Shown: positions 1 to 64,000 of the stretch, in pieces
Numbering within the stretch: position 1 is the first letter of the stretch
Layout of the letters: the number at the start of each line of letters is the position of its first letter
IMG/VR virus record: IMGVR_UViG_3300036781_000838
Location: 1 to 64,000 of that record
Reading direction: 5' to 3' (one strand)
DNA length: 64,000 bases
Source: a virus
The notes under the pieces: model-generated
What the model saw: only the letters and a program-made list of their open reading frames with translations
Told to the model about the DNA's origin: nothing
Database searches by the model: none
Translations under genes and position numbers: made by a program

Positions 1-573
1 TTATAGGAACAGAAATACCAGGACGGTGGCGGTGGTTGGTGAAAGAATTCTCACTTTCAGCATTTTGCGAATTTTTGTTTTCATGTCCCGCACAACCTGG
101 TTACTGGTCTTTAGCTTGTCAGCCACTTCCTCATTTTTCATCCCGTGCACGAATGCCATATCGAAGACAGTTCTATATTTTGGAGAAAGCTTTTTGAGTT
201 CGGTGTTGACAAAACTTAATACCTCAGATTTTACGTCGCTTCGGGTGAAGTCTTCCTCGGTGGAAGTTTCAGATCGTTGCAGGAGATCTTTATAAATGCC
301 AGCTTTCAGTTTATTGCGTTCAAGAAAATTGAGACATGCGTTGCGCGTCATTTTGCGGAGGTAGGCCGGCAGGTTTTCGATGTCCCGCAATTCTGAAGAA
401 TTTTGCCACAATTTGTAAAATACGTCTGCAATGATATCCTCAGCATCCTCGTTATTTTCCACAAACTTGTAGGCGAACCAAAACAGCGGACTATACATTT
501 CATTGTATAGCGCGGTAAACGCCTGCGGATTTCCTCGGGCAAAACCCCCTTTAATTTGTTCGGAATGCTTCAT
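1..573 (-). CDS. ECF-family RNA polymerase sigma-70 factor (Bacteroidota type)
   Basis: Region 2 'AEDIIADVFYKLW...YLRKMTRNACLNFL'; region 4 'LSPKYRTVF...GMKNEEVADKL'; short hydrophobic C-terminal tail; stop TAA at 1-3. Confidence 0.9.
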   Translation of the reverse strand: MKHSEQIKGGFARGNPQAFTALYNEMYSPLFWFAYKFVENNEDAEDIIADVFYKLWQNSSELRDIENLPAYLRKMTRNACLNFLERNKLKAGIYKDLLQRSETSTEEDFTRSDVKSEVLSFVNTELKKLSPKYRTVFDMAFVHGMKNEEVADKLKTSNQVVRDMKTKIRKMLKVRILSPTTATVLVFLFL

Positions 574-1212
574 CGGACCAGTTTCTTATCTTTTACCAAA
601 TAGTTGACACGAAGGCTGCTTTACGGTATTTGATACGCGGATAAGATTTAATTAACCCTACCAATCCTTTGCAAGGAATATATGCAAAAATTGTTCTCAG
701 CGCCCTTAACCCAATATAATTCAATCAAGCCTTGTCGAATTAATTCTATAATAACAGCCTAACTGACTGATTATTAATTACTACAAATTTATGAAATGCT
801 ACTATGACCAGTTACAATCGTTGGACTATCTCGTAGGAAGGCAGAGGATTAAGAATCTCTGAACGGGGGTTTAATGCTAATGGTAAGACAAATATATAGC
901 CTGGCGTCCATAATTTTTATAGCCATTTCATATTTTTCCCTTATTAAAGGAACTCATAATTTGAGATTCCTATAGCCCAGTTGCAATTCACTTTTTGATA
1001 AAGCAGGCTTACTCGATTTATGATCAATGGATTAGATCATGAGCGAACAGCGATTGTAAATTAAAAACCGTAGTCCTTTGATCATAAAACTTACTTGCAA
1101 AAAACTATAGATATTTTCATGTAGTCGCCAAGTTTCTCGCCTAAGCTATCTTCCAGTACATCTCCAAAAGGGAAGACCGTCATCTCAAAAGCAAAAAGAT
1201 AGCCGGCTGGAA

Positions 1213-1250
1213 TTTGGCTGGATAAACTTTCTCCAGTATATTATTTATAT
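1213..1250 (+). promoter_or_regulatory. putative phage late-type promoter (TTTG-N20-TATATTAT)
   Basis: TTTG at 1213 and TATATTAT at 1237; same architecture recurs at 3342, 10071, 23846 and 28032. Confidence 0.55.
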
Positions 1251-1285
1251 ACTCTTCCTCTCTTTAAAACCACACCCGTCTTCCT

Positions 1286-2122
1286 ATGAAGCTCGAAGCA
1301 GTCGTCGTATGTATCAACTATTCCGATTTCCTAAAAGTCACCCTTCCCAATAATAAGCAGTTTTTTGACAAACTCGTCGTCGTGACTGATGAGCAGGATA
1401 TTAATACCGTCAAGGTCTGCGAATTCTACAATGTCCAGTGTATCAAAACGAATGCTTTTTATGATGATGCGGACCGGCCTGGTAAACCCAATAAGGCCCG
1501 AGGGATCAATATAGGTCTTAAAGCGCTCTCATTGGATGGTTGGGTGGTCCAACTGGATAGTGACATCTGGCTTCCCCCTATGACCCGTAGCATTCTGGAG
1601 CGCCAGCCCTTGAGCAAGGAAAATATCTATGGCATCGACCGAATGATGTGTAACTCCTATGCCGATTTTTACGATTTCCTATATGTAAAGACAAAGCCCG
1701 TTCATGAAGGCTGGATCTACCTGCACTTGGATCTATTTCCCCTGGGACAGCGGATAACCCAATACTATGGGGAAGGGTATATGCCCATCGGGTATTTTCA
1801 ACTTTGGAACCCGAAAGGAAGCAATATCTTTTCCTATCCCGTTGTCCAGGCAGCCTTCGATCGGACAGATATATTGCACTTAAAGCAATGGAAACGGGAG
1901 AGAAGGGCTTTTATACCAGAGTTAATATGCATTCACCTTGCCAGTGAAGAGCACAAGCAAGGTCAGAATTGGGAGGGAAGAAAGACCAGATCCTTCCTGC
2001 CCTCCAAAAGATTGAGCATCTATAAAGGGATCATGGGCTGGATCCGGAAGGTTTGCTACCGAGTCACCCGCTTCCTGGCCGACTTTTTCAATGGGAAAGA
2101 AAGGTATTTCCATATTGAATAG
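1286..2122 (+). CDS. GT-A fold glycosyltransferase (family 2-like)
   Basis: N-terminal beta-strand 'EAVVVCINY', 'NKARGINIGL', DxD motif 'QLDSD', C-terminal 'FDRTD' and 'IHL'. Confidence 0.75.
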   Translation: MKLEAVVVCINYSDFLKVTLPNNKQFFDKLVVVTDEQDINTVKVCEFYNVQCIKTNAFYDDADRPGKPNKARGINIGLKALSLDGWVVQLDSDIWLPPMTRSILERQPLSKENIYGIDRMMCNSYADFYDFLYVKTKPVHEGWIYLHLDLFPLGQRITQYYGEGYMPIGYFQLWNPKGSNIFSYPVVQAAFDRTDILHLKQWKRERRAFIPELICIHLASEEHKQGQNWEGRKTRSFLPSKRLSIYKGIMGWIRKVCYRVTRFLADFFNGKERYFHIE

Positions 2123-2250
2123 TCGACCAGGATCGGACAAGATTCGTTCAGTAACCTTCCGGGCTTGTAGAATAAAAGTTCACCCGGTCCGGTCCTAAAA
2201 TAGCTCTTAAAAGCTTAAAATAGGGTAGTTTATATAAAAAATACGTCAGG

Positions 2251-2898
2251 TCAAGCTGTCGCCAAATTTCGGAACATGAAGTCTTTCATGAAACTAGGTT
2301 TGGGTATCATTTCTTCGTCGACCCACTCGAATAGCCCAATTTTTTCTTTGTAAACGACGATCTGTTGTTTGCCTCTTTTTCGTTTGGGGTTAATTTCACA
2401 CGCCTTTTTAAGTGTTGCGGTCACCCTGGACCGGAACTCCTTGCGAGCTTTTTTCTTATCAATACTTTTTTGGATCTCCGGGTTTTTCTGCAGGATTATG
2501 ATGTATAGATCGTCCGGGGATACAAAGCGATTAAGTTCACTTAAAACGCCAACAGCCAAAGGAAGCCACTTAAATTCTTTAACCTGCTGCGGGCGTGGTT
2601 GATCGAGGTTTGAAGTGGCCCGCAGTACTCTCAGGTCCTTATCACCGCGCTTATTATTTCGATAGCGAACCAGCTCCTCCAGCAGCAATTTGTTTTCACT
2701 TAGTTTAGTACTTGCAGTGTCATAGTCTGCTTTAGCTTCGATAAACAATTGCTCGGCTTCTTTGTAGGGCACCTGCTTTTCCTGTAGCAGCACAAGTCCC
2801 GCGGCAACATCTGCTTCGGCAATTTCGATAAATTTGTCAACCTGTTTTTCGGTTAAATTAAGCACGTCATAGTCTTTGGTAGTGGAGGCAACTTTCAT
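2251..2898 (-). CDS. hypothetical protein (N-terminal coiled coil, basic C-terminal domain, possibly DNA-binding)
   Basis: 215-aa ORF with heptad-like N-terminal half and K/R-rich C-terminal half. Confidence 0.6.
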   Translation of the reverse strand: MKVASTTKDYDVLNLTEKQVDKFIEIAEADVAAGLVLLQEKQVPYKEAEQLFIEAKADYDTASTKLSENKLLLEELVRYRNNKRGDKDLRVLRATSNLDQPRPQQVKEFKWLPLAVGVLSELNRFVSPDDLYIIILQKNPEIQKSIDKKKARKEFRSRVTATLKKACEINPKRKRGKQQIVVYKEKIGLFEWVDEEMIPKPSFMKDFMFRNLATA

Positions 2899-2938
2899 CG
2901 GTGGTTGTAGATTAAGGTTAATTTATTCTATTAAGCCG

Positions 2939-2970
2939 GCAATCTAAGAAAGTAGTTTTTATTCTCCAAA
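2939..2970 (-). promoter_or_regulatory. possible host-type Bacteroidota sigma70 promoter for 2251..2898
   Basis: On the minus strand TTTG-N20-TAGATTGC, close to the TTTG-N19-21-TAnnTTTG consensus. Confidence 0.35.
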
Positions 2971-3308
2971 TGCATAGTTGTTAATTTTTTTGGCTCTGGG
3001 GATGAGCTATATACAAAAAAATATATGCGTAGCGGCTATCATGATATTCAAGCATTGTGATTAATTATTATATAGCCCATCTGGTATGAATAGTTGACGA
3101 TTTAATGACCGCGATCATCGCACAGAATCGCGTAATGTGTTGTTCCGATTGTATATTGCGACCCTGCCGATATAGGTATTAATGCTTATGAGGTGAAGAA
3201 AAAAAGTATTTTTCACTAAGGGGATACCAACAAAATATTAGATTACGCGCTTTTTAAATTGAGCGTCCATACAGAACAGGTATTATAAATATTTGTAAAA
3301 AATATTAT

Positions 3309-3379
3309 AATAAATTTGTAGAATTTAGAGAATACAATAAATTTGTAGAGTTTAGGTTAATAATGTATCTTATTATTGT
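3309..3379 (+). promoter_or_regulatory. chained promoters within a tandem repeat at the head of the structural operon
   Basis: AATAAATTTGTAGAnTTTAG occurs twice; TTTG(3315)-N19-TAAATTTG(3338) is a consensus Bacteroidota promoter, and its TTTG(3342)-N20-TATCTTAT(3366) forms a second, variant promoter. Confidence 0.6.
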
Positions 3380-3418
3380 AGAACAACATTGAGAAAACAA
3401 ACGCTAAATCCCAATCTA

Positions 3419-3736
3419 ATGAATACTACTGCCCAGCATGCAGAAGTTCAGGAGAAACCAATTGAATTAACCCCCGAACAGATTAAAGAGGCCCGTGAAC
3501 AACGATCACGCTGGTACAAGGACCAGGTCAGTTTTCTGAAGCCGCAACTAGAGTACCAGCGGCTCGTCTCCGAAATTGAAGTATGCAAAGCCACTACCGC
3601 AGAAGCCCAGTTAAAGCAAGCGCAGATATACCTTGCTATCAAAGGCGGCCAACCTTCACCAGATGGTAGGCAAGTGAAGCGACATCAATCCAGGCAGGGA
3701 GCGAAACAAAAGGCAGATATGCCAACCTCCCGGTAA
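3419..3736 (+). CDS. hypothetical phage protein (coiled coil)
   Basis: ORF 3389..3736; first ATG at 3419 lies downstream of the promoter. Confidence 0.65.
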   Translation: MNTTAQHAEVQEKPIELTPEQIKEAREQRSRWYKDQVSFLKPQLEYQRLVSEIEVCKATTAEAQLKQAQIYLAIKGGQPSPDGRQVKRHQSRQGAKQKADMPTSR

Positions 3737-3814
3737 GAAATCATTTGAAAGTATCGTTTTAAATATAATCCGAGAGGATTCAAGCAATCGCGCTCTTAAC
3801 CATAAACCAAAACC

Positions 3815-3934
3815 ATGTTCCGGAACCAGACCAATTCCCCCTATATCCCGGGAATTCTGCAAGTTACTCCTGCGAGATATTTTATCACCCCAGGCCGATT
3901 CTTAAAAATTGAACATCCCCCGGGTGGGGCCTGA
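3815..3934 (+). CDS. possible 39-aa small ORF (MFRNQTNSPYIPGILQVTPARYFITPGRFLKIEHPPGGA)
   Basis: ATG preceded by an A/C-rich leader 'cataaaccaaaacc'; below the ORF-track size cutoff. Confidence 0.25.
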   Translation: MFRNQTNSPYIPGILQVTPARYFITPGRFLKIEHPPGGA

Positions 3935-4142
3935 GTGGTAGTTTATCATTTTGTCTGATAACGCCAACTCGGTCTACCCGAAAAGGACACAAAGTATCCA
4001 ATTTATTTTCCTTCCTTCCAGGAAGATGCAATTTCAGTCATTACTGGACGGCCTAAAATAGCCGGACCAGGTTGAACTGTAATGTCAGACTCTTATAAGC
4101 ATGTCTTTTTCTGAGGGAATAAATTGTTGTGAAGGTAACCCA

Positions 4143-4514
4143 ATGGCACAAGTTCACGTAGTAGAAAAAAAATCCAGGCTGAGTAGATCTGATACTATTA
4201 AGTATCAAATTATTACCCATTGCTTTATCAACAAAATAAGCGTAAGCAACGCCGACATCGATATAGTGGCATACCTGGCCACAATAGGACCGGTAGAGCT
4301 AAACACGTTTTGCATAAAAGCACATGAACAATCGATTTTTGGTTCTGCCCAAACTGCCAGGAATTCTATCAATCGGGCTGCCAAGCATGACCTTATCACA
4401 AAGACCGGGGGAAATAAAAAAATGATCCGTGTTAACCCTGGTCTTCAAATCCAAAGTACCGGAAACATATTGCTGGCGTATAAATTTTTATCCGTTGAAC
4501 CCTACGAAAGCTAA
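4143..4514 (+). CDS. hypothetical phage protein, possible winged HTH
   Basis: 'SAQTARNSINRAAKHDLITK' resembles a wHTH recognition helix and wing; second ATG chosen as start. Confidence 0.6.
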   Translation: MAQVHVVEKKSRLSRSDTIKYQIITHCFINKISVSNADIDIVAYLATIGPVELNTFCIKAHEQSIFGSAQTARNSINRAAKHDLITKTGGNKKMIRVNPGLQIQSTGNILLAYKFLSVEPYES

Positions 4515-4887
4515 ACACTTATTACCGGCTATTGCTGTACGAAACCGGGTAGATATCAATTTATTGGAGCATTTGAACAATTTTTATTGGGACAGGATAA
4601 GAGACACGCTGGCAACCACTGCTGAATCAACAGTAAGGGTATTAAACCTGGGAGAGTTCGAGCGAAAGCATTGGTGCATCGATGGCCGATGCCGTAAAGC
4701 AAAGGCCATTTATGAGAAAATAAAGAACTCTGGAAGGACAGCTGACAAAGATCAACTACTGATGGATATAAAATTGTTGGAAGCTATGAAGGAATTTCGG
4801 GAAGCGGAGGCTAACCGTAAAGCAGAGAAAATATATATCCGACATGAATATAATCAGGCTTTGGAAAAACCGGAATCAAATTATTGA
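4495..4887 (+). CDS. IHF/HU-like DNA-binding protein
   Basis: Helix-helix followed by 'TVRVLNLGEF' (HU-like V.I.xLGxF); probable TTG start overlapping the previous gene. Confidence 0.55.
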   Translation: MNPTKAKHLLPAIAVRNRVDINLLEHLNNFYWDRIRDTLATTAESTVRVLNLGEFERKHWCIDGRCRKAKAIYEKIKNSGRTADKDQLLMDIKLLEAMKEFREAEANRKAEKIYIRHEYNQALEKPESNY

Positions 4888-5173
4888 AGGAGTAAAAAAT
4901 TCTATATTTAAAAAAGAAGACGTAGAGGAGATTGCGAAGGAGCGTGGAGTAATATGTAGTTCTAACAAATGTGCATCTTATGATGTAACCGGGGTTGGAT
5001 GCATGGTCCCTGGCACACAGCCATGCTGTAGCGTGCTGACCGGTGGATGTGGGTGTAGTTTAAAGTTTAAGCTGAGGTCATTATCAAGTTTTTGCCCAAA
5101 AGGATATTGGGACATCGTTTTAAACGAGGACGAAGAACAACAGCTAAAAGAAAAACTTGGGATAAATGATTAG
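4844..5173 (+). CDS. small Cys-rich putative Zn-binding phage protein
   Basis: 'CSSNKC...CC...GCGCSL..K.RSLSSFCPKGYW'. Confidence 0.65.
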   Translation: MNIIRLWKNRNQIIEGVKNSIFKKEDVEEIAKERGVICSSNKCASYDVTGVGCMVPGTQPCCSVLTGGCGCSLKFKLRSLSSFCPKGYWDIVLNEDEEQQLKEKLGIND

Positions 5174-5501
5174 AACGGAGCAGGATGACGTAGAGCTAAT
5201 GCTTATTCATCCAGTCTATAAAACCAAAACGTTTCATAGAACAACTAATGATGGCACCTTAGAGAAATATGATAAGCAAGTTATCATCAGGGAACTATGC
5301 GTTCACCGGTGGTTTAAAAGAGAGGCCATCATAGGGGTACAGGAGTATATTACCTCCAAAAATACCATTGCCAAAAACAGGTGCCTGGTCCTCGATAAAT
5401 ACAGTAACCAATTTTTTGCCGTCTTTCACTCTGTCCAGGAAGTTAGGGACGCCATAAAAATAAAACCCAAAAATAAAATCGGATTCAACATATGTCAGTA
5501 A
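5166..5501 (+). CDS. hypothetical phage protein
   Basis: 111-aa ORF overlapping both neighbours. Confidence 0.6.
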   Translation: MIRTEQDDVELMLIHPVYKTKTFHRTTNDGTLEKYDKQVIIRELCVHRWFKREAIIGVQEYITSKNTIAKNRCLVLDKYSNQFFAVFHSVQEVRDAIKIKPKNKIGFNICQ

Positions 5502-6328
5502 AGTTTAAAACTGAAAATCATACCTATGAAAGCGTTGGGGGAGAAAATATTGATTGGGTATCTGTAACTACCTTTATCAATAATTTTAAAGAAGAATTCA
5601 AGGCCCGAGAAATTGCACTTAGGACATCTACCCGAAAGAAATCAAAATGGTTTGGGCTACCAGTAGACGACATCTTAGCCGCCTGGAGCAATGAAGCGAA
5701 AAGGTCCACGGATCTGGGGACCTGGTTCCACAACCGAAAGGAAGTTGATCTGACAAGCAGAACCACCATCGAACGAAACGGATCTACTTTAAGGGTCGTC
5801 AAACCCATTGTCGAGGATGGTATTAAATATGCACCCATTCAGAAACTTACCGATGCTGTGTACCCGGAGCATTTTGTATATCTTAAGTCTGCCGGCGTAT
5901 GCGGTCAGTCCGATGTAGTAGAGGTAATGAAAGGGCAGGTCAATATCATTGATTACAAAACCAATAAGGAAATCAAACTGGAAGGGTACCGTTCCTGGGA
6001 TGGAACCACCAAAAAGCTAAAGCGACCACTTTCTCACCTGGATGACTGCAACTTTGTTCATTATACCCTCCAGCTTTCCATGTACCTGTTTATTATCCTA
6101 AAGCACAACCCCCATCTCAAACCAGGGACGCTTACCCTGCACCATATTATATTTGAAGAAGAAGGTCGGGATAAGTTTGACAATCCCATCTACAAACTGG
6201 ATGAACAAGGAGATTTCATCGTAAAAGAAGTCATCACTTATGATCTCCCCTACCTAAAGCAGGAATGCATCACCCTGGTCAACTGGATTAAGGAAAACCG
6301 GCAAGAGATCCGGCTGAAGGCCGCGTAA
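5492..6328 (+). CDS. PD-(D/E)XK nuclease (Cas4/RecB-like exonuclease)
   Basis: 'GTWFH', 'GQSDVV...IIDYKT', 'YTLQLSMY'. Confidence 0.88.
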   Translation: MSVKFKTENHTYESVGGENIDWVSVTTFINNFKEEFKAREIALRTSTRKKSKWFGLPVDDILAAWSNEAKRSTDLGTWFHNRKEVDLTSRTTIERNGSTLRVVKPIVEDGIKYAPIQKLTDAVYPEHFVYLKSAGVCGQSDVVEVMKGQVNIIDYKTNKEIKLEGYRSWDGTTKKLKRPLSHLDDCNFVHYTLQLSMYLFIILKHNPHLKPGTLTLHHIIFEEEGRDKFDNPIYKLDEQGDFIVKEVITYDLPYLKQECITLVNWIKENRQEIRLKAA

Positions 6329-6361
6329 AATTTTTTGCGGTCATTTACTAACAAAATTAGT

Positions 6362-6877
6362 ATGGTACGTTTATTCGACATTCTCAACGGGCAGGTAATC
6401 CCCTCGGAGCACTGTTATACGCTAAAGTCGTTAAAGGACATTATGGAAAATCACCAGGAGGACTATCTAACGATCTACCTGTACCTGTTCTATATGACCT
6501 GCCCAAACCCCGACTTGAACCCATTTTTTGATGTGCCTGAAAATGATAAGGAAGAATTGATCACCCAGGAAATAGGTGCATCTTTCTCCCTGGACGATGA
6601 GTACATTTTAAACGGCAAAAATCTTTGTGAAAAGCTCTACCAAACCCCTACTTATAGGGCATATGTAGGAATCAAATCAATGCTCGACAAACTTGCCCGG
6701 TATATGGAAAATACTCCCATAGAACACGGCAGGGATGGCAACCTCACCGGGCTGATCAATGCTGCCGCAAAATTTGAGCAAATCCGGCAATCATACAAAG
6801 GCGCCTTTAAAGAGCTGGAAGAAGAGCAAAAATCCACGGTTCGGGGAGGAAAGAACCTGGCCTACGACGATGTGTAA
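6362..6877 (+). CDS. phage protein immediately upstream of TerL; terminase small subunit candidate
   Basis: Helical protein ending 3 nt before terL, with C-terminal 'VRGG' tail; functional call is positional only. Confidence 0.45.
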   Translation: MVRLFDILNGQVIPSEHCYTLKSLKDIMENHQEDYLTIYLYLFYMTCPNPDLNPFFDVPENDKEELITQEIGASFSLDDEYILNGKNLCEKLYQTPTYRAYVGIKSMLDKLARYMENTPIEHGRDGNLTGLINAAAKFEQIRQSYKGAFKELEEEQKSTVRGGKNLAYDDV

Positions 6878-6880
6878 CCT

Positions 6881-9130
6881 ATGAAGAACCAGTACGATCC
6901 GACCGATGTTAAACCTGCCTATGAAATACCGACGTACGATAGCTCCACTGCCCAGTGGGGCTATACGTCTTTTTATACCTTTGATGAGTTCAGGACATTT
7001 GTAAAAAGTGTCTTCAAAGAACCTGGAAAGTACAAGTTTGATAAAACAGCCTTTTTATTTAACGAACAAGCGAGGCTTTTCTCCGCGAACAAAGTTTACT
7101 GCACGGCTCCTTTCCGGTCCAAAGACTATATCAGCTATTGGGAGAGCCAGAAGCAACGCTGCAGGAAAGGCGCCATTTTCATCGGTGCTGATGGGACCAG
7201 GTGGTACCTTACCCGGGATTATTATATGTGGTTGAACTTCCTGCCGATCATGAATAAGGAGAAGCAGGAGGTATTGGGGTCCGATGACACCGAATCGTTT
7301 GTCGATGTGCGGGATGCTCAGTACCATATGGCGCTGTATGAACTACTAGCTGAACTGCACTATGAACACGCTGCTGTTTTAAAAAAGCGACAAATCGCCT
7401 CTTCCCTTTACCATGCTGCCAAGCTGATAAATCAAATATGGTTTGAAAAGGGATCGACCTGTAAGATGGCGGCATCAGACTGGGACTTTATCGGGGAGGA
7501 AGGGACCTGGAAAATGCTCAACCAGTATCGTTCTTTCCTAAATGAACACACCGGGTGGTATCGGCCCTTTAAACCAGAAGGTGTGGGGATGTGGACCCAA
7601 GGGATTGAGGTCACCGTGAATGGTCGAAAAAGTACCCGCGGTCTCCTTTCCAATTTATTGGGTATTACCTTGGACAAAAGTCCGACTAAAGGTGTAGGCG
7701 GTGCCGTAAAATACTTCTTTTATGAAGAGGGAGGTATAGCCCCAACTGCCAACAAAACCTACGAATATGTAAGGCCGGCACTGCAGTCTGGTCTTGTGAC
7801 CGTAGGTATGTTCATTATTGCCGGCAGCGTGGGGGATCTCAAACAATGTCAACCACTCAAAGACTTCCTGCTCAACCCCCGGGCGAACGGATTTTATGGG
7901 GTGGAGACAAACCTGTTCAATAGCAAGGGGGAAATCAGGTTGTGCGCGCTGTTTATTCCCGAACAGTGGAGCATGCTGCCCTATATCGACGAATTTGGTA
8001 ATTCCCTCGTAGAAGAGGCGCTGGCAGCTATATTAACTGAAAGGGGGCTTTGGAAAAAAGAAGGGCTGGCAGCTGATCAGTACCAGCTCCGGGTTTCCCA
8101 GAAACCCATCAATATCGAGGAGGCTTTTGCTTACCGGGAGGAATCCCCTTTCCCTCAACACCTGGTATCCAAACAACTTCAGCGGATCGAAGACGGGGTG
8201 TATCCGGAAGAATACATCACTCTTTATCGGGACGAGACTGGCAAAGTTGTTTCCAAGCAGTCAAACCAGCTCCCTATCCAGGAATTCCCGCTGCCAAAAG
8301 GTCGAACCGATAAAGAAGGGGTCATCGTCGTCTATGAGAGACCGGATATACTGGCTTCCTGGGGTACTTACTATGCCAGCATTGATCCGGTCTCTGAAGG
8401 TAAAACCACAACATCAGATTCCTTATGCTCCATTTTCATCTATAAAAATGCTATTGAGGTTACCAAACAATTGGAAGATGGCACCTTTGAGCACTACGTT
8501 GAAGGCGACAAACTGGTGGCGGAATGGTGCGGCCGCTTCGATGACATCAATAAAACCCATGAGCGCCTGGAAATGATGATTGAATGGTATAATGCCTGGA
8601 CCCTGGTAGAAGCCAATGTGGGTCTATTCTTTACTTACATGACCTTAAAGCGTAAAACACATTACCTGGTCCCTTCTAACCAGATGATCTTCAACAAGGA
8701 AGTAAGTAACAGCTATGCGCCCAGCCATCCTTTTGGATGGAAGAATACGGGGTCCATCTTTAAAACCCATTTGTTATCAGCAGGTATCGAATTTTTGTCA
8801 GAAAAGATTTCTTCTGATTTCCTGGAAAATGGGGATGAGGTAAATATTAAGTATGGTATTGAGCGACTGCAGGGATCTCGGATGCTCTGCAAAGAAATGC
8901 AGGCATATTATCCGGGATTGAATGTAGACCGGCTGGTCGCATACTGTGCGCTGGTTGCGTTTGTCCGCATCCAACGCGCCATACGAGTAATAAGCCGTAA
9001 GATCGAAATCACCCACTCGAAGGTGTCCCCCAAAGACTTATACCAGATTCCACACCGCCCCTTCAAGAGCTTGATTGGTGGCTCATTGATGAAACCAATC
9101 GGGCGGCCATCCTTTAAACACTTTCGCTGA
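6881..9130 (+). CDS. terL: terminase large subunit
   Basis: Walker A-like 'LKKRQIASS', Walker B 'YFFYEEGG', coupling motif 'AGSVG', RNase H-like 'YYASIDP...DS...LVEAN...NVDRL'. Confidence 0.93.
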   Translation: MKNQYDPTDVKPAYEIPTYDSSTAQWGYTSFYTFDEFRTFVKSVFKEPGKYKFDKTAFLFNEQARLFSANKVYCTAPFRSKDYISYWESQKQRCRKGAIFIGADGTRWYLTRDYYMWLNFLPIMNKEKQEVLGSDDTESFVDVRDAQYHMALYELLAELHYEHAAVLKKRQIASSLYHAAKLINQIWFEKGSTCKMAASDWDFIGEEGTWKMLNQYRSFLNEHTGWYRPFKPEGVGMWTQGIEVTVNGRKSTRGLLSNLLGITLDKSPTKGVGGAVKYFFYEEGGIAPTANKTYEYVRPALQSGLVTVGMFIIAGSVGDLKQCQPLKDFLLNPRANGFYGVETNLFNSKGEIRLCALFIPEQWSMLPYIDEFGNSLVEEALAAILTERGLWKKEGLAADQYQLRVSQKPINIEEAFAYREESPFPQHLVSKQLQRIEDGVYPEEYITLYRDETGKVVSKQSNQLPIQEFPLPKGRTDKEGVIVVYERPDILASWGTYYASIDPVSEGKTTTSDSLCSIFIYKNAIEVTKQLEDGTFEHYVEGDKLVAEWCGRFDDINKTHERLEMMIEWYNAWTLVEANVGLFFTYMTLKRKTHYLVPSNQMIFNKEVSNSYAPSHPFGWKNTGSIFKTHLLSAGIEFLSEKISSDFLENGDEVNIKYGIERLQGSRMLCKEMQAYYPGLNVDRLVAYCALVAFVRIQRAIRVISRKIEITHSKVSPKDLYQIPHRPFKSLIGGSLMKPIGRPSFKHFR

Positions 9131-9160
9131 CGAACAAAGACAACTGCTTATAGCCCATGA

Positions 9161-9553
9161 TTAATTTTGGTTCGAGGGATTGGCTGGAAAAAAGCGAATT
9201 ACTTCCCGTAAAGTCTTTGTTTCCTCGGCATCGCAAAAAACGACCAAATCCTTTACCTGTTTTAGGGAAAAGTGGCAGTTTGCGAAACCCATCTGGTCTC
9301 TCTTGTTAAATCCGATGATCACTGATTTTCCATACACGACTTGTCCTGTTGTGCTAAGCATGAAGGCTAAATAGTCGGTATTTTTATCAGCATCCTCCAT
9401 GGTATACATCGTGTCCCCATTTTCAAATTCTTCCTCGTGCGAAAAAGGTCCACCAAGCGCTTTTTCCATGGGACTTCCTGAAAAATCATAAGTTAATTCA
9501 AAATGAACGTACTTAATTGTCTTGCCTGCAGGGTCAATAAGAATAGCTTTCAT
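9161..9553 (-). CDS. hypothetical protein, paralogue A (DUF3846-like, uncertain)
   Basis: 130 aa; aligns by eye over its full length with 9643..10035. Confidence 0.7.
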   Translation of the reverse strand: MKAILIDPAGKTIKYVHFELTYDFSGSPMEKALGGPFSHEEEFENGDTMYTMEDADKNTDYLAFMLSTTGQVVYGKSVIIGFNKRDQMGFANCHFSLKQVKDLVVFCDAEETKTLREVIRFFPANPSNQN

Positions 9554-9642
9554 GATCGAATAAAATGGTTTTTTTAATAACAGAATAGTTGTTCGGAGTA
9601 CCTTAAATGCTTTGGCTGATTATGCGTACATCCGGCCAAGTT

Positions 9643-10035
9643 TCATGATAATCGGGCAGATTGTCTTCTTTCTATTGCACGAAGCGTTGCTGTTTCTTCC
9701 GAAGTACAAAAGACAACGTCGTCAATTACGAATTCTAACAAGGACCTACAGTCAATAAGTTCTCTATCCGCTTTTATAGGTAAGGGAAAGCCAACGATGA
9801 CAGCCTTGCCAAACACATCTTCTCCCGTCGAAGAAATTCGGAAGGCTAAATAATTTTCGTTTTCCTCCGTGTCAGCCGCAGCATATAAATTATCTCCGTT
9901 TTTGAGGTCTAACACCCAATCGGAAGAAAACCCTAAAATAGTTGAGGTAGTATGAACCGCATTATTGCATTCCGGCTCATATTTAATCTCTTTAATAGTT
10001 TGTGTCACTGGATCGATTACAATTGCTTTTAACAT
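9643..10035 (-). CDS. hypothetical protein, paralogue B (DUF3846-like, uncertain)
   Basis: 130 aa; shared motifs KAI.IDP, NGD..Y, YLAF..S.TG..V.GK.VI.GF, VVFC..EET.TLR. Confidence 0.7.
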   Translation of the reverse strand: MLKAIVIDPVTQTIKEIKYEPECNNAVHTTSTILGFSSDWVLDLKNGDNLYAAADTEENENYLAFRISSTGEDVFGKAVIVGFPLPIKADRELIDCRSLLEFVIDDVVFCTSEETATLRAIERRQSARLS

Positions 10036-10070
10036 AGTTTTTATTTTTTGAAAGGCAACTTTACGATTTA

Positions 10071-10108
10071 TTTGGAAAATTAACCAATAAAGAATAGATT
10101 ATTTATAT
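10071..10108 (+). promoter_or_regulatory. putative late-type promoter (TTTG-N20-TAGATTAT)
   Basis: TTTG at 10071 and TAGATTAT at 10095; placed to restart transcription after the minus-strand pair. Confidence 0.55.
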
Positions 10109-10159
10109 AGGGTTTACCATGAATTCTATAAATCCATCCTATTAAAACTCATCGCCTCC

Positions 10160-10435
10160 ATGTACATATACCCCACGAATACCCTATGCAGTAGCTTTAT
10201 TATACAGGAAAAGAAAAATCTTGTATCAAGATTGTACAAAGATTGTAAAATAACTCTTGATGAGTTGCTGCTCCTTCTCGATAGGGATTCCACACCTTGT
10301 TACCAGCTTCCGTTATGTCCCCCGCCATATAACCCTTATCCTTCCTGGACTACTGGTAATCACCACAATGTAGTGTCTATGGGTGCCGGCAACGTGGAAA
10401 CCACTTCAACAAGTCTTGCCCTCCAGCGCGGATAA
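10160..10435 (+). CDS. small hypothetical phage protein
   Basis: 91-aa ORF between the promoter and the portal gene. Confidence 0.45.
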   Translation: MYIYPTNTLCSSFIIQEKKNLVSRLYKDCKITLDELLLLLDRDSTPCYQLPLCPPPYNPYPSWTTGNHHNVVSMGAGNVETTSTSLALQRG

Positions 10436-10450
10436 TGCCTCGAAAATTAA

Positions 10451-13183
10451 ATGCAAATACTCAATGCACTGCAGACCAAAGCAGGTGCTAAAACGGAATA
10501 CAGTAAAATCGGTTCATTAACGCAACCCCTGCAATTCCTTCCCCTGAAAGAGAAGGATGCAAAGTGGGCTGCTTGGAACCTGGATTGGCTGGAATACCAG
10601 GGTGTTAAGCAGATAAGAAGGAATGGTAAACGGTTTCTTAAGAATATCCGGCTGGCTTATGGGATCATTGAACGGTCGGATTACCTGGTTGAAGAAGCAA
10701 ATGAATCGGGGGAACTGATTGACTACCTGACAAAAGAAGATAGTTCCGCGCTCGATCTTAAGTTCTACCCCATTATTCCTAATGTCATCAATGTGCTGAC
10801 TGGGGAATTCTCCAAAAGGACCTCCAAAATAATGTTCCGGGCAGTAGATGACACCTCCTACAATGAAATGCTGGAGGAAAAACGGCAGATGTTGGAGGAT
10901 ACCCTTGTCCGGCAAGCGGAACAAAAGGTGTTCCAGCAAATGATTCAGCAGGGGGAGGATCCCAACAGCCCGGAAGCAAAACAGGCTTTATCTCCGGATA
11001 ATATTAAAAGCCTACCTGAAATAGAAGCCTTCTTTGGGAAGAGCTACCGCAGCATGATCGAGGAGTGGGCCACTCACCAAAAACAGGTGGATGAGGAACG
11101 CTTTAAGATGCAGGAAGCAGAGGAACGGCAGTTCGCCCGGATGCTGATCCTAAATCGGGAGTTCTGGCATTTTAAAATGAATGAGGACGATTATGAGATC
11201 GAAGAGTGGGACCCTGTTTTCACCTTCTATCATAAGTCGCCGGATACCCGGTATATCTCTCAAGGCAATTTCGCCGGTAAGATTGACCTGATGACCGTGG
11301 CGGATGTCATTGATAAGTATGGCTATTTGATGTCTGATGAACAGCTGCGGACGCTGGAATTCATTTACCCGGTAAAATCATTGGCTTACAACCTGAGCGG
11401 CACTCCAAACGACGGTTCCTTCTACGACGGATCCCGCTCGTATAAGTGGAACACCAATAGCCCTTCCCTGGGCTACCGGCAAATGGCCGGCTTTTTCGAC
11501 AATTTCAAGTACAATGGTGATATCGTCCAATGGCTGATGAATGATACGGAGGACTTCCTGGATTTCGGAAATACCAACCTTATCCGCGTATCTACCATCT
11601 ATTGGAAAACACAACGCAAGCTCTTCCATCTTACGAAAATTGATAAGGACAACCCTGAACCGATCCAGGAGATTGTAGATGAAACGTACAAGGTTACCTG
11701 TAAGCCCATTTACGATACAACCATTTATACCCTGAAAACAAAAGACAACCTGGTATATGGCGAACACCTGGACGCCATCTGGATAAATGAGGTTTGGGGA
11801 GGGGTTCGTATCGGCGCCAACAGACCTACTTCCTGGATGAACGAGCCATCGGAAGTCAATCCGATCTACTTAGGTATTAACCGCCCAGAACCCGGGCGCC
11901 TGCCGTTCCAGTTTAAAGGAGATCTTTCCCTCTATGGCTGCAAGCTCCCCATCGAGGGAAGTGTGTTTTCAGATCGAAACATGCGCTCTGTATCCCTGGT
12001 CGACCTGATGAAGCCCTTCCAGATAGGTTATAATCTCACCAATAACCAGATTAGCGACATCCTGGTGGACGAATTGGGTACTGTCATCTTGCTGGATCAA
12101 AACGCGCTGCCTAAACAAAGCCTGGGAGAAGATTGGGGAAGGGGTAACCTGGCCAAGGCATTTGTAGCGATGAGAAATTTCCAGATACTCCCCCTGGATA
12201 CGACACTACAAAACACCGAAGGCGCTACCCAGTTTAACCAGTATACGCAGCTAAATATGGAGCAGACCAACCGGCTCATGAGCCGGATACAGCTCTCCAA
12301 ATATTTTAAAGAGGCCGCTTTTGAAGTGGTTGGAGTTACCCCACAACGAATCGGGGAAGTCGCCGCCTCTGAAACAGCTACCGGCACCACCCAGGCAGTG
12401 AATAATTCCTATTCACAGACCGAAAAATACTTTACCCAGCATTCTGATTGGCTCATGCCCAGGGTCCACCAGATGAGGACTGACTTGGCGCAGTATTACC
12501 AATCGAAGAATCCATCCCTGCGCTTACAGTATATCACCTCGATGGATGAAAGAGTAAACTTCCAAATGAATGGGACAGATCTTTTATCACGGGATATTAA
12601 TGTATTCTGTACCACCAAAGTAAATCACCGGGAAATATTACAACAGATGAAGCAAATAGCCCTGACTAACAACACGGCTGGCGCTTCCATTTATGACCTG
12701 GGCAATGTAATAAAAGCTGAATCGATAGCTGAATTGACCCGGGTGCTCAAATCTGCTGAGGATAAAACGGCTGCACAAAAACAACAAGAGCAGGATCAGC
12801 AGCAGCAATTACAGCAACAACAAGAAGAGGCTCAAGCGGCGGCATTAAAAGATCAACAGGCGTTTGATGCACAGCAGCGTGACCTCGATCGACAGAAGGA
12901 TATCACTGTCGCTGAAATTAAAGCTGCCGGCTATCCGGACACCTCCGATAATGGCGAGGATGAGTATATGAACCGGCTGCAGTTTATTCAAGGACAGTCA
13001 CAGTATGAGGATACTATGAATTTCAAACGGCAACAGGAGGATAATAAGATTCAAATGAATAATCAGAAAGTATCGCTCGACCAGCAAAAAATGCAGACAC
13101 AGCGAGATGTCGCCCAGAAACAGGAAAATATTGCCCGGATAAATAAAAACAAATATGACCGTCCCGCACAAAAGAAAAAATAA
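10451..13183 (+). CDS. portal protein
   Basis: 910 aa after TerL; 'FYPIIPNVINVLTGE', 'SLVDLMKPFQ', 'GVTPQRIG'; Q-rich coiled-coil C-terminus. Confidence 0.9.
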   Translation: MQILNALQTKAGAKTEYSKIGSLTQPLQFLPLKEKDAKWAAWNLDWLEYQGVKQIRRNGKRFLKNIRLAYGIIERSDYLVEEANESGELIDYLTKEDSSALDLKFYPIIPNVINVLTGEFSKRTSKIMFRAVDDTSYNEMLEEKRQMLEDTLVRQAEQKVFQQMIQQGEDPNSPEAKQALSPDNIKSLPEIEAFFGKSYRSMIEEWATHQKQVDEERFKMQEAEERQFARMLILNREFWHFKMNEDDYEIEEWDPVFTFYHKSPDTRYISQGNFAGKIDLMTVADVIDKYGYLMSDEQLRTLEFIYPVKSLAYNLSGTPNDGSFYDGSRSYKWNTNSPSLGYRQMAGFFDNFKYNGDIVQWLMNDTEDFLDFGNTNLIRVSTIYWKTQRKLFHLTKIDKDNPEPIQEIVDETYKVTCKPIYDTTIYTLKTKDNLVYGEHLDAIWINEVWGGVRIGANRPTSWMNEPSEVNPIYLGINRPEPGRLPFQFKGDLSLYGCKLPIEGSVFSDRNMRSVSLVDLMKPFQIGYNLTNNQISDILVDELGTVILLDQNALPKQSLGEDWGRGNLAKAFVAMRNFQILPLDTTLQNTEGATQFNQYTQLNMEQTNRLMSRIQLSKYFKEAAFEVVGVTPQRIGEVAASETATGTTQAVNNSYSQTEKYFTQHSDWLMPRVHQMRTDLAQYYQSKNPSLRLQYITSMDERVNFQMNGTDLLSRDINVFCTTKVNHREILQQMKQIALTNNTAGASIYDLGNVIKAESIAELTRVLKSAEDKTAAQKQQEQDQQQQLQQQQEEAQAAALKDQQAFDAQQRDLDRQKDITVAEIKAAGYPDTSDNGEDEYMNRLQFIQGQSQYEDTMNFKRQQEDNKIQMNNQKVSLDQQKMQTQRDVAQKQENIARINKNKYDRPAQKKK

Positions 13184-13287
13184 GTATAGCGATATAATAC
13201 GCAATACTCCGGTGAGATAATGTAAGAATGGACTTTCGTCCTCATTAAGGCATATATTTTTATTGAAGCACAAAAACCAAATGATGT

Positions 13288-14541
13288 ATGCCCGATAATA
13301 CCACGGTAAGAACAATTGATATTGAAAGCCTCGATGATCTGTTCCCAGGAGTTGCTACCGATAGTGTTATCGTGCCAGAAGCGGTAAAGAAATCAGTGCT
13401 CAGCACGGATGAACCCGTCAATCTTGATCCGAAGAATCTGGAAAAACCCATAGCCCCGGTAGTTGTCCCTGCAGCTGGTGAGACGGCGGTCGCTACGGAA
13501 GTAAAACCAGCCGGTGACGAGAATGTAAGTTTCGATGATTTGGTTGAAACAAATGAAGAAGCAAATAAAGTTGCAGGCAGGGCTAAGACAGACAAATCAG
13601 GCATTGTAGAGTTGTATAAAAAGAAAATTGACGCCGGCGTTATGGTCCCCTTTGATGATTACAAAGAGGGGGACAATATCGAAGAATACCTCGGCAAACT
13701 CTCGATGAAGGACCTCGAAGACTTGTGGGATGCCAACGAAACGAGAAAGGTCCAGGAGGTAGAACAAAAAGTACCTCAACAGTTCTTTAATTCACTTCCC
13801 CAGGAACTACAATTCGCCGCAAAATATGTGGCTGACGGTGGAACCGATATGCGGGGTTTATTTAAGGCCCTCGCCCAGGTCGAAGAAGTCCGACAGCTCG
13901 ATCCTGAGAAGAACCCGCGGGAGGTTGCTTATCAATATTTGAAAGCAACCAATTACGGGGATGATGCCGAGATCAAAGAGCAACTGGACGAGTGGGAAGA
14001 CGTAGGTACAATTAATAAGAAAGCCCTGGGCTTTAAGCCAAAGCTGGACAAGATGCAGTCTGAGATAGTTCAGACACAACTGGATCAGCAGGCTGAACAA
14101 AAAGTACAGCGGGACCAGGCTGCCGCCAGGTATGTACAGAATGTCCAGGATTCCTTGAAACAACCTGAAATAGCAGGAATCAAACTCGATAAGAAGACCC
14201 ATGACTTTCTGACCCAGGGGCTACTGCAACCAGCCTTTCCCTCCATTACTGGTAAACCTACCAATCTGCTTGGTCACCTGCTGGAGAAGTACCAGGTCGT
14301 CGAACCGAATTACCAATTGGTGGCGGAGGCCATGTGGCTCCTGGCAGACCCCGATGGTTACCGGAACAAACTGATAGAAAGAGGCAAAAATGAAAATACT
14401 GCTGCCACTGTCCGGCAGTTGAAGACAGAAGCCACCCGTAAGCAATCCTCTTCCCAATATGATGAGGATGCGACTGGTGGCGGACAGAAAAGAACACCAA
14501 AAACAGTGCAACGACCTGGCGCAGCGATGTTTAAAAGATAG
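13288..14541 (+). CDS. putative capsid scaffold/assembly protein
   Basis: Acidic, helical, low-complexity N-terminus; lies between portal and MCP as in crAss-like phages. Confidence 0.6.
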   Translation: MPDNTTVRTIDIESLDDLFPGVATDSVIVPEAVKKSVLSTDEPVNLDPKNLEKPIAPVVVPAAGETAVATEVKPAGDENVSFDDLVETNEEANKVAGRAKTDKSGIVELYKKKIDAGVMVPFDDYKEGDNIEEYLGKLSMKDLEDLWDANETRKVQEVEQKVPQQFFNSLPQELQFAAKYVADGGTDMRGLFKALAQVEEVRQLDPEKNPREVAYQYLKATNYGDDAEIKEQLDEWEDVGTINKKALGFKPKLDKMQSEIVQTQLDQQAEQKVQRDQAAARYVQNVQDSLKQPEIAGIKLDKKTHDFLTQGLLQPAFPSITGKPTNLLGHLLEKYQVVEPNYQLVAEAMWLLADPDGYRNKLIERGKNENTAATVRQLKTEATRKQSSSQYDEDATGGGQKRTPKTVQRPGAAMFKR

Positions 14542-14574
14542 CAAGCGCCCTAATCCTATATCCTAAGAAAAACT

Positions 14575-16200
14575 ATGCCTACACCAGTATTAAACAATGG
14601 CCTATTCCTGCGAGATGTGGAACTGCGAGCAGGCTCACATTTAGATTCATATCACCTGATGAATATGCTAGGTGATGCGGAACCCACCGACATGGGTCCG
14701 ATTGATCTATGGGTGATGGCCCAGAAGGTAGAGATGCCGCTTTACCAACTATCCTCTTTTAATGGAAAAAATATTCAATATGTCGATAATGCCAAGGGAG
14801 AATGGAAGTGGCAAATTCCGATTACCGATGAACTTCCCTATGTCGTAGAAGACATCGAGCCGAGTAATATTACTAAAGGTATTGATGGCCACGAATTCCG
14901 GATTAAATACAATAAGAAAGTATTCGGTCATGGTGAGGTGATCACCTACGACAAAATGAACGGTATTCAGCTCTACATCACTGACGAGGATATTCTACCG
15001 GTAGGCGATGGTTATTTATACACTGTCCGGATCCGCAACAACGACTCCTTTAAGTTCCTGGATAATCAGTTCCTGAACAACAAGACCAGGTGGTTCCGTC
15101 TTACTTCGAGCATTGGAGAATATGGCCAGCGGTACGCTGATCTGACCGTAGAAGCAGGTTACAGGGAGTTTTACAACTTCGTCGGTAACGAAAGTGCTCA
15201 CTTTGAGTATTCCATCAGTTCCAAAGCTGAATTAATGCTCCGGGGTGGTGTCCGTGCTACCGGTGCCCTGGCGGTGAATGAGATCTGGAATGTGCATGAT
15301 AAGACGGTACTGGATCCTTCCATTACCCGTATTGAGCAGCTTGCTGCCAAAATGGGGAAAGACTGGATGAAAACGGCCCTTTCCGAAGGTAAGTTATCCC
15401 GATCCTTTGTCACCAAACTCGAATCAGCCGGCTTATCCAAGATCACCCAGGATATTGAAAATGACCTGATGTGGGGACAAGGTGGCGCCATCCAAACCCA
15501 GGGACCAGAAATTCTGAGAGCTTCCGTTGGCTTATGGAAACAGCTTGACAACTCGTACAAGCATATCTATAACATGGCCTCTTTCAACCTGGATATGTTT
15601 GAAAGTGAGATCAACAACTTTTACTATGGTAAAGTTGACTTGGTAGGCCCTGATCCCAAGCGGCAGATCATTGTTCAGACCGGTAGAGCGGGGATGAAAA
15701 TGGTGAATGAGGCAATCGCTAAAAAGGCGCTAAGCCAAAACCTTACGACCCAGTCAACCGAAATCGGGGCTATCAAGATGAATCCGTCAAACATGAGTTT
15801 GCACTATGGATTCTCTTTCACCAGCTTCACCATTCCGTTCATCGCCAATGTGCAGTTTGTTTACAATCCTGCCCTGGACCCGGTTAATGCGAATGAAATT
15901 GAAAATCCGATTATCAACGGCTACCGGTTATCTTCTTACTCGTTCATCATCTTCGATATCACGGACGAAGGAAACGATAATATCAAGCTCCTGCGTAAGT
16001 CCTGGGATAATGAGCTGAGGTGGTGGTACATCAATGGAAAATTTGACTACCAGGGTCGTACTTCCGGATTCCAGAGTAGCGGCGGCAACTTCGGGTATAA
16101 AGTACAAATGGAGAAACCCAAAGATGCCTTATGGGTTAAAGACCCGACCAAAGTGCTGAAAATAGTAATGCGAAACCCCATCACAGGAGGATCGCTGTAA
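14575..16200 (+). CDS. major capsid protein
   Basis: 541 aa at the canonical position; 'LMWG', 'GLWKQL', 'VQTGRAG'; followed by a strong hairpin. Confidence 0.88.
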   Translation: MPTPVLNNGLFLRDVELRAGSHLDSYHLMNMLGDAEPTDMGPIDLWVMAQKVEMPLYQLSSFNGKNIQYVDNAKGEWKWQIPITDELPYVVEDIEPSNITKGIDGHEFRIKYNKKVFGHGEVITYDKMNGIQLYITDEDILPVGDGYLYTVRIRNNDSFKFLDNQFLNNKTRWFRLTSSIGEYGQRYADLTVEAGYREFYNFVGNESAHFEYSISSKAELMLRGGVRATGALAVNEIWNVHDKTVLDPSITRIEQLAAKMGKDWMKTALSEGKLSRSFVTKLESAGLSKITQDIENDLMWGQGGAIQTQGPEILRASVGLWKQLDNSYKHIYNMASFNLDMFESEINNFYYGKVDLVGPDPKRQIIVQTGRAGMKMVNEAIAKKALSQNLTTQSTEIGAIKMNPSNMSLHYGFSFTSFTIPFIANVQFVYNPALDPVNANEIENPIINGYRLSSYSFIIFDITDEGNDNIKLLRKSWDNELRWWYINGKFDYQGRTSGFQSSGGNFGYKVQMEKPKDALWVKDPTKVLKIVMRNPITGGSL

Positions 16201-16206
16201 TCAACT

Positions 16207-16231
16207 GGAAGGGGGAGTTTTTCCCCCTTCC
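16207..16231 (+). terminator. 10-bp hairpin after MCP (partial terminator or mRNA-stabilising stem)
   Basis: GGAAGGGGGA-gtttt-TCCCCCTTCC with no downstream U-tract. Confidence 0.6.
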
Positions 16232-16279
16232 TCCATACCAGGATAGTTCACAAAAAACCAACCGTCGAAACCACTCAGT

Positions 16280-17272
16280 ATGACCAGAACATATACAAAA
16301 GTTACCATACGACCCTATGTAGAGAAGAATAAATTCAATATGGGTCTTGAGAAGTATAACCAGGCTCTTTTTGATGGTGCTGTTCATACCATTGAGATGG
16401 TGGCGCTTCAGGAGGGAGATATGGTCAGGTATATTACCGGGCTAAACCCCTTCGCTCCTGATGTGAAGATGCTTCCGGAGGAGGAGCGGGTTGCCAAGGA
16501 ACAACAGATAAAGGAAACCGTCATTCAGGCTGAAAAACAACTGGCCGGTAACATTATCCGTAAGGATGATGAAGAGTGGTGGAACAAGGTAAAGAAACTA
16601 AAAGCGGATAACATCCCTTTTTGGTCCAGCCCGGATCTTAAACTGGAGCTGAATAATGAACCACTATACCTGGAGCCGGGTAAAAACGCGCTCGACCTGT
16701 TAAAGTACATTGCTGTCAAAGCGGGCGGATACCCTGAAATTGCCCGGAACCTGGATGATGCGCGGTCAAGAGCCAAAGCACCCAAATTTTACCTGGATGA
16801 ACTGGAAGAGACAGCCTCCATTAAAACGGAAGTATCCAAACTCCGTAACCAGGCCGGTGGGGAGTTACAAAAGCTATATGAAAAGAATGTAAATAAGCTG
16901 CTGTATATCCTTAAAGTAATTGACGCCAACTCCCCGCAGTATAAAAAATCTACCCCCATTGATATCCTGTATGAGAATGCAGACAAATATATCAATGGAG
17001 AGACAGTAGACAAAGACAAGCGCAAAACCGCGAAGACTTTCCTGGAAGTATCAAACCTGGACATGGAAACCCTTAAACTAAGGGCGGCTGTTAAAGATGC
17101 CACGTTTTACCGGCTGGTTGCACTGAAAGGAGATGGGATGATATATGAAATGGAAACCGGGTCTGCCATGGGTAAAAATCCGACCCAGGTGGTCGAATTT
17201 CTCAAAAACCCACTTAACGAAGAAATCCTCAAACGGATCATGACCAAGGTGGAGCATTACTGGAGACAATAA
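16280..17272 (+). CDS. conserved crAss-like protein downstream of MCP
   Basis: 330-aa ORF in a conserved syntenic position. Confidence 0.7.
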   Translation: MTRTYTKVTIRPYVEKNKFNMGLEKYNQALFDGAVHTIEMVALQEGDMVRYITGLNPFAPDVKMLPEEERVAKEQQIKETVIQAEKQLAGNIIRKDDEEWWNKVKKLKADNIPFWSSPDLKLELNNEPLYLEPGKNALDLLKYIAVKAGGYPEIARNLDDARSRAKAPKFYLDELEETASIKTEVSKLRNQAGGELQKLYEKNVNKLLYILKVIDANSPQYKKSTPIDILYENADKYINGETVDKDKRKTAKTFLEVSNLDMETLKLRAAVKDATFYRLVALKGDGMIYEMETGSAMGKNPTQVVEFLKNPLNEEILKRIMTKVEHYWRQ

Positions 17273-17955
17273 TGAACAACGATCTTCTACAGATAAAAAT
17301 AAAGCAGCGACTCAACAAACTCGCTGCTTTTGACTATGACAACATTGAATGTTGGCAGATCCTGGAGGCGTTTAACAAAGTACAATTGCAATGGGCTGCC
17401 CGGGAAGCTGAAATGGGAGAGAGTTCCAAGCAATCCATTGAGCGGATGCAGGGACTTTTGAAGCAAATACCCCTTGCCGGATCAAACCAGAAATTACTCT
17501 ACCAAAGTATTGAAATCCCGGACGATTACCTTTCGTTCAAACGGATCTCATTTTATGGTTCCAAGGAGGGATGTAAGCACCCAAGGAAATTCAAAACATA
17601 CCTGGTGGAGGAAGCAAATATCGACGAACTGCTCCGGGATCCATTGCGACGGCCTGATTTTGATTGGGGGGAAGCCCTGGCGACTATGATGGGCAATAAG
17701 ATAAAGATACACACCAGCGCTCAGTTTATAGTAAATGATCCCGTTCTCGTATATTATCGGAAGCCTGCCCTATTACGTATTATTGGTTGTGTTGATCCCT
17801 CTACCGGGTTACTTGCTGAAACTGAACAGGCTTGCGAATTCAAAGAAGATGTAGTTGAGTTTTTAGTGAGCGAAACTGCGGCCCAACTTGCCGCTGACTT
17901 GGAAAGTATCAACCAGGTACAGATCAATGCTTCGTCGGCCCAGCGAAGCGAGTAA
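17272..17955 (+). CDS. putative tail ring/adaptor protein
   Basis: 227 aa; 'ILEAFNKVQ', 'IPDDYL', 'YYRKP', 'CEF' pattern of ring/adaptor proteins; TAATG coupling to the previous gene. Confidence 0.6.
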   Translation: MNNDLLQIKIKQRLNKLAAFDYDNIECWQILEAFNKVQLQWAAREAEMGESSKQSIERMQGLLKQIPLAGSNQKLLYQSIEIPDDYLSFKRISFYGSKEGCKHPRKFKTYLVEEANIDELLRDPLRRPDFDWGEALATMMGNKIKIHTSAQFIVNDPVLVYYRKPALLRIIGCVDPSTGLLAETEQACEFKEDVVEFLVSETAAQLAADLESINQVQINASSAQRSE

Positions 17956-17956
17956 G

Positions 17957-18184
17957 TTATTTAAAGTTAAGCAAAGTAAACTCATCTATTTCCAGCGCTT
18001 TACACACCTTTCTCAAAGTCAAAAAGGTGGCGTTTGTTTTACCTTTTTCTATCCTATTCATACTGGGACGTTTCATACCACACTTTTCCCCCAGTTTAAC
18101 CTGGGTAAGTCCCTTACTCTTACGTAAAGTTGTTATCCGTTTACCTAATTTTTTAAGAAACAACTGGTCAGATTTGGTCTTCAT
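17957..18184 (-). CDS. XRE-family helix-turn-helix regulator
   Basis: 'LGKRITTLRKSKGLTQVKLGEKCGMKRPSMNRIEKGKTN'; ATG at 18184 preferred over GTG at 18199. Confidence 0.88.
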   Translation of the reverse strand: MKTKSDQLFLKKLGKRITTLRKSKGLTQVKLGEKCGMKRPSMNRIEKGKTNATFLTLRKVCKALEIDEFTLLNFK

Positions 18185-18220
18185 AAGGGTAAATTGCACT
18201 AAAAATGCCTCATAGAGGTA

Positions 18221-18232
18221 ATCATATATGAT
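18221..18232. promoter_or_regulatory. perfect 12-bp palindrome, candidate operator for the XRE regulator
   Basis: ATCATATATGAT, about 37 nt upstream of the XRE ATG. Confidence 0.5.
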
Positions 18233-18335
18233 AACTTAACGTTTTTCCGGAAATAACTGCCAATTAAAATGGCACTATTATGGAATAAATTACGCTATTC
18301 CAGCGGAAAAAACTCCGTAATGGAGGCAGGAGAAT

Positions 18336-18776
18336 TTAATGGTGGTAGGTTTGAATAATGAATATTACTATTCCTGCAAGGAAGGCAAGAGCACTTATCC
18401 AAATAGCGATACTCGCTCGTTTTAATGATTGCTTTGCTGCCTGTAATGATTGCTCCGACAGGTCGTTGGCAAGTTTGGACATGCGGATAGGCTCTTCTCG
18501 CAGGTACGTTTCATGGGTATATCCACCGTTCATAATGAACTTGGCTCCTTCCGGAGTGAGCGAAATATACCAGGCAGCAATACCATGATCTCCAAAAGCA
18601 CCGGATGTATGACGTACCTTAATATACCCGGTCTGTTCTAAATACCGGATAAGGTCCATAGTCACTTGATCTTCGTTGGGGAGGGATTTGAAGAAGTCCG
18701 GACCCGCGATCTCCGTATTAATGCCCCAATCATTATTAAGTTGTCGAAGTATTTCATCCAGTAGTGCATTGGTCAT
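18336..18776 (-). CDS. membrane-anchored hypothetical protein (wHTH-like N-terminus, C-terminal TM helix)
   Basis: 'LIRYLEQTGYI...ISLTPEGAKF' and TM segment 'IAIWISALAFLAGIVIFII'. Confidence 0.7.
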   Translation of the reverse strand: MTNALLDEILRQLNNDWGINTEIAGPDFFKSLPNEDQVTMDLIRYLEQTGYIKVRHTSGAFGDHGIAAWYISLTPEGAKFIMNGGYTHETYLREEPIRMSKLANDLSEQSLQAAKQSLKRASIAIWISALAFLAGIVIFIIQTYHH

Positions 18777-18873
18777 AGCTGAAACTTGTTTGCTCTTTCA
18801 ATTATCAGTACCTGTAAAATTAAATTTACAATTATTATTTCAGACCCCGGAAAATAGCTGGCTGCAAAATAAA

Positions 18874-18911
18874 TTCTGGCAATTGCTTGCTTTTCCCTAT
18901 ATTATTTATAG
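18874..18911 (+). promoter_or_regulatory. putative late-type promoter
   Basis: TATATTATTTATA at 18898, identical to the core at 1237; degenerate TTCTG at the -33 position. Confidence 0.5.
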
Positions 18912-18956
18912 GAGGTACATATCTCCGTTCTATTATAATCCAATCCTATTTAAAGC

Positions 18957-20312
18957 ATGGCTAATTTTCCGTACGCCCACCAAAAGCTACTTGTACTCAA
19001 TGGAACAGTCAACGCCACTGGTGACTCTTCTACATTAACTGCTGGCGAATTCGGTATCTACAACAAAAATACCAATGTAGTTGTCACGCCCGCTAATGCC
19101 GGAGCCAATCCCTACGTTTACCTGGCGCAGGGCTCTTATTACACCAAAGATTCTGTTGGAAATACCCCATTAGTGGGGCTAAAGGAATCGCTAAAATCAC
19201 CAGGGATCAACGCAAAGTATGTCACCCGTTTTTATAAGATTGGGGCAAAAGCAGCCGCCAATAATATTATCAAAGTGGGGGGCGCCAGTGATTTGCAATT
19301 CCAGTCTGATTTTACCTACCGGCTTCGCGTAGAAGCCAAAGGCTCTCCGGCGCTAAGGACCCTGAACCGGCACTTATACAAAAATGTTCCCTTCTTTACC
19401 GGCTGCGCTACTTCTCAGTGCCTGACCGGGTGCGATAAGGAATATGTGGACGCTGGCACCGTCTATAAAGGGTGGGCAGATTACATCAACGCAGATCCTT
19501 TGCTCAGCCTGTTTGTAATTGCTACTCCCTATCGTGAGATAGCTACCTTTTCGGGGGTATGGGCAGCAGGAGCGAGTAATGTAATCGCTTCTGATATCAG
19601 CCAATTGGTGGTTGGTCAGACCTTAATTGGTCCCGGGCTATTTGGGACCATAACTGGGTTTGTAGGGAACATCGTGAACCTGGATACCCCTAATACAAAA
19701 AGCGGATTGGCTGTCCCAGTCTCTGTGGGGGCAGTGATCGATAACACCTATGTTCCTGCACCCAATAGTACCACGGTACCAACTTCGGTAGCTTACTTAC
19801 TACTAACAGCCGCTTATATTGATACGGTTTTTTCAGACTGCTCGTTCAATCCAATCGACTTTTACCAAAAGGAGCCTATTATCCTGTACGCTTCATTGGT
19901 AGATGAAACAGGAAACCCTTGTCATACCGGACCACACATAAACAGTAATACCAACGAAAATACGGAGCAGGTCAGGGAACCGGTTCAACCTGAAGGACTC
20001 GGAGAAACCGTCTTGAGGGATTATATCAAGGCACGGGAATACGATGGTATCCACTTTAACAGGTGGCCCCGGAAAAGAGAGGTCGAGATTGACCCGGCCT
20101 TCCAGGTAGTTACCCGGAGCAAAAGCTACAATCGCTATTATTTTCAGTTCAATGTGCCGAAGTTTTCAAACTCCACCAATACATTCAATAACGATCAGTT
20201 CCTGTATGGCTTCGCTTTTGAGTCAACCATTGATACCACTGCCTTTGAAGCCTTAATGACAGCGTGGTTGGCAGCAAACAATCCTCTTGTAACGCTGGAG
20301 GTGATAAATTAA
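18957..20312 (+). CDS. virion structural protein, probable auxiliary capsid protein
   Basis: 451 aa, beta-rich; syntenic with crAss-like auxiliary capsid genes; has its own promoter and terminator, consistent with a high-copy protein. Confidence 0.55.
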   Translation: MANFPYAHQKLLVLNGTVNATGDSSTLTAGEFGIYNKNTNVVVTPANAGANPYVYLAQGSYYTKDSVGNTPLVGLKESLKSPGINAKYVTRFYKIGAKAAANNIIKVGGASDLQFQSDFTYRLRVEAKGSPALRTLNRHLYKNVPFFTGCATSQCLTGCDKEYVDAGTVYKGWADYINADPLLSLFVIATPYREIATFSGVWAAGASNVIASDISQLVVGQTLIGPGLFGTITGFVGNIVNLDTPNTKSGLAVPVSVGAVIDNTYVPAPNSTTVPTSVAYLLLTAAYIDTVFSDCSFNPIDFYQKEPIILYASLVDETGNPCHTGPHINSNTNENTEQVREPVQPEGLGETVLRDYIKAREYDGIHFNRWPRKREVEIDPAFQVVTRSKSYNRYYFQFNVPKFSNSTNTFNNDQFLYGFAFESTIDTTAFEALMTAWLAANNPLVTLEVIN

Positions 20313-20332
20313 CGCCCTTATCCTATGAAAGT

Positions 20333-20366
20333 AAAGGAGAGTCAGTTAGCCTGGCTCTCCTTTTTT
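20333..20366 (+). terminator. intrinsic terminator (possibly bidirectional)
   Basis: AAAGGAGAGTCAG-ttagc-CTGGCTCTCCTTTTTT. Confidence 0.8.
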
Positions 20367-20375
20367 AAAACCCTA

Positions 20376-20573
20376 TTATAGGTCCCCATTTAATACTTGC
20401 CGGACAACAAGGGCTATTTCATCATTAACGTCGTCAGGACCTTTGAAATCGCCGAATTTTCCTATGGCGTCTTCTACCATGAGTGTTCTCCATGAACTGG
20501 GATCTTCCCGTCGATAATCATCCATTTCCGAGTTGACCCACTCAATGATCTTTTGTTTAGTGCTGTCATCCAT
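20376..20573 (-). CDS. small acidic hypothetical protein (moron-like)
   Basis: 65-aa ORF filling the gap between + strand genes and converging on the terminator. Confidence 0.55.
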   Translation of the reverse strand: MDDSTKQKIIEWVNSEMDDYRREDPSSWRTLMVEDAIGKFGDFKGPDDVNDEIALVVRQVLNGDL

Positions 20574-20663
20574 ATTTTGAGAGATTGTTTACTATATAAA
20601 GGGTAAAAGGAAGGTGCAAATGAAAAGACATTAAGGCACCATCATTTTTCAACCTAATTATTT

Positions 20664-20678
20664 GTATATTCTATATGG
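20664..20678 (+). promoter_or_regulatory. putative late-type promoter core
   Basis: GTATATTCTATATGG; no TTTG at -33. Confidence 0.35.
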
Positions 20679-20688
20679 GTCCTTTCCT

Positions 20689-21234
20689 ATGAATAAGCAT
20701 ATCCTAAGTCTTGACATTCCCGTTACCTACAATCCGAAAATTTTACGGATTGTAGATACGAGTCAATATGCTACTCATATACCAGTCAACTGTTCGAGGA
20801 TATTCATTACACCCCCCGGGTACAATCTGCCCGTTGAAATTGATACCAACCCAGGCACAACAGAGATACTTACAGCTTGTTGTTTGAATATTCAAAGGAG
20901 TGGTTGTGAAGATAGCCAGGTGAATCTGCCCGATGGTATTTACGTTGTCCGGTACGAAGTATCGCCGTTGGATAAGGTCTATGTCGAGTACAATCACCTT
21001 CGGGTTACGAACATTTTGAACCAATATTTTTATGAACTGGGTAAAATCTGTTTAAACCTGGAAGAACCTACCCAGGAGGCGATGGACGACCTGGATGCCC
21101 TGAGTGTCGTTAAATCCTATATCGATGCAGCAGTTGTGAAAGTGGAAATACGACATGAACCCCAGGATGGTTTGGCGCTGATCGACTATGCCAGTAAAAG
21201 GCTGCTCAGGTATATCCGTAAAAGTGTGTGTTAA
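20689..21234 (+). CDS. virion structural protein (tail hub/collar-like)
   Basis: 'LPDGIYVVRYEVSP' Ig-like strand plus helical C-terminus; ATG at 20689 in CCTATG context. Confidence 0.55.
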   Translation: MNKHILSLDIPVTYNPKILRIVDTSQYATHIPVNCSRIFITPPGYNLPVEIDTNPGTTEILTACCLNIQRSGCEDSQVNLPDGIYVVRYEVSPLDKVYVEYNHLRVTNILNQYFYELGKICLNLEEPTQEAMDDLDALSVVKSYIDAAVVKVEIRHEPQDGLALIDYASKRLLRYIRKSVC

Positions 21235-21253
21235 ACTTCAAAACCAAATAACG

Positions 21254-21430
21254 ATGAATTGCCTTAATTGTGGCTCTCCCATTACCTGCGGATGTCAGAA
21301 AAGAACCGCTTCAGATGGAAATCACTGCTGTTCCAATTGTATCACTACGTATGAAAATAAACTGAAGGCAGGAAATAAGAAAGACGATCAAACACTGACC
21401 CCTCAACAGGTCATAGCCATTAACAAATGA
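21254..21430 (+). CDS. small Cys-rich protein
   Basis: MNCLNCGSPITCGCQKRTASDGNHCCSNC (7 Cys in 29 aa). Confidence 0.6.
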   Translation: MNCLNCGSPITCGCQKRTASDGNHCCSNCITTYENKLKAGNKKDDQTLTPQQVIAINK

Positions 21431-21996
21431 AAGACCTACGAAAAGAAGCAGATGAAATATACCAGGAATTTGCTGACGGCTTATTCAACCAATTCAAAAA
21501 AGAAAGGTTTGGGATTGGTTGTCAGATAAGAAATGATCCACGGACCATACAGAATCGACGGCAGTTACTAGAATGGCAGAATGGCATTTACGATGAGATT
21601 TTTGATAGGATTTCCTGCCATAGCGACAATACCAGTTGTGGTCACAATATAAATACAGCCGTGGCTTTCTTTGGATGGTTGCCGGACGCCTCCATACTTA
21701 TCAATAATGACGTAATACGAACTGTAGCCAAAGGAAATGCCTATTATGTTAGGGGTGGATCTATAAAATGTGACTATACGATTAACCTTGTACCCCAGAT
21801 CCTCTGGATGGCAGAACTGGCCACTGAGCCGTTAAAAAGAAAGTATGTGGTGGATGAGGGTATGGAAGGAGATATTGGGGATCCGGACAATGATTTATTT
21901 GGTACTCCGGTCCTGGTCGGTATGTACCGGCTTTATATGACTGCCTACCCGACACAACAGAATGAAAATTCGATTGAATTTAAAGTGAATAATTAG
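21427..21996 (+). CDS. hypothetical structural protein
   Basis: 189-aa ORF with ATGA overlap. Confidence 0.6.
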   Translation: MKDLRKEADEIYQEFADGLFNQFKKERFGIGCQIRNDPRTIQNRRQLLEWQNGIYDEIFDRISCHSDNTSCGHNINTAVAFFGWLPDASILINNDVIRTVAKGNAYYVRGGSIKCDYTINLVPQILWMAELATEPLKRKYVVDEGMEGDIGDPDNDLFGTPVLVGMYRLYMTAYPTQQNENSIEFKVNN

Positions 21997-21999
21997 AGA

Positions 22000-23520
22000 A
22001 TGCCAATACAGATAAATGAGAGCCTGCAGAATTTCTCACCTAAACCCCTGGACCGCAGGTATTGCAAGTTTTCGGGCGGGAAAGCTACTCCTTACAATGA
22101 GGTAGCCGAGGCATTGGCTGCGGTGAATATAGCCTATAGATACCAAGGACTGACACTGCTCATTAGCGTCGCCGGCGCGGTGAAAGAATACTGGTTCTAT
22201 GGTGGGACTGCGGACAGTAATTTGGTGCTCCGGGATATACCGTTAGCCTTGGTTGCCACAACAGGTTCGTACACCGATCTACTCAACCTACCAGGGCTGC
22301 CTCCAGGTCAGGTTAATTCCGATTGGGCTGCGGCAGATGGACTATCAGCAATATTGAATAAACCAACGGCGGTATCGGCATTCGCCAATGATGCAGGCTA
22401 CCTAAGTGCAATTGCTGCCATCAATGGTTTGTCCACGGTGAATAATACGGTTGTCTTTGGACAGGATGTCGGACAGCCAGGCAATCCGGCGGAGTTACAG
22501 AGTAGCCGGGAAATTCCATTAGGGTTCTGGTCCTTCCAATTTACAGACGATACGAGCACAATAGTCTTTTCCTCGGGGGATTTCAATATGACTTCCAATA
22601 TCGATGATTCCTTCTATTTTATTGATATTACTACCAATGGTTTTACGGCCATGAATTTGGTTGATACGGCCAGTGGAACTCCGTCTATATTTCTCAGCGG
22701 CGGGGGTAATAGCATCATTCGGAATGGAGGACTGAATGATCGTTTGGAAGTTACAGCAAACCAAATTAATGAGATTACAATTACCTCCGGGCTGTATTTA
22801 TATCCAGGCATTGATCTGGATAGTGTCACCCCAAGGGCTTATATATCCAGTGACATCGATCCAGCTACCGTACTGCCTGGTGGATCTTTAATAAAAGATG
22901 TTTACCAACAGGCCCTTGTTGTACTTAATACCAACGAGGATGATGCCGGGGTAGGCGACCCTGTACAAGGGACGTTTGCGGCTGTTTCAAAGACATGGAA
23001 TACCCTCACTTCACCTACCCTGATATTGGGTAAGGTTGATTCAAATATTAAATCGGGAGGCAATTCTAAACTTATCGATCTCCAGCTGGGCGGATTTAGC
23101 AGATTCAAGGTCTATGCAAACAGTGGGAATACCATCGTGGGGAATACCGATAATGGGAACTTTTTCCAGGTGCAGCAGCCACCTGTTTCAGGATCAACAT
23201 CTCCCAGCGCTATTCATATTACCACTGCATGGAATACAACGGCTGCCCCCTCCTTGGTAAAGGCGAACATTGCAGATACTGCTTCCAGCGACGCTAGCAG
23301 ATTGATCGATTTAGAGGTAAATAATGTACCGGTTTTCACCGTTACTAAAAAGGGGGAGGTTACAACCGGGGATCCGGGATCAGGGACCGGTAAATGGAAA
23401 TTAGGAAAACAGCAAAATGCATCAGTAGACCTGGATACAACTATGTACCTGGAAGTAAATGTTGATGGAATAGCCTATAAACTGGCCCTCGTAGCTATCG
23501 ATACTACTCCTCCATCATAA
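22000..23520 (+). CDS. fibre/spike protein
   Basis: N-terminal 'PLDRRY...RYQGL', fibre repeats 'VATTGSYTDL' and 'QVNSDW', G/S/T/N-rich beta body. Confidence 0.7.
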   Translation: MPIQINESLQNFSPKPLDRRYCKFSGGKATPYNEVAEALAAVNIAYRYQGLTLLISVAGAVKEYWFYGGTADSNLVLRDIPLALVATTGSYTDLLNLPGLPPGQVNSDWAAADGLSAILNKPTAVSAFANDAGYLSAIAAINGLSTVNNTVVFGQDVGQPGNPAELQSSREIPLGFWSFQFTDDTSTIVFSSGDFNMTSNIDDSFYFIDITTNGFTAMNLVDTASGTPSIFLSGGGNSIIRNGGLNDRLEVTANQINEITITSGLYLYPGIDLDSVTPRAYISSDIDPATVLPGGSLIKDVYQQALVVLNTNEDDAGVGDPVQGTFAAVSKTWNTLTSPTLILGKVDSNIKSGGNSKLIDLQLGGFSRFKVYANSGNTIVGNTDNGNFFQVQQPPVSGSTSPSAIHITTAWNTTAAPSLVKANIADTASSDASRLIDLEVNNVPVFTVTKKGEVTTGDPGSGTGKWKLGKQQNASVDLDTTMYLEVNVDGIAYKLALVAIDTTPPS

Positions 23521-23566
23521 AAACGATTCTCTTAGGTTAGAAAACTAATTTAAAACAACCTTTTCA

Positions 23567-23845
23567 ATGAACCAATATCCTTTCTTTGCTGAACTCATAC
23601 TCCGGCTCCAGATGGAGTCTCCCAAATTCTTTAAAAAATTCCAGACAGTATTCTATGTGCTTGCCGGCTTAGCGCAGCTTTTTACGGGATTACGGGATTT
23701 TGGGTTTGTCTTTCCCCCGGTAATTGCCGCTACCATGTCTCAGTCGAGCGCCATCATCCTTTTTTTGGCTGGCGTACTCTCTACCTTGCCCGTTAAAGAT
23801 ACAGGTCTATTACGAGACAAATTGGAGAAAAGATGCGGGAACTAA
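23567..23845 (+). CDS. holin-like small membrane protein
   Basis: 92 aa with two hydrophobic segments, 'SPKFFKK' before TM1 and a charged C-terminus. Confidence 0.5.
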   Translation: MNQYPFFAELILRLQMESPKFFKKFQTVFYVLAGLAQLFTGLRDFGFVFPPVIAATMSQSSAIILFLAGVLSTLPVKDTGLLRDKLEKRCGN

Positions 23846-23883
23846 TTTGTTAGATTCGGCCCAATCCGTTACATTATTAATGT
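23846..23883 (+). promoter_or_regulatory. putative late-type promoter (TTTG-N20-TACATTAT)
   Basis: TTTG at 23846 and TACATTAT at 23870. Confidence 0.55.
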
Positions 23884-23914
23884 AGGGTTATCTCTACCCA
23901 TACTCACCCATCCT

Positions 23915-25720
23915 ATGAAACCCACTGCTTCCAACATTAACAACAATACGTCCATAGTCTCATCATCGAATGATGTGTTGTGGCAAGGGGGGGATTTACC
24001 AGTCATCAACCTTTGCAAAGGCGACTCGGTGAGTGACGTAGTGCAAAAGGCAGCAGCAGTGCTTTCCAGCATAAAAACAGAACTGGATTTATCGGACCTG
24101 GATCTCCAGTGTATATTTGATCAATGCGCCACCTGTCCAAATCCGTCAAAAACACTCCATACTGTTCTAACGCTGCTGATAAACAAGGTTTGTGTACTCG
24201 CCGATTTGATCGGTGGTCCGGGTACGGGCACGACTGCTGAACCCAATGTGATCATTGCTAACTGCTTTCGGTTCACCGATTCAAATGGAGATGTTGTTAC
24301 CCAACTTGTCCATAGTGCCTATACGCAAGCAATCGGCTTGCAGGTCTGTTTGATACTAACCACCCTTAACGGGCAGGCAAATACTATCAGCAACCACGAA
24401 AGCCGGATAACGACCTTAGAGGGGGAAATTGCCCCGCCACCTACGCTTCAGGTAAGTGTGCAATGTGTGGCCCCGGGCAGTTCGACCGCAAACCCTATCG
24501 TAAAACCCATTGATACGGCTTTCCAGTTATTGGAAGGCCAGTTTTGTACATTAAGCACGGTACTGGGGGACTCTACCACACTCAACCAGGCGGTTTCGGC
24601 TGAACCGCAACCCGCCGCAAATTCTACGGGGGTATATTCTGTCAGTGATTCCACCCAGGCATTATGGGTAACGCCAGCTGCAACTGTTGGACAATTGCTA
24701 AAGCATTTTGACTTGGCTATCTCGGATCTCCGCGGAGCGGTTCAAACGATCCTTGAAAACTGTTGTAAAGTAACGTGTGATGATATTGTTGTCGATTTTG
24801 ACTCGAAACTATCCGACGATCGGCTGAGCTTGACCTTATTTTTCATTACAAAGTCAAAAATTCCGACAGGATACACCGACTGTAACGCCACCTTCGGAAA
24901 CTTACTGACCATTACCGACGCCCTGGGTAATGAAGCCCAGGCATTTGTAAAAATTGCTACTGAGGTTAATAATCCAACCGGGGTCGTTATCGATTTGTCT
25001 GCTACAGCAATCGATCCCTCCCAGGATTATGCGCTTTCCATGAATGCATGCCTAACCAATGGCGGCACCAATTGCGTTAAATGTATTACAAAATCCATCA
25101 CCTATAAAGACACCTGCAGCTACTGTGAAATCAGTGTTACCGGAGGTCACGGGATTTCTAATGGAAAAATCGTAGTGGTCTATCAAGATAGTACCGGGGC
25201 TACTCAATATACCAGTATTGCTGCAGGGCAGACCCAGGTCATCAAAAAATCGTCTACCATCAAGTCCATCATTGTCTATGGGAGTGCTACCTATACGTCC
25301 ACATGCGGTACCCTGCCAACGCCCGAAGCGACGAACTGTTATAAACTGTCCTGGGCGTTTGGAGAAACTAAAAATGGCGCTGATGGCTCTTTGGAAAGCG
25401 CCGTGATGAAATCCATTTCTATTTTGGGAACAGTTTACCCGGTGAATATTGCCAAAGACCTAAGCCAGTACACGACGTTTTTCAAAACCTTTCCGCCGGC
25501 AGCGAATGGGCTTATTAATTTCTCTTCCATCGTCAGCAATGGTTTTGATGAGCATACGGATTTCAAGTTCTATTTCCAGACAACCCCAACGGTGGCAGCC
25601 AGTATCCAGGCGTACCTGGGTATGGCGGATGGCAGCCCTTCTGTTGGCTTTGATAATGGGGCGTTTGTTACTCCTGTTCAAAGCGATGGTAGTTGTACTG
25701 CCCAGACCACGATCCTATAA
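23915..25720 (+). CDS. Cys-rich tail fibre/collar protein
   Basis: 601 aa; 'WQGGDLP...GDSVSDVV', short coiled coil 'HESRITTLE', many Cys. Confidence 0.65.
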   Translation: MKPTASNINNNTSIVSSSNDVLWQGGDLPVINLCKGDSVSDVVQKAAAVLSSIKTELDLSDLDLQCIFDQCATCPNPSKTLHTVLTLLINKVCVLADLIGGPGTGTTAEPNVIIANCFRFTDSNGDVVTQLVHSAYTQAIGLQVCLILTTLNGQANTISNHESRITTLEGEIAPPPTLQVSVQCVAPGSSTANPIVKPIDTAFQLLEGQFCTLSTVLGDSTTLNQAVSAEPQPAANSTGVYSVSDSTQALWVTPAATVGQLLKHFDLAISDLRGAVQTILENCCKVTCDDIVVDFDSKLSDDRLSLTLFFITKSKIPTGYTDCNATFGNLLTITDALGNEAQAFVKIATEVNNPTGVVIDLSATAIDPSQDYALSMNACLTNGGTNCVKCITKSITYKDTCSYCEISVTGGHGISNGKIVVVYQDSTGATQYTSIAAGQTQVIKKSSTIKSIIVYGSATYTSTCGTLPTPEATNCYKLSWAFGETKNGADGSLESAVMKSISILGTVYPVNIAKDLSQYTTFFKTFPPAANGLINFSSIVSNGFDEHTDFKFYFQTTPTVAASIQAYLGMADGSPSVGFDNGAFVTPVQSDGSCTAQTTIL

Positions 25721-25731
25721 AATAACTATTA

Positions 25732-26238
25732 ATGAATAACTGTGGTTGTGATGATAACGTACCAAGGCATATACCGGTAACCAACTGCGTAGATGTAAGC
25801 CCTATTCAAAGCCCCTGCGTAAATGGCGAGGATTGTGAAGAAGTATTTCCTGCTGAATGTGTCCAGTACAACGGACCTGACCTAGAAAATATAAGTGTGC
25901 TGACCGGTGACCGCCTCGATGCGATATTGCGTAAGCTGAATATTAACGCAGGATCTCAGCCGGTTACCGTCAGAAGTAGTCCAACAGTTGCCCTTTCCGG
26001 GAACGGGTTGAATACTTCACCCCTTCAGGCAGCAGTAGTACTGGACCCGGATCCCGAAAATTTGATCACTGCGGGCGCCAACGGACTGTTGTTTAAATGG
26101 ACGGTAGAAAATGCGACCAGCCTGATGAATCTGGTCTTTTCGACACCAGCGTTGACGCAACTGTTCTGTAATACCCTTGACGAATGCGTGGCGCAAACCT
26201 GCAGCGTGGCCTCAAGCCTTTCTGTAACAATGAATTAA
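25732..26238 (+). CDS. Cys-rich fibre-associated protein
   Basis: 'CVQYNGPDL...GDRLDAIL' resembles the N-terminal motif of 23915..25720. Confidence 0.6.
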   Translation: MNNCGCDDNVPRHIPVTNCVDVSPIQSPCVNGEDCEEVFPAECVQYNGPDLENISVLTGDRLDAILRKLNINAGSQPVTVRSSPTVALSGNGLNTSPLQAAVVLDPDPENLITAGANGLLFKWTVENATSLMNLVFSTPALTQLFCNTLDECVAQTCSVASSLSVTMN

Positions 26239-26263
26239 ATACCCTAATACCTATTATTTTAAT

Positions 26264-26815
26264 ATGCCTACTGCTACCTTAATATGGACTCCCGGAGGAG
26301 GTGCAAATTCCCTAAGCCAGGATGTTCAATATAAAGTCCATACCGATACTAATTATTCCACAGCGGCCATTGTTGGTGCAACAGTCAACACCTATAATAT
26401 CCCCGGTCTTCTGGACAATACCATTTACGACTACAGTATCGTCGATAATTGTGCCGTGGGGGGACCTGTTGCAGGCACGCCTTTCCAAGCTATAAATATT
26501 ACCTGTCCAGCTGTATCGCTAACGCCGGCATACAACCAGGTCCAATATAACTTTAATGATTTGGGCGCGAGCATCACCTCTTACATGCTTACACTTTATG
26601 ATGGACCTGGGGCTAACGTGCTGGCCACTAACAATGCTGCAATCGGGGCGCCCGTTTCAGCGGCTTTTACAGGGCTCAATCCTTCCACCAATTACAAGGT
26701 AGGTATTACAGTGAATGCCGGGACATTTTCTAAAACCTGTCCCCCGCAGTCTTTCACTACACTGCCTCCTCCACCCTGTAACGCACCGACGAATGTAAGT
26801 GCGACCATGGTATAA
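26264..26815 (+). CDS. tandem fibronectin type III domain protein
   Basis: 'LIWTP...VQYK...GLLDNTIYDY' and 'FTGLNPSTNYKVGI'. Confidence 0.75.
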   Translation: MPTATLIWTPGGGANSLSQDVQYKVHTDTNYSTAAIVGATVNTYNIPGLLDNTIYDYSIVDNCAVGGPVAGTPFQAINITCPAVSLTPAYNQVQYNFNDLGASITSYMLTLYDGPGANVLATNNAAIGAPVSAAFTGLNPSTNYKVGITVNAGTFSKTCPPQSFTTLPPPPCNAPTNVSATMV

Positions 26816-26851
26816 GCTAAACAATTTGATGAAAACAAAACTACGGTCACT

Positions 26852-27919
26852 ATGTCCTCACTAACCATATCTTTTACACCATCCGATCCCGCCCCGGCAG
26901 ACGGATATGTCGTCAATTACCGAATAAAAGGCTCTTCAGATCCCTTTACCACCGTACTACCGGCGCCAACTTCCAGCCCGGTCGTTATACCTGGACTAAG
27001 TGAGGCAACTAACTATGAGGGTACTATTAGTGCCAACTGCGGTTATGGCCTTAGCACCATCGTCAACTTTCAATCGAATAACTGCTTTTGTCCGCCCGGT
27101 TACACGGTAAGCCCAGATAGTACCTATTGCTACCAGGAACTAAGCCAGGATGCGACTTATACGGGAGGGGACAATCCATTTCAAGCTTGCCATTTTACGT
27201 ATGAGCAATATTCTTTATTTGGAGCAGTTGCTTATCAATTAAATGGTTATAATCCGGACGGGACCTGGATCACGCCTCCCAATATCTATACGAACCTGGC
27301 TCCGGGGGCTATTCCAAATGCCAATGTAATCAATCACACTACCGGGCCTTTTATCAATATAGCCGGGGATAACATTAGCGGGAGGTTAAATGCTTCAGGG
27401 CTATGGGTATGCGGCAACCAAAATTATGCAGGAACGCTTGGTTTCTCCCGGCAGTTCAACCTGGCGACTTCAAAAGTGTATTATATTGGGTTGGGCGCAG
27501 ATAATTTCGCTTCAATAGCGATAAATGGTACAACTATCGTCAGCCAGAATAAAAGTGCTATGGCTGTGCCGAGCCAAATGAATGATGGCAGTGGTTCCTT
27601 TTTATTCCGTATGTGGTTTCTCTATCCCGTGCAAATGCAGTCGGGAGTCAATCTTATTCAAATCGAGGGAACAAACACTGATGGCATCGGTATATTCGGA
27701 TGCGAGATTTATGATGCAACCGAAGCCCAGCTCCTTGCCTGCAATTCAACCGACGACCTACAGCCTTTCATTGTTTTCAGTACAAAGGATGTGGCGGATA
27801 ATTCAGATTTTGATACCGGTAACTACAGTTGCTCCAGCTTCCCAGGATATCAACTGGTATTCGATAGTGGCTCCGGCACCTATACCTGTAAAATACTCAA
27901 CCAGTCAGCCTGCGCATAA
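26852..27919 (+). CDS. FN3 plus beta-sandwich (PA14-like) putative receptor-binding protein
   Basis: 'GYVVNYR...GLSEATNYEG', 'CPPGY', 'GLGADNFASIAING'. Confidence 0.65.
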   Translation: MSSLTISFTPSDPAPADGYVVNYRIKGSSDPFTTVLPAPTSSPVVIPGLSEATNYEGTISANCGYGLSTIVNFQSNNCFCPPGYTVSPDSTYCYQELSQDATYTGGDNPFQACHFTYEQYSLFGAVAYQLNGYNPDGTWITPPNIYTNLAPGAIPNANVINHTTGPFINIAGDNISGRLNASGLWVCGNQNYAGTLGFSRQFNLATSKVYYIGLGADNFASIAINGTTIVSQNKSAMAVPSQMNDGSGSFLFRMWFLYPVQMQSGVNLIQIEGTNTDGIGIFGCEIYDATEAQLLACNSTDDLQPFIVFSTKDVADNSDFDTGNYSCSSFPGYQLVFDSGSGTYTCKILNQSACA

Positions 27920-27932
27920 AAGAAACGGTAAG

Positions 27933-27999
27933 GTGCTCGGGTTTTGTTGGTTACCCCGAATAGCACACCCCTAGGTGTATCCACATCTGAGGGGTTTTT
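27933..27999 (+). terminator. double hairpin ending in an intrinsic terminator
   Basis: GTGCT-CGGG...CCCG-AAT-AGCAC followed by ACCCC-T-AGGTGT-atcc-ACATCT-GA-GGGGT-TTTT. Confidence 0.6.
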
Positions 28000-28000
28000 A

Positions 28001-28070
28001 TTTGTAGAATAATTAAGTATTCTCCAAATAATTTGTAGAATAAAGCGGTAATTTTGTAGATTATAATTGT
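28001..28070 (+). promoter_or_regulatory. putative late-type promoter with three TTTGTAGA copies
   Basis: TTTGTAGA at 28001, 28032 and 28053; TTTG(28032)-N21-TAGATTAT(28057). Confidence 0.5.
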
Positions 28071-28073
28071 ACG

Positions 28074-28658
28074 ATGAAGCATTTTAAAACACCAGATCTC
28101 CATGCGCCCAGGTACCGCCCACAAATAGTAGACATTGTTAATAAGGATTTTTTCACTGCCTTCAAAGTAAAATTCCCAGAGTATGCCCACTACTCCAACA
28201 AGGAATTGAAACAGAAGATCCAGCTCATCAATGGCGAGATATGGAAAACGGCGATTAATGAACGAGATGGGATAGAACTTCCCCATGGCTTAGGTTATCT
28301 TTTTATCGGAACCTGTCCCAAAAAGAAGGGGGAGAATACTGATTATCATGTCTCCGGGAAATACCAGAAGAAAGTGCAGCACAGGAACTGGGAAAGTGAT
28401 GATTATATCGCAAAAATATTTTATACTAATTATGAGCAAAAGTACCGGTTCAAGTTCCATGAGCTGTGGGGGTTTAAAGGAGTGCGCCAGTTTAAAAGAG
28501 CCGTTTCAGAACATTACCCCATCAACTGGAAACGCTACCAGATGATAGATAACTTTCAACATATTTCCCGACTTTTTCGCAAGCAGTCCTATAAATTAAA
28601 AAAGCAAGCTGATGAGCAGGAAATGTTGAAACTGTACAACGAGTTTGCGTTTGACTAA
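28074..28658 (+). CDS. IHF/HU-like protein of the crAss-like tail module
   Basis: 'GIELPHGLGYLFI'; position before the ring/tube genes. Confidence 0.6.
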   Translation: MKHFKTPDLHAPRYRPQIVDIVNKDFFTAFKVKFPEYAHYSNKELKQKIQLINGEIWKTAINERDGIELPHGLGYLFIGTCPKKKGENTDYHVSGKYQKKVQHRNWESDDYIAKIFYTNYEQKYRFKFHELWGFKGVRQFKRAVSEHYPINWKRYQMIDNFQHISRLFRKQSYKLKKQADEQEMLKLYNEFAFD

Positions 28659-28672
28659 ATTGATCCTATCCT

Positions 28673-29344
28673 ATGAGAACCATTGGGGAAGTCGTATCCC
28701 GTGTAAAGAACCTGATGAAAGGCGTCAAGCAGGATGCTTTTCTGACCGATAGGTTTGTTTTTGCCCTGCTACTCAAACATGCCAAGTTCCTGATGCGTCG
28801 CCAGGACTCCCAGAATAAGGTCATGAAGTTCAATCCCGTCTTCCAGACCCTGGATTTTGTTGAGCTCGAAGAAATAGATAAGGTCCAGGCAAAATGTGTG
28901 GGGTTATCTTCTAACTGTACCATTAAAAGAACCCGGGAAAAGCTACCCACTTTTATGGAGGGTTACTGGGGACCCCTTATCCGGTCAGTTACCTCACTGG
29001 ATGGGTCGGAAGAGTTTATGCCTACCTATCCCACCACTTTTATTAATATTTCAAGACAGAAAAACTTCAGGTACAATACCACCAGGTATTATTGGTTCCT
29101 GGGAGGCTACTTGTTTTTTCCCAACCTGGAATGGGACGCGATCCGGATAGAAGGCGTTTTTGAGGATGATATCTCTTCTTACAATTGTGACTGCGAGGAT
29201 GATTGCATCCCCAAGCAGGACCAGCAGTTTAATGTTCCCGATTTTCTTGATTCAGACATGGACAAAATGATCTTACAGGACCTGGGAATTATGGAACAAA
29301 CTCCTGCCGATAATAAAGATGATAAACAAAGTGTACTACGATAA
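28673..29344 (+). CDS. putative tail ring protein
   Basis: 223 aa, 'IRIEGVFED'; synteny. Confidence 0.6.
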   Translation: MRTIGEVVSRVKNLMKGVKQDAFLTDRFVFALLLKHAKFLMRRQDSQNKVMKFNPVFQTLDFVELEEIDKVQAKCVGLSSNCTIKRTREKLPTFMEGYWGPLIRSVTSLDGSEEFMPTYPTTFINISRQKNFRYNTTRYYWFLGGYLFFPNLEWDAIRIEGVFEDDISSYNCDCEDDCIPKQDQQFNVPDFLDSDMDKMILQDLGIMEQTPADNKDDKQSVLR

Positions 29345-30234
29345 TGAAAGAACTCGAATACCGCACTTATGACGAGCTTCTTTCTTCGGTGTTAAGTGAC
29401 TTTAAGACCTATGACCAGGAGGGGATGATTGATCCCCAGGATCTCATTAAAGTTGCCCAAAGCATCAATAAGGAACTCTCCGTTAAAATCAACCCGCTTA
29501 AAGAACTTGTCCTGGACCTGACAAAGGGAAAAGTCAGGCTGCCCAACGACTTCTACCTGCTAAATTTTGCACTGTTATGTGGCAAGTACGAGAAAAGCAT
29601 CCCCATTTTACATGGAATCCATACCGAAGACGTACTTCTGCCGGCAGATTGCAATAACCCAGGTCCTATTCCAGGTAGCACCTATAATACTACTTGCAGA
29701 CCAGCTATAAATGAGGCAAAGGTGAGGTTAACCCAGTGTGGAGAAGGATATGGGGTGGTACAGTATTTCAAATACGAGACCAGGACTTACCATCATTTTC
29801 TGCCACTTCGTATGGAAAGCTCATCAAAGGTAAGTACGAAATGTCCCAACCTGGGGATACGTTCTGAGCGACTCGCCTATATCAAGGGTGGCTGGCTGTA
29901 TACCAATTTTGATTCCGGCACTCTATATATTAATTATATGGGGAATATGGAGGACGACGAAGGCAACCTGCTAGTCCTGGATCATGCCATTGTGAATACG
30001 TATTATGAATATGCCCTTAAAGAGCGGATACTTGAAAACATGCTTATTGAGGGAGAACAGGTAGGAGAGCTATTGAAGCTCATGGGCATAAGAAGGAAAA
30101 ACGCCCGGCTGGAGGCGCGAAATGTCGTTTTTACACCAGACTTTGCCGAGTTAAAGGAAGCTTGGGAAGCGAATAGAAAAGTGCAGCATAATAGGTATTT
30201 CCGAATGTTTGAGGATATCTGTTATGCAGTTTGA
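29344..30234 (+). CDS. tail tubular/ring protein
   Basis: 'VRLPNDF', 'TNFDSGTLYINY...DDEGNL'; immediately precedes the muzzle gene. Confidence 0.7.
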   Translation: MKELEYRTYDELLSSVLSDFKTYDQEGMIDPQDLIKVAQSINKELSVKINPLKELVLDLTKGKVRLPNDFYLLNFALLCGKYEKSIPILHGIHTEDVLLPADCNNPGPIPGSTYNTTCRPAINEAKVRLTQCGEGYGVVQYFKYETRTYHHFLPLRMESSSKVSTKCPNLGIRSERLAYIKGGWLYTNFDSGTLYINYMGNMEDDEGNLLVLDHAIVNTYYEYALKERILENMLIEGEQVGELLKLMGIRRKNARLEARNVVFTPDFAELKEAWEANRKVQHNRYFRMFEDICYAV

Positions 30235-30254
30235 AGTGTAACCTATGAAAACAA

Positions 30255-33200
30255 ATGCCGAACCAGTTACAGAATTCTACGAATGTATCTACCAATGAGT
30301 TTACGGGAGGAATGAAAAAGGACCTTGATCCGGCGCTAATGAAGCCGGATACCTGGACCCATGCCCGCAATGCTGTAAACAATTCCCATAACGGAGAATT
30401 GGGTGTTATTGGTAACGAACCTGCAAACCTGTTGTGTGTTCAGCTCCCCTATACCTTTATTGGCGCCATTAATATCATTGCTGAGAAATGGGCTGTCTTT
30501 TCTACGGACAATACCAATTCAGAAATTGGCTTATTTGATGAGATTTTGTGCAGTTATAAAAAAATTATCAATGACACCTGCCTGCGGTTTAAAACGACCA
30601 ACCTCATTACCGGAGAGTCAAAAAAGAATTTTGACTGTACCTACTCTGTTTATTTCGATGACGGATTGAACCCGTCGCGTTACCTCAATATTGACAGGCC
30701 GGTTTATACCTTAAAATCCCGGCAGCCCGCGGGCAGTTGTGTAATACCTGAATACACTACTACTGTAGACTGCCAGGCATTGCGCTTAGCCCGGATTTTG
30801 GATACTCCCGGGGTAACCTTACAAAAGGGAGCCAGTGGTGGATCCTTACCCAACGGCTCTTACCAGGTAGTGGTGGCCTACACGGTCAACCAGATACGGG
30901 TAACGGACTATTTCACCCCCTCCAATGTTCAATCATTATTCTCCCACCAAAACCTGCAAGGGTCCCTGGAGATTGATATCTCCGGAATGGATACTTCTTA
31001 TGATGAATTTGAGTTGGTTGCTATCTCCTATATAGGAGAAAAAACAAATGCACAGAAAGTGGGTACTTATTCTACCCGCCAGCGAAAGGTATTTATTGAC
31101 ATTCTGGATCCGCGTCTTCCGGTAATTCCCCTGGAAAATATCCCCCTGCAAACGCCCTCATATGAAAGGAGTGACGCCATGTACGAGGTAAGTAACTATT
31201 TACTTCGGGTAGGCGTTTACACCAAACCGGAATTTAATTACCAGCCCCTGGCTAATCTCATAACTCCCAAGTGGGTAGCCCTGGAAGTGCCGGCTGACTA
31301 TTATATTAAGGGCGGCAATATCACTTCATATCTAAGAGATGAACAATATGTCTTTTTTATCCGGTGGATCTATAACACCGGGCAGAAATCTGCTTCCTAT
31401 GCCATTGCCGGCCGACAGGCTAATTCAAACGATCGTACCCTGGTCTCCGGAGCTGATGTCTATGAGACTTCAGTAGGAGTGGCCGTCCCTCCCCAAAAAT
31501 GGCAGGTAGACAATACCGCTACTATCACCTCATCTCAAGGATATGCAATTCCAGAAGGCGCTGTCATAGCAGAAGGAGAAATGGGGTATTTTGAATCTAC
31601 CGAACGTTACCCCGATGATCAGTCGGTCGTATGGGCCGACCTATGCGGGAAGAACATTCGATTTTGCAAATTTCCCGATAATTCGCTCATTCACCTGTCT
31701 GGCCGGTTGGGGGCTACCATTCGAATTCTGGGGGTAAAGTTTGAAAATATCGCACATCCCCTTGATTTTGAAGGTAACATATTGACCGACATCATCGGAT
31801 ACGAAATACTCCGCGGTTCGAGAGAAGGTAACAAGTCTATTATCGCCAAGGGGCTTATTAATAATGTGGCAGAGTATACGATTCCAAACAGCGTTAGCAC
31901 CCGTAAAGGATTATATCCGAACTATCCCTACAATGACTTAAGGACCGATCCTTTCCTGTCTGCTCAGCGGGTGAAAGGTGGATGTAATGATACTGGATAC
32001 CAGGCTATGGGGACCTATCATCAGGACATATTTACATTTCACTCCCCCGAAACCCAATTCAGGAATCCATTTCTGTCTGCCCAGGAATTGCGGGTAGAGT
32101 CTGAAGAATTTGGATCAGTAACCGGAAATTTTGAACCGGTATTCAAACACCCAAAGCACAAGTTAATCCGTGATTTTGCGCTGTATACGTCGGGTATAGT
32201 AGGTGTTGGTGCAGGATTACTAGCTATCCAGGGAAAAAAGACCACCACGCTGAAAGGGGGAAGCGCATTTAATGCAGGAATAACAGGAGCGGGTACTACC
32301 GTAATGACAAGCACCGGCAACCTGACTGCCCCGCTTTCAGATCTCACTTTAGCTGCTCCCATCGGAGGAGGTATTGGCTCCTCCACCGCCATTGCTGTAG
32401 AAGGAGGAGTAATGTCTTCCAATCCAGTTCTGGCGGCTGCTGGTGGCACCTTCCTTTTTACCTACTTTTTAGGCAAAGGAACAGAGGAAGCCGTTCGTAT
32501 CATTAAGGGATTATTGCCCTATAATCAGTTCGCTTACCAATACAATTCTCATGGGTTTTATAGTGACTTTATACCGTCCAAAGAAGGCAATAAGCGTAGG
32601 CTGATAACGGAATCTAATTACCTCGAACCCTACCTGCAGGAGTTCACCGCTGACTACCGGGTTAATAACTTGTTCAGGCCGGCGACACTTATCTTGCAAG
32701 TGAACAAAAATATTGCCAATCCCAGTACACAGGATACTACCCGCACAACCATTGGTAACCTGGGGCTATGGGGCAATCCCACGCAACAGTTTACCACCAC
32801 GACCTCAGCCTACTATGCCGCCCTTAAAAATAATATTGAAAACCAATATGGGCAATTAGATTCGGTTATCCAGATTCCTATCAGCCAGGGGGTATTAGCC
32901 ACTACCCCGGAAAAAAAGATCCGGTTCATGTCGCCTGTTTTATTTGGGGGCGACCAGTATATTAACCGGTACACCGAGAAAAGCATTATGTTTTTCTTTA
33001 ACGACTGGATGTTTGACCAGCCGGACGGATATGAATTTGATTATAACCTGGCCTATAACTTACCCTATGCCCGGTATTGGGTAAACACCCAGGACTTTGA
33101 TATCAGCCAGTTGATGCAGCCGTTTTTAAAAACTGCTGCCGGTATTGCCATTGGGGGAGTGATAGGATCAGAGATAGGATCGCTACTCGGTAGTGCCACT

Positions 33201-35015
33201 TTAGGAGAGCAAATCGGGGAGATCGCGGGAGGAGCCGCAGGTGTGGCGCTGTCCATGAATGATTTTAGCAATGCGGTCTTGCCAAATGATTACGCCCATC
33301 TGGACCGAAATAGTTCAGATTGTAATACAAAAATATCCTTTGGGATTTATAATGCTTATTTCTACCTGTTTTGTAATGGGGTAAGAGACTTTTTTGTTGA
33401 GTCAGAGCTTAATATTGCCCAACGGGACTACGATCAAAGTACCGCCTCCCGGCACTATGACTATAAACAGTATACCGATCTTGACGCCCTATTCAAGTCG
33501 GACATCATCAAGGCCGGCAATAACTACAAATACGATTATTCCCTGTCTGTTTCGAGGTTGTTGCACAATTATATATCCTGGGGTGCGGTTCTGCCAAGAG
33601 ACTACGATCCAACGATTGCCGAACAATGCTATAGCTATTTTCCCAATAGGATTATATATAGTTTACCCCAGCAGGAAGAACTTAAAAAAGACAACTGGAC
33701 AGCATTCCTTACTAACAACTATAAAGATTTTCAACGCAAGATCACGGCCATAAAAAATGTCAATAAAACGGGGGCAATTATCTACTTCAGCAATGATAGC
33801 CCATTGTTATTTCAAGGGGTTGATTCCTTGCAGACAGATGGAGGAATAAAAATTACTATCGGGGATGGAGGGCTATTCAACCAGGCGTTTCAGAGTACGA
33901 CCAATTCCGATGTAGAATATGAATACGGGGCCTGCCAGAACCGGGGTTCCATTATCGGTACCCCGCAAGGAGTTTTCTCCGTTGGCGCAAACCAGGGAAA
34001 GATATTCCAATATGGTAATGGGCTTGAGGAGATATCCCGGGATGGTAATAAGTGGTGGTTTGCACAATATTTACCACTGAAGTTATTACAGGATTACCCG
34101 GATTTTGATTATCCGGATAACCCGGTTATCGGGATAGGTGTTGTTTCCGGCTATGACAACACGAATGAGATGATCTACATTAGCAAAAGGGATTACCAGG
34201 TTAAGCCCACTTATCAAAACAAGCTGACCTATCAGTCAGGGCTTACATTTATTTTAGATGGGAATATACCCGTGCAATTGGGAGATCCTTTTTATTTCGA
34301 TGACGCTTCTTTTACGATATCATACGATCCAAAAATAAAGGGTTTTGTCAGTTTCCATGACTGGATACCTGAAGCAATGCTGCCTTCCCGGAACCATTTG
34401 CTAACTATTAAAGAAGGTGGGATCTGGAAGCATAATTCAAGATGTGACCTTTTCTGTAACTATTATGGAATTGCTTATCCTTTTGAAATTGAATATCCGG
34501 TGACTGTCAGCCAGGAGGTAACGACGCTGAGAACAATTGAATACCAATTGGAAGCCTATAAATACCTGAATGACTGCAGGGATCAATTTCATATCCTGGA
34601 TGAGAATTTCGACCGGGCTGTTGTCTACAACTCAGAGCAATGCTCCGGGCTATTGCGGTTGAATATAAAACCGAAGAATAACCCGTATACGCTGAACCAA
34701 TATCCGTCAGTTGGTCTAAATGGTATAGACATACTCTTCTCCAAGGAAGAAAATAAATACAGGTTCAACCAGTTTTGGGATGCAGTGTCAGATCGCGGGG
34801 AATTCACGGGTAAGCAATACAATATCTGGACGGTTAGCCCGAATGGATATACTAAAGAACTCAATACACTGGCCATAAAATACTCGAAGAGCGCCCTGCA
34901 GCATAAGAAATTCCGGCATTTTACCCAAAGGCTGTTACTGCGTAAAACAGTATCGAACGATGTTAAGTACCTATTGAAACTTACCAACCAAAAACAACAA
35001 AGATCCTTACGCTAA
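30255..35015 (+). CDS. muzzle / tail stabilisation protein
   Basis: 1586 aa; 'FTGGMKKDLD...ARNAVN', 'DDGLNPSRYLNID', 'GYEILRGSR', 'FHSPE', 'GGDQYINRY', 'FTISY...SFHDW.P'. Confidence 0.8.
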   Translation: MPNQLQNSTNVSTNEFTGGMKKDLDPALMKPDTWTHARNAVNNSHNGELGVIGNEPANLLCVQLPYTFIGAINIIAEKWAVFSTDNTNSEIGLFDEILCSYKKIINDTCLRFKTTNLITGESKKNFDCTYSVYFDDGLNPSRYLNIDRPVYTLKSRQPAGSCVIPEYTTTVDCQALRLARILDTPGVTLQKGASGGSLPNGSYQVVVAYTVNQIRVTDYFTPSNVQSLFSHQNLQGSLEIDISGMDTSYDEFELVAISYIGEKTNAQKVGTYSTRQRKVFIDILDPRLPVIPLENIPLQTPSYERSDAMYEVSNYLLRVGVYTKPEFNYQPLANLITPKWVALEVPADYYIKGGNITSYLRDEQYVFFIRWIYNTGQKSASYAIAGRQANSNDRTLVSGADVYETSVGVAVPPQKWQVDNTATITSSQGYAIPEGAVIAEGEMGYFESTERYPDDQSVVWADLCGKNIRFCKFPDNSLIHLSGRLGATIRILGVKFENIAHPLDFEGNILTDIIGYEILRGSREGNKSIIAKGLINNVAEYTIPNSVSTRKGLYPNYPYNDLRTDPFLSAQRVKGGCNDTGYQAMGTYHQDIFTFHSPETQFRNPFLSAQELRVESEEFGSVTGNFEPVFKHPKHKLIRDFALYTSGIVGVGAGLLAIQGKKTTTLKGGSAFNAGITGAGTTVMTSTGNLTAPLSDLTLAAPIGGGIGSSTAIAVEGGVMSSNPVLAAAGGTFLFTYFLGKGTEEAVRIIKGLLPYNQFAYQYNSHGFYSDFIPSKEGNKRRLITESNYLEPYLQEFTADYRVNNLFRPATLILQVNKNIANPSTQDTTRTTIGNLGLWGNPTQQFTTTTSAYYAALKNNIENQYGQLDSVIQIPISQGVLATTPEKKIRFMSPVLFGGDQYINRYTEKSIMFFFNDWMFDQPDGYEFDYNLAYNLPYARYWVNTQDFDISQLMQPFLKTAAGIAIGGVIGSEIGSLLGSATLGEQIGEIAGGAAGVALSMNDFSNAVLPNDYAHLDRNSSDCNTKISFGIYNAYFYLFCNGVRDFFVESELNIAQRDYDQSTASRHYDYKQYTDLDALFKSDIIKAGNNYKYDYSLSVSRLLHNYISWGAVLPRDYDPTIAEQCYSYFPNRIIYSLPQQEELKKDNWTAFLTNNYKDFQRKITAIKNVNKTGAIIYFSNDSPLLFQGVDSLQTDGGIKITIGDGGLFNQAFQSTTNSDVEYEYGACQNRGSIIGTPQGVFSVGANQGKIFQYGNGLEEISRDGNKWWFAQYLPLKLLQDYPDFDYPDNPVIGIGVVSGYDNTNEMIYISKRDYQVKPTYQNKLTYQSGLTFILDGNIPVQLGDPFYFDDASFTISYDPKIKGFVSFHDWIPEAMLPSRNHLLTIKEGGIWKHNSRCDLFCNYYGIAYPFEIEYPVTVSQEVTTLRTIEYQLEAYKYLNDCRDQFHILDENFDRAVVYNSEQCSGLLRLNIKPKNNPYTLNQYPSVGLNGIDILFSKEENKYRFNQFWDAVSDRGEFTGKQYNIWTVSPNGYTKELNTLAIKYSKSALQHKKFRHFTQRLLLRKTVSNDVKYLLKLTNQKQQRSLR

Positions 35016-37573
35016 TGAAAAGAAAATTACCAGCCAGGCAACCGGGGGGTACAGTCACAAATTCTGGCTATTTACCTGATTCTCCCGATAGGTTCAATCC
35101 GTACAATATCATCCCTGGTAACGTGATTACCATGGATAAGGTTCCCCACGATGTATTGGCAATTACAGATAATGGGCAGACCAAACTTATGAAAAAGAAC
35201 TCCGGACTTCACCGGTTTACCGGCGCGAAATCCGTAACTGAAGTTCCAATGTATAATATCGGGGGCAAAATTCCATCACAGTTGCCACAGGAGTTAGTGA
35301 TGTACCAAATGCAGTTGGGTGGACCAGCACCTAACGCTTCAGACAGCCTTGCATTATATAACAACTCCCAGGCACTGTTAAATTTTTATACCCAAAGAGG
35401 ATATGTAAAAGACCATGCTCCAGCAAATTCTACGCAGGCAAAAGGAGAAATGGATAGAAAATTTGCAAGAGATTCATTTGTGAATATGCCCATGGTGCAA
35501 ACTGATCAGGGTATGCTGCAAAACCCTGCCATGTCTCTATATTACCAACCCATAAACCACAATCAGTATAAGCAACGGGAAAATGCAAATGGGATACTTG
35601 ATACCAGGGCGCCGATGGCCTTATATGATAAACGCATTGCTCCCACAAAACACTATGCATTTCACAATGAAAACCCTAACGATCCATTAAATGGGGACCA
35701 GGTCGAGTTTCAGGGATATGATCCGGAGAAGGTCAAGCCTGCAAATTTTAAACAAATGCAGCCACAGGGTCCTGGTCCTTTACCATCAAATGCCAATGCC
35801 ACTCCCGTTCCGGCGCCAGTCCAACAACGGGTACCTACTCCGCCCATACACGACACTCTTCCGCAAGGAGAACCAGTATATGGCCCCCAAAACTCAATGA
35901 TAGGAGTATATGATGGTAAAGGTTTCTTTCCGGTAAAAGACTATAACACTTATAAGGTAAATCCGCAAGATCAGGACCTGCTTAGTAATTCCGACCAATT
36001 GAAGCAATATATGCTGAATAAAACAAAAGGATATCCCGTCGAGATGCACCAGGAGGGCGGGTCCTTGCCTTCGGGGTCATCGGTAAAATCTTCCTTTGAT
36101 AAGGATGGTAATCTGCTGTTTAATCCCCATTTTACCCAAGTCACTTACCCGGGAGATACACTTACCAATCATCAAATTCCATTTGCGGCCAAATATATGT
36201 ATGCCAATGGCACGGGTTCAGGAAATATAACAGCCAAACGTGTAGCCGGGCCTTATGGAGCGCTTGAGCAGGGATATGAGTACAGTCCGGCTGACAAGGA
36301 TATGAAAAAAATAAAGGCTTACCAGGATAATATGAGTGCCATGGAAAAGTTAAAGGCGATCCTGGGATTTTATGGTTCCGATAATATGCCTGGACCGAAT
36401 GGACAGTTACAACAGGGTGGTGTCATGATGAGGGATTATCAAATACCTATGGCCCAAAGCGGCCTGTCCGCTTTCACCTGGGGAAATCTATCCGATGGGC
36501 AAACTCCTACCGCTCCAGGGCAAGGACCGGTATTCCAAGTGGATCAAGCAAATGGTACACCGACTTCTCCTTACAATATTTCGCCTATCGAAAAAGGAAA
36601 TAAGCCCGGGCAATGGAATATACAGAAACAGACTTCCTGGGGACCTAACGTTGAAGGCGCTACCGCTTTTGTCGGGGCAATGGGCGCTGTCGCCAATTCT
36701 TTAAACAAAAGGACAAACAGCGCTCTTTACAACAACCAGGTTAACCGGAGTACTAGCGATGCTCAGTTTCAGACTTTTAATTCAACCCTGAACAGGGGTT
36801 TTATCGATAAAAATTCAGGGATGACTGCTCCCAATAGGCAAACCCTGACTCAATTCGCCAATTTGCCCTACCAGAGTTTTTATGGGCAGCCTCCCATAGC
36901 CCAGACTGGCGCTGAATTACCGCTGATAAATGGTCCTCAGACACCACTAAATAGCATCAACGCCCAGGTAGATAAGGGAATGCCTGCTTTATCACCGGTT
37001 GGATACCCTGCTGACCAGCCAACGCAACCCCCAGTTCAGGTACCACAGCAACAGAGCGCAGGTCCTGATGCCTACCAGGCAGTGAAGGATTTTATAAAAA
37101 AACAAGAGGGATTTGCTAAAAAGGCTGCCTGGGATCATAAGCAGTTCACCAATGGCTACGGAACAGAAGCAAAAGCACCTGATGAGGTCATCTCCCGGGC
37201 TGAAGCGGACAAACGCCTGGATAACTACCTTTTACCGACCGTACAGAAGATCCAGTCGAAGCTACAAGTTCCGGTGAATACCGGGCAGCTCACAGCTCTT
37301 TCCTCCATGGCGTACAATGGTGGCTATGGTGTAGTTAAAAAGCTCATCAACCAGATAAACAAAGGGGTTGGCGCTGATCAAATTGCCGATACAATAAAAA
37401 AGACTGCCATAACCGTTGACAATGGTGCACGGATTTTGGATGAACTGGTTTCCCGCCGAAAAAAAGAAGCTGGTCTCTATACAAGGGGTTATAAGGTGGG
37501 CGGTCAATACGATTTAAGTCATAGCGAGATTCAAAATTTGATGAATCAAGGTTATGAACTGGAATTTATGTAA
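35015..37573 (+). CDS. virion cargo/ejection protein with C-terminal GH24 lysozyme domain
   Basis: P/Q-rich modular protein; 'FIKKQEGFAKKAAWDHKQFTNGYGT...ALSSMAYNGG...LVSRRKKEA' (E-x8-D-x4-T). Confidence 0.8.
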   Translation: MKRKLPARQPGGTVTNSGYLPDSPDRFNPYNIIPGNVITMDKVPHDVLAITDNGQTKLMKKNSGLHRFTGAKSVTEVPMYNIGGKIPSQLPQELVMYQMQLGGPAPNASDSLALYNNSQALLNFYTQRGYVKDHAPANSTQAKGEMDRKFARDSFVNMPMVQTDQGMLQNPAMSLYYQPINHNQYKQRENANGILDTRAPMALYDKRIAPTKHYAFHNENPNDPLNGDQVEFQGYDPEKVKPANFKQMQPQGPGPLPSNANATPVPAPVQQRVPTPPIHDTLPQGEPVYGPQNSMIGVYDGKGFFPVKDYNTYKVNPQDQDLLSNSDQLKQYMLNKTKGYPVEMHQEGGSLPSGSSVKSSFDKDGNLLFNPHFTQVTYPGDTLTNHQIPFAAKYMYANGTGSGNITAKRVAGPYGALEQGYEYSPADKDMKKIKAYQDNMSAMEKLKAILGFYGSDNMPGPNGQLQQGGVMMRDYQIPMAQSGLSAFTWGNLSDGQTPTAPGQGPVFQVDQANGTPTSPYNISPIEKGNKPGQWNIQKQTSWGPNVEGATAFVGAMGAVANSLNKRTNSALYNNQVNRSTSDAQFQTFNSTLNRGFIDKNSGMTAPNRQTLTQFANLPYQSFYGQPPIAQTGAELPLINGPQTPLNSINAQVDKGMPALSPVGYPADQPTQPPVQVPQQQSAGPDAYQAVKDFIKKQEGFAKKAAWDHKQFTNGYGTEAKAPDEVISRAEADKRLDNYLLPTVQKIQSKLQVPVNTGQLTALSSMAYNGGYGVVKKLINQINKGVGADQIADTIKKTAITVDNGARILDELVSRRKKEAGLYTRGYKVGGQYDLSHSEIQNLMNQGYELEFM

Positions 37574-37594
37574 TTTATTAGTAGCACCTATCCT

Positions 37595-39619
37595 ATGAAA
37601 ATACGTATCAAAACCGGTCCACCGGCACCCATATACCAATCTGGCGGTTCACCATCCACGGGGGATCAGCAAAACCTGGGTCTGTTTACCAATCAGACCG
37701 TCCGGATCGATCCCAATGATTATAACCGACCTGCAGGCATCGATGATGTCAGGACGACCTACCCTGAAGTTCCGGCAGAACAGGCGAATGTGGAGGTAGA
37801 AAAAGGCGAAGTGGTGGTGTCCCCGGATCTGGCTACCATTTATAAGGCAGGAGGCAAGAAACATTCCGCTGGAGGAACAAAGATCAAGGCTCAAGAGGGA
37901 GCTTATATTGTATCGGATTTCATTAAAACCGATCCCCGGGTGCTGCAAACCCTTGGATTTGACCCCGAAAAGGATGGTAAACAGACCTGGGCCAAATTAC
38001 TCCAGTCAAAAGTGGACCCGGCTTATTATAACACACTGGCTAGTGTACTTTCTGACAAAGAAAAAGGGAAAGATGTTGATCCTTATCTCTACAATACCGC
38101 TAAGGTAAAAATGCCCGGGCTACAAGAAATTGTCTCCAAAGTGGCACTCGGAAATGAGTTATCCAAAGCGGTGCAGGGTAAGCAGTACAATATTCCCCAG
38201 ATTGCCGGTCTTGCCATGCAAGGATTGCAATACCAGGAGCCTAAACCAGGCGATCAACCCCTGACAGAAGCAAAAATGGGAGGTAGTTATCTACCCAAAG
38301 CTCAATCGGGGAAATCTGTTTCTTCCGACTTATTTAACCCTTTTTGGAATTACTACCTCAATGAGCATCCGGAAGCGCAAGTGTCTCCCGATGTACAACG
38401 TAACCCTAACCAGGTATTATCATCCCCGCAGCATAAAATAACCAGCGGCGTCTATGGGAACAACTGGGATCTGAATGAATTTAAGCAACGACATGATTGG
38501 TATTTCAAAGACCATCCTAATTTCAATCCCCAGGATCCCCAGCAGGTAAAAGACTTCCAGCAAAAATACAATAGCCGGGCATCGAGTAAATTCGGTCAAC
38601 CTTATTTCTATGGCAACCAGGATTTCAGGGCTATCGATGGCAAACTCGGGAAGTACACCTATAATGCTCCTAATTTATCCGACGATACGGCTGCCGAGAT
38701 CCCTTCTTCCCCAGGTAAGCAATTGCCCCCAGCCCCGGTAACGGTACCCAAGGGGCAATTTCCTGTTCCGAATAACCCTGCATTCTCCAATTCATCCCGG
38801 GTCCCTGGAATAAATCCGAATGCATTTGATCAAATGGCATTATTAAATGCCATGGCTTCACCGGTGAATACCTATTATCCCTGGGCTGCCAAACCACAAG
38901 CGGCATATATCAACCCCCAGTTTGATGAGCCGAATTATTATCCGATACAGTCAGCCCAGCGGCAACGCATGGATATGCTTAACCAGGTGAGTAACCCCAC
39001 TACTGCCCGGGCAGTCGGCTCGTATCAACCTGATCAGATCTCCGGTATTATCCAGGAAACACAGCGGGCGCGGGGTAATAATATGCAAGCTGCCACAAAC
39101 GCCCAGACCTTCAATGCCCAGACCTACGACACACTCTCCGGGCAGAATGCCCAGATTGATACTGGATTATATGATAAAACGGTCATGAGCAAGGAGCAGC
39201 GGGATATAGCTGAAAAGCTAAAAATGCAGGATGTTCAGGGAGCTGCTCATAATATGGTCAATAATATGACCGAAATGCAATACCGGATGGCCATGAATCC
39301 TCAATTCAGTGTTTCCGGTCCTTTCTGGAATCATATCGGTTTTAACGGAAACGGAAAAGGCTTGGACAGTCCCGGAAGCGCAAGCTATGGCAACCAATCA
39401 ATGACCCGTGAACAATTCCTGGCGCAATACCCGGGCTATGCTAGTTTGGCCACCGACCCACAACAAGCATATAAAATAGATGAAGCAATGCGCCAGGAGC
39501 GTGACCGGCAAGAAGGTTTGCTGTTCAAGAACAGCAGAAACTTTTCTTCAAATATGTACAATCCATATCTCGCACAAATGACGGGGATGGGTATGGGCTA
39601 TCCGCAAGCCGGTTATTAA
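37595..39619 (+). CDS. virion cargo protein
   Basis: 'ANVEVEKGE...GKKHSAGG' motif, Q/N/M-rich C-terminus, position between muzzle and RNAP. Confidence 0.7.
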   Translation: MKIRIKTGPPAPIYQSGGSPSTGDQQNLGLFTNQTVRIDPNDYNRPAGIDDVRTTYPEVPAEQANVEVEKGEVVVSPDLATIYKAGGKKHSAGGTKIKAQEGAYIVSDFIKTDPRVLQTLGFDPEKDGKQTWAKLLQSKVDPAYYNTLASVLSDKEKGKDVDPYLYNTAKVKMPGLQEIVSKVALGNELSKAVQGKQYNIPQIAGLAMQGLQYQEPKPGDQPLTEAKMGGSYLPKAQSGKSVSSDLFNPFWNYYLNEHPEAQVSPDVQRNPNQVLSSPQHKITSGVYGNNWDLNEFKQRHDWYFKDHPNFNPQDPQQVKDFQQKYNSRASSKFGQPYFYGNQDFRAIDGKLGKYTYNAPNLSDDTAAEIPSSPGKQLPPAPVTVPKGQFPVPNNPAFSNSSRVPGINPNAFDQMALLNAMASPVNTYYPWAAKPQAAYINPQFDEPNYYPIQSAQRQRMDMLNQVSNPTTARAVGSYQPDQISGIIQETQRARGNNMQAATNAQTFNAQTYDTLSGQNAQIDTGLYDKTVMSKEQRDIAEKLKMQDVQGAAHNMVNNMTEMQYRMAMNPQFSVSGPFWNHIGFNGNGKGLDSPGSASYGNQSMTREQFLAQYPGYASLATDPQQAYKIDEAMRQERDRQEGLLFKNSRNFSSNMYNPYLAQMTGMGMGYPQAGY

Positions 39620-39666
39620 ACCTTTAAAGTTTACGTCGCGCCGGTTAAACTTCCTGAATTTTTTGG

Positions 39667-39681
39667 GTATATTCTTTATGT
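39667..39681 (+). promoter_or_regulatory. putative late-type promoter core
   Basis: GTATATTCTTTATGT just upstream of the ATG at 39694. Confidence 0.4.
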
Positions 39682-39693
39682 AAACACTTCCAG

Positions 39694-42618
39694 ATGCCGA
39701 GTTACATGGTGGGTGCCAAAGATGCTTTTGTACCCACTCAGCTTTACCACCCCGATTTTGATGCTATCAATGGATTATTAAGGCTTAAGCAGTCTCAATA
39801 TGACCAGGGGTTTAATGCCGTGAAGTCAGCGTACAGTTCGATTTTAAATGCACCGATTACCAACCAGGAGAACCAGGTCGTCCGGCAGAACTACCTTAAA
39901 GATGCCCAAGAGAAACTGAAAAACCTTTCATCGGTAGATCTTTCCTTAAATAAAAATCAGATAGCTGCTGAACAGGTATTCCAGCCATTTGCCAACGACA
40001 GTGAGATTGCGGCCGATATGGTAAAAACCAAGGCTTTCCAAACGCAGTTCCAGGTGGCTGACAATCTGAGGAATTCCAAAAAGATAGAGGATCAGGCCCG
40101 GTATTGGGATACGGGAGTGCAATACCTGCAAAATGGACTGGATACCTTGCGCACCGCAAAAAGAGGGGATGGGTCGATACAGCGGGTAGAGAGTCGCAGG
40201 TATGTCGATTATGTTGACCCGGAGAAATACCTCGCTGACGAGGCGCAGAAGGACGGGTTAAAAATTGAACGGCAAACTTCGAACGGACAATATAAGCTGA
40301 CCCGAATTAACGGTGATGAAGCTGTTCCCTTATTTGAAACATGGGCAAAGTCAAAACTAAGCGGGAACAATCAAATTAATGATATGTTCCGGGTCCAGGG
40401 TACCACCCTGTATGAAAATAGTGTAAATAACCTGGTAAACCATGGGATGGATGAGCAGAATGCAAAGTCATCGCTGGCTGAAAATTATCTTGCAAGACAG
40501 GCCAATAGCTACAAATCGACCTATGATAACCTGACCGCCTATTTAGCTCAACTACAAAAGGATAGCAGGATGGCTCGTGAACTATTGAACGATCAGCCTT
40601 CTGAAGAGAACTTAAACAGTTACAAGGCTAAGCTGGCACAATTGGATAGCACCAACCAAAGCTTGGCTCAGTACGAAAAATTATATAAGTCGTTAAGCGA
40701 TAAAACTGGTAAGGATTACCAGGATAATTATAAGTCTATTTTAAACAATGGAGAGTCCTTCTTTGCTGAGCATTCCCGGGATGCTTTTATCAGCAACTGG
40801 GCACGCGGGCGGGCTTCCAACTCCAGTGTTAAATATGATATCGATCCTGGCTTCAAATTAGAAGAATCCATGAAAAAGGAGATGGAGATCCTTGAATTTC
40901 AAAAGGCAATGACAGATGAGCGGGTTTCCCATGTTGTCAATGGCGTTGCCTACGATAAAAGTGGAAAACCACTTGGGCCAGCCAGTTCTTTTGGGAATGT
41001 GTCTTCAACAGGAAGTACTTCAGCCCAGGCCAAACAACAGGACATGGATACCCCTATCTATGTTGGGCTAAATACCTACGGAACCAATGGTGCTTCCAGC
41101 TACAACCGCTTCGTGGCAGCCAAGCAGAATGCGTTGAATGATTATGTAGACAACGGGCTTAATTTCATACAAGGCATGAGCCATAATTACGGCGGGGACA
41201 ATATTCAGGTAATCAGTACTGGGTTGCTATCCGAATTAAAAAAACAGTTGACTACCGGCCAGGTTGCCTTAAATGCCCCAGAACTACAACAAGAATTTAA
41301 GCAATTGCAGGGAGCTGGTATTATTCCCCAAACACTTAATTATGGTGCTTCTCCTACGCAGACCTACCAGGCCATCAAAAATTATTACTCTGATATCCTT
41401 ATTAAACAGGCTAAAAATGGCCAGGCAGATACCCAGATGATAGGACTTGCTGCCCGGGAGGAACGCATAGATAAACAGTATAATAACCTGAAGAAAATTG
41501 AAGACACGGAGCTGACCAAAATAAAAAATAATCCAAAATATAAGGGGCTGATTGAAGATGATAAAATAGTTGACCTGGGAGAATACATAAAAAAACAGGG
41601 ACCTGATATATCTGATAAAACAATTAACCAGCAATATGAGGACTATCGCCAGGTTCAAAACCAAATACTAGACCCCATAACAGGCCAGGCAGCTCACGTC
41701 ATTAGCAGGGACGCATTTCACCGTGAAATTATTGCGCATGCCACCCAGCAATTTAAGGACGAGTACGATAAAAAAGTAGAAGGGTTTAAGGCTGATTTTG
41801 GTAAAACGAGTTATGCCAAAGACGAAAACGCTTATATCGCCCCTACCATTCGTTTCAATACAGACCGGAAAGGGACTGAAGACAAAGCGCAGAAGATAGC
41901 TCAAATGGCGATGGCCGATGACAATTTTACTGAACAGGATATTAGTAAAAATGGGATCACCCCGGTTAATATGGATCAACTGGAATCCCTGGGTGCCGAC
42001 AAGAAAGAAGTAGCCGGGTTTCTTCAGTATGCGCAAAAAAATGTGGCTGATATGATCTCCGGGGTGGAGGTAAGTAAGATCGGGACCAATGGAAATCCTA
42101 TGGTACGGCTGGTATTTGATAAACAAACGCTCGATGAATATCGAAAGGCAAAAACGGGTCTTTTCAGCGATGCAACCGCAAAAGCCCTTGGGAAAGGAGT
42201 AGAAATTGAACTTAAAAACCCCCGGGCGCTCGATGCGCAAGGATTGGATCTTGATTTTACCCCTTCTTCTCTGGATATGCTTGACCTTACCCTGAATGGG
42301 AAGGCTTCCGCTCCCCAAATATTAAAGCGGGCTGGCTTTGATTATTCGGTAGAGCCTTCGTTTGATAAAAAGAACCTGCTGGTAACTTTTAAATATAACC
42401 GGTTTGAGAAGGGTAAACTGGTACCCGGCTCCTATAACCGGTCCATTCCCGTGGCCGGCATCAGCTTAAATGACGTTGAGAATAACCTGTACAGCAGCGC
42501 CATGGAGATTTACAGTGGCAATAACCAGGCATCCACCCAGTACTTCAAAGCAAACCCACAGGTCACCAAAGAACAAATTGCAGCAATAGAAAAACAGTTC
42601 AATTACCCTAAAAACTAA
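39694..42618 (+). CDS. virion cargo/ejection protein
   Basis: 974-aa helical protein directly upstream of the RNAP gene. Confidence 0.7.
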   Translation: MPSYMVGAKDAFVPTQLYHPDFDAINGLLRLKQSQYDQGFNAVKSAYSSILNAPITNQENQVVRQNYLKDAQEKLKNLSSVDLSLNKNQIAAEQVFQPFANDSEIAADMVKTKAFQTQFQVADNLRNSKKIEDQARYWDTGVQYLQNGLDTLRTAKRGDGSIQRVESRRYVDYVDPEKYLADEAQKDGLKIERQTSNGQYKLTRINGDEAVPLFETWAKSKLSGNNQINDMFRVQGTTLYENSVNNLVNHGMDEQNAKSSLAENYLARQANSYKSTYDNLTAYLAQLQKDSRMARELLNDQPSEENLNSYKAKLAQLDSTNQSLAQYEKLYKSLSDKTGKDYQDNYKSILNNGESFFAEHSRDAFISNWARGRASNSSVKYDIDPGFKLEESMKKEMEILEFQKAMTDERVSHVVNGVAYDKSGKPLGPASSFGNVSSTGSTSAQAKQQDMDTPIYVGLNTYGTNGASSYNRFVAAKQNALNDYVDNGLNFIQGMSHNYGGDNIQVISTGLLSELKKQLTTGQVALNAPELQQEFKQLQGAGIIPQTLNYGASPTQTYQAIKNYYSDILIKQAKNGQADTQMIGLAAREERIDKQYNNLKKIEDTELTKIKNNPKYKGLIEDDKIVDLGEYIKKQGPDISDKTINQQYEDYRQVQNQILDPITGQAAHVISRDAFHREIIAHATQQFKDEYDKKVEGFKADFGKTSYAKDENAYIAPTIRFNTDRKGTEDKAQKIAQMAMADDNFTEQDISKNGITPVNMDQLESLGADKKEVAGFLQYAQKNVADMISGVEVSKIGTNGNPMVRLVFDKQTLDEYRKAKTGLFSDATAKALGKGVEIELKNPRALDAQGLDLDFTPSSLDMLDLTLNGKASAPQILKRAGFDYSVEPSFDKKNLLVTFKYNRFEKGKLVPGSYNRSIPVAGISLNDVENNLYSSAMEIYSGNNQASTQYFKANPQVTKEQIAAIEKQFNYPKN

Positions 42619-42620
42619 AA

Positions 42621-45600
42621 GTGCCCGACTTCCACAGTCTTTACAATCCTGACCTTTCATCCGCCCCAGTACAAATAGCTCCTCCTGATCTGCACCCGGT
42701 ACAAGATCCGTTCCAGGGATATAATCCTGACAATGGTATCAATCACGTTGATGCTGCCTTGTCTACCCTGGATAAAAACCTCTTTAAGCCGACGACGGAT
42801 AGAATTCTCCAGCCCGTTGGCTATGATGCCGACGCGTTAAATGCAGATAGGTATAGGAAGTCGGATTATTTCGGACAACTGGGATTTAACCCCTTTTCAA
42901 ATAATGAAGAGCGATATGGTGACCGTCAATCGAACTTCAATAAGTTAGGAAGCGCTTTTGGGGGAGCCTGGCAACTGATTAAAAATCAGTTTGTGGAGCA
43001 AGCTGGTTCGTGGGGGGATACCCTCAACTTTTTCAAGGACAATAAATCAGCCTTTGAGGAGTCAGATTTCGATGAGATTAATAAGCACCAAAGGGAACTC
43101 TTCACCGATCATGCCATTTTTGAAACGGCAGCGCAGCGGGATAGTATCTGGAATTTCAACACGATTGCCAATACCATCCAGCAATCAGGCTATGCGGTAG
43201 GCGCCATATCTGAGATTGCTGCTGAGGAGTTAGCCCTATCGCTACTTACTGCTGCGACTTTTGGAGGTACCAGCGAACTACAAGTGGCCAGGTCTGCTAA
43301 GCTGGCAGCATCAGTAGGAGGTGTCTTGCGTAAAACTGAGCAACTCGGGGAAGCGCTTAATACCGCCTCCCGTCTACGGAAGGTATTTGAGACCGTCAAT
43401 AAAGTGAATCCACTGCTGGACAATACCCTTGAATTTGCAGCAAACCTGAAGAATATTTCCAGGGCTGAAAATATTGCTGCCGGTGGCAGTAAGTTAGGTA
43501 ATCTGCGTACAGCCGCAAGAGGGTTTGGCGCTTTCTATCGGGATGTAAGAGAGTTCAACGCTGCTGTTGCAGAAGCAAAATCGGAGGCCGCAAGTTCCTA
43601 CCAGGATTTAAAAAGCGTACTGACAACTCAGTATAAAAAGGACCACGACGGTAACGACCCGGTAGGAACTGATGCTCAAAAGATCCAGGATACTGCCATG
43701 GGCGCTGCCCAAACCAACGGCGTATCGAATACCTACCTCATCATGCTATCCAACAAGATCGGCATGGGGAATATCATGGGTGGTTTCAAAGGGCTTAAAG
43801 ATTTAGAAGAAAGTGCCGAAAGTGGCATACTAAGGTTTAGTGAAAAACAGGCGGCAAAGACCGGTGTAAAATTGGCAGATGCTGCCAGCAACAAATGGTT
43901 GGCATTTAAACAGAATTTGTTACGCACTCCATTTAGTTACTTAAAGACTAACCTGGACGAAGCGTTACAAGAAAACCTACAGGATGTTTCCCATGATGCA
44001 ATTCAAAACTATTACCAAGCTAAATACAATGACAACAAAGGAGAACCTGTTAAAAGTATTGCTGATTATATTACTGCTGCTGCAGCTAACCAGTTTCACG
44101 TTCAGGGCGCAAAAACCTTTATTTCCGGTTTTTTAACGGGGGCAATCATCGGTCCCGGGGAATACGCTATCGAGAAATCAGGGAACATAAAACAATACCT
44201 GACTGATAAAACCGGGTACCAACAACGGCAGGCAGAAGTAAAACAATCCCGTAACGAGATTATTGACGCTGGCAATAAGATCTGGAAAAACCCGCTCAAT
44301 TTCGACTATAAAACGGGAGATGTGACCCTGCAGGCTAACTTCAATACAATCCTGAAGCAGGCTGCCCAGACCAATAATAAGGAAGCATTTTATGATATAA
44401 AGGACGATGCCTTGCGGCATTTTATCTTAACCGGAATTCGGTCTGGTGCGCTCGATAGCTTTAATAATCGTCTTAAATCTTACACGAAAAACCTGTCACC
44501 GGAAGAATTTACTACTGCTTTTGGTATAGAGTATAACGAGAAGAACCAGGGAGCCGTAGTGAACCAGGTCAATGCATTTGGTGAGCGGGCCAGTGAGATC
44601 AAGGAACTCCACGAGAATATATCCGCTGATCTTAAAAATCCTTTCAACCCCTTCCGGTTCACTCCGGGTGAGCGGATCATAGGAAACCCACAGTATGTAA
44701 AAGAAGCATTATCCTATAAAGCCTGGAATGATGCAGTAGATAATTATGTCTTTACCAAGAGTTATTACCAAGATACCATCCGGGGTCAGGCAAATATATT
44801 GTCGTCATTTAGAAATAAGGCTGGATTTAAAGACGCCAATTTCAATGATATCTATTTACTGACTTCAAAGGAACACCTCAACGCGGAGATTGATAATCTG
44901 CAAAAGGAGGTTAAAAATCTACAGCCCGATAAAGGAGATGCCGGCGCGAGGACCTTAAACACCCAGAAGCGTGACCGTTTAGCGGTTTTAGAAAAATATA
45001 AAGGACACCTGGAAAAATGGTCTGAAAGTTTTGATAAGCATTCGACGTTGCCGGTGGGTGACCAACGTACCAACGCCTTCAATGAAAGTTTTGATGCCTT
45101 TAAACAACAAACTGCCCCCTTATTTGGTGAGTTTATCAACAATGAGCTAAAAGCTACCGATAAAGCCCAAATCAGCAAGGACAATGTGTTAAAGGGGTTC
45201 GATTCACTGCACAACTACATGAAACTGCAGAAGCAGTCGGGTATTATCCTGGATAAAGTGAACCTGCTCGCTGACCCCGGAAATTTCTCCAAATTCTTTG
45301 CTGAACACGACAAAGCCATCAAAGGGGCGTACGATTTCAGTACGGCTGTTCAGGAAGCGACCGGGCCTGCTGACACTGCAACTGTACATTTTAAAGATGA
45401 GAAAGGAAACGACCAATCCCACACCTTCACCGTAGGGGAAACCTATGTGGGAAAAATGTCGCAGCTGGAGAAATACCGGGGGAAAGGGAAAACGGCTACC
45501 CAGTTTAATAATGATAAGATCAAAATAGCGGCTATTTCAGCAGATGGTAAGACCATTTCCATTGCCCTTAATGGGGAGCCTGCAGTTGATATGGATGCCG

Positions 45601-48600
45601 AAGAAGTAGCGAAATTAGCCAGGGACCACAACTGGAAGGAATACAGCAAACTATCACCGATACAACAAACGTATCTCTCTTTAAGGAACAAAATTATTAC
45701 CTACCGCCTCTTGCAAAGAGACAGTAAAGGACTCCCGGTGAAAGATGCCAAGGGTCAGTATGTGCCCCAAGATGTGAAAGGAAGGGTCAAGCTCAATGAA
45801 AAAAAGGACGGTCTTTTATTCGCTTATGGTAATAATACCATTGAATTCAACCCCAAATATGTCGTCAACCAGCAAGACTTGTCTGAATTACCAACGGTGC
45901 AGCAGCAAGCCCTAAAGGAGCAGCAGGACCGGATTCAACGCAATTTTAAAGCGCAAGTTTCCATCTTCGAGGAAGCATTTAAAGACACAGAATCTAAGTT
46001 AGAAGAGCAAAAAGCATTGACCCGGGCCAACCAGGAAGAATTTACAAAAACAACCGAAGATCTCGGTGATTTAAAAGCTCATCTGGACCTGGTTATTGGT
46101 GAACTGGAAAAGAATCCATATAAAGGGATCGGTAGAAGATCAAATGAAAATAAGGCGCTTACCGAACTAAAGGAACTCCTGTCAAAACAGATAGGGGAAA
46201 AAAACCTTTATCTTCAACGGTTAACCCAGGAACAGGAGGTATTACAGCAGTCGTATGAAACCCTCAAGAAGGCAAATGACCTTTACGCTCAGGCTTTTTT
46301 TGAGTTGCAGGAAAATGAAACGCCTTTTGACAAGGGCAATCAGCAAAATATTTATGATAGTACCCAGGGAGACCTTACGGAAGCTGCAGGAGAGCAGGTT
46401 AATAAAAGGTTGTCAGATGAGCAGATTGATGCCTTAATCGAGGATACCCGGGCAGAAGTGGAACTGATCCAGGAGCGCATTGTGGTGGTTCATGATCTGG
46501 TGACCACTGCAGAAAAGGCCCTTCGCAAAATTGAGAAGTTTGATGATATCATAAAGGCGGTTTCTGAAATAACAGACAAGCGTCAACTCATCACTTATTT
46601 ATCGACGCTCAAAGGGCAGTCGGACGACCCTGAAAAACGTTCTATCTTATCGGCATTAATAAAGGGACTCAATAAAGGAGATCTCGGGTTTGAGGCTCAA
46701 TTTATATTGGAAAAGGCAGCTATCCTCAAGGATTCGAGGAAGGAACTGGCTGATTTACTGGAGAACGCAGCTCAGGTGCAGGATAAATATGACCGGCTAA
46801 CACTTGCCCGGGAACAAAGGGCCAAAATAAATATCCTGCAGCAGCGGGTTAATTATTTAAAACAGGTCCAGGATGCTATCAGCACCGGGTATGGTAAGAT
46901 TGTTGCCAAACAGTCGCTTACCCGGCAAGCCCATCTTACCAAAGCAAAGACTGCAGGAATCGCCCAGGAACTCCATGATTTTGGGGATATTATGTCTACC
47001 AGCCCTGTTATTGTTTCTACGGAGAGTCCATTCTTTGATGATATCCATAAACCCCGGCTAGACCAGGTTGGACTATTCAAAACTGCAGACAGGCATTACC
47101 TGAAGGATACCGATCCAGAGCCTACATCGCCGCAGGCTGCCCGTTTCTTCAAATTCAGCGAAAATGTGACTCCGAACGGAGCCTATTATTTCCAGGTTGT
47201 CCATGAAGGCAATGATGCCTATGGAATCCGGGTGCCAGGTATTTATAAAGATGATATCAAGGTAATTGTTGTAAAAAAGGATGGTATAGTATACAAACCA
47301 GTTGGGGTCGATGGAATTTACCTGGATGCGCCACATAAAGATAACCTGGTATATACCTCCATTCATGGTAATGAGCAATTACTGGATAAAAGCCCTACTG
47401 AAGCCCTTACCTGGGTCAAAGAGAACTTTGCTACCAAATCCATGACGGATGAGGATATTATAAATAAAATTAATGAGTTTAAGACCTTCCGACAGGTAAT
47501 CAAAGATAAAATTGCCCACGGGCAACCAGTTTATTTAACCATAACAGACAAATCCATCGGCATTCAATCAAGAGAGCCGTTGGATGTTAATACAAAGCGA
47601 CCCCAGGAGTTACCCTTGGAGGGACGCCTGATCGCACCTGACAACTCCGACTGGGTCCATATAAAACATCCTGATGGAACACCTATTCACCTGGAAGTAT
47701 CCACTACTGGATCTGTATTAAATAAAAAGGTCAAAGCCGGCCGAATAGCTTTAGTAAAAGATGACGGTTCCATATTCCAGGTTTACAATCGTCAACTTAA
47801 TGGCGCAGAGAAGGCAAATATCATAGGAATCATCAAAATGATCGCACCCCTGATGGGGCGGAGGTACCTGGATAAAGAACGTCTTGCGGAGATTGATTCC
47901 TTAGCAAAGGCTGGGAAGATATCTCCTGACCAGGCAATTCATTTGTCCAATCCCCTTACGGAATCGGAACAGGATAGGTTTGACAAAGCCATCAACTATT
48001 TAATGGGTGTTGTCTACTGGAGGCAAGCAAAAGAAGGAGAAACAGTAGGTAAGGACCAGTTCCGGGTGGCCAAGGGGATGTTATACCGCGGCGAAATGGC
48101 TGTTGCGTTTAATCCGGAAGAAATTGAAAAAAACAAGGATGCCTTAATGGAGGGGTTGTACCACCAGGTCAATAATAAAAAGGTCGGGGATACAGCAAAT
48201 GTCTTTTATGAAATGACCGTGCGGGAGGAGCAGGTTGCCGAAAAAAAATGGGATAATTATCCTCATTACCTTTTGGATGGATCCGCAGGGCGTGTGCCAC
48301 CTATTTATACCAACGTCAAACCGTTTGTATCCAAAACGGATGTTTCCAGTACGCAACTAAGGTCAGTTTATTTGACCTACGGCTTTAATGCTGAATTTAC
48401 GGCCGCGCCGGTGGAAAATAGCAAAAGTGATCAAAATTCGGGAGAAACAAGGGTTTTTACCGATCCGCTGGCTATTCCCAAAGAGCAGGGAGCGCAAATT
48501 GCCTTTGTTCGGAAGAAAATCGATAAAACTACTGACCTTAATGTCATCGCACAATGGGACGGCACCCGGTTCAAAGTTGTAAAACTAATCGACCAGAATG

Positions 48601-51600
48601 GCCAGGATTTTTCAGATCGCAAAGATATCATCGAAAAGAATGAGGATTATATCAATGCAACGATAAGTTCCCTTGAAACCAATATCAATATTCCCGACGC
48701 TTATGATGCAGAACTAAACTCATTTAAAACAGTCTACCACCGTATAGAGACTTACAACGGGCAACCTACGCAACCAGGAGGTTCCCCTGGAATAGCATCT
48801 GAAGCTACAACTGGGACGTCCGGTTCTGCGAGGAAGAAAGATATCTTGGATAGGGTTTTATCCGTAGCTGATACCCCAGAAAACTACCATATTTGGTCCA
48901 ACACCCGGGACGGACAGGATCGCCATCTGTTGGGAGAGCAAATACAATTTGCGATTAATCAATTGCTGTCTGTAGATCCTGCCAAACTAACCAAAGAGGG
49001 GATAGCTGATTATTTAAAAAATATTAAAGCCTTTCAGTCAAAGGATATTCTTGAAAAGGTCACGGGAATTCTCTTAAATCAGCAATTAGAAGAAGCGTCA
49101 ACGGACACTTCCGGTAATACCTACTCCCAAGCTCAGATAGATACGCTGATACAACAGGCTGTTACGACCGGTATTACTGATATTATAGATGAAAATGCAC
49201 GGCTGGCCCTTACGGATGACCCAAAAGTAAAAGAGGACATTGAGGCATTTAAAGCCTGGATGAAAGAACGGCTTCCCCAGGTCCCTGTTCACAAGGTGCT
49301 ACACCTGATCAATGGGCGTAACTGGGGACAGTTCATCAAGGGCGCTATTCAGATATTCCAAAATGCAGAGCAAGGAACAGGTTACCATGAGGCTTTTGAA
49401 GCGGTATGGAATGCCTACCTGACCACAGAGGAGCAGCAGGATCTGGCGGGAGAGTTCAGAGAGCGGGTTGGGGCCTTTACTAATCCCTTTTCAAAAGCTA
49501 CGAAAAGTCATACCGAAGCATCTATGTATGATGTGCGGGAGATGCTAGCGGAAGAATTCAAGGATTATGTTGCTAAGGATCAACCTATAGTTCGGCCAAA
49601 TTCGCCAGTTCGCAATACGATTTTCAGGCGCCTGTGGAATTTTATCAAGCGCATGTTGGGGCTAACTGTCAATGATAACCAGGCATTTAATTCAAAAATC
49701 AACCATCTTTTCAATAAAATTGATACTGGAGACTATGCTGACGCTATCCCGATCACTACATCCAGTGAACCTTCTTACCGGGCTTTGGAGGGGAATACGG
49801 TTGAATTTACCCAGGCTGTTATGGAAGGGGTATCAGCTATATTCTTTTCAAAACTATATGCCTCCCAAAACAACATTGAGGCGCTGTTTAGCAAGGGAAG
49901 TAATGCTAAACTCTTTAATGAGTTATATGAGGGGACCAGGGGAACCCTGGAGCAGTACTTTAATGCCCCCATTAACAGTATAGTAAAAGTATTGACAGAA
50001 AAGGGAATTACCCATGATAAGATAGCGGCTGAAGTGCTTAAATACACCAATGGCTCAGATTACCGTCAAAAAAAGTCAGTACTGGACCGTTTTAACGGAG
50101 AAGTGCTGACCGAATTCAAAAAGTTTATTGGGCAATTTGGCTTGCAATTTAAAGAGGTGAACAATGAAGAAGGTGTAAATGACGAGCGGGGAGAGGATAA
50201 TATCAACGAGATTGAGGATAAGGAACAAACAGCTACAAATGCCCTGGGCATACGCGAGTCTATCTACGTTGATCCGCGGAATATGACAAAAAGCACTGTT
50301 CGGCTGCTGATTGCTTCTCTTACTGCGGATGAATACAAACCCAACAGCAACCAGGTTCAAATAAAGAAAAATGGCTTGGGACTGCCCACGTTAGAAGATT
50401 ATGGGCGGAAAATTAATATACTGCTCAATGAGTTGCATGGTGTTGTTCCGGTATATGAAAAGGGGAAACGAGTTGAAGCCATAGATCTGATGTTCAGGAA
50501 GCTGGACGAGCGATTTAAAAATACAGACGGCAGGTTTAAGAAGGGGTTTGAGTGGATACAAAAACTGAAGTCCCGGCTGAAGTTTGAATTAAATGGTCAA
50601 AAACTGTCTTTTGAGCACTTGACGGAGGATGAGATCCGGTTGTTAATAGCATTTGAATCTTCGTTTACCAACAACAAAAACCTTCCTTTTAAGATACTGA
50701 TTGGGGAAGGCGGCTATCTTACGGCTGTAGATCCGGTGGTGGTTACCAACGCAGCCAAAGTAAAAGAACACTGGCAAAACAGCCTGAAGAGTACGTCCAG
50801 ACAACTTAAGTCCAACGAGGACCTGGCGAAAGCTCCATTGACCTATATAGGCGCCGATGGTAAAATAATGTTTAATACCCGGTCAGAATCCATGGTCCGA
50901 TTACTTTCAGCCTCTACTAATCAGACCAAGCTCGATGGTTTAAAAAAAATGGGCATCAACTTCACCCAATCTGACGCGGAATTATTAAACTCGCCCGATA
51001 TCACCAAAGCGATTGCTGAGTCTTTTAACGGGATAAGCTATGCGTTCAGGGAGGGGCTAATCAGCGGATTTGATGATCTCTTTGGAAAACAGGTTGTCAA
51101 TGGTCCCATTTCTTCCCTTCTGGCTATTGAACTGGACGCAACTGCTGAGGACAATATTTTATCACACCAGAATGCGGCCGGGAAGCAACAGTTCTCCATT
51201 ACCCTCCCTTCAGCAGTATCGAATACAATCAACTCCTTAAAGGGAGTAGATAATATTTCCGACTTTATTTTATCAAACCCCCAGTATGGCTCCGTCTCGG
51301 CAAACGGTGAGATTCTGCTAAATCCCTACCAGGCGAATAGTCAATTGCTGAAAACGGACGGGATTTTATTCGATAAAAACGGTAAAAAGAAGCGGGATAT
51401 CGACTACCAGTTCATTCTTGGAATGTCCTTACTCACGGACAATGAAGGGGACAATACAGACGATCTGAAATACCCGGATAAAATTGTCCAGGAGATATAC
51501 CACCTGCTGAATGGAACCTATTATACAGTGATCAATTCTGACAAGAGTAGTGAATTCGGGTTAAACATGGGTCATTTTATTTCCTGGCAGGACATCAAAA

Positions 51601-54600
51601 AGCCAATTGGAGATAATCTATTTATAACCGGGGCGTATAAGAATGCAATGGTCGATGAAATAAAGGCGGCGCTCTTTGAAGCGCACAACCCGGCCGGCAT
51701 TCAATATTACTCCGATGGAGTAACATCCATGGGCCATTTCAGGGACATATTGAATTTTATCCCAAAAGAGAATAAAAGTAATAAATATTCCCTCCTGCAA
51801 AAGGACTTTATCTCCCGGGTAATGATGGGAAAAGAATCTCCAGAAGATTTTGTCAACAGATCTCAGGTGGAAGCATTACTAACGGACTACCTGAAAAACC
51901 AGGTGGATACGCATAAAAAATACCTCGTCGATCTGGGTATTGTCAACGAAGAACCTGTTAGTGCCGGCATTACAAACTATTCTACAAATGCCTTTAGTCA
52001 AGAGCAATTGGACAAATTGGGAGTTGGGGATGCCCGAAAAATGTCAGAGGTAGAGTATACGAACCTGGTCAAGTTTATGACCATTAACCGGCAAATCGGT
52101 GTTTTTGAACAGCACAAATTATTATACGGTCACCCCGCTCTTTATAAGGACCTGGCCAAGCGCTCCAACGGGATCAATTCTCAAAAGGAACTGATGACCG
52201 AAAACAGGCAAATACTTACCTGGATGGATAAGCACATGGGCCGATTGGATGGTAAAATCAGGGGGGACCAGGAGGCGTCCACCATCAGGTTTGTATCATA
52301 TAAGGATCCGGTAGTCATATCGCTATACCATAAGGATATAGCTAAGGGAATGTACGATTCCCTGATAAAAGAGCTGCCAAAGCATACCGTTGAACAGTTG
52401 ATCGGAGCAACATTCGATGACAAAGGCGCCGTGGGAACAGTGGAAGGAGGGAAGGGGACCTATATAGATGCCTATATCAATGCCAATGAACCGGACGGCC
52501 AGGCATATGTGATGATGGATTTTTTCCGTGATATGCTGTTTCAATCCGGCAAATTGAGTAAAGAGCAGTCAGCACTATGGGAATATGAAAGGGCAGTAGA
52601 GATCAATGACCGGAGCAATCCTAAAAGTGACTATTATAAGGAATATACAAAACAAGATATCGACCAGGCGAGGGCGCTGCTGCAGGGAGAGAAGCCCAAT
52701 GGCGTACTACAGACATTAAAACCGCAAGGATTTGGATATCAGACCACCGAAGGCATTACGCATACCACGTTTTTAAAGCACTCTGTTTTTCCGCTTACCT
52801 GGACCCGTGTAAGGGATCAGCCTAATATGGCAAAATTGTACATCAGTTCTCAGGGTAATAAGATTGATGTCATTGGCTTCGAGTCAGGAGAAAAAGTAGG
52901 AAATGTGCTTCAAAATGGCGGCTTTGTGCAGCTGTACGGAGAGGACGGAACCTTTAACAGTGATCAGTTGCCAATACAGGAAATGTATTCCAAATATTAC
53001 GGCATACAGGTGGAAATGGCTGCAAAGACCAAAGAGAAGGTAGTTATGGGCACGCAGATGCGCAAATTGATTTTGTCCAACCTGCCGGAAGAACTTAGAC
53101 CTGTAGCTGATCAATATTTCAAGGTGTTGGAGGATCTGATGGCCCTCGACAAGAAATCACTACTACATGAAGTCGGGTTAACAAGATTGCCGGATGGTAG
53201 TTACCAAACCGATAACCTGGAGGGACTTGTCAATACCCTTCGTCAGGAGGCTATTTCAAGGGAACTGCCGGATAATGTCATTGATATGCTCTCCGCGGTA
53301 AAGACCGAGGCCGGCGACCGGTTAGCATATAAATTTGATGCTAATCCCATCCGCGAGAAGATTGACAATATTCTCAACGCAATTGTAGACTCAAGGGTCA
53401 TTTCCCAAAAAATGTTTGGTAAAGCCTCCGTCCAGGTTGCGTCCACCCTGTGGGAGAAAAATCCCAGGAGTTTTATGTACCTCAAGGAAGGTATATGGAC
53501 TTCGACCGAAGGAATAGAAAAGGGTAGCCTTACCGCCGAAGAGCAAAAATCAGTACGGATGATATCCTCCGACCTGAAATTCTATACCCGGGAAGAACCT
53601 TGGATGGAAGTATTGCTTCCCCATTATTTCGAGGGGATGCTGCCAACAGATATCAATCTCGCCGATATCGATCCCCGGCTGCTCGCTGCCATCGGATTTC
53701 GTATTCCGACGCAAGGGATGAATTCGATTGATAATATCCGCATAAAGGGCTTTCTTGATCCGTCTATGGGTGATGTCGTGGTAGTGCCTTCTGAAATAGT
53801 AGGTAAATCAGGTTCTGACTTTGATATCGATAAATTAAATATCTATTTGCCCAATTACACCATTGAAACAGTTAATGGTAAAAAATCCATAAAGTATGTG
53901 GATCCAGCCGGGTCCACCAAGGAAGCCCTTCAAAACCGGTTAATACAGCTCATGGGCCAGATCCTGTCTCATCCGGACAATTACCGGCAGCTCATCGTAC
54001 CCAATGGAGCCGAAACCCTTAAAGGACTGGCGGACGAAATCAGGAGACTCAAGGGTCTTGATAAAGAAGGCGCCGGTCTAACCAGGTTAAGTGAGTGGAA
54101 AACGATGGTCGAAACTCGGGAGCGTTACATCAGCGGAAAGAAACTGGTGGGGATTGGCGCACTCCAGATTACATCACATACCGTTAGCCAGTTGGCGGGG
54201 ATACAATTAACCGGGACCTATAAAGCCCGGGATGGCCAGGAGCTACCCATTAAAATAAAGTTTGATCACAACTCAGAGGCGGGTAAGTTCTACCTGACCG
54301 CGGTGATGGATAAAGGCAACCAGTACATCTCTGAATTGCTGTCGGAGGCGCTTACCGGGTTTGTAGATGCAGCCAAGGACCCGTTTATATTTGACCTGAA
54401 TTTAAATCTGCAGACCGCAGCTACCTGGTTCTATCTGCAAAAATTGGGCGTTCCTGTCAAGGAGCTGGCGTATCTACATACTCAGCCATTAATTGAGCAA
54501 TACTTTGCTGAACAAGGGAAGAATGAATCCTACGTGAACAAGGCCAACGATACTGAATTGGTTAAAGAAATGGTCATCTTTAAGGTGGCAGATCCCTATT

Positions 54601-56189
54601 TCCAGAAGGCGTTTGATACCCCCAAAAGTCTATATCAACTCGGTCAACCTGATTCTAATGGCAAATGGAGAACCAGAAAGGAGTATTTCAAGCTTAAGGA
54701 GGAGTTGTTGTCAAAAGTTAACCGGTACCGTGGGGCAGTAGAAAAATATGCGGAGACGGATTTAAGGAATAATATTCAAACTCAGAACAAGGCCGGTTAT
54801 CGGTTAACAAAAGAGGATGCGCTAAAACAGTTGGCCTTACTATACGATTACCTGGATTACCAGCAACAAGCAGGCTACCTGAGTAATTTTATCAATGCCA
54901 TATCATATGATACTGCTAAGACAAAAAACATCATTGAGAACAGGATACAGGATTCTACACTACAGTCTGCTTACAACGATAATTTTGTCACCCGGGATAG
55001 TATCAACCGCGTGTTCAGTACAACTTTCTTAGGGGCTGTCAAAGACCAGAAGCAGGATATAGCCAATATGTTCAAGGACTTTTTTGTAAGTCTCCATCCC
55101 AATGCACAACCAGCGTTTGAAAAGGTTATTGACTTAATTAATAACCCGGCCCTCAATATGACCAAAGATAAGAAAGCCGAAGTGCTGAACCGGTACCAAA
55201 ACTTCTTTATCACCTCCCTGTTGCATACCGTTAAATTCAAGGCTGGGACCGATGAAAGGTCCCTCAATGAATGGTATGGTATGTTCTTTGGCGATCGCTC
55301 CCTTCCAAAGCAGCTAAAGGAGTTCCAGGATAACCCGCGATATAAGAACAACCTTGCCCTAAAACAACTTTTCCCCCTTATCAATAGCGACAAGAATGCT
55401 ACTGATAATATTAAGCTATTTAATAATAGACTATCCAGTTATGAGATCAATGTAATCTCTGAAGCATTAATGAATTTAAAGCAACAGGCGGAAGCAGAAA
55501 ATAATGCGGAACTGGGAAAATTTGTAGGAAGACTTGGGGTGTTTTCCATCTTACAATCGGGAGTTCAGGCCAGCCCTATCACATACACGAAGATTTTACC
55601 CATCGAAATATACTCAAAAACGGTGGGAGATATCCTGGATCGGTTTACCGGGCAGGATATAGATAACCTGGACCCTACGCTAATGTGGAAACAGTTCTTC
55701 CAGAACAATTGGTACAATAGTCAATTGGTTCCACGAGTTAAAAAGTTCTCTCATGAACGCAACGGTCTGATTTCTATCTCAGGAAATTTTAGGACTGCCA
55801 ATTATGATTACGTGTCTACCCGGGAACTGAAGCCAGAATATGCAGGGAAAGTAAATGAGAAAAGAGAAGACCTGGTCAAACAAAAACGTTGGGATGATTT
55901 ATACAATTATGGGCTTTTTGAGCGGATCCCGATAAAAGATGAAAACGGGAGTGATTTAACCGATGATCAGCCGGTAGTCTATTATAGACCAATTAACCGC
56001 CTGGGTAACAGGATGAGTATGACAGAAACTTACGGACTAAATAAAGAGTCAATACTTCCCAAAAATGAGCCCTTCGATGAGAGCCAGTATGAGGAAGCGG
56101 TTGAACAAATTCAAAATAAGACCACAGATACCAATAAACCAAAGGACGAACAAGAGGATATGCCTTGCGAAGGCGGCACACCTTTTTAA
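42621..56189 (+). CDS. giant virion-packaged RNA polymerase polyprotein (crAss-type double-psi beta-barrel RNAP) with zincin-like domain
   Basis: 4522 aa, GTG start; 'DGQAY', 'LKPQ', 'KHSVFPL', 'FESGEKVG', 'GTQMRKL', 'GFRIPTQ', catalytic 'GSDFDIDKL' (DFDID at nt 53817-53831); 'YHEAFE...EMLAEEF'. Confidence 0.92.
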   Translation: MPDFHSLYNPDLSSAPVQIAPPDLHPVQDPFQGYNPDNGINHVDAALSTLDKNLFKPTTDRILQPVGYDADALNADRYRKSDYFGQLGFNPFSNNEERYGDRQSNFNKLGSAFGGAWQLIKNQFVEQAGSWGDTLNFFKDNKSAFEESDFDEINKHQRELFTDHAIFETAAQRDSIWNFNTIANTIQQSGYAVGAISEIAAEELALSLLTAATFGGTSELQVARSAKLAASVGGVLRKTEQLGEALNTASRLRKVFETVNKVNPLLDNTLEFAANLKNISRAENIAAGGSKLGNLRTAARGFGAFYRDVREFNAAVAEAKSEAASSYQDLKSVLTTQYKKDHDGNDPVGTDAQKIQDTAMGAAQTNGVSNTYLIMLSNKIGMGNIMGGFKGLKDLEESAESGILRFSEKQAAKTGVKLADAASNKWLAFKQNLLRTPFSYLKTNLDEALQENLQDVSHDAIQNYYQAKYNDNKGEPVKSIADYITAAAANQFHVQGAKTFISGFLTGAIIGPGEYAIEKSGNIKQYLTDKTGYQQRQAEVKQSRNEIIDAGNKIWKNPLNFDYKTGDVTLQANFNTILKQAAQTNNKEAFYDIKDDALRHFILTGIRSGALDSFNNRLKSYTKNLSPEEFTTAFGIEYNEKNQGAVVNQVNAFGERASEIKELHENISADLKNPFNPFRFTPGERIIGNPQYVKEALSYKAWNDAVDNYVFTKSYYQDTIRGQANILSSFRNKAGFKDANFNDIYLLTSKEHLNAEIDNLQKEVKNLQPDKGDAGARTLNTQKRDRLAVLEKYKGHLEKWSESFDKHSTLPVGDQRTNAFNESFDAFKQQTAPLFGEFINNELKATDKAQISKDNVLKGFDSLHNYMKLQKQSGIILDKVNLLADPGNFSKFFAEHDKAIKGAYDFSTAVQEATGPADTATVHFKDEKGNDQSHTFTVGETYVGKMSQLEKYRGKGKTATQFNNDKIKIAAISADGKTISIALNGEPAVDMDAEEVAKLARDHNWKEYSKLSPIQQTYLSLRNKIITYRLLQRDSKGLPVKDAKGQYVPQDVKGRVKLNEKKDGLLFAYGNNTIEFNPKYVVNQQDLSELPTVQQQALKEQQDRIQRNFKAQVSIFEEAFKDTESKLEEQKALTRANQEEFTKTTEDLGDLKAHLDLVIGELEKNPYKGIGRRSNENKALTELKELLSKQIGEKNLYLQRLTQEQEVLQQSYETLKKANDLYAQAFFELQENETPFDKGNQQNIYDSTQGDLTEAAGEQVNKRLSDEQIDALIEDTRAEVELIQERIVVVHDLVTTAEKALRKIEKFDDIIKAVSEITDKRQLITYLSTLKGQSDDPEKRSILSALIKGLNKGDLGFEAQFILEKAAILKDSRKELADLLENAAQVQDKYDRLTLAREQRAKINILQQRVNYLKQVQDAISTGYGKIVAKQSLTRQAHLTKAKTAGIAQELHDFGDIMSTSPVIVSTESPFFDDIHKPRLDQVGLFKTADRHYLKDTDPEPTSPQAARFFKFSENVTPNGAYYFQVVHEGNDAYGIRVPGIYKDDIKVIVVKKDGIVYKPVGVDGIYLDAPHKDNLVYTSIHGNEQLLDKSPTEALTWVKENFATKSMTDEDIINKINEFKTFRQVIKDKIAHGQPVYLTITDKSIGIQSREPLDVNTKRPQELPLEGRLIAPDNSDWVHIKHPDGTPIHLEVSTTGSVLNKKVKAGRIALVKDDGSIFQVYNRQLNGAEKANIIGIIKMIAPLMGRRYLDKERLAEIDSLAKAGKISPDQAIHLSNPLTESEQDRFDKAINYLMGVVYWRQAKEGETVGKDQFRVAKGMLYRGEMAVAFNPEEIEKNKDALMEGLYHQVNNKKVGDTANVFYEMTVREEQVAEKKWDNYPHYLLDGSAGRVPPIYTNVKPFVSKTDVSSTQLRSVYLTYGFNAEFTAAPVENSKSDQNSGETRVFTDPLAIPKEQGAQIAFVRKKIDKTTDLNVIAQWDGTRFKVVKLIDQNGQDFSDRKDIIEKNEDYINATISSLETNINIPDAYDAELNSFKTVYHRIETYNGQPTQPGGSPGIASEATTGTSGSARKKDILDRVLSVADTPENYHIWSNTRDGQDRHLLGEQIQFAINQLLSVDPAKLTKEGIADYLKNIKAFQSKDILEKVTGILLNQQLEEASTDTSGNTYSQAQIDTLIQQAVTTGITDIIDENARLALTDDPKVKEDIEAFKAWMKERLPQVPVHKVLHLINGRNWGQFIKGAIQIFQNAEQGTGYHEAFEAVWNAYLTTEEQQDLAGEFRERVGAFTNPFSKATKSHTEASMYDVREMLAEEFKDYVAKDQPIVRPNSPVRNTIFRRLWNFIKRMLGLTVNDNQAFNSKINHLFNKIDTGDYADAIPITTSSEPSYRALEGNTVEFTQAVMEGVSAIFFSKLYASQNNIEALFSKGSNAKLFNELYEGTRGTLEQYFNAPINSIVKVLTEKGITHDKIAAEVLKYTNGSDYRQKKSVLDRFNGEVLTEFKKFIGQFGLQFKEVNNEEGVNDERGEDNINEIEDKEQTATNALGIRESIYVDPRNMTKSTVRLLIASLTADEYKPNSNQVQIKKNGLGLPTLEDYGRKINILLNELHGVVPVYEKGKRVEAIDLMFRKLDERFKNTDGRFKKGFEWIQKLKSRLKFELNGQKLSFEHLTEDEIRLLIAFESSFTNNKNLPFKILIGEGGYLTAVDPVVVTNAAKVKEHWQNSLKSTSRQLKSNEDLAKAPLTYIGADGKIMFNTRSESMVRLLSASTNQTKLDGLKKMGINFTQSDAELLNSPDITKAIAESFNGISYAFREGLISGFDDLFGKQVVNGPISSLLAIELDATAEDNILSHQNAAGKQQFSITLPSAVSNTINSLKGVDNISDFILSNPQYGSVSANGEILLNPYQANSQLLKTDGILFDKNGKKKRDIDYQFILGMSLLTDNEGDNTDDLKYPDKIVQEIYHLLNGTYYTVINSDKSSEFGLNMGHFISWQDIKKPIGDNLFITGAYKNAMVDEIKAALFEAHNPAGIQYYSDGVTSMGHFRDILNFIPKENKSNKYSLLQKDFISRVMMGKESPEDFVNRSQVEALLTDYLKNQVDTHKKYLVDLGIVNEEPVSAGITNYSTNAFSQEQLDKLGVGDARKMSEVEYTNLVKFMTINRQIGVFEQHKLLYGHPALYKDLAKRSNGINSQKELMTENRQILTWMDKHMGRLDGKIRGDQEASTIRFVSYKDPVVISLYHKDIAKGMYDSLIKELPKHTVEQLIGATFDDKGAVGTVEGGKGTYIDAYINANEPDGQAYVMMDFFRDMLFQSGKLSKEQSALWEYERAVEINDRSNPKSDYYKEYTKQDIDQARALLQGEKPNGVLQTLKPQGFGYQTTEGITHTTFLKHSVFPLTWTRVRDQPNMAKLYISSQGNKIDVIGFESGEKVGNVLQNGGFVQLYGEDGTFNSDQLPIQEMYSKYYGIQVEMAAKTKEKVVMGTQMRKLILSNLPEELRPVADQYFKVLEDLMALDKKSLLHEVGLTRLPDGSYQTDNLEGLVNTLRQEAISRELPDNVIDMLSAVKTEAGDRLAYKFDANPIREKIDNILNAIVDSRVISQKMFGKASVQVASTLWEKNPRSFMYLKEGIWTSTEGIEKGSLTAEEQKSVRMISSDLKFYTREEPWMEVLLPHYFEGMLPTDINLADIDPRLLAAIGFRIPTQGMNSIDNIRIKGFLDPSMGDVVVVPSEIVGKSGSDFDIDKLNIYLPNYTIETVNGKKSIKYVDPAGSTKEALQNRLIQLMGQILSHPDNYRQLIVPNGAETLKGLADEIRRLKGLDKEGAGLTRLSEWKTMVETRERYISGKKLVGIGALQITSHTVSQLAGIQLTGTYKARDGQELPIKIKFDHNSEAGKFYLTAVMDKGNQYISELLSEALTGFVDAAKDPFIFDLNLNLQTAATWFYLQKLGVPVKELAYLHTQPLIEQYFAEQGKNESYVNKANDTELVKEMVIFKVADPYFQKAFDTPKSLYQLGQPDSNGKWRTRKEYFKLKEELLSKVNRYRGAVEKYAETDLRNNIQTQNKAGYRLTKEDALKQLALLYDYLDYQQQAGYLSNFINAISYDTAKTKNIIENRIQDSTLQSAYNDNFVTRDSINRVFSTTFLGAVKDQKQDIANMFKDFFVSLHPNAQPAFEKVIDLINNPALNMTKDKKAEVLNRYQNFFITSLLHTVKFKAGTDERSLNEWYGMFFGDRSLPKQLKEFQDNPRYKNNLALKQLFPLINSDKNATDNIKLFNNRLSSYEINVISEALMNLKQQAEAENNAELGKFVGRLGVFSILQSGVQASPITYTKILPIEIYSKTVGDILDRFTGQDIDNLDPTLMWKQFFQNNWYNSQLVPRVKKFSHERNGLISISGNFRTANYDYVSTRELKPEYAGKVNEKREDLVKQKRWDDLYNYGLFERIPIKDENGSDLTDDQPVVYYRPINRLGNRMSMTETYGLNKESILPKNEPFDESQYEEAVEQIQNKTTDTNKPKDEQEDMPCEGGTPF

Positions 56190-56198
56190 TACCAACCT

Positions 56199-59100
56199 AT
56201 GAATTGCACAACGCTCCCCCACAAAGAATCAAGTTTAAACGCCCGGGAATCACTTTTAAGCAAAAAAGCTATTGATGAAGATGGCCGGATTATATCAGAA
56301 GAGAGATTTCACGACACCGTTGATGAGATAACGACCCAGGCCAGGAAATCCTACCAGGTCGACCGGGGACCTCTTTTTGCCCGCGTTGAAGTTACTCCTT
56401 CATTTGGTGGCAAATATTTCAAAGCAGAACCGAATGAACTTGCTTTTAATGATATTGACGAAGCCCGTAAAAAATTGGCAATCTATGATTCGCAGGAATC
56501 TATTGGATCATTTCGGCAGCCCAGTTCCCGGGACAAAGAAGTGGTTAGTATTGAAGATAAGGTCAACCATTTTCTTTCTTCTATAGGTGTATCCGTTGAA
56601 AAAGTGGATCAATTAACGGATGCAGCAGGAAATAAGCTCGATGCTGTTGCTAAGGCAAGTATGCTAAATAAGATCATCCAGGTTGTTGACGGTAAGGCAG
56701 ATATGACCACCCTGCCGGAAGAAGCAGCTCACTTTTTTGTATCGCTACTAGGGGAGGAAAATGCCTTGTACAAGGCTATGTTCAAAGATATCCCGACGTA
56801 TAGACTTTACAGTGGTGTAGTTCAGCAATATAAAGGTAATAAGTTGTATCGGCGCAGTGATGGTACCCTCAATTTTGATATGATAAAAAAGGAGGCTATT
56901 GGTAAACTGATAGCTGAACATATTCTTGTACAAGGGGTCGGCGACGAATACACAGAATCGATAGCAAAGGCCCAAAAATGGTGGGAGAAAGTGTGGGACT
57001 ATATTACTAAGATATTTGCTCAAAGTAAGGTTAACCCCTTTCAGGAGTCGGCGAAAAGAATCCTGGCAAATCAAGTTCAGGGCCTCAAGAATATCCATGA
57101 GCTGGACTCCACCGATGAGTTTTTACAGGTTGACAATGTTTACAGTCGAATTAAAGCAGACCAACAGCGCATACACCTTGATAATTCTGTAGATCCCCGA
57201 ACAGGAGAGAAACGTCATCAATATACCGTAGATGGCAAAAATGTCAGGGGTTCAGTTACCGAACTGTTGGTAGATAAATGGTATAAAGCCAGGTTCCCTA
57301 CAGACAACAGAACTGAGCGCCAAAAGAACATCGATAGTCTGAAGGCGCAGGAAGGAGATAAGGTCCACGCTGATGCCCAAAATATCATTGAACGCTACAT
57401 CGATGCGAACACCGGTGAACTGCTCACGGTGCCCAGGCCAGTATCCACCATATCAACCAACCAGAGTATTTACACCAAGCTGGAGTCTTATATCGGGGAG
57501 CTTTTAAGGTCTTATCCGGCTGCAACCAAATTTATGGCTGAGGTCCGGATCCATGATGCGAAACGGAATATGCCCGGGAGCATCGATTTGCTGGTGTTAA
57601 CACCAGATGGTGCTGCTGATATTTACGACTGGAAATCACAAGAGGTAGCAAAGGACCAGACTGATTTAAAATGGTTCAAAGAGCCTGCTTACCGGATACA
57701 GTTAGAGGCATACCGTAAAATCCTTACCCAAGAGTATGGTATAACCAGGTTCAACAAGGTCCGGGCGATCCCTATAAAGACAAATTTTATCTACAAAAAA
57801 GAACAGGGCACTTACACTCCCAAAACACTCGCTGATATCGAGGTAGGATCGATCTACCCCGGGCAAATCCCGGAGGATAAGGCATATCTACTACCTGTGG
57901 TCGCCCAGGATGAAAAGACGGGAGATGATAAATTGGATAAATTGATTACCCAGCTAAATACAGTCCTTGAAAAAATATCTCAGCAGCATTTTGACCGGGA
58001 TAAGCGCTATCTGAAGGCGGAGGAACTGAATAAAATCAGGAAGGCGATCCGCGATCTCCAGGTGCGGCAGGATATAGGGACTTTCGTAGAAAACGGCTTG
58101 GCTGAGGTAATGAAATACCAGGACAAGCTGGATAATGATACCGTTACCAAAAGTGATGTGCTTGATTCTATTGATATTCTTTCCGTTTATGCGCAGGCGC
58201 AGTTGCTTTTACGAGAACAACTCAAGAACCTTCGGAAGAAAATTGGTGCCGAAACAGATCCGGTGGCCAAAGGCGAGTTGGAGACACTACAGTCGGATTT
58301 CTTAAAAATGAGCGCCAATAGCAAGGATGTGCTATTTAATATGGAGGAAAAACTGAAAGAAATCGGGGTTCAGATTGCTGAAAAAGAAGGAATATCCAAC
58401 CTGCTGACGGCGGAAAAGAGCATGGACCGGATGAAAACCTTGTTCAGGTCTATTTCTACCCTTCCGACACGCTCTATCCAGACCTTTTATAAACTATTGT
58501 CTACCTCCCAGTCTAAACGAGATTTTCAAATTGACGACCTGAATGAGAAATTGCATCATATAAAGGAGAATGTTGAGAAATGGTCGGCAAGCAAGGGGAT
58601 TAGCAGGGAAAATATGTTTGACGATATTTTGAAAATTAATGCTGATGGTAACTGGACCGGTGACTTCCTGGATAAATTCTCCAAAGATTATTTTGTCACC
58701 AAGAATGAAGCCATTAAAACGGGGGATATCAAGTGGATTTCCGATAACACCACTTTTGACAGGGAACGGTATGAAAAGGACCTGGCCAGTTATAAAGCAG
58801 TGATTGAAACGGTAGCTTATAGCCCCGATCCAGTAAAAAATAAAGAGCGCCAGGATAAGGCGCTGGCTGCGTGGATCAACGCACGGGATGTGGATACATC
58901 CGACTTTGCCAAGCTGAATAAGAAAAACTATTATCTGAAGCCAAAGGAGCAATGGTACAGCAATAAATGGAGCAACCTGCTCAAGGAGGAAAACAAACCC
59001 CTGAAAGAAGCCTTTGACTACTTTCAGTTGCTTAAATCTTTCTCAGATAAGTTGGGGATGATAGATTTTGAAAATGGCTTCATCCCATCAATTCGCCAGG

Positions 59101-60980
59101 ATAAACTGGAGCTGGCTGTATTCGCCGGGCTGAGTAACCTATTTAATAAAAAAGGACTATTTGAGACTTTGAAGGTCGATGCTGACAAAGCCTTTGGAGA
59201 GATCGATCCTATTACCGGGGAATTAGTAAAGAAGATTCCGGTCAATTTCTTGCATGATTTGGGCGTAAAGAAAGCAGATGGTACCATTGACTACTCGCTT
59301 AAATCCAAGGACTTATTCAAGGTTTTCAGTATATGGGGCAATCATATGTATAACTATGAAGCGATGCAGTCCATTAAAGACTCCGCTGAAATTCTCGTTG
59401 CCGTCGAAAGGTCTAAAAAAAGCCTGGTAACCAATGTGTTTGGCAATGTCACCGAGGAGCGCAAAGAAAAAGAGGGCAACCAAACCAATGCGGAGGTCCT
59501 GGAGAATTTTGTCAAATACTATGTCTATGGACAAAAAATTGGCGATAATGCTGATTATGCTATTAAGATAGGGGGTAAGGAATATTCCGCTACAAAAACG
59601 GGTAGAGCAGTGCTCAGCTTCTTATCCCTCAAAACACTGGCGCTAAACGTGCTCTCAGGGACCTCAACATTCGTTGGTGGATCCGGTAACGCCTTTTTCC
59701 AGGCATCTAAGAGAGAACACTTTACTGAAGGGGATTGGGCCAGGGGATTGAGAGATTTTACGAGTCGAGATCCAAAGGCTATGGCAGCTTTAGACTATTT
59801 TGATGTAAACCTGGAGGATGAGAAACAGCACCATTCCAACCAGCTTTCCATCAATGACGCCGTTAAGCATGTCACTTTGGATAAACTGTTTTTTATACAA
59901 AAGAATGGTGATAAAGCGGTACAATACCCAGTGGCGCTTACTATGATGCGTACTCATATGGTCGAAGGTGGTAAAATAGTTGATATCAACGCTTTCGTGA
60001 AAAATAAATATGATTACGAGAATTCCTTTTACTCCCTGCCGACGTCTGAACGAAAAGCGCTACAATCCAAAATAGATACGGAGGTAAAGGAGTTAAAAGC
60101 TACCAGATCGTTGCAAGCCACTGCCGAGGTAAAGGATAAGAAACTGATCATTCCAGGCATTGACCGGAAAAGCCAGGAAGTGTATGACTTCAGAAATAAG
60201 ATCAAAAAGGTCAACAAAAATATTATTGGTAACGCCTCCCATGACGATATCAACCAGATCCGAATTGGGATTTTGGGGCAAGTCTTGATGCAGTTCCGGT
60301 CCTGGATGCCCCAGATGGTCACGGATCGGTTCGGGGATATGTCCTACGATATGGACCTTGAATCATATCAGTACGGCAAAGGGCGTCTTTTCTTGAAGCA
60401 CCTGTTCAGTAGTAAGATATTTCCGCTCATAGGAGAAATGGTTACTGGCTTTGGCGCCAATACTATTACCCGGGCTAAACAGCGGTATGTGGAATTTAAA
60501 GGTCGAATGGCTGCGCAGGGTGAGGAATTCCATATGACAGAGGCCCAGTTTATAGATATGTACCTGGGTAATCTCAGGTCTCAGCTCAGAGAGATGGCGG
60601 TGTTATCGTCCTTCTTAGCGGTCGCATTCTGGGCGAAACCCGGCTCAAGCGACCGGGATAAGTCAGGGATGAGGAAGTTCATCGCCAGGGCCATGGATAA
60701 ATATCAGAACGAATTTAGCTTCTATTATTCGCCTTCAGAGTTCACACAAATGCTAAAAAACCCCATCCCCTTAGTGGGGCTATTGACCGATTTTGAGAAA
60801 TTCGGGACCCAGACTATTGGGCAAATCTATGGATTTGCGCTACAGGATGACGTCATCATGGAAAAAAATCACCCTTTCAAGTACTTGGGTAAAATAATGC
60901 CTATCACCAAAGAGGCAATCAGTACCTATGGACTTTTTGATGACGATTTTCGGAAAAGTTGGGGCTTGCAGAATAGGTAA
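56199..60980 (+). CDS. large virion cargo protein with degenerate zincin-like and PD-(D/E)XK nuclease domains
   Basis: 'TLPEEAAHF...KEAIGK'; 'GDKVH...EVRI...GSIDLL...IYDWKS...QLEAY'; C-terminal 'MQFRSW' and a hydrophobic segment. Confidence 0.75.
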   Translation: MNCTTLPHKESSLNARESLLSKKAIDEDGRIISEERFHDTVDEITTQARKSYQVDRGPLFARVEVTPSFGGKYFKAEPNELAFNDIDEARKKLAIYDSQESIGSFRQPSSRDKEVVSIEDKVNHFLSSIGVSVEKVDQLTDAAGNKLDAVAKASMLNKIIQVVDGKADMTTLPEEAAHFFVSLLGEENALYKAMFKDIPTYRLYSGVVQQYKGNKLYRRSDGTLNFDMIKKEAIGKLIAEHILVQGVGDEYTESIAKAQKWWEKVWDYITKIFAQSKVNPFQESAKRILANQVQGLKNIHELDSTDEFLQVDNVYSRIKADQQRIHLDNSVDPRTGEKRHQYTVDGKNVRGSVTELLVDKWYKARFPTDNRTERQKNIDSLKAQEGDKVHADAQNIIERYIDANTGELLTVPRPVSTISTNQSIYTKLESYIGELLRSYPAATKFMAEVRIHDAKRNMPGSIDLLVLTPDGAADIYDWKSQEVAKDQTDLKWFKEPAYRIQLEAYRKILTQEYGITRFNKVRAIPIKTNFIYKKEQGTYTPKTLADIEVGSIYPGQIPEDKAYLLPVVAQDEKTGDDKLDKLITQLNTVLEKISQQHFDRDKRYLKAEELNKIRKAIRDLQVRQDIGTFVENGLAEVMKYQDKLDNDTVTKSDVLDSIDILSVYAQAQLLLREQLKNLRKKIGAETDPVAKGELETLQSDFLKMSANSKDVLFNMEEKLKEIGVQIAEKEGISNLLTAEKSMDRMKTLFRSISTLPTRSIQTFYKLLSTSQSKRDFQIDDLNEKLHHIKENVEKWSASKGISRENMFDDILKINADGNWTGDFLDKFSKDYFVTKNEAIKTGDIKWISDNTTFDRERYEKDLASYKAVIETVAYSPDPVKNKERQDKALAAWINARDVDTSDFAKLNKKNYYLKPKEQWYSNKWSNLLKEENKPLKEAFDYFQLLKSFSDKLGMIDFENGFIPSIRQDKLELAVFAGLSNLFNKKGLFETLKVDADKAFGEIDPITGELVKKIPVNFLHDLGVKKADGTIDYSLKSKDLFKVFSIWGNHMYNYEAMQSIKDSAEILVAVERSKKSLVTNVFGNVTEERKEKEGNQTNAEVLENFVKYYVYGQKIGDNADYAIKIGGKEYSATKTGRAVLSFLSLKTLALNVLSGTSTFVGGSGNAFFQASKREHFTEGDWARGLRDFTSRDPKAMAALDYFDVNLEDEKQHHSNQLSINDAVKHVTLDKLFFIQKNGDKAVQYPVALTMMRTHMVEGGKIVDINAFVKNKYDYENSFYSLPTSERKALQSKIDTEVKELKATRSLQATAEVKDKKLIIPGIDRKSQEVYDFRNKIKKVNKNIIGNASHDDINQIRIGILGQVLMQFRSWMPQMVTDRFGDMSYDMDLESYQYGKGRLFLKHLFSSKIFPLIGEMVTGFGANTITRAKQRYVEFKGRMAAQGEEFHMTEAQFIDMYLGNLRSQLREMAVLSSFLAVAFWAKPGSSDRDKSGMRKFIARAMDKYQNEFSFYYSPSEFTQMLKNPIPLVGLLTDFEKFGTQTIGQIYGFALQDDVIMEKNHPFKYLGKIMPITKEAISTYGLFDDDFRKSWGLQNR

Positions 60981-61090
60981 AATCGGTTAAGAGGGAATAC
61001 GAGCTGGCTTATAAAAAAATAAATTACCTTTAAAGATCGACTCGGCACCTGATCAATATAATGGCGAAGAACATTATATAAATTATTAAC

Positions 61091-62053
61091 ATGCGAATAA
61101 CGGGAATTCAACTAAAGAACTTCAAACGATTTACAGATTTGACTATTGGTGCAATCCCTGAAAAAACTAAACTAGTTTTATTGATCGGGGCAAATGGTTC
61201 TGGGAAGTCCTCTATATTTGATGCGTTCGACAACATTACGAAGAGCTGTGTTGGTACCCTCGCTGATAATAGCGAGTATTATTCAAAAAACAATCAAGAA
61301 TATTCGATTGCAATTTCATTTGATGATGGCAGCACTCTCCGAACTGACTATATAGATAAAGAATGCGCGAAGAAAATAGAAAACTTTATAGGAAGAAGTA
61401 GCATCAGAATTGTTCCAAAAATTACTGATGCGGGTGATCTAGACACGATAAAATATGATTCAGACGCTCCGGCTACCTTTAGCGACGCTGACACTCGATT
61501 TGATAACGATCTCTTAATGTTCATACAACAGATAGATAACGCCTTACGAGCGCCTGTCTTTTCTGGAGAATCAGCTGATACTTTTAAAATTTTTACGGAA
61601 TTCATTCGCCCCTTGAACGTTTCGCTGCTTAATATTTTTGGGAACAACCTTTTGACCACTATTCAATTGATCGAATTCCGAAGTCCTACCATCCAATCGA
61701 AGGCTAAACTAATTTTTCTAAAAGGGGAATCCAAAATAAATTATGACCTTTTAAGTTATGGGGAAAAGCAGGTTATCATATTATTACTGAATTTTATAGT
61801 TCGTAAAGAACAGTATCAGGATGCAGTAATTTATATTGATGATATGGATTGTAATATAAATACTGTATTGCAATTCAGATTGTTCAATGAAATAATCAGC
61901 AGTTGGATCCCTGACACCTCCCAGCTATGGACAGCTTCACATGCTTCTGGTTTTATTGAGTTTGCCCTCCAGGAGGACGACGCTGTTATACTAGACCTGG
62001 GTCTTTTGAACTTTGACGAGTCACAGATAATTCTTCCAAGACCAAAATTCTGA
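61091..62053 (+). CDS. ABC/AAA-type ATPase (OLD/AbiEii-like N-terminal domain), possibly truncated
   Basis: 'LKNFKRF', Walker A GANGSGKS, signature LSYGEKQ, Walker B YIDDMD, H-loop TASH. Confidence 0.8.
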   Translation: MRITGIQLKNFKRFTDLTIGAIPEKTKLVLLIGANGSGKSSIFDAFDNITKSCVGTLADNSEYYSKNNQEYSIAISFDDGSTLRTDYIDKECAKKIENFIGRSSIRIVPKITDAGDLDTIKYDSDAPATFSDADTRFDNDLLMFIQQIDNALRAPVFSGESADTFKIFTEFIRPLNVSLLNIFGNNLLTTIQLIEFRSPTIQSKAKLIFLKGESKINYDLLSYGEKQVIILLLNFIVRKEQYQDAVIYIDDMDCNINTVLQFRLFNEIISSWIPDTSQLWTASHASGFIEFALQEDDAVILDLGLLNFDESQIILPRPKF

Positions 62054-62103
62054 AAGATAATTTTCAAAGTAGTTAAGGATTACAAAACAGATGGGCAGCT
62101 ACT

Positions 62104-62712
62104 CTAATAATATTTAGCCAATTCCATGCATTCTTTTTCCGCCCAACACATCCGGATGGGCACATATTCCTTCCATCTTTTTTTTAAAAGTCGCATTTGT
62201 TTAAGGTTATGATCATCGATTAGATCCCATATATCAAACCAGACAGCATCAAAGTTGGGGGTTGGGACACAAGAAAAAGCGTCTCCTTGAAATACCTGAA
62301 CTTTTGATGACAAATTTTGATAATAACTGCCGCTGAGCTGAATAACTTCCGAGGCTATTTCAACCACGGTAATATGCTCTACTTCCCTTTTATCAATCAA
62401 CGCTTGTACAATCATACCCAATCCCAGCCCAAAAATCAGAACACGCCCGTGTGCTTTTTCTATGAAAGGCATGTGGTCAATTATTTCTGCCGGTGTATTG
62501 CTCATAACCGGGTAGCCACTTGGATAACCTTTTCTCAAATATTCCTTTTTGTGACAAAGGAGGTATTTATATTCACCTGGTACAATATATCGTTCTAAAC
62601 CACCCATTTGGTTTAGATTATGCTGGGCGGCCCCTTCTATTGTTACGACAAATGTTTTTATCTCCCAGTCTCCGATTCTGCCGTCCGGCACAGCGATGTT
62701 TATCTGTTTCAT
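62104..62712 (-). CDS. class I SAM-dependent methyltransferase (spermidine synthase-like)
   Basis: 'VMSNTPAE', 'VLIFGLGLG', 'TVVEI', 'GDAF', 'FDAVWFDIW'. Confidence 0.8.
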   Translation of the reverse strand: MKQINIAVPDGRIGDWEIKTFVVTIEGAAQHNLNQMGGLERYIVPGEYKYLLCHKKEYLRKGYPSGYPVMSNTPAEIIDHMPFIEKAHGRVLIFGLGLGMIVQALIDKREVEHITVVEIASEVIQLSGSYYQNLSSKVQVFQGDAFSCVPTPNFDAVWFDIWDLIDDHNLKQMRLLKKRWKEYVPIRMCWAEKECMELAKYY

Positions 62713-62739
62713 AATGGTGTTTTTGAGCTAAATGGGTCA

Positions 62740-62770
62740 CTAATTTAAGGTATTAGTTTACTCAAACAAA
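62740..62770 (-). promoter_or_regulatory. host-type Bacteroidota promoter for the methyltransferase
   Basis: On the minus strand TTTG-N19-TAAATTAG. Confidence 0.45.
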
Positions 62771-62875
62771 TATTCTGAACCAACCGGATAAATAATTGGA
62801 TAAAATCGAGCGTTAGGTGGATAGAAAGGCCAATTGAGTCTCCTGAAGATATATGAAGTGGAGATCAAAGCGAAG

Positions 62876-62911
62876 AAAAAAAGGAAAGGAAGCCTGGACT
62901 CCCTTTCCTTT
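62876..62911 (-). terminator. intrinsic terminator downstream of the ligase
   Basis: AAAGGAAAGGAAG...CTCCCTTTCCTTT stem preceded by an A-run, which is the U-tract on the minus strand. Confidence 0.7.
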
Positions 62912-62938
62912 CTACTAATAATATACAAAGCAATAATC

Positions 62939-64000
62939 TTATTCTTTGTCTCTTAAAGCTTTACCAGTCGGCAAATTTGGGATATCATATTTAGTATATC
63001 CAAAATGCTTTACGGTCAGAAGTCTGCCCTCTGTTTTCCCGGCCTGTATCTCTTCGTAAATCTTCTGTTTACTTTCACGACTGCCGGACATCTTTACATC
63101 GAAACTCCCTCCAGGGCACTGGCAAGTGAATATTAAATCTTCCACCCCGCGCTGACCCAGCTTGTATCCGGTGATCTCAAATTCAGTATCATCGAATTCT
63201 TTGACCTTGCGCCAGTAGCTGCTGCGTTGTCCCTGTTGGTAAAGTCCATTGGGGTCTTTGAGCATAGCTCCTTCATATCCGAACTGAACCCATATATCAT
63301 GGTGTCGCTTTACGTCGGCATCACTGTTAACTACAACGCCGTCCACGGCCGAGACGAAATTGCTATCGATCAGGCTGACAATTCTGGCAGTTTCTGCACT
63401 CCGCTCGGTCTGGCTACCTGTGTGTAAAGGCAGATCATACATCCTGAATTCCAGTGTCACGGTCTCAGCCCTCAGTTTTTTGACAGCTTCATTGATTTCT
63501 TCCAATGTCATGCCGTGGCGATAGATCTCTCCATCGAGAACTATCGGATACTGGTCTATTGTCCACCTACTTGCCCTCAATGCTGCCAAGACCTCCAGCT
63601 TAATATGGAATAATGATGTATATTCTTTGCCCGAGCTAGATAAAAACTGCATGTTACCCCAATCCTCGGGGATGACCAGAGTGGCTCTCACCCCATCGAA
63701 CTTGGTTTCAAGTCGTTGTGGATAGGAAATCTTTTGACCCAATTTCCAAGGTACCGTTGGCGCCTTCATCGGCTTAACATTGCCACTGGCGTCACTGTTG
63801 AATTTGGGTACGGCTTCCTCCAGCACCTTTTCCAAGGATCGTACCGTTTTACCATCGTTTACGGTTATGTAGCCTAATCCGACCGATTTAATTCCTAAGC
63901 CAGCAAGATCCTTATACCCTTCATCACGCTTTTTATTCCAATCGGATCGCGCCTGCAGTTCGGCTTGTTGGTAGGAGGTAGTTTCGTTTGCTTTACCGAT
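62939..64000 (-). CDS. ATP-dependent DNA ligase (5' partial; frame open to the window edge)
   Basis: Motif I 'ETKFDGVR', 'LDGEIY', 'GYEGAMLK', 'KVK', OB domain; manual translation upstream of 63835 has no stop and reads 'IGKANETTSYQQAELQARSDWNKKRDEGY'. Confidence 0.92.
   Translation of the reverse strand: MGKANETTSYQQAELQARSDWNKKRDEGYKDLAGLGIKSVGLGYITVNDGKTVRSLEKVLEEAVPKFNSDASGNVKPMKAPTVPWKLGQKISYPQRLETKFDGVRATLVIPEDWGNMQFLSSSGKEYTSLFHIKLEVLAALRASRWTIDQYPIVLDGEIYRHGMTLEEINEAVKKLRAETVTLEFRMYDLPLHTGSQTERSAETARIVSLIDSNFVSAVDGVVVNSDADVKRHHDIWVQFGYEGAMLKDPNGLYQQGQRSSYWRKVKEFDDTEFEITGYKLGQRGVEDLIFTCQCPGGSFDVKMSGSRESKQKIYEEIQAGKTEGRLLTVKHFGYTKYDIPNLPTGKALRDKE

Follow-up and report, generated by a model that had tools for sequence, protein, structure and literature searches.

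Crassvirales isolates, such as Bacteroides phage crAss001 and Cellulophaga phage phi14:2, have genomes of about 100 kb and hosts among gut Bacteroidales or marine Flavobacteriia. Carjivirus communis, the crAssphage prototype, is a phage-plasmid that persists extrachromosomally, and integration and integration genes were not found there (PMC10983915). Further, crAss-like sequences within bacterial chromosomes have been published earlier; lysogeny was proposed for them from repressor and anti-repressor genes, but they were described as incomplete, the authors' search for an integrase failed, and att sites were unreported. The stretch of DNA analyzed here (64,000 nt, hereinafter referred to as the window) is very probably the middle part of one temperate crAss-like phage of 138,686 bp, which a tyrosine integrase put into a tRNA-Leu(CAG) gene in the chromosome of a Puia-like member of the Chitinophagaceae, and which contains approximately 18 kb of bacterial-type cargo. 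The chromosomal location is shared with the earlier sequences, whereas the present element has intact phage genes, and its integrase, attL and attR sites, and target tRNA were all resolved.

The window corresponded to positions 298579-362578 of a contig of 373,651 bp (C20). The element was delimited as a low-GC block between two tRNA-Leu(CAG) copies: GC content fell from ~0.54 to ~0.41 at C20:267,365 and remained low up to the contig end. To the left of the window, 11 kb of low-GC DNA extended to the end of C20 and 32 kb more was present on a second contig (C50), which was low in GC back to position 387,891. The two contigs were joined from the assemblies alone, the terminal 141 bp of C20 being the reverse complement of the terminal 141 bp of C50, and this break falls inside the cargo block. 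Host DNA flanked the element on both sides (267 kb on C20 and 388 kb on C50). The TATTCTACAA box was concentrated in the element (23 of the 29 copies in the genome), and five copies were found in the C50 part against ~0.2 expected, paired in the same arrangement as in the replication module; the block was therefore regarded as one single element. Past the cargo, the C50 part contained tRNAs and a phrog_33734 protein, the only one of 20 C50-part proteins scanned to match a phage-only family (1/20); some of the rest gave hits to wider families, e.g., sigma factor, methyltransferase, and radical SAM. TATTCTACAA itself was assigned to the phage as a regulatory box.

The attL site was located ~31 kb past the right end of the window and attR ~44 kb past its left end. 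The corresponding tRNA-Leu(CAG) genes (C20:267280-267364 and C50:387805-387889, respectively) were in direct orientation and 87% identical. Their first 47 aligned nucleotides, which take in one upstream base and run from the 5' end of the tRNA up to and including its anticodon stem, were identical, and the recombination point lies within this common stretch. In attL, both a substitute 3' part for the tRNA and a terminator come from the phage, and attR keeps the original host 3' part with its own terminator. The host origin of the latter was indicated by the tRNAs adjoining dapD/EamA in relatives, which have the attR-type 3' part (96% identity to attR vs 86% to attL in genome G001, and 93% vs 84% in G007). 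An integrase of 427 aa (PF00589), which begins 80 nt past attL, was the sole tyrosine recombinase of the element, and neither a serine recombinase nor a third att copy was found in it. A true empty site was not recovered, and the right host flank had no synteny to relatives. The original prediction of a chromosomally integrated crAss-like prophage was borne out by the integrase, the tRNA-Leu repeats, and the host DNA on both sides. As that prediction had also noted, no integrase or att repeat was present in the window; both sit outside it, and the integrase and attL were located beyond the replication genes, where a search for them had been suggested.

Table 1. Features of the window, with coordinates, strands, and supporting matches.
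Positions	Strand	Feature	Evidence or remark
1..573	-	ECF sigma factor, 190 aa	Pfam Sigma70_r2 (E 1e-12), Sigma70_r4_2, Sigma70_ECF; first gene of cargo operon
574..1285	.	Divergent intergenic region, 712 nt, GC 0.36	Between leftward cargo operon and rightward phage-side genes; not the prophage junction
1286..2898	+, -	Two lineage-specific ORFs: 278 aa (1286-2122), 215 aa (2251-2898)	TATTCTACAA box between them, at 2165-2174
4101..6877	+	Small genes upstream of TerL	5 of 6 ORFs with homologue in free relative G033 (tblastn, 26-61% identity)
6881..9130	+	TerL	phrog_6681, E 2e-54; 55% identical to G033
9161..10035	-	Two paralogous 130-aa ORFs (9161-9553, 9643-10035) between TerL and portal	40% mutual identity
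10451..13183	+	Portal	phrog_6547, E 4e-84; PDB 7qog (crAss001 gp20), E 4e-25
14575..16200	+	MCP	phrog_11589; profile A1 matches 7qof (crAss001 gp32), E 6e-12
17957..18776	-	XRE-family HTH regulator (17957-18199); 146-aa protein with hydrophobic C-terminus (18336-18776)	PF01381, E 9e-12 for 17957-18199
20376..20573	-	65-aa ORF	ORF only
30255..37573	+	Large virion proteins: 1586-aa structural protein; 852-aa protein with C-terminal phage lysozyme domain (PF00959)	phrog_37948, phrog_15100; 46% identical to G033
42621..56189	+	Giant virion RNA polymerase homologue, 4522 aa, uninterrupted	PDB 6vr4 (phi14:2 gp66), E 2e-23, query residues 3460-3760
56199..62053	+	1593-aa protein with PD-(D/E)XK nuclease domain; 320-aa ABC/AAA-type ATPase	Pfam; PADLOC AriA/PtuA/AbiL-type ATPase models
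62104..64000	-	Methyltransferase and ATP-dependent DNA ligase (continues past window end); start of replication block	phrog_15480, phrog_114

The complete crAss-like virion module that had been proposed was confirmed by matches for TerL, the portal, the MCP, and the RNA polymerase ORF. Over 85% of its length, TerL shared ~26% identity with its Crassvirales counterparts, and the portal matched 126 phage records, of which all those named were crAss-like except Leptolyngbya phage Lbo-JY46. The RNA polymerase ORF contained a single DxDxD motif (residue 3733). To the right of the window (C20:267445-296025), Pfam matches identified PolA, a DnaB-like helicase, a DnaG-like primase, UDG, a SNF2 helicase, and the integrase, followed by attL.

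The nearest relatives were uncultivated IMG/VR phages of 120-128 kb, exemplified by IMGVR_UViG_3300046779_002065 (G033). The MCP had 68 IMG/VR relatives (57-62% identity), and portal and TerL were 57 and 55% identical, respectively. The virion module was syntenic and the replication module partly so. Synteny with G033 stopped at ~4100, and for the two ORFs within 1286-2898 neither Pfam at its curated cut-off nor PADLOC gave a family, and G033 had no homologue. The relatives differ from the present element in that they are free genomes, two of them with terminal repeats (127 bp in G033). Of 10 near-complete relatives, 4 encode a different integrase: in each, the start of a PF00589 gene is 25-160 nt away from a tRNA 3' fragment, which indicates that lysogeny recurs in the clade. 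In G033, the only one of the four checked in this respect, the tyrosine recombinase occupied the equivalent genomic position but was just 17% identical to that of the present element (single comparison). Further, attP in the relatives consisted of the tRNA 3' part only (tRNA-Met in G031 and G033), whereas that of the present element was a full-length tRNA-Leu look-alike.

The opposite-strand accessory genes of the original prediction, including the XRE regulator, were real ORFs. The paralogous pair at 9161-10035 had no family match and was absent from G033, in which the gap between TerL and the portal is 459 bp; the ORFs at 18336-18776 and 20376-20573 likewise matched no family. None of the four insert ORFs of at least 80 aa, a cut-off that left out the 65-aa ORF, had a counterpart in G033. 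The three inserts in the virion module are probably lineage-specific morons.

The ECF sigma gene, correctly recognized beforehand beside an AT-rich gap of ~700 nt, is the start of a bacterial-type ECF/FecR/SusC/SusD cargo block within the prophage. The operon runs leftwards out of the window, and C20:362803-373277 encodes FecR, SusC (STN, Plug, and barrel), SusD, Trx, and S9 peptidase. In total, the block (~18 kb) encodes the ECF sigma factor, the FecR anti-sigma factor, a SusC-like transducer with an STN signaling domain, SusD, thioredoxin/AhpC/MauE redox proteins, the S9 peptidase, AraC, GNAT, and Crp regulators, a second ECF sigma factor, and an XRE protein. Since low-GC DNA with the TATTCTACAA box continues to the left and attR is ~44 kb away, the sigma gene is not part of the host flank, nor is it a solitary sigma factor of the phage. 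Of the two readings offered previously, a host gene thus failed and a phage-encoded sigma factor came closer; the FecR/SusC partners expected of it were present, but inside the element rather than in the host flank. Cargo transcription is predicted to start in the divergent gap and to be directed away from the virion genes, and may be governed by the block's own sigma/anti-sigma circuit. The block would serve as lysogenic-conversion cargo, a nutrient-uptake gene block that provides the lysogen with an additional outer-membrane uptake system.

Several observations counted against this explanation, among them the one phage-only family match in the C50 part and the lack of a recovered empty site. 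In G033, no homologue was found for ~47 kb, made up of positions 1-4100 of the window, the cargo, and the part on C50, and the element exceeds the largest relative (128,275 bp) by 10 kb and might therefore overfill the capsid. In addition, IMG/VR contigs yielded no close homologue of SusC from the cargo; nor were flanking repeats or a mobility gene that would explain cargo acquisition found in the element, or a repeat in 574-1285 pairing with the other cargo edge. We also weighed a composite island, in which a phage of ~91-120 kb sits at tRNA-Leu and the ECF/SusC/SusD block, perhaps the whole 47 kb, is a later bacterial insertion, leaving the prophage oversized or defective and the block unpackaged. 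It would suit the lower GC content of the cargo (0.38 vs 0.41-0.44 in the rest of the element), the sampled SusC homologues, the nearest of which are ordinary chromosomal Chitinophagaceae proteins of at most 53% identity, the lack of any sigma-70 region 2 or TonB Plug (SusC) match in five complete free relatives, the element size (138.7 kb vs 120-128 kb), and the assembly break in the cargo. However, this explanation is unlikely: no third att copy, second recombinase, or flanking repeats were found in the element, all large phage ORFs are intact, and the C50 part past the cargo has the five paired TATTCTACAA boxes and the phrog_33734 protein.

Far less probable is an assembly or binning chimera, with a free crAss-like phage genome misjoined to host contigs at a common tRNA-like sequence. 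In its favor, the sole link between C20 and C50 is the 141-bp overlap, of a kind typical for k-mers in de Bruijn graphs; the genome looks like a metagenome bin, and there are hardly any integrated relatives elsewhere (1 distant match in a set of 400 family genomes, and 3 MAG contigs, all short, among 185,579 species). In contrast, there are two independent junctions on contigs with long host DNA, the attL tRNA is a hybrid whose attR partner has the host-type 3' part, as expected from integration, and the junction identity of 47 nt is well under k-mer size. Moreover, the longest contig was 1,584,455 bp for each of host DapD, the integrase, MCP, ECF sigma, FecR, SusD, AhpC, a 688-aa C50 protein, and Tpt1 (the source tied to this contig was JGI/IMG for SusD and Tpt1); from these equal lengths, a single shared contig of a second assembly was presumed, which counts against a chimera. 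Least probable of all is the original junction model, with the ECF gene as host DNA and the prophage end at 574-1200 or 2900-3300: although the sigma gene and its neighbors are bacterial-type and paralogues are numerous in the host (34 ECF, 26 FecR, and 90 SusC-like tblastn matches), these are at most 46% identical, GC content left of the ECF gene falls to 0.31-0.40 instead of rising to host level, and phage-type DNA reappears beyond the cargo, so that both places are ruled out by where attL and attR lie and by the continuous low GC content.

The integrated phage with internal cargo was finally compared with known systems. Homologues of the portal, MCP (by profile), TerL, and the giant virion RNA polymerase are common to it and Crassvirales isolates, as are the succession of genes (portal, structural protein, MCP, unknown protein, ring-like protein) and a replication block with PolA, primase, helicase, UDG, and SNF2 that is opposed to the virion block. 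In contrast, identities were just 21-26%, its 139-kb genome exceeds theirs in size, an environmental Chitinophagaceae bacterium serves as its host, and the phage is integrated, with a tyrosine integrase and tRNA att sites. Among the collection's cultured phages, Lbo-JY46 (PP438436.1, 125 kb) came closest: it gave the best portal match (31% identity) and the best MCP match (28% identity, 99% coverage) and has the same local gene order; it differs in being a cyanobacterial phage, its record is annotated with hypothetical proteins only, and no publication on it was found. In Bacteroidota, SusC/SusD loci occur under ECF-sigma/anti-sigma control (trans-envelope signaling PULs). The cargo follows their order (ECF sigma, FecR, SusC bearing an STN domain at its N-terminus, SusD), but lies inside a phage genome, with thioredoxin-fold proteins, AhpC, MauE, and S9 peptidase instead of an adjoining glycoside hydrolase. 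Carjivirus communis is likewise a crAss-like phage persisting in its host without lysis (PMC10983915), but the present phage is integrated by site-specific recombination.

The window corresponded to the minus strand of C20:298579-362578; C20 measures 373,651 bp and belongs to a host genome of 6.17 Mb in 51 contigs (G000). The GC content of the host contigs was approximately 0.52. On C20, it fell from approximately 0.54 to 0.41 at position 267,365 and remained low to the contig end, and the final 141 bp of C20 were the exact reverse complement of the final 141 bp of another contig, C50, which was low in GC from this end back to 387,891. A 101-aa ORF spanned the overlap uninterrupted, and the joined low-GC block amounted to 138,686 bp. 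The 10-mer TATTCTACAA was found in 29 copies genome-wide, 23 of them inside this block. Five of the 23 were in the part carried by C50, where approximately 0.2 copies would be expected from base composition, and they formed close pairs upstream of genes with the same pairing and orientation as elsewhere. Because these boxes recurred in the C50 part, the whole 138.7 kb was read as a single element. Searches of five complete phage relatives for Tpt1, sigma-70 region 2, the Plug domain, and a 688-aa protein of the C50 part found none of them, and the 47-kb accessory part is therefore linked to the clade only by the regulatory box TATTCTACAA, not by homology.

Two tRNA-Leu(CAG) genes were identified by ARAGORN at the boundaries of the joined sequence, where they formed direct repeats (attL on C20 and attR on C50). 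The two copies were 87% identical overall and shared an identical 47-nt core, comprising one upstream base and the tRNA 5′ end through the anticodon stem, and each was followed by a separate terminator hairpin. A gene encoding a 427-aa tyrosine recombinase (PF00589, E 5e-18, residues 220-411) started 80 nt past the C20 tRNA. Host genes, dapD and an EamA transporter gene, lay upstream of attL. In genus relatives of the host, tRNA-Leu likewise followed dapD, with EamA between them in some only, and it was closer to the C50 copy than to the C20 copy (96% vs. 86% in G001, 93% vs. 84% in G007). The C50 copy had the same variable arm as G001 and the same T arm as G007. The 3′ part of attL was unlike the host type, and that of attR matched the tRNA of the relatives. 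Thus attL joined a host 5′ part to a 3′ part and terminator from the phage, and attR joined a phage-side 5′ part to the 3′ part and terminator of the host, which is the pattern expected of integration. This architecture is that of a prophage inserted into a tRNA gene by a tyrosine integrase, with the target gene reconstituted. Recombination would take place within the 47-nt core, and other tRNA integrases suggest, by analogy, that the crossover probably falls in the anticodon loop.

The original prediction had placed the left prophage junction beside the ECF sigma gene, at window 574-1200 or 2900-3300. This placement was not borne out: the DNA to the left of the ECF sigma gene remained non-host-like, continuing as a cargo block and then as phage-style genes. 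The features on which the prediction was built (the ECF sigma gene, the gap, an intact virion module, and opposite-strand inserts) were all present.

The dapD(-EamA)-tRNA-Leu synteny was conserved in several genus relatives, and in three of them, which are different species (G001, G005, and G007), no phage followed the tRNA and the DNA past it was non-syntenic with the C50 flank. The search for an empty site thus recovered a syntenic left flank in the relatives but not a syntenic right flank. An assembly chimera was considered as an alternative. In exact-sequence look-ups, the longest contig was 1,584,455 bp for each of DapD, the integrase, the major capsid protein (MCP), ECF sigma, FecR, SusD, AhpC, the 688-aa protein, and Tpt1. 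Where its source could be tied, from differently started SusD and Tpt1 calls, it was JGI/IMG; the NCBI versions were on C20 or C50. The equal figures presumably represent one shared contig of a second assembly, which speaks against a chimera and backs the C20-C50 join. Two tandem elements at one tRNA were ruled out, as there were only two att copies and one recombinase; no serine recombinase, second tyrosine recombinase, or third att copy was found in the element.

The small ORFs beside the integrase gene had no Pfam or PADLOC match, and no repressor could be named. The hybrid attL tRNA contained one A6-C67 acceptor-stem mismatch, as read from the sequence, and the attR tRNA was fully paired; the tRNA of G005 had G6-C67, which hints at another host species as the source of the phage tRNA part. 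Immediately beyond attR, a stretch of intermediate GC that was non-syntenic with the relatives encoded a PIN-domain protein with an 83-aa ORF upstream of it. The two are likely a toxin-antitoxin pair, and the flank of the tRNA-Leu gene may be a hotspot of repeated integration.

The nearest named homologues of DapD were from Puia sp. and Chitinophagaceae MAGs. The integrase had a relative in Segetibacter and the cargo proteins had relatives in Chitinophagaceae, both in agreement with the DapD placement.

The element encoded homologues of the crAss-type TerL, portal, and HK97-fold MCP. Over 85% of its length, TerL shared approximately 26% identity with terminases of Crassvirales (cr55_1, cr1_1, and others). 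The portal matched 7qog (crAss001 gp20; E 4e-25), and the profile of the MCP and its relatives matched 7qof (crAss001 gp32; E 6e-12). Among 50,697 phage records, the portal had 126 matches, and all named ones were crAss-like (phages of Bacteroides, Cellulophaga, Flavobacterium, and Azobacteroides, together with uncultured 'cr' genomes) except Leptolyngbya phage Lbo-JY46, which was the best match at 31%. With identities of only 21-26% to members of Crassvirales, and with Lbo-JY46 matching better, the phage may represent a sister lineage and not a member of a named family. An uninterrupted 4522-aa ORF matched 6vr4, the virion RNA polymerase of phi14:2, at residues 3460-3760 (E 2e-23), with a single DxDxD motif at residue 3733 inside the matched stretch. 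Its product has the characters of a giant two-barrel RNA polymerase like phi14:2 gp66, including the metal-binding Asp motif, and is predicted to be packaged in the virion.

According to the ORF map and the Pfam and PHROG assignments, the virion block (TerL, portal, MCP, ring and tail proteins, and RNA polymerase) was opposed to a replication block, and the local gene order agreed with the annotation of OR575929, an epsilon crAss-like genome. The replication block encoded PolA with a 3′-5′ exonuclease, a DnaB-like helicase, a DnaG-like primase, UDG, an SNF2 helicase, PD-(D/E)XK nucleases, and an ATP-dependent ligase. The virion module was intact, with TerL, portal, MCP, the large tail and cargo proteins, and the 4522-aa ORF. 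Four of the five ORFs in its inserts had no Pfam or PADLOC match. In the free phage relative G033 (IMGVR_UViG_3300046779_002065), the TerL-portal gap was 459 bp and that from the ring gene to the next gene 456 bp, so the two larger inserts are lineage-specific, in a comparison limited to ORFs above a length cut-off that the 65-aa ORF did not reach. An ABC/AAA-type ATPase gene situated where the virion block meets the replication block matched models of the AriA, PtuA, AbiL, and Old ATPases of anti-phage systems (E 1e-8 to 1e-13), and may be a prophage-borne defence gene. Coordinates of the features are listed in the table below.

Features of the integrated element and of a free relative. Window positions refer to the 64,000-nt stretch; L003 is an excerpt of contig C20, and L004 and L005 are excerpts of contig C50.
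Feature	Position	Strand	Details
tRNA-Leu(CAG), attL	C20:267280-267364
tRNA-Leu(CAG), attR	C50:387805-387889
PIN-domain protein and 83-aa ORF	L005:5642-6303 (C50:386642-387303)
ECF sigma	window 1-573	minus	PF04542/PF08281 (regions 2 and 4)
Gap beside ECF sigma	window 574-1285		712 nt, GC 0.36
FecR anti-sigma	adjoins ECF sigma		PF04773/PF16344
SusC-like protein	after FecR		1103 aa; STN + Plug + barrel; PF07660+PF07715+PF00593
SusD	adjoins SusC		PF07980/PF14322
Thioredoxin-domain protein, S9 peptidase	after SusD
Inverted repeat	L003:15423-15902 (C20:370423-370902)		126 nt around 228-nt spacer
AhpC/TSA, MauE	past C20/C50 contig join
AraC, GNAT, and Crp-type proteins, second ECF sigma, XRE protein	after AhpC/TSA and MauE
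Second ECF-type sigma (as in previous row)	L004:14044-14694 (C50:415044-415694)	minus	216 aa
Two paralogous ORFs	TerL-portal insert	opposite strand	130 aa each, 40% identical
XRE HTH protein and partner	insert in virion module	opposite strand	partner 146 aa
ORF	insert in virion module	opposite strand	65 aa
ABC/AAA-type ATPase	window 61091-62053	plus	320 aa
phrog_33734 protein	26-kb accessory region
Aminoacyl-tRNA synthetase	26-kb accessory region		class I Trp/Tyr-type
Accessory RNA-gene set, coordinates	L004:5326-6426	minus
Radical SAM enzyme, methyltransferase-like protein	26-kb accessory region
Tpt1/KptA, SLOG protein	26-kb accessory region		RNA 2′-phosphotransferase; cpYpsA
tRNA-Met, aberrant tRNA	26-kb accessory region
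Accessory RNA-gene set, further coordinates	L005:7375-8142	minus
Accessory RNA-gene set, further coordinates	L005:19554-19629
Three tRNAs (Gln, Met, Thr) and tmRNA-like gene	G033:120245-122290		tmRNA-like gene with 24-residue tag

The cargo block was approximately 18 kb long with a GC content of 0.38, and it contained each component of a trans-envelope signalling locus (ECF sigma, FecR, SusC with STN, Plug, and barrel domains, and SusD). Its SusC was at most 53% identical to any protein in a set of 5.8 billion, and the nearest named matches were from Puia, Niastella, and other Chitinophagaceae. A recent capture from the host's own genome was ruled out, since the cargo proteins were at most 46% identical to the many paralogues of the host. 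No repeats or mobility genes bounding the cargo were found, and pattern scans of IMG/VR detected no close relatives of SusC, the integrase, or the 688-aa protein. The block was not a polysaccharide utilisation locus in the strict sense, which would have carbohydrate-active enzymes linked to SusC/SusD. Pfam found no glycoside hydrolase there, and with thioredoxin-fold proteins, AhpC, and S9 peptidase encoded, a peptide or a redox-related compound is a more probable substrate than a glycan.

With the whole 138.7 kb read as one element, the gap beside the ECF sigma gene would separate the cargo operon from the phage-side genes as their divergent control region. The cargo operon would be under its own control circuit, in which substrate binding to the SusC STN transducer would be signalled via FecR and release the ECF sigma, and the operon could be expressed in the lysogen with the lytic genes silent.

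The inverted repeat in the table was perfect; it lay at the S9 peptidase gene's 5′ end, beyond the window. The spacer encoded the apparent signal peptide of the peptidase, and its inversion would bring stop codons into frame, which would make it a possible invertible ON/OFF switch; an assembly hairpin is also possible. The second ECF-type sigma was encoded without a FecR partner, near Crp-like and XRE-type regulators, and could serve the phage transcription programme rather than the cargo. Two further contigs of the host genome were lower in GC, C13 (99 kb, 0.48) and C30 (92 kb, 0.49). C13 encoded an S9 peptidase 37% identical to that of the cargo, an AhpC-like protein, and an ECF sigma, and C30 contained tyrosine recombinase matches; both may be further islands or mobile elements.

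Past the cargo, the element continued with 26 kb of phage-style accessory genes. The synthetase, Tpt1/KptA, the SLOG protein, tRNA-Met, and the aberrant tRNA together resemble an RNA-repair/translation toolkit. In G033, the three tRNA genes and the tmRNA-like gene lay between virion-module genes.

A total of 68 contigs in IMG/VR encoded an MCP 57-62% identical to that of the element. Ten were near-complete (107-128 kb), and two of these had terminal repeats. G033 (128,275 bp, with a 127-bp terminal repeat) was syntenic throughout the virion module and in some of the replication module. Homologues of the element's integrase were not found in the ten relatives by protein-level search. The reading that these phages are without integrases was overturned by a Pfam model search, in which four of the ten had a tyrosine recombinase. 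The integrase of G033 was 17% identical to that of the element, and its position is equivalent because the next gene was homologous to the element's next gene. In all four integrase-bearing relatives, a tRNA 3′ fragment was located 25-160 nt from the integrase start; G033 and another free relative, G031, shared an identical tRNA-Met(CAT) 3′ part that began in the anticodon loop and extended to the acceptor end. These fragments look like attP sites, and the pairing of integrase and tRNA fragment in four relatives indicates that int-attP cassettes are apparently recurrent and exchangeable in the clade. Integrated copies were otherwise rare: the MCP was found in one other of 400 family genomes, at 30% identity, and its only occurrences among 185,579 species genomes were on three MAG contigs (11-45 kb), of which one was labelled Chitinophagaceae.

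Given the full lysogeny module of the element and the int-attP pairs of four free relatives, integration is apparently a recurring strategy in this environmental branch, which makes crAss-like lysogeny directly testable. We tentatively propose, with confidence a little short of even, that int-attP(tRNA) cassettes are exchanged at one fixed position in the genomes of a temperate crAss-like lineage infecting Chitinophagaceae of soil and freshwater, and that the present member packages a self-regulated ECF-sigma/FecR/SusC/SusD lysogenic-conversion cargo whose expression from the prophage does not depend on the lytic programme. A complete sigma/anti-sigma SusC/SusD system carried by a phage would add outer-membrane nutrient import to the range of lysogenic conversion in Bacteroidota. 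Because SusC-like proteins are surface-exposed outer-membrane proteins, a phage-borne one may in principle also alter phage adsorption.

CrAss-like phages are usually described as non-integrating. In the literature, we found no paper tying Crassvirales to Chitinophagaceae and no report of phage-borne SusC/SusD. The existence of crAss-like prophages was only a speculation in Yutin et al. (PMC7886860), and a 2026 mouse virome catalogue described an enrichment of integrase annotations among genomes of Intestiviridae and Zeta (PMC13503771). Prototypic crAssphage reportedly does not integrate, has no integration genes, and persists as a phage-plasmid (PMC10983915). Chromosomal crAss-like sequences have been described as 'incomplete' with no integrase detected (PMC11054128), and they were the only such sequences found in the literature. 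In contrast to the prototype and to these chromosomal sequences, the integrase, attL, attR, and target tRNA of the present element are all resolved, and its genome is apparently intact.

Follow-up and report, generated by a model that had tools for sequence, protein, structure and literature searches.

A conserved junction peptide at the module seams of crAss-like phage cargo proteins, a candidate docking tag

Introduction

Two adjacent genes of the virus in IMG/VR record IMGVR_UViG_3300036781_000838 encode long proteins that are punctuated by short peptides ending in one or two glycines. What are these peptides for? The initial annotation listed eleven of them, described them as x-[Q/K/N]-x-G-G, and suggested that they are protease cleavage sites or capsid-targeting tags with which a phage loads interchangeable modules into its head. 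We studied them in the window, that is, the whole stretch of 64,000 nucleotides that was taken from this record; positions below refer to the window, and the features of the cargo region are all on the + strand. Our preferred answer, to which we give a probability of roughly 40%, is that the motif is a candidate junction or docking tag that stays uncut, in the C1-type cargo of an integrated crAss-like phage.

Results

The two genes follow a crassvirus muzzle gene, in the order muzzle, P0001, P0002 on one strand. The muzzle gene (30255..35015) matches PF25731 (crAss_MUZ, 1.6e-27) and phrog_37948 (virion structural protein, 1e-61). P0001 (35015..37573; 852 aa) is a modular protein of the cargo type, judging from its translation, Pfam matches, relatives, and predicted structure. 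P0002 (37595..39619; 674 aa) is a homologue of the cargo protein C1 (gp45) of crAss001, judging from structural and profile matches. It opens with a basic leader, which is followed by a portal-binding-type domain and a disordered junction; a variable region then leads to a long helical C-terminal domain. The second of these parts (aa 45-215; 37727..38239; pLDDT > 90) resembles the portal-bound domain crAss_CARG1: for aa 45-197 of the AF2 model, the top structural match is 7qog_M from crAss001 (VIA-align Z 6.5, rmsd 3.1 Å, 101/126 residues; the runner-up scored 4.6), and as this Z is under 8, we consider it moderately well supported that P0002 carries a portal-bound CARG1 domain. Profile comparison of the P0002 family with gp45 by hhalign gave E = 9.5e-4 (gp45 461-510), and PF25725 (crAss_CARG1) matches the family member P0013; a Pfam search of P0002 itself did not reach PF25725 at E <= 0.01. 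[quoted passage not shown]

The locus resembles that of C1 in crAss001 (Bayfield et al. 2023, PMC10172136; PDB 7QOG chain M; PF25725) in several ways. The cargo gene lies just past the muzzle gene (the order in crAss001 is gp44, gp45, gp46), there is a portal-bound-type domain and a long helical C-terminal part, and there are aromatic-x-x-G-G tags, which bracket the ordered pieces in gp45. Unlike in crAss001, the cargo is encoded by two separate genes, and unlike gp45, P0001 has a GH24 lysozyme and lacks gp45's glycine-zipper membrane segment.

All eleven listed motifs are present upon translation at the positions given for them, and they lie at module boundaries, as the initial annotation had claimed: in low-confidence linkers, after basic leaders, on the flanks of the lysozyme, at the edges of a 125-aa insertion, and at points of gene fusion. 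P0001 begins with a basic leader; small modules, some beta and some helical, come next, together with the 125-aa insert, and a P/Q-rich linker, the GH24 lysozyme, and a conserved C-terminal tail complete it. Its model is poor (mean pLDDT 45). RQPGG (aa 8-12; 35036..35050; pLDDT < 50) closes the leader and corresponds to KKPGG in the relative P0003. YNIGG (aa 80-84; from 35252) and MQLGG (aa 99-103; from 35309) form a double junction (35252..35323), seen in relatives and in the pLDDT profile, that separates a beta module (aa 30-80) from a helical module (aa 104-135); residues 81-103 have pLDDT < 50 with ordered modules on both sides, and the ordered module aa 30-80 is flanked by the first three motifs.

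HQEGG (aa 345-349; 36047..36061) is at the left edge of the insertion (aa 352-476; 36068..36442), which is missing from P0003, the closest relative: in the BLASTP alignment, aa 1-351 of P0001 correspond to aa 1-343 of P0003 and aa 477-852 to aa 346-719. The insertion is limited exactly by HQEGG on one side and by LQQGG and AQSG on the other, so that it has its own trailing tag (LQQGG, 36407-36421); by alignment with relatives, AQSGL (36452..36466) is the single-glycine second half of a two-part junction. A homologue search with this orphan module was empty, and Atlas gave no lead. Another single-glycine variant, AQTGA (36899..36913; AQLGV in P0003), precedes the P/Q-rich linker to the lysozyme (aa 695-818; 37097..37468; PF00959, 1.7e-14; phrog_7, endolysin; tblastn). 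The lysozyme does lie between the last two motifs of P0001, AQTGA at aa 629 and YKVGG at aa 826. YKVGG and the conserved tail (37490..37570) follow the pattern GG-[EQ]Y[ED]L…EI..L…GY.[LI]E in the alignment with relatives, and this position is the junction in relatives whose genes are fused.

In P0002, YQSGG (aa 14-18; 37634..37648; pLDDT about 45) closes the basic leader MKIRIK…, and the two-part junction AKMGG-SYLPK-AQSGK (38270..38314, AQSGK from 38300) comes right after the portal-binding-type domain. G229 and G230 in this junction are at least 90% conserved among 78 sequences, though the linker has pLDDT of about 40. P0002 also has two copies that were absent from the earlier list, YKAGG (37841) and HSAGG (37862). 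These are conserved strand or turn elements inside the folded domain rather than linkers, and conservation reaches at least 90% for G87, H90, G93, and G94.

Among the relatives, modules between the motifs have been gained or lost, swapped for others, or split. GH24, SLT, M15, and HExxH-containing modules are placed differently across P0003-P0016: the lysozyme, SLT, and M15 domains are found between tags, at positions that vary from one relative to the next, and HExxH strings, as read from the sequences, are in P0004 and P0015 only. In P0005, P0001-like and P0002-like parts are in one chain; in other phages, too, the tag marks the point of fusion of the two genes, and in the fused forms, the leader MKIRI is retained internally, about 9 residues beyond the tag. 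The reading of the motifs as boundaries of swappable cassettes is thus supported.

Is the tag a cleavage site? Under this explanation, which we consider doubtful, the cargo would be a polyprotein that is cut after or within GG, either at assembly or after injection, to free the leader and the modules, including the lysozyme. A hydrophobic-x-x-G-G sequence with little constraint afterwards resembles known GG-type sites, basic N-terminal leaders of ~15 aa end in GG, and genes are split exactly at the tags. Indeed, Drobysheva et al. (bioRxiv 10.1101/2020.03.07.982082) have proposed that, in crAss phages, cargo proteins that are fused into polyproteins undergo cleavage and that the packaged material includes a zincin-like domain. 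The enzyme could be encoded by the phage, for example as a JAMM/JAB protein beside ThiF or as a zincin module of the giant neighbours, or it could come from the host. The JAMM motif of the first of these appears to be intact (weak match to PF14464, E = 0.0017), it adjoins ThiF (PF00899, 4.8e-14), and crAss001 has such a pair as well (gp76/gp77). But this pair sits in the replication module, and the adjoining ORF L002:7481-8041, which has no Pfam match, encodes a possible ubiquitin-like protein that looks beta-grasp-like from its sequence and ends in …VDSG rather than in the tag.

The head, tail, and cargo module has no detected protease family. P0001, P0002, and the neighbours of 974, 4522, and 1593 aa gave no match to a peptidase family. 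There was no prohead protease between the portal gene, the 417-aa ORF, and the MCP gene, nor elsewhere in the window, and no C5-, C39-, or C48-type match among the ORFs scanned, which included part of the small ones. Also, the giant proteins, which are the proposed polyproteins, lack the tag.

In crAss001, gp45 is established to be inside the virion and to be ejected, and its ordered pieces are residues 214-245 and 425-552, in separate compartments about 420 Å apart (PMC10172136). The first piece begins 4 residues past SAYGG, and the second begins at A425-F-G-G428 and stops 7 residues ahead of FAYGG, so two distant pieces that are each bracketed by tags could be products of cleavage. But AFGG 425-428 is ordered, with no break between it and the portal-bound domain (this is one site in one phage, taken from published residue numbers rather than from coordinates), and because it is within the ordered fragment 425-552, this site is uncut in the mature virion. 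We also re-analysed the peptide masses from the 2018 gel of crAss001. We assign band 3 to gp47 and gp50 and band 4 to gp49; there was no signal of gp45 in bands 5-10, which is weak evidence against the docking tag, as the data cover the bands of >= 58 kDa but not the three lowest ones (11-13). Semi-tryptic masses for cuts after GG gave 1 match, as compared to 3.3 expected from random sites. With one tag uncut in virions, two (YKAGG and HSAGG) inside a folded domain, and no protease found in the structural module, the original reading of the motifs as protease sites or capsid-targeting tags is a possibility that we rank behind an uncut docking joint.

Alternatively, the tags might be passive structural joints, that is, Gly-Gly hinges with a hydrophobic cap that have no binding partner and are not cut, and that are kept solely so that modules can fold independently and the chain can unfold to pass through the portal and tail. 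The tags are in low-pLDDT linkers between modules, YKAGG and HSAGG are just turns inside a folded domain, and the cargo of crAss001 must cross narrow constrictions partly unfolded (PMC10172136). We nevertheless judge this improbable, given what the family conserves. At 48-51% of the GG sites in 166 relatives, there is Y, F, M, or H at position -3 of GG, as compared to 13% in host ORFs, and flexibility does not require an aromatic residue or methionine exactly three residues ahead of GG. Nor does it require a second half of the motif, which is common: GG is often followed by x-[LI]P-x-[AY]Q-x-G, and the family shows a 13-fold enrichment of [LI]P.[AYF]Q. Passive joints also leave unexplained why both glycines are near-invariant across sequences that are just 20-60% identical, and the ordinary linkers of the neighbouring giant proteins do not have the motif.

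The family-wide form of the motif is [Y/F/M/H]-x-x-G-G, and [Q/K/N] at the second position is a local trait of this phage. The x-[Q/K/N]-x-G-G of the initial annotation is real and enriched here, but the determinant in the family is the aromatic residue or methionine one place further upstream, together with GG. The motif ends short basic N-terminal leaders, joins modules, and precedes the C-terminal tail, and it is real and family-wide. Across the family, a GG falls among the first 30 residues in 46% of proteins, as compared to 20% for internal windows; the first GG comes after a median of 15 aa, and the leader has 29% K+R and 3% D+E. A basic leader that ends in GG resembles cleaved leaders, and hydrophobic-x-x-G-G with a variable next residue also resembles the site of a GG-specific protease.

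The enrichment in the cargo relative to other proteins, which had been proposed as a check, is there. Although the pattern was chosen post hoc, after inspection of the data, [QKN]xGG occurs 9 times in the 1,526 aa of P0001 and P0002 versus 12 times in the 17,891 aa of the remaining proteome of the window (binomial P = 1.4e-5; P = 6e-5 against the three other large downstream proteins), and per-protein shuffling predicts only 2.47 (P = 4e-4). Similarly, [YFMH]xxGG occurs 7 times versus 1.43 expected (P = 6e-4). GG pairs as such are not enriched in the two proteins (11 seen, 10.8 expected from composition), so the bias is restricted to the residues that precede GG. The single-glycine variants fit just a looser pattern, x[QKN]xG[GLAK], of which the window has 74 instances; within the window, AQ[ST]G is confined to P0001 and P0002, and in the family it is 5.7-fold enriched over host ORFs. 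Because the glycine codons differ from site to site, the motif is a feature of the proteins and not a DNA repeat. The idea that chance or composition produced the pattern as an artefact in low-complexity sequence rich in G, Q, N, and P, and that it was picked after the fact, can point to the post hoc definition, the 74 loose matches, and the unremarkable GG count, but is already close to refuted by the composition-preserving shuffles, by the comparison with the rest of the window, and by the recurrence of the motif at aligned positions in relatives of 20-60% identity and in gp45 of crAss001.

Discussion

In our preferred explanation, the C1 cargo is split in this phage into an enzyme-carrying part, P0001 with its lysozyme, and a portal-anchored part, P0002. 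We infer that both would be packaged in the particle and injected, and that the motif would dock instead of being cut. Each protein would be a chain of small, independently folding modules on flexible linkers that bear the tag, and the tag would be a recognition peptide made of an aromatic side chain and a tight Gly-Gly turn. It may hold the modules at repeated sites within the particle, such as the portal, the lumen of the tail barrel, or neighbouring cargo chains, without making the chain too stiff to be threaded out via the tail. As the tail-side and portal-side parts can be separate genes, covalent continuity between them is not needed; this also fits with cleavage in the fused forms.

Several known systems are similar in part. 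The polyvalent proteins of phages and conjugative elements, which Iyer, Burroughs, Anand, de Souza, and Aravind reportedly described in 2017 by their domain repertoires, are also large, are delivered in the virion or together with the DNA, and have many unrelated effector and enzyme domains that are often exchanged; the relatives of our cargo proteins, too, contain wall hydrolases and zincin-like modules. Unlike them, P0001 and P0002 have no peptidase domain, and to our knowledge, polyvalent proteins are not described as having one conserved junction peptide at all of their seams. Podophage ejection or internal virion proteins (T7 gp16-type) also carry a lysozyme or transglycosylase domain into the virion on a long non-enzymatic protein. 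The tblastn matches of P0001 include, in Shewanella phage phiY2, an "ejection protein" and, in Vibrio phage D530, an "internal virion protein with endolysin domain", but the similarity is limited to the lysozyme domain (31-33% identity across about 140 aa), and we know of no podophage ejection proteins that are tag-delimited chains of cassettes.

Sites of the GG type include those of the adenovirus protease, which cuts (M/I/L)XGGX after the second glycine; double-glycine leaders, which are cut by C39 peptidases; and ubiquitin-like tails, which are cut by JAMM or Ulp enzymes. Like these sites, our motif has a hydrophobic residue a few places ahead of an invariant Gly-Gly, ends a short leader, and is present in many copies in proteins that are packed inside a capsid. 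Unlike them, it has no cognate cysteine protease that we could find among the ORFs scanned and one site is uncut in the mature virion, and in the adenovirus consensus the hydrophobic residue is one place closer to GG than here. The internal proteins of phage T4 have a capsid targeting leader that is cut by the prohead protease at L/I-x-E, and these proteins are packed into the head and injected. The cargo proteins of this family also have a short N-terminal leader; unlike in T4, we found no prohead protease, and the tag is also internal and near the C-termini.

We found no mention of this junction motif in the papers that could be searched. If it is a docking tag, then modules could be inserted, lost, or exchanged without disturbing packaging, because each cassette would bring its own tag.

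Genomic setting

The window lies inside a block of about 95 kb with low GC content (about 43%), while the surrounding genome (6.17 Mb; contig C20) has 52% GC. The block has an integrase and host genes on one side and SusC/SusD-type host genes on the other. This crAss-like genome is an integrated one, and integration is uncommon among Crassvirales. The block covers about 267,300-362,600 of C20, within which the window corresponds to C20:298579-362578 on the minus strand. The integrase is a tyrosine integrase (PF00589, 5e-18) at one edge of the block (L003:5446-6729, in a neighboring stretch). Host EamA and SusC/SusD/FecR genes flank the block, and the genome is of the Bacteroidota type.

The block encodes terminase and portal proteins (PHROG matches), a major capsid protein (PF23898), ring protein 2 (PF25702), and an ORF that resembles ring protein 1 (PF24228 at E = 2e-4 and 21.2 bits, which is under the Pfam cut-off of 27; and phrog_34036, virion structural, 7e-9). 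Directly downstream of the gene for the muzzle protein (30255-35015; PF25731) is P0001, an ORF of 852 amino acids (35015-37573), and next is P0002, of 674 amino acids (37595-39619), followed by ORFs of 974, 4522, and 1593 amino acids. At the equivalent position, phage crAss001 encodes the cargo proteins C1 (gp45) and C2 (gp46) and then the RNA-polymerase-associated giants (PMC10172136). The 4522-amino-acid protein is a single ORF (42621-56189) that occupies the position of the virion RNA polymerase genes, and it did not match any Pfam family even at E <= 0.1. Another ORF, of 417 amino acids (13288-14541), lies between the genes for the portal and the major capsid protein, which is the usual site of a scaffold or maturation protease; it had no match in PHROGs and a marginal aminotransferase-like match in Pfam.

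A peptide motif of C1-type cargo proteins

The initial annotation noticed x-[Q/K/N]-x-G-G motifs in both proteins. Translation confirmed all of them: RQPGG (35036), YNIGG (35252), MQLGG (35309), HQEGG (36047), LQQGG (36407), AQSGL (36452), AQTGA (36899), and YKVGG (37490) in P0001, and YQSGG (37634), AKMGG (38270), and AQSGK (38300) in P0002. Two further copies in P0002 (YKAGG and HSAGG) had been overlooked. The motif is enriched in cargo relative to other proteins: [QKN]-x-G-G occurs 9 times in the 1,526 residues of P0001 and P0002 and 12 times in the window's other 17,891 residues (P = 1.4e-5).

If each protein is shuffled, then glycine pairs as such are no more common than expected (11 observed versus 10.8 expected), and the bias is only in the residues that precede them (9 versus 2.47 for [QKN]xGG, P = 4e-4; 7 versus 1.43 for [YFMH]xxGG, P = 6e-4); it is hard to believe that the motif arose by chance. 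Both the glycine codons and the flanking codons are different at every site, so selection is acting on the peptide and not on a DNA repeat, and we can rule out a DNA-level repeat or a recombination hotspot.

We found 14 relatives by a word-indexed search with P0001 and 453 by an exhaustive phmmer search with P0002, of which we took 150; our motif statistics are for 166 proteins. In these proteins, Y, F, M, or H is found three residues before 48-51% of GG sites, versus 13% in host ORFs, and the motif has a density of 4.4-5.4 per 1,000 amino acids, versus 0.83. At position -2, the family prefers K, A, S, or Q, so the [Q/K/N] of the initial annotation, although present in this phage, is a local flavor and not a family-wide feature. 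Since A and S are equally common there, an isopeptide or transglutaminase role for this position is ruled out. We therefore write the tag as [Y/F/M/H]-x-x-G-G. It commonly extends to Phi-[KQ]-x-G-G-x(1-3)-[LI]-P-x-[A/Y]-Q-x-G, and two elements of its second half are enriched in the family over host ORFs ([LI]P.[AYF]Q by 13-fold and AQ[ST]G by 5.7-fold). The single-glycine sites AQSGL, AQTGA, and AQSGK match only a loose pattern when taken alone, and they are part of this recurring second half-motif.

A motif scan showed that the neighboring proteins of 974, 4522, and 1593 amino acids and the muzzle protein do not use the tag, so it marks C1-type proteins rather than all cargo. When the phage collection was searched for close relatives by tblastn, the matches were to lysozyme domains only, and scans of viral contigs with back-translated patterns gave no matches. 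The tag is not mentioned in the literature on crAss cargo that we searched.

Relationship to C1 of crAss001

We read P0002 as a homolog of C1 because of three results. First, the best structural match to residues 45-197 of P0002 is the portal-bound fragment of gp45 (PDB 7QOG chain M; Z = 6.5, rmsd of 3.1 Å over 101 of 126 residues; the next match from VIA has Z = 4.6). Second, the profiles of the P0002 family and gp45 agree weakly (E = 9.5e-4). Third, Pfam's crAss_CARG1 family (PF25725) matches the relative P0013. A sequence-profile comparison of the P0002 family to the PDB gave no match and Foldseek alone was not significant, which leaves VIA as the only usable structural comparison. For P0001, we considered whether it could be the N-terminal, tail-resident half of gp45, and we dropped this idea, as hhalign found no similarity between the P0001 family and gp45. 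Our reading of P0001 is instead that it adds an enzyme-bearing part, which in some phages is fused to the C1 homolog. Both proteins are additions to the C1 cargo, or polyvalent-protein, kind.

gp45 carries the same tags as P0001 and P0002 (FDTGG, SAYGG, FAEGG, KAFGG, NAFGG, and FAYGG). [quoted passage not shown] The first piece starts four residues past SAYGG, and the second starts with A425-F-G-G428 and stops seven residues before FAYGG, so the experimental structure also places tags at the edges of modules. The AFGG tag is ordered and continuous with its domain, which shows that gp45 is uncut at that one site.

Tags at the edges of exchangeable modules

In an AlphaFold2 model of P0002 (from an alignment of 78 sequences; mean pLDDT of 77), a disordered leader that contains YQSGG (residues 1-50) is followed by a confident domain (residues 51-215) and by another disordered stretch (residues 220-283; pLDDT of about 40) that begins with AKMGG-SYLPK-AQSGK. 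Beyond residue 283, a helical domain and the long helices of the C-terminus are separated by a further disordered stretch. Although both are located in a linker, conservation of G229 and of G230 reaches at least 90% across the 78 sequences (which are 20-60% identical), as is characteristic of a functional short linear motif. Unlike the linker tags, YKAGG and HSAGG belong to the fold of the confident domain: they occupy strands and turns, where G87, H90, G93, and G94 are conserved. The model of P0001 is poor (mean pLDDT of 45, from a shallow alignment), but it has modules at residues 30-80, 104-135, and 160-247, and RQPGG, YNIGG, and MQLGG fall in low-confidence joints that surround these modules. 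The lysozyme (residues 695-818 of P0001) does lie between AQTGA and YKVGG, as the initial annotation had it.

Across the family, tags open and close the proteins at rates above chance: GG occurs within the first 30 residues of 46% of proteins and within the last 30 residues of 37%, versus 20% for internal windows. Leaders, counted up to the first GG, are very basic (29% K+R and 3% D+E) and have a median of 15 residues.

The initial proposal that the tags separate interchangeable modules is supported by comparisons among relatives. The alignment of P0001 to P0003, its closest relative, covers residues 1-351 and 477-852 of P0001. The intervening 125 residues, which P0003 lacks, follow HQEGG immediately and close with an LQQGG of their own, just before a shared IPMAQSG. 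We did not detect any homolog of this inserted module (residues 350-476) or any useful lead from the Atlas. In other relatives, the lysozyme is replaced by an SLT domain, either C-terminal or near the N-terminus, and each time it is between tags. Modules that are M15-peptidase-like or contain HExxH also occur. P0005 combines P0001-type and P0002-type parts in a single chain (hhalign probability of 82%). Also, the leader of P0002 (MKIRI) is internal in several long relatives, about nine residues past a tag, and the C-terminal tail of P0001 corresponds to that junction.

The HExxH strings are in extra modules of P0004 (HEIEH, at about residues 295-305) and P0015 (HELAH, at about residues 810-820). 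Pfam had no match for either, and judging from the strings themselves, these modules are possible zincin peptidase cassettes within the cargo. In P0043, P0054, P0055, P0058, P0061, and P0095, the internal P0002-type part still starts with Met-Lys-Ile-Arg/Lys-Ile, about nine residues after a tag; these may be true fusions, or they may be adjacent genes that the gene caller joined through a recoded stop codon. Finally, P0007, P0008, and P0016 have M-x-x-W-L-D-K-Y-x-x-G-G at the start and G-G-W-L-D-K-Y at the finish, and these two ends look like halves of one internal junction.

Docking, cleavage, or hinge

Of the roles suggested initially for the motif, neither cleavage nor targeting has been proven. 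The reading that we prefer, with a probability of roughly 0.4, is that the tag is an uncut docking or joint peptide, which would fasten modules to repeated sites within the particle while the chain stays threadable. This is favored by the uncut AFGG of gp45, by the tags at both termini of family proteins, and by our failure to find a protease in the structural module.

The same ordered AFGG and the same lack of a detected protease count against the tag being a cleavage site, which we consider somewhat less probable than a docking joint. Nevertheless, the tag has the shape of a GG cleavage site, it ends a basic leader, genes are split at tags, and tail-side and portal-side parts can exist as separate proteins. 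Drobysheva et al. have proposed cleavage of fused crAss cargo polyproteins, along with packaging of a zincin-like domain (bioRxiv 10.1101/2020.03.07.982082), but the giant proteins of this phage have neither a Pfam match nor the tag. Besides two structural papers and the RNA polymerase preprint, we found nothing in the literature on the processing of crAss cargo.

We also reanalyzed MALDI peak lists from a 2018 gel of crAss001 virions (supplement of PMC6235969; bands 11-13 are absent from the data). Band 3 matches gp47 and gp50 (47 and 50 peaks, versus about 16 for decoys) and band 4 matches gp49 (46 peaks versus 9), which calibrates the gel well, so the bands are ordered from large to small. 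gp45 (90.8 kDa, with up to 12 copies expected) did not rise above decoys in bands 5-10, or roughly 100 to 58 kDa, even though a 2023 study found it in crAss001 virions by LC-MS/MS (PMC10172136). Semi-tryptic masses for cuts after GG were not enriched either (1 versus 3.3 expected, with bands 11-13 absent). These peptide masses neither show nor exclude processing, and they hold no information about gp45.

The only candidate for a GG-directed enzyme that we found in the genome is a conserved ubiquitin-like module with JAMM and ThiF proteins. It is a four-gene block in the replication module, about 8.6 kb past the end of the window (L002:7481-10963, in an adjacent stretch). The ThiF protein (PF00899, 4.8e-14) is beside a protein with a JAMM motif (HIHSH…SDTD; weak match to PF14464), and the block also encodes a 382-amino-acid protein with no match in Pfam. 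Upstream of the JAMM gene, L002:7481-8041 has no match in Pfam either; it encodes a domain that looks beta-grasp-like by eye and ends in …VDSG before an acidic tail, so it is a possible ubiquitin-like gene. crAss001 likewise has a ThiF/metalloprotease pair (gp76/gp77). That the JAMM protein acts on cargo is speculative. Overall, it seems unlikely that the C1-type cargo of Crassvirales is a polyprotein that is cut by a phage-supplied GG-specific enzyme, with [Y/F/M/H]-x-x-G-G as true processing sites.

It is about as doubtful that the tag is a passive flexible hinge. Linker tags such as AKMGG are in disordered stretches, but an aromatic residue or methionine that is always the same number of positions ahead of an invariant GG, along with a conserved second half, are constraints of the recognition type and argue against a linker that is only flexible.

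Implications for Crassvirales

No phages are more abundant in the human gut than Crassvirales, which pack several megadaltons of protein and inject it into Bacteroidota cells. A single peptide, conserved at the junctions and leaders of C1-type cargo, offers a concrete target for mutation in studying how this protein is packed and injected. The tag predicts where modules start and end, and it explains the exchange of wall-cutting enzymes and of orphan modules. It also offers a simple test between the published picture of one chain through the portal and that of a cut polyprotein. If cleavage does occur, then the pieces of crAss001 cargo in the tail and at the portal would be separate polypeptides rather than a single chain passing through the portal, the lysozyme and the other cassettes would become free effectors, and the process would be a phage counterpart of the maturation of adenovirus core proteins. 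If instead the tag signals docking or loading, then it might serve to load foreign proteins into crAss-like particles.
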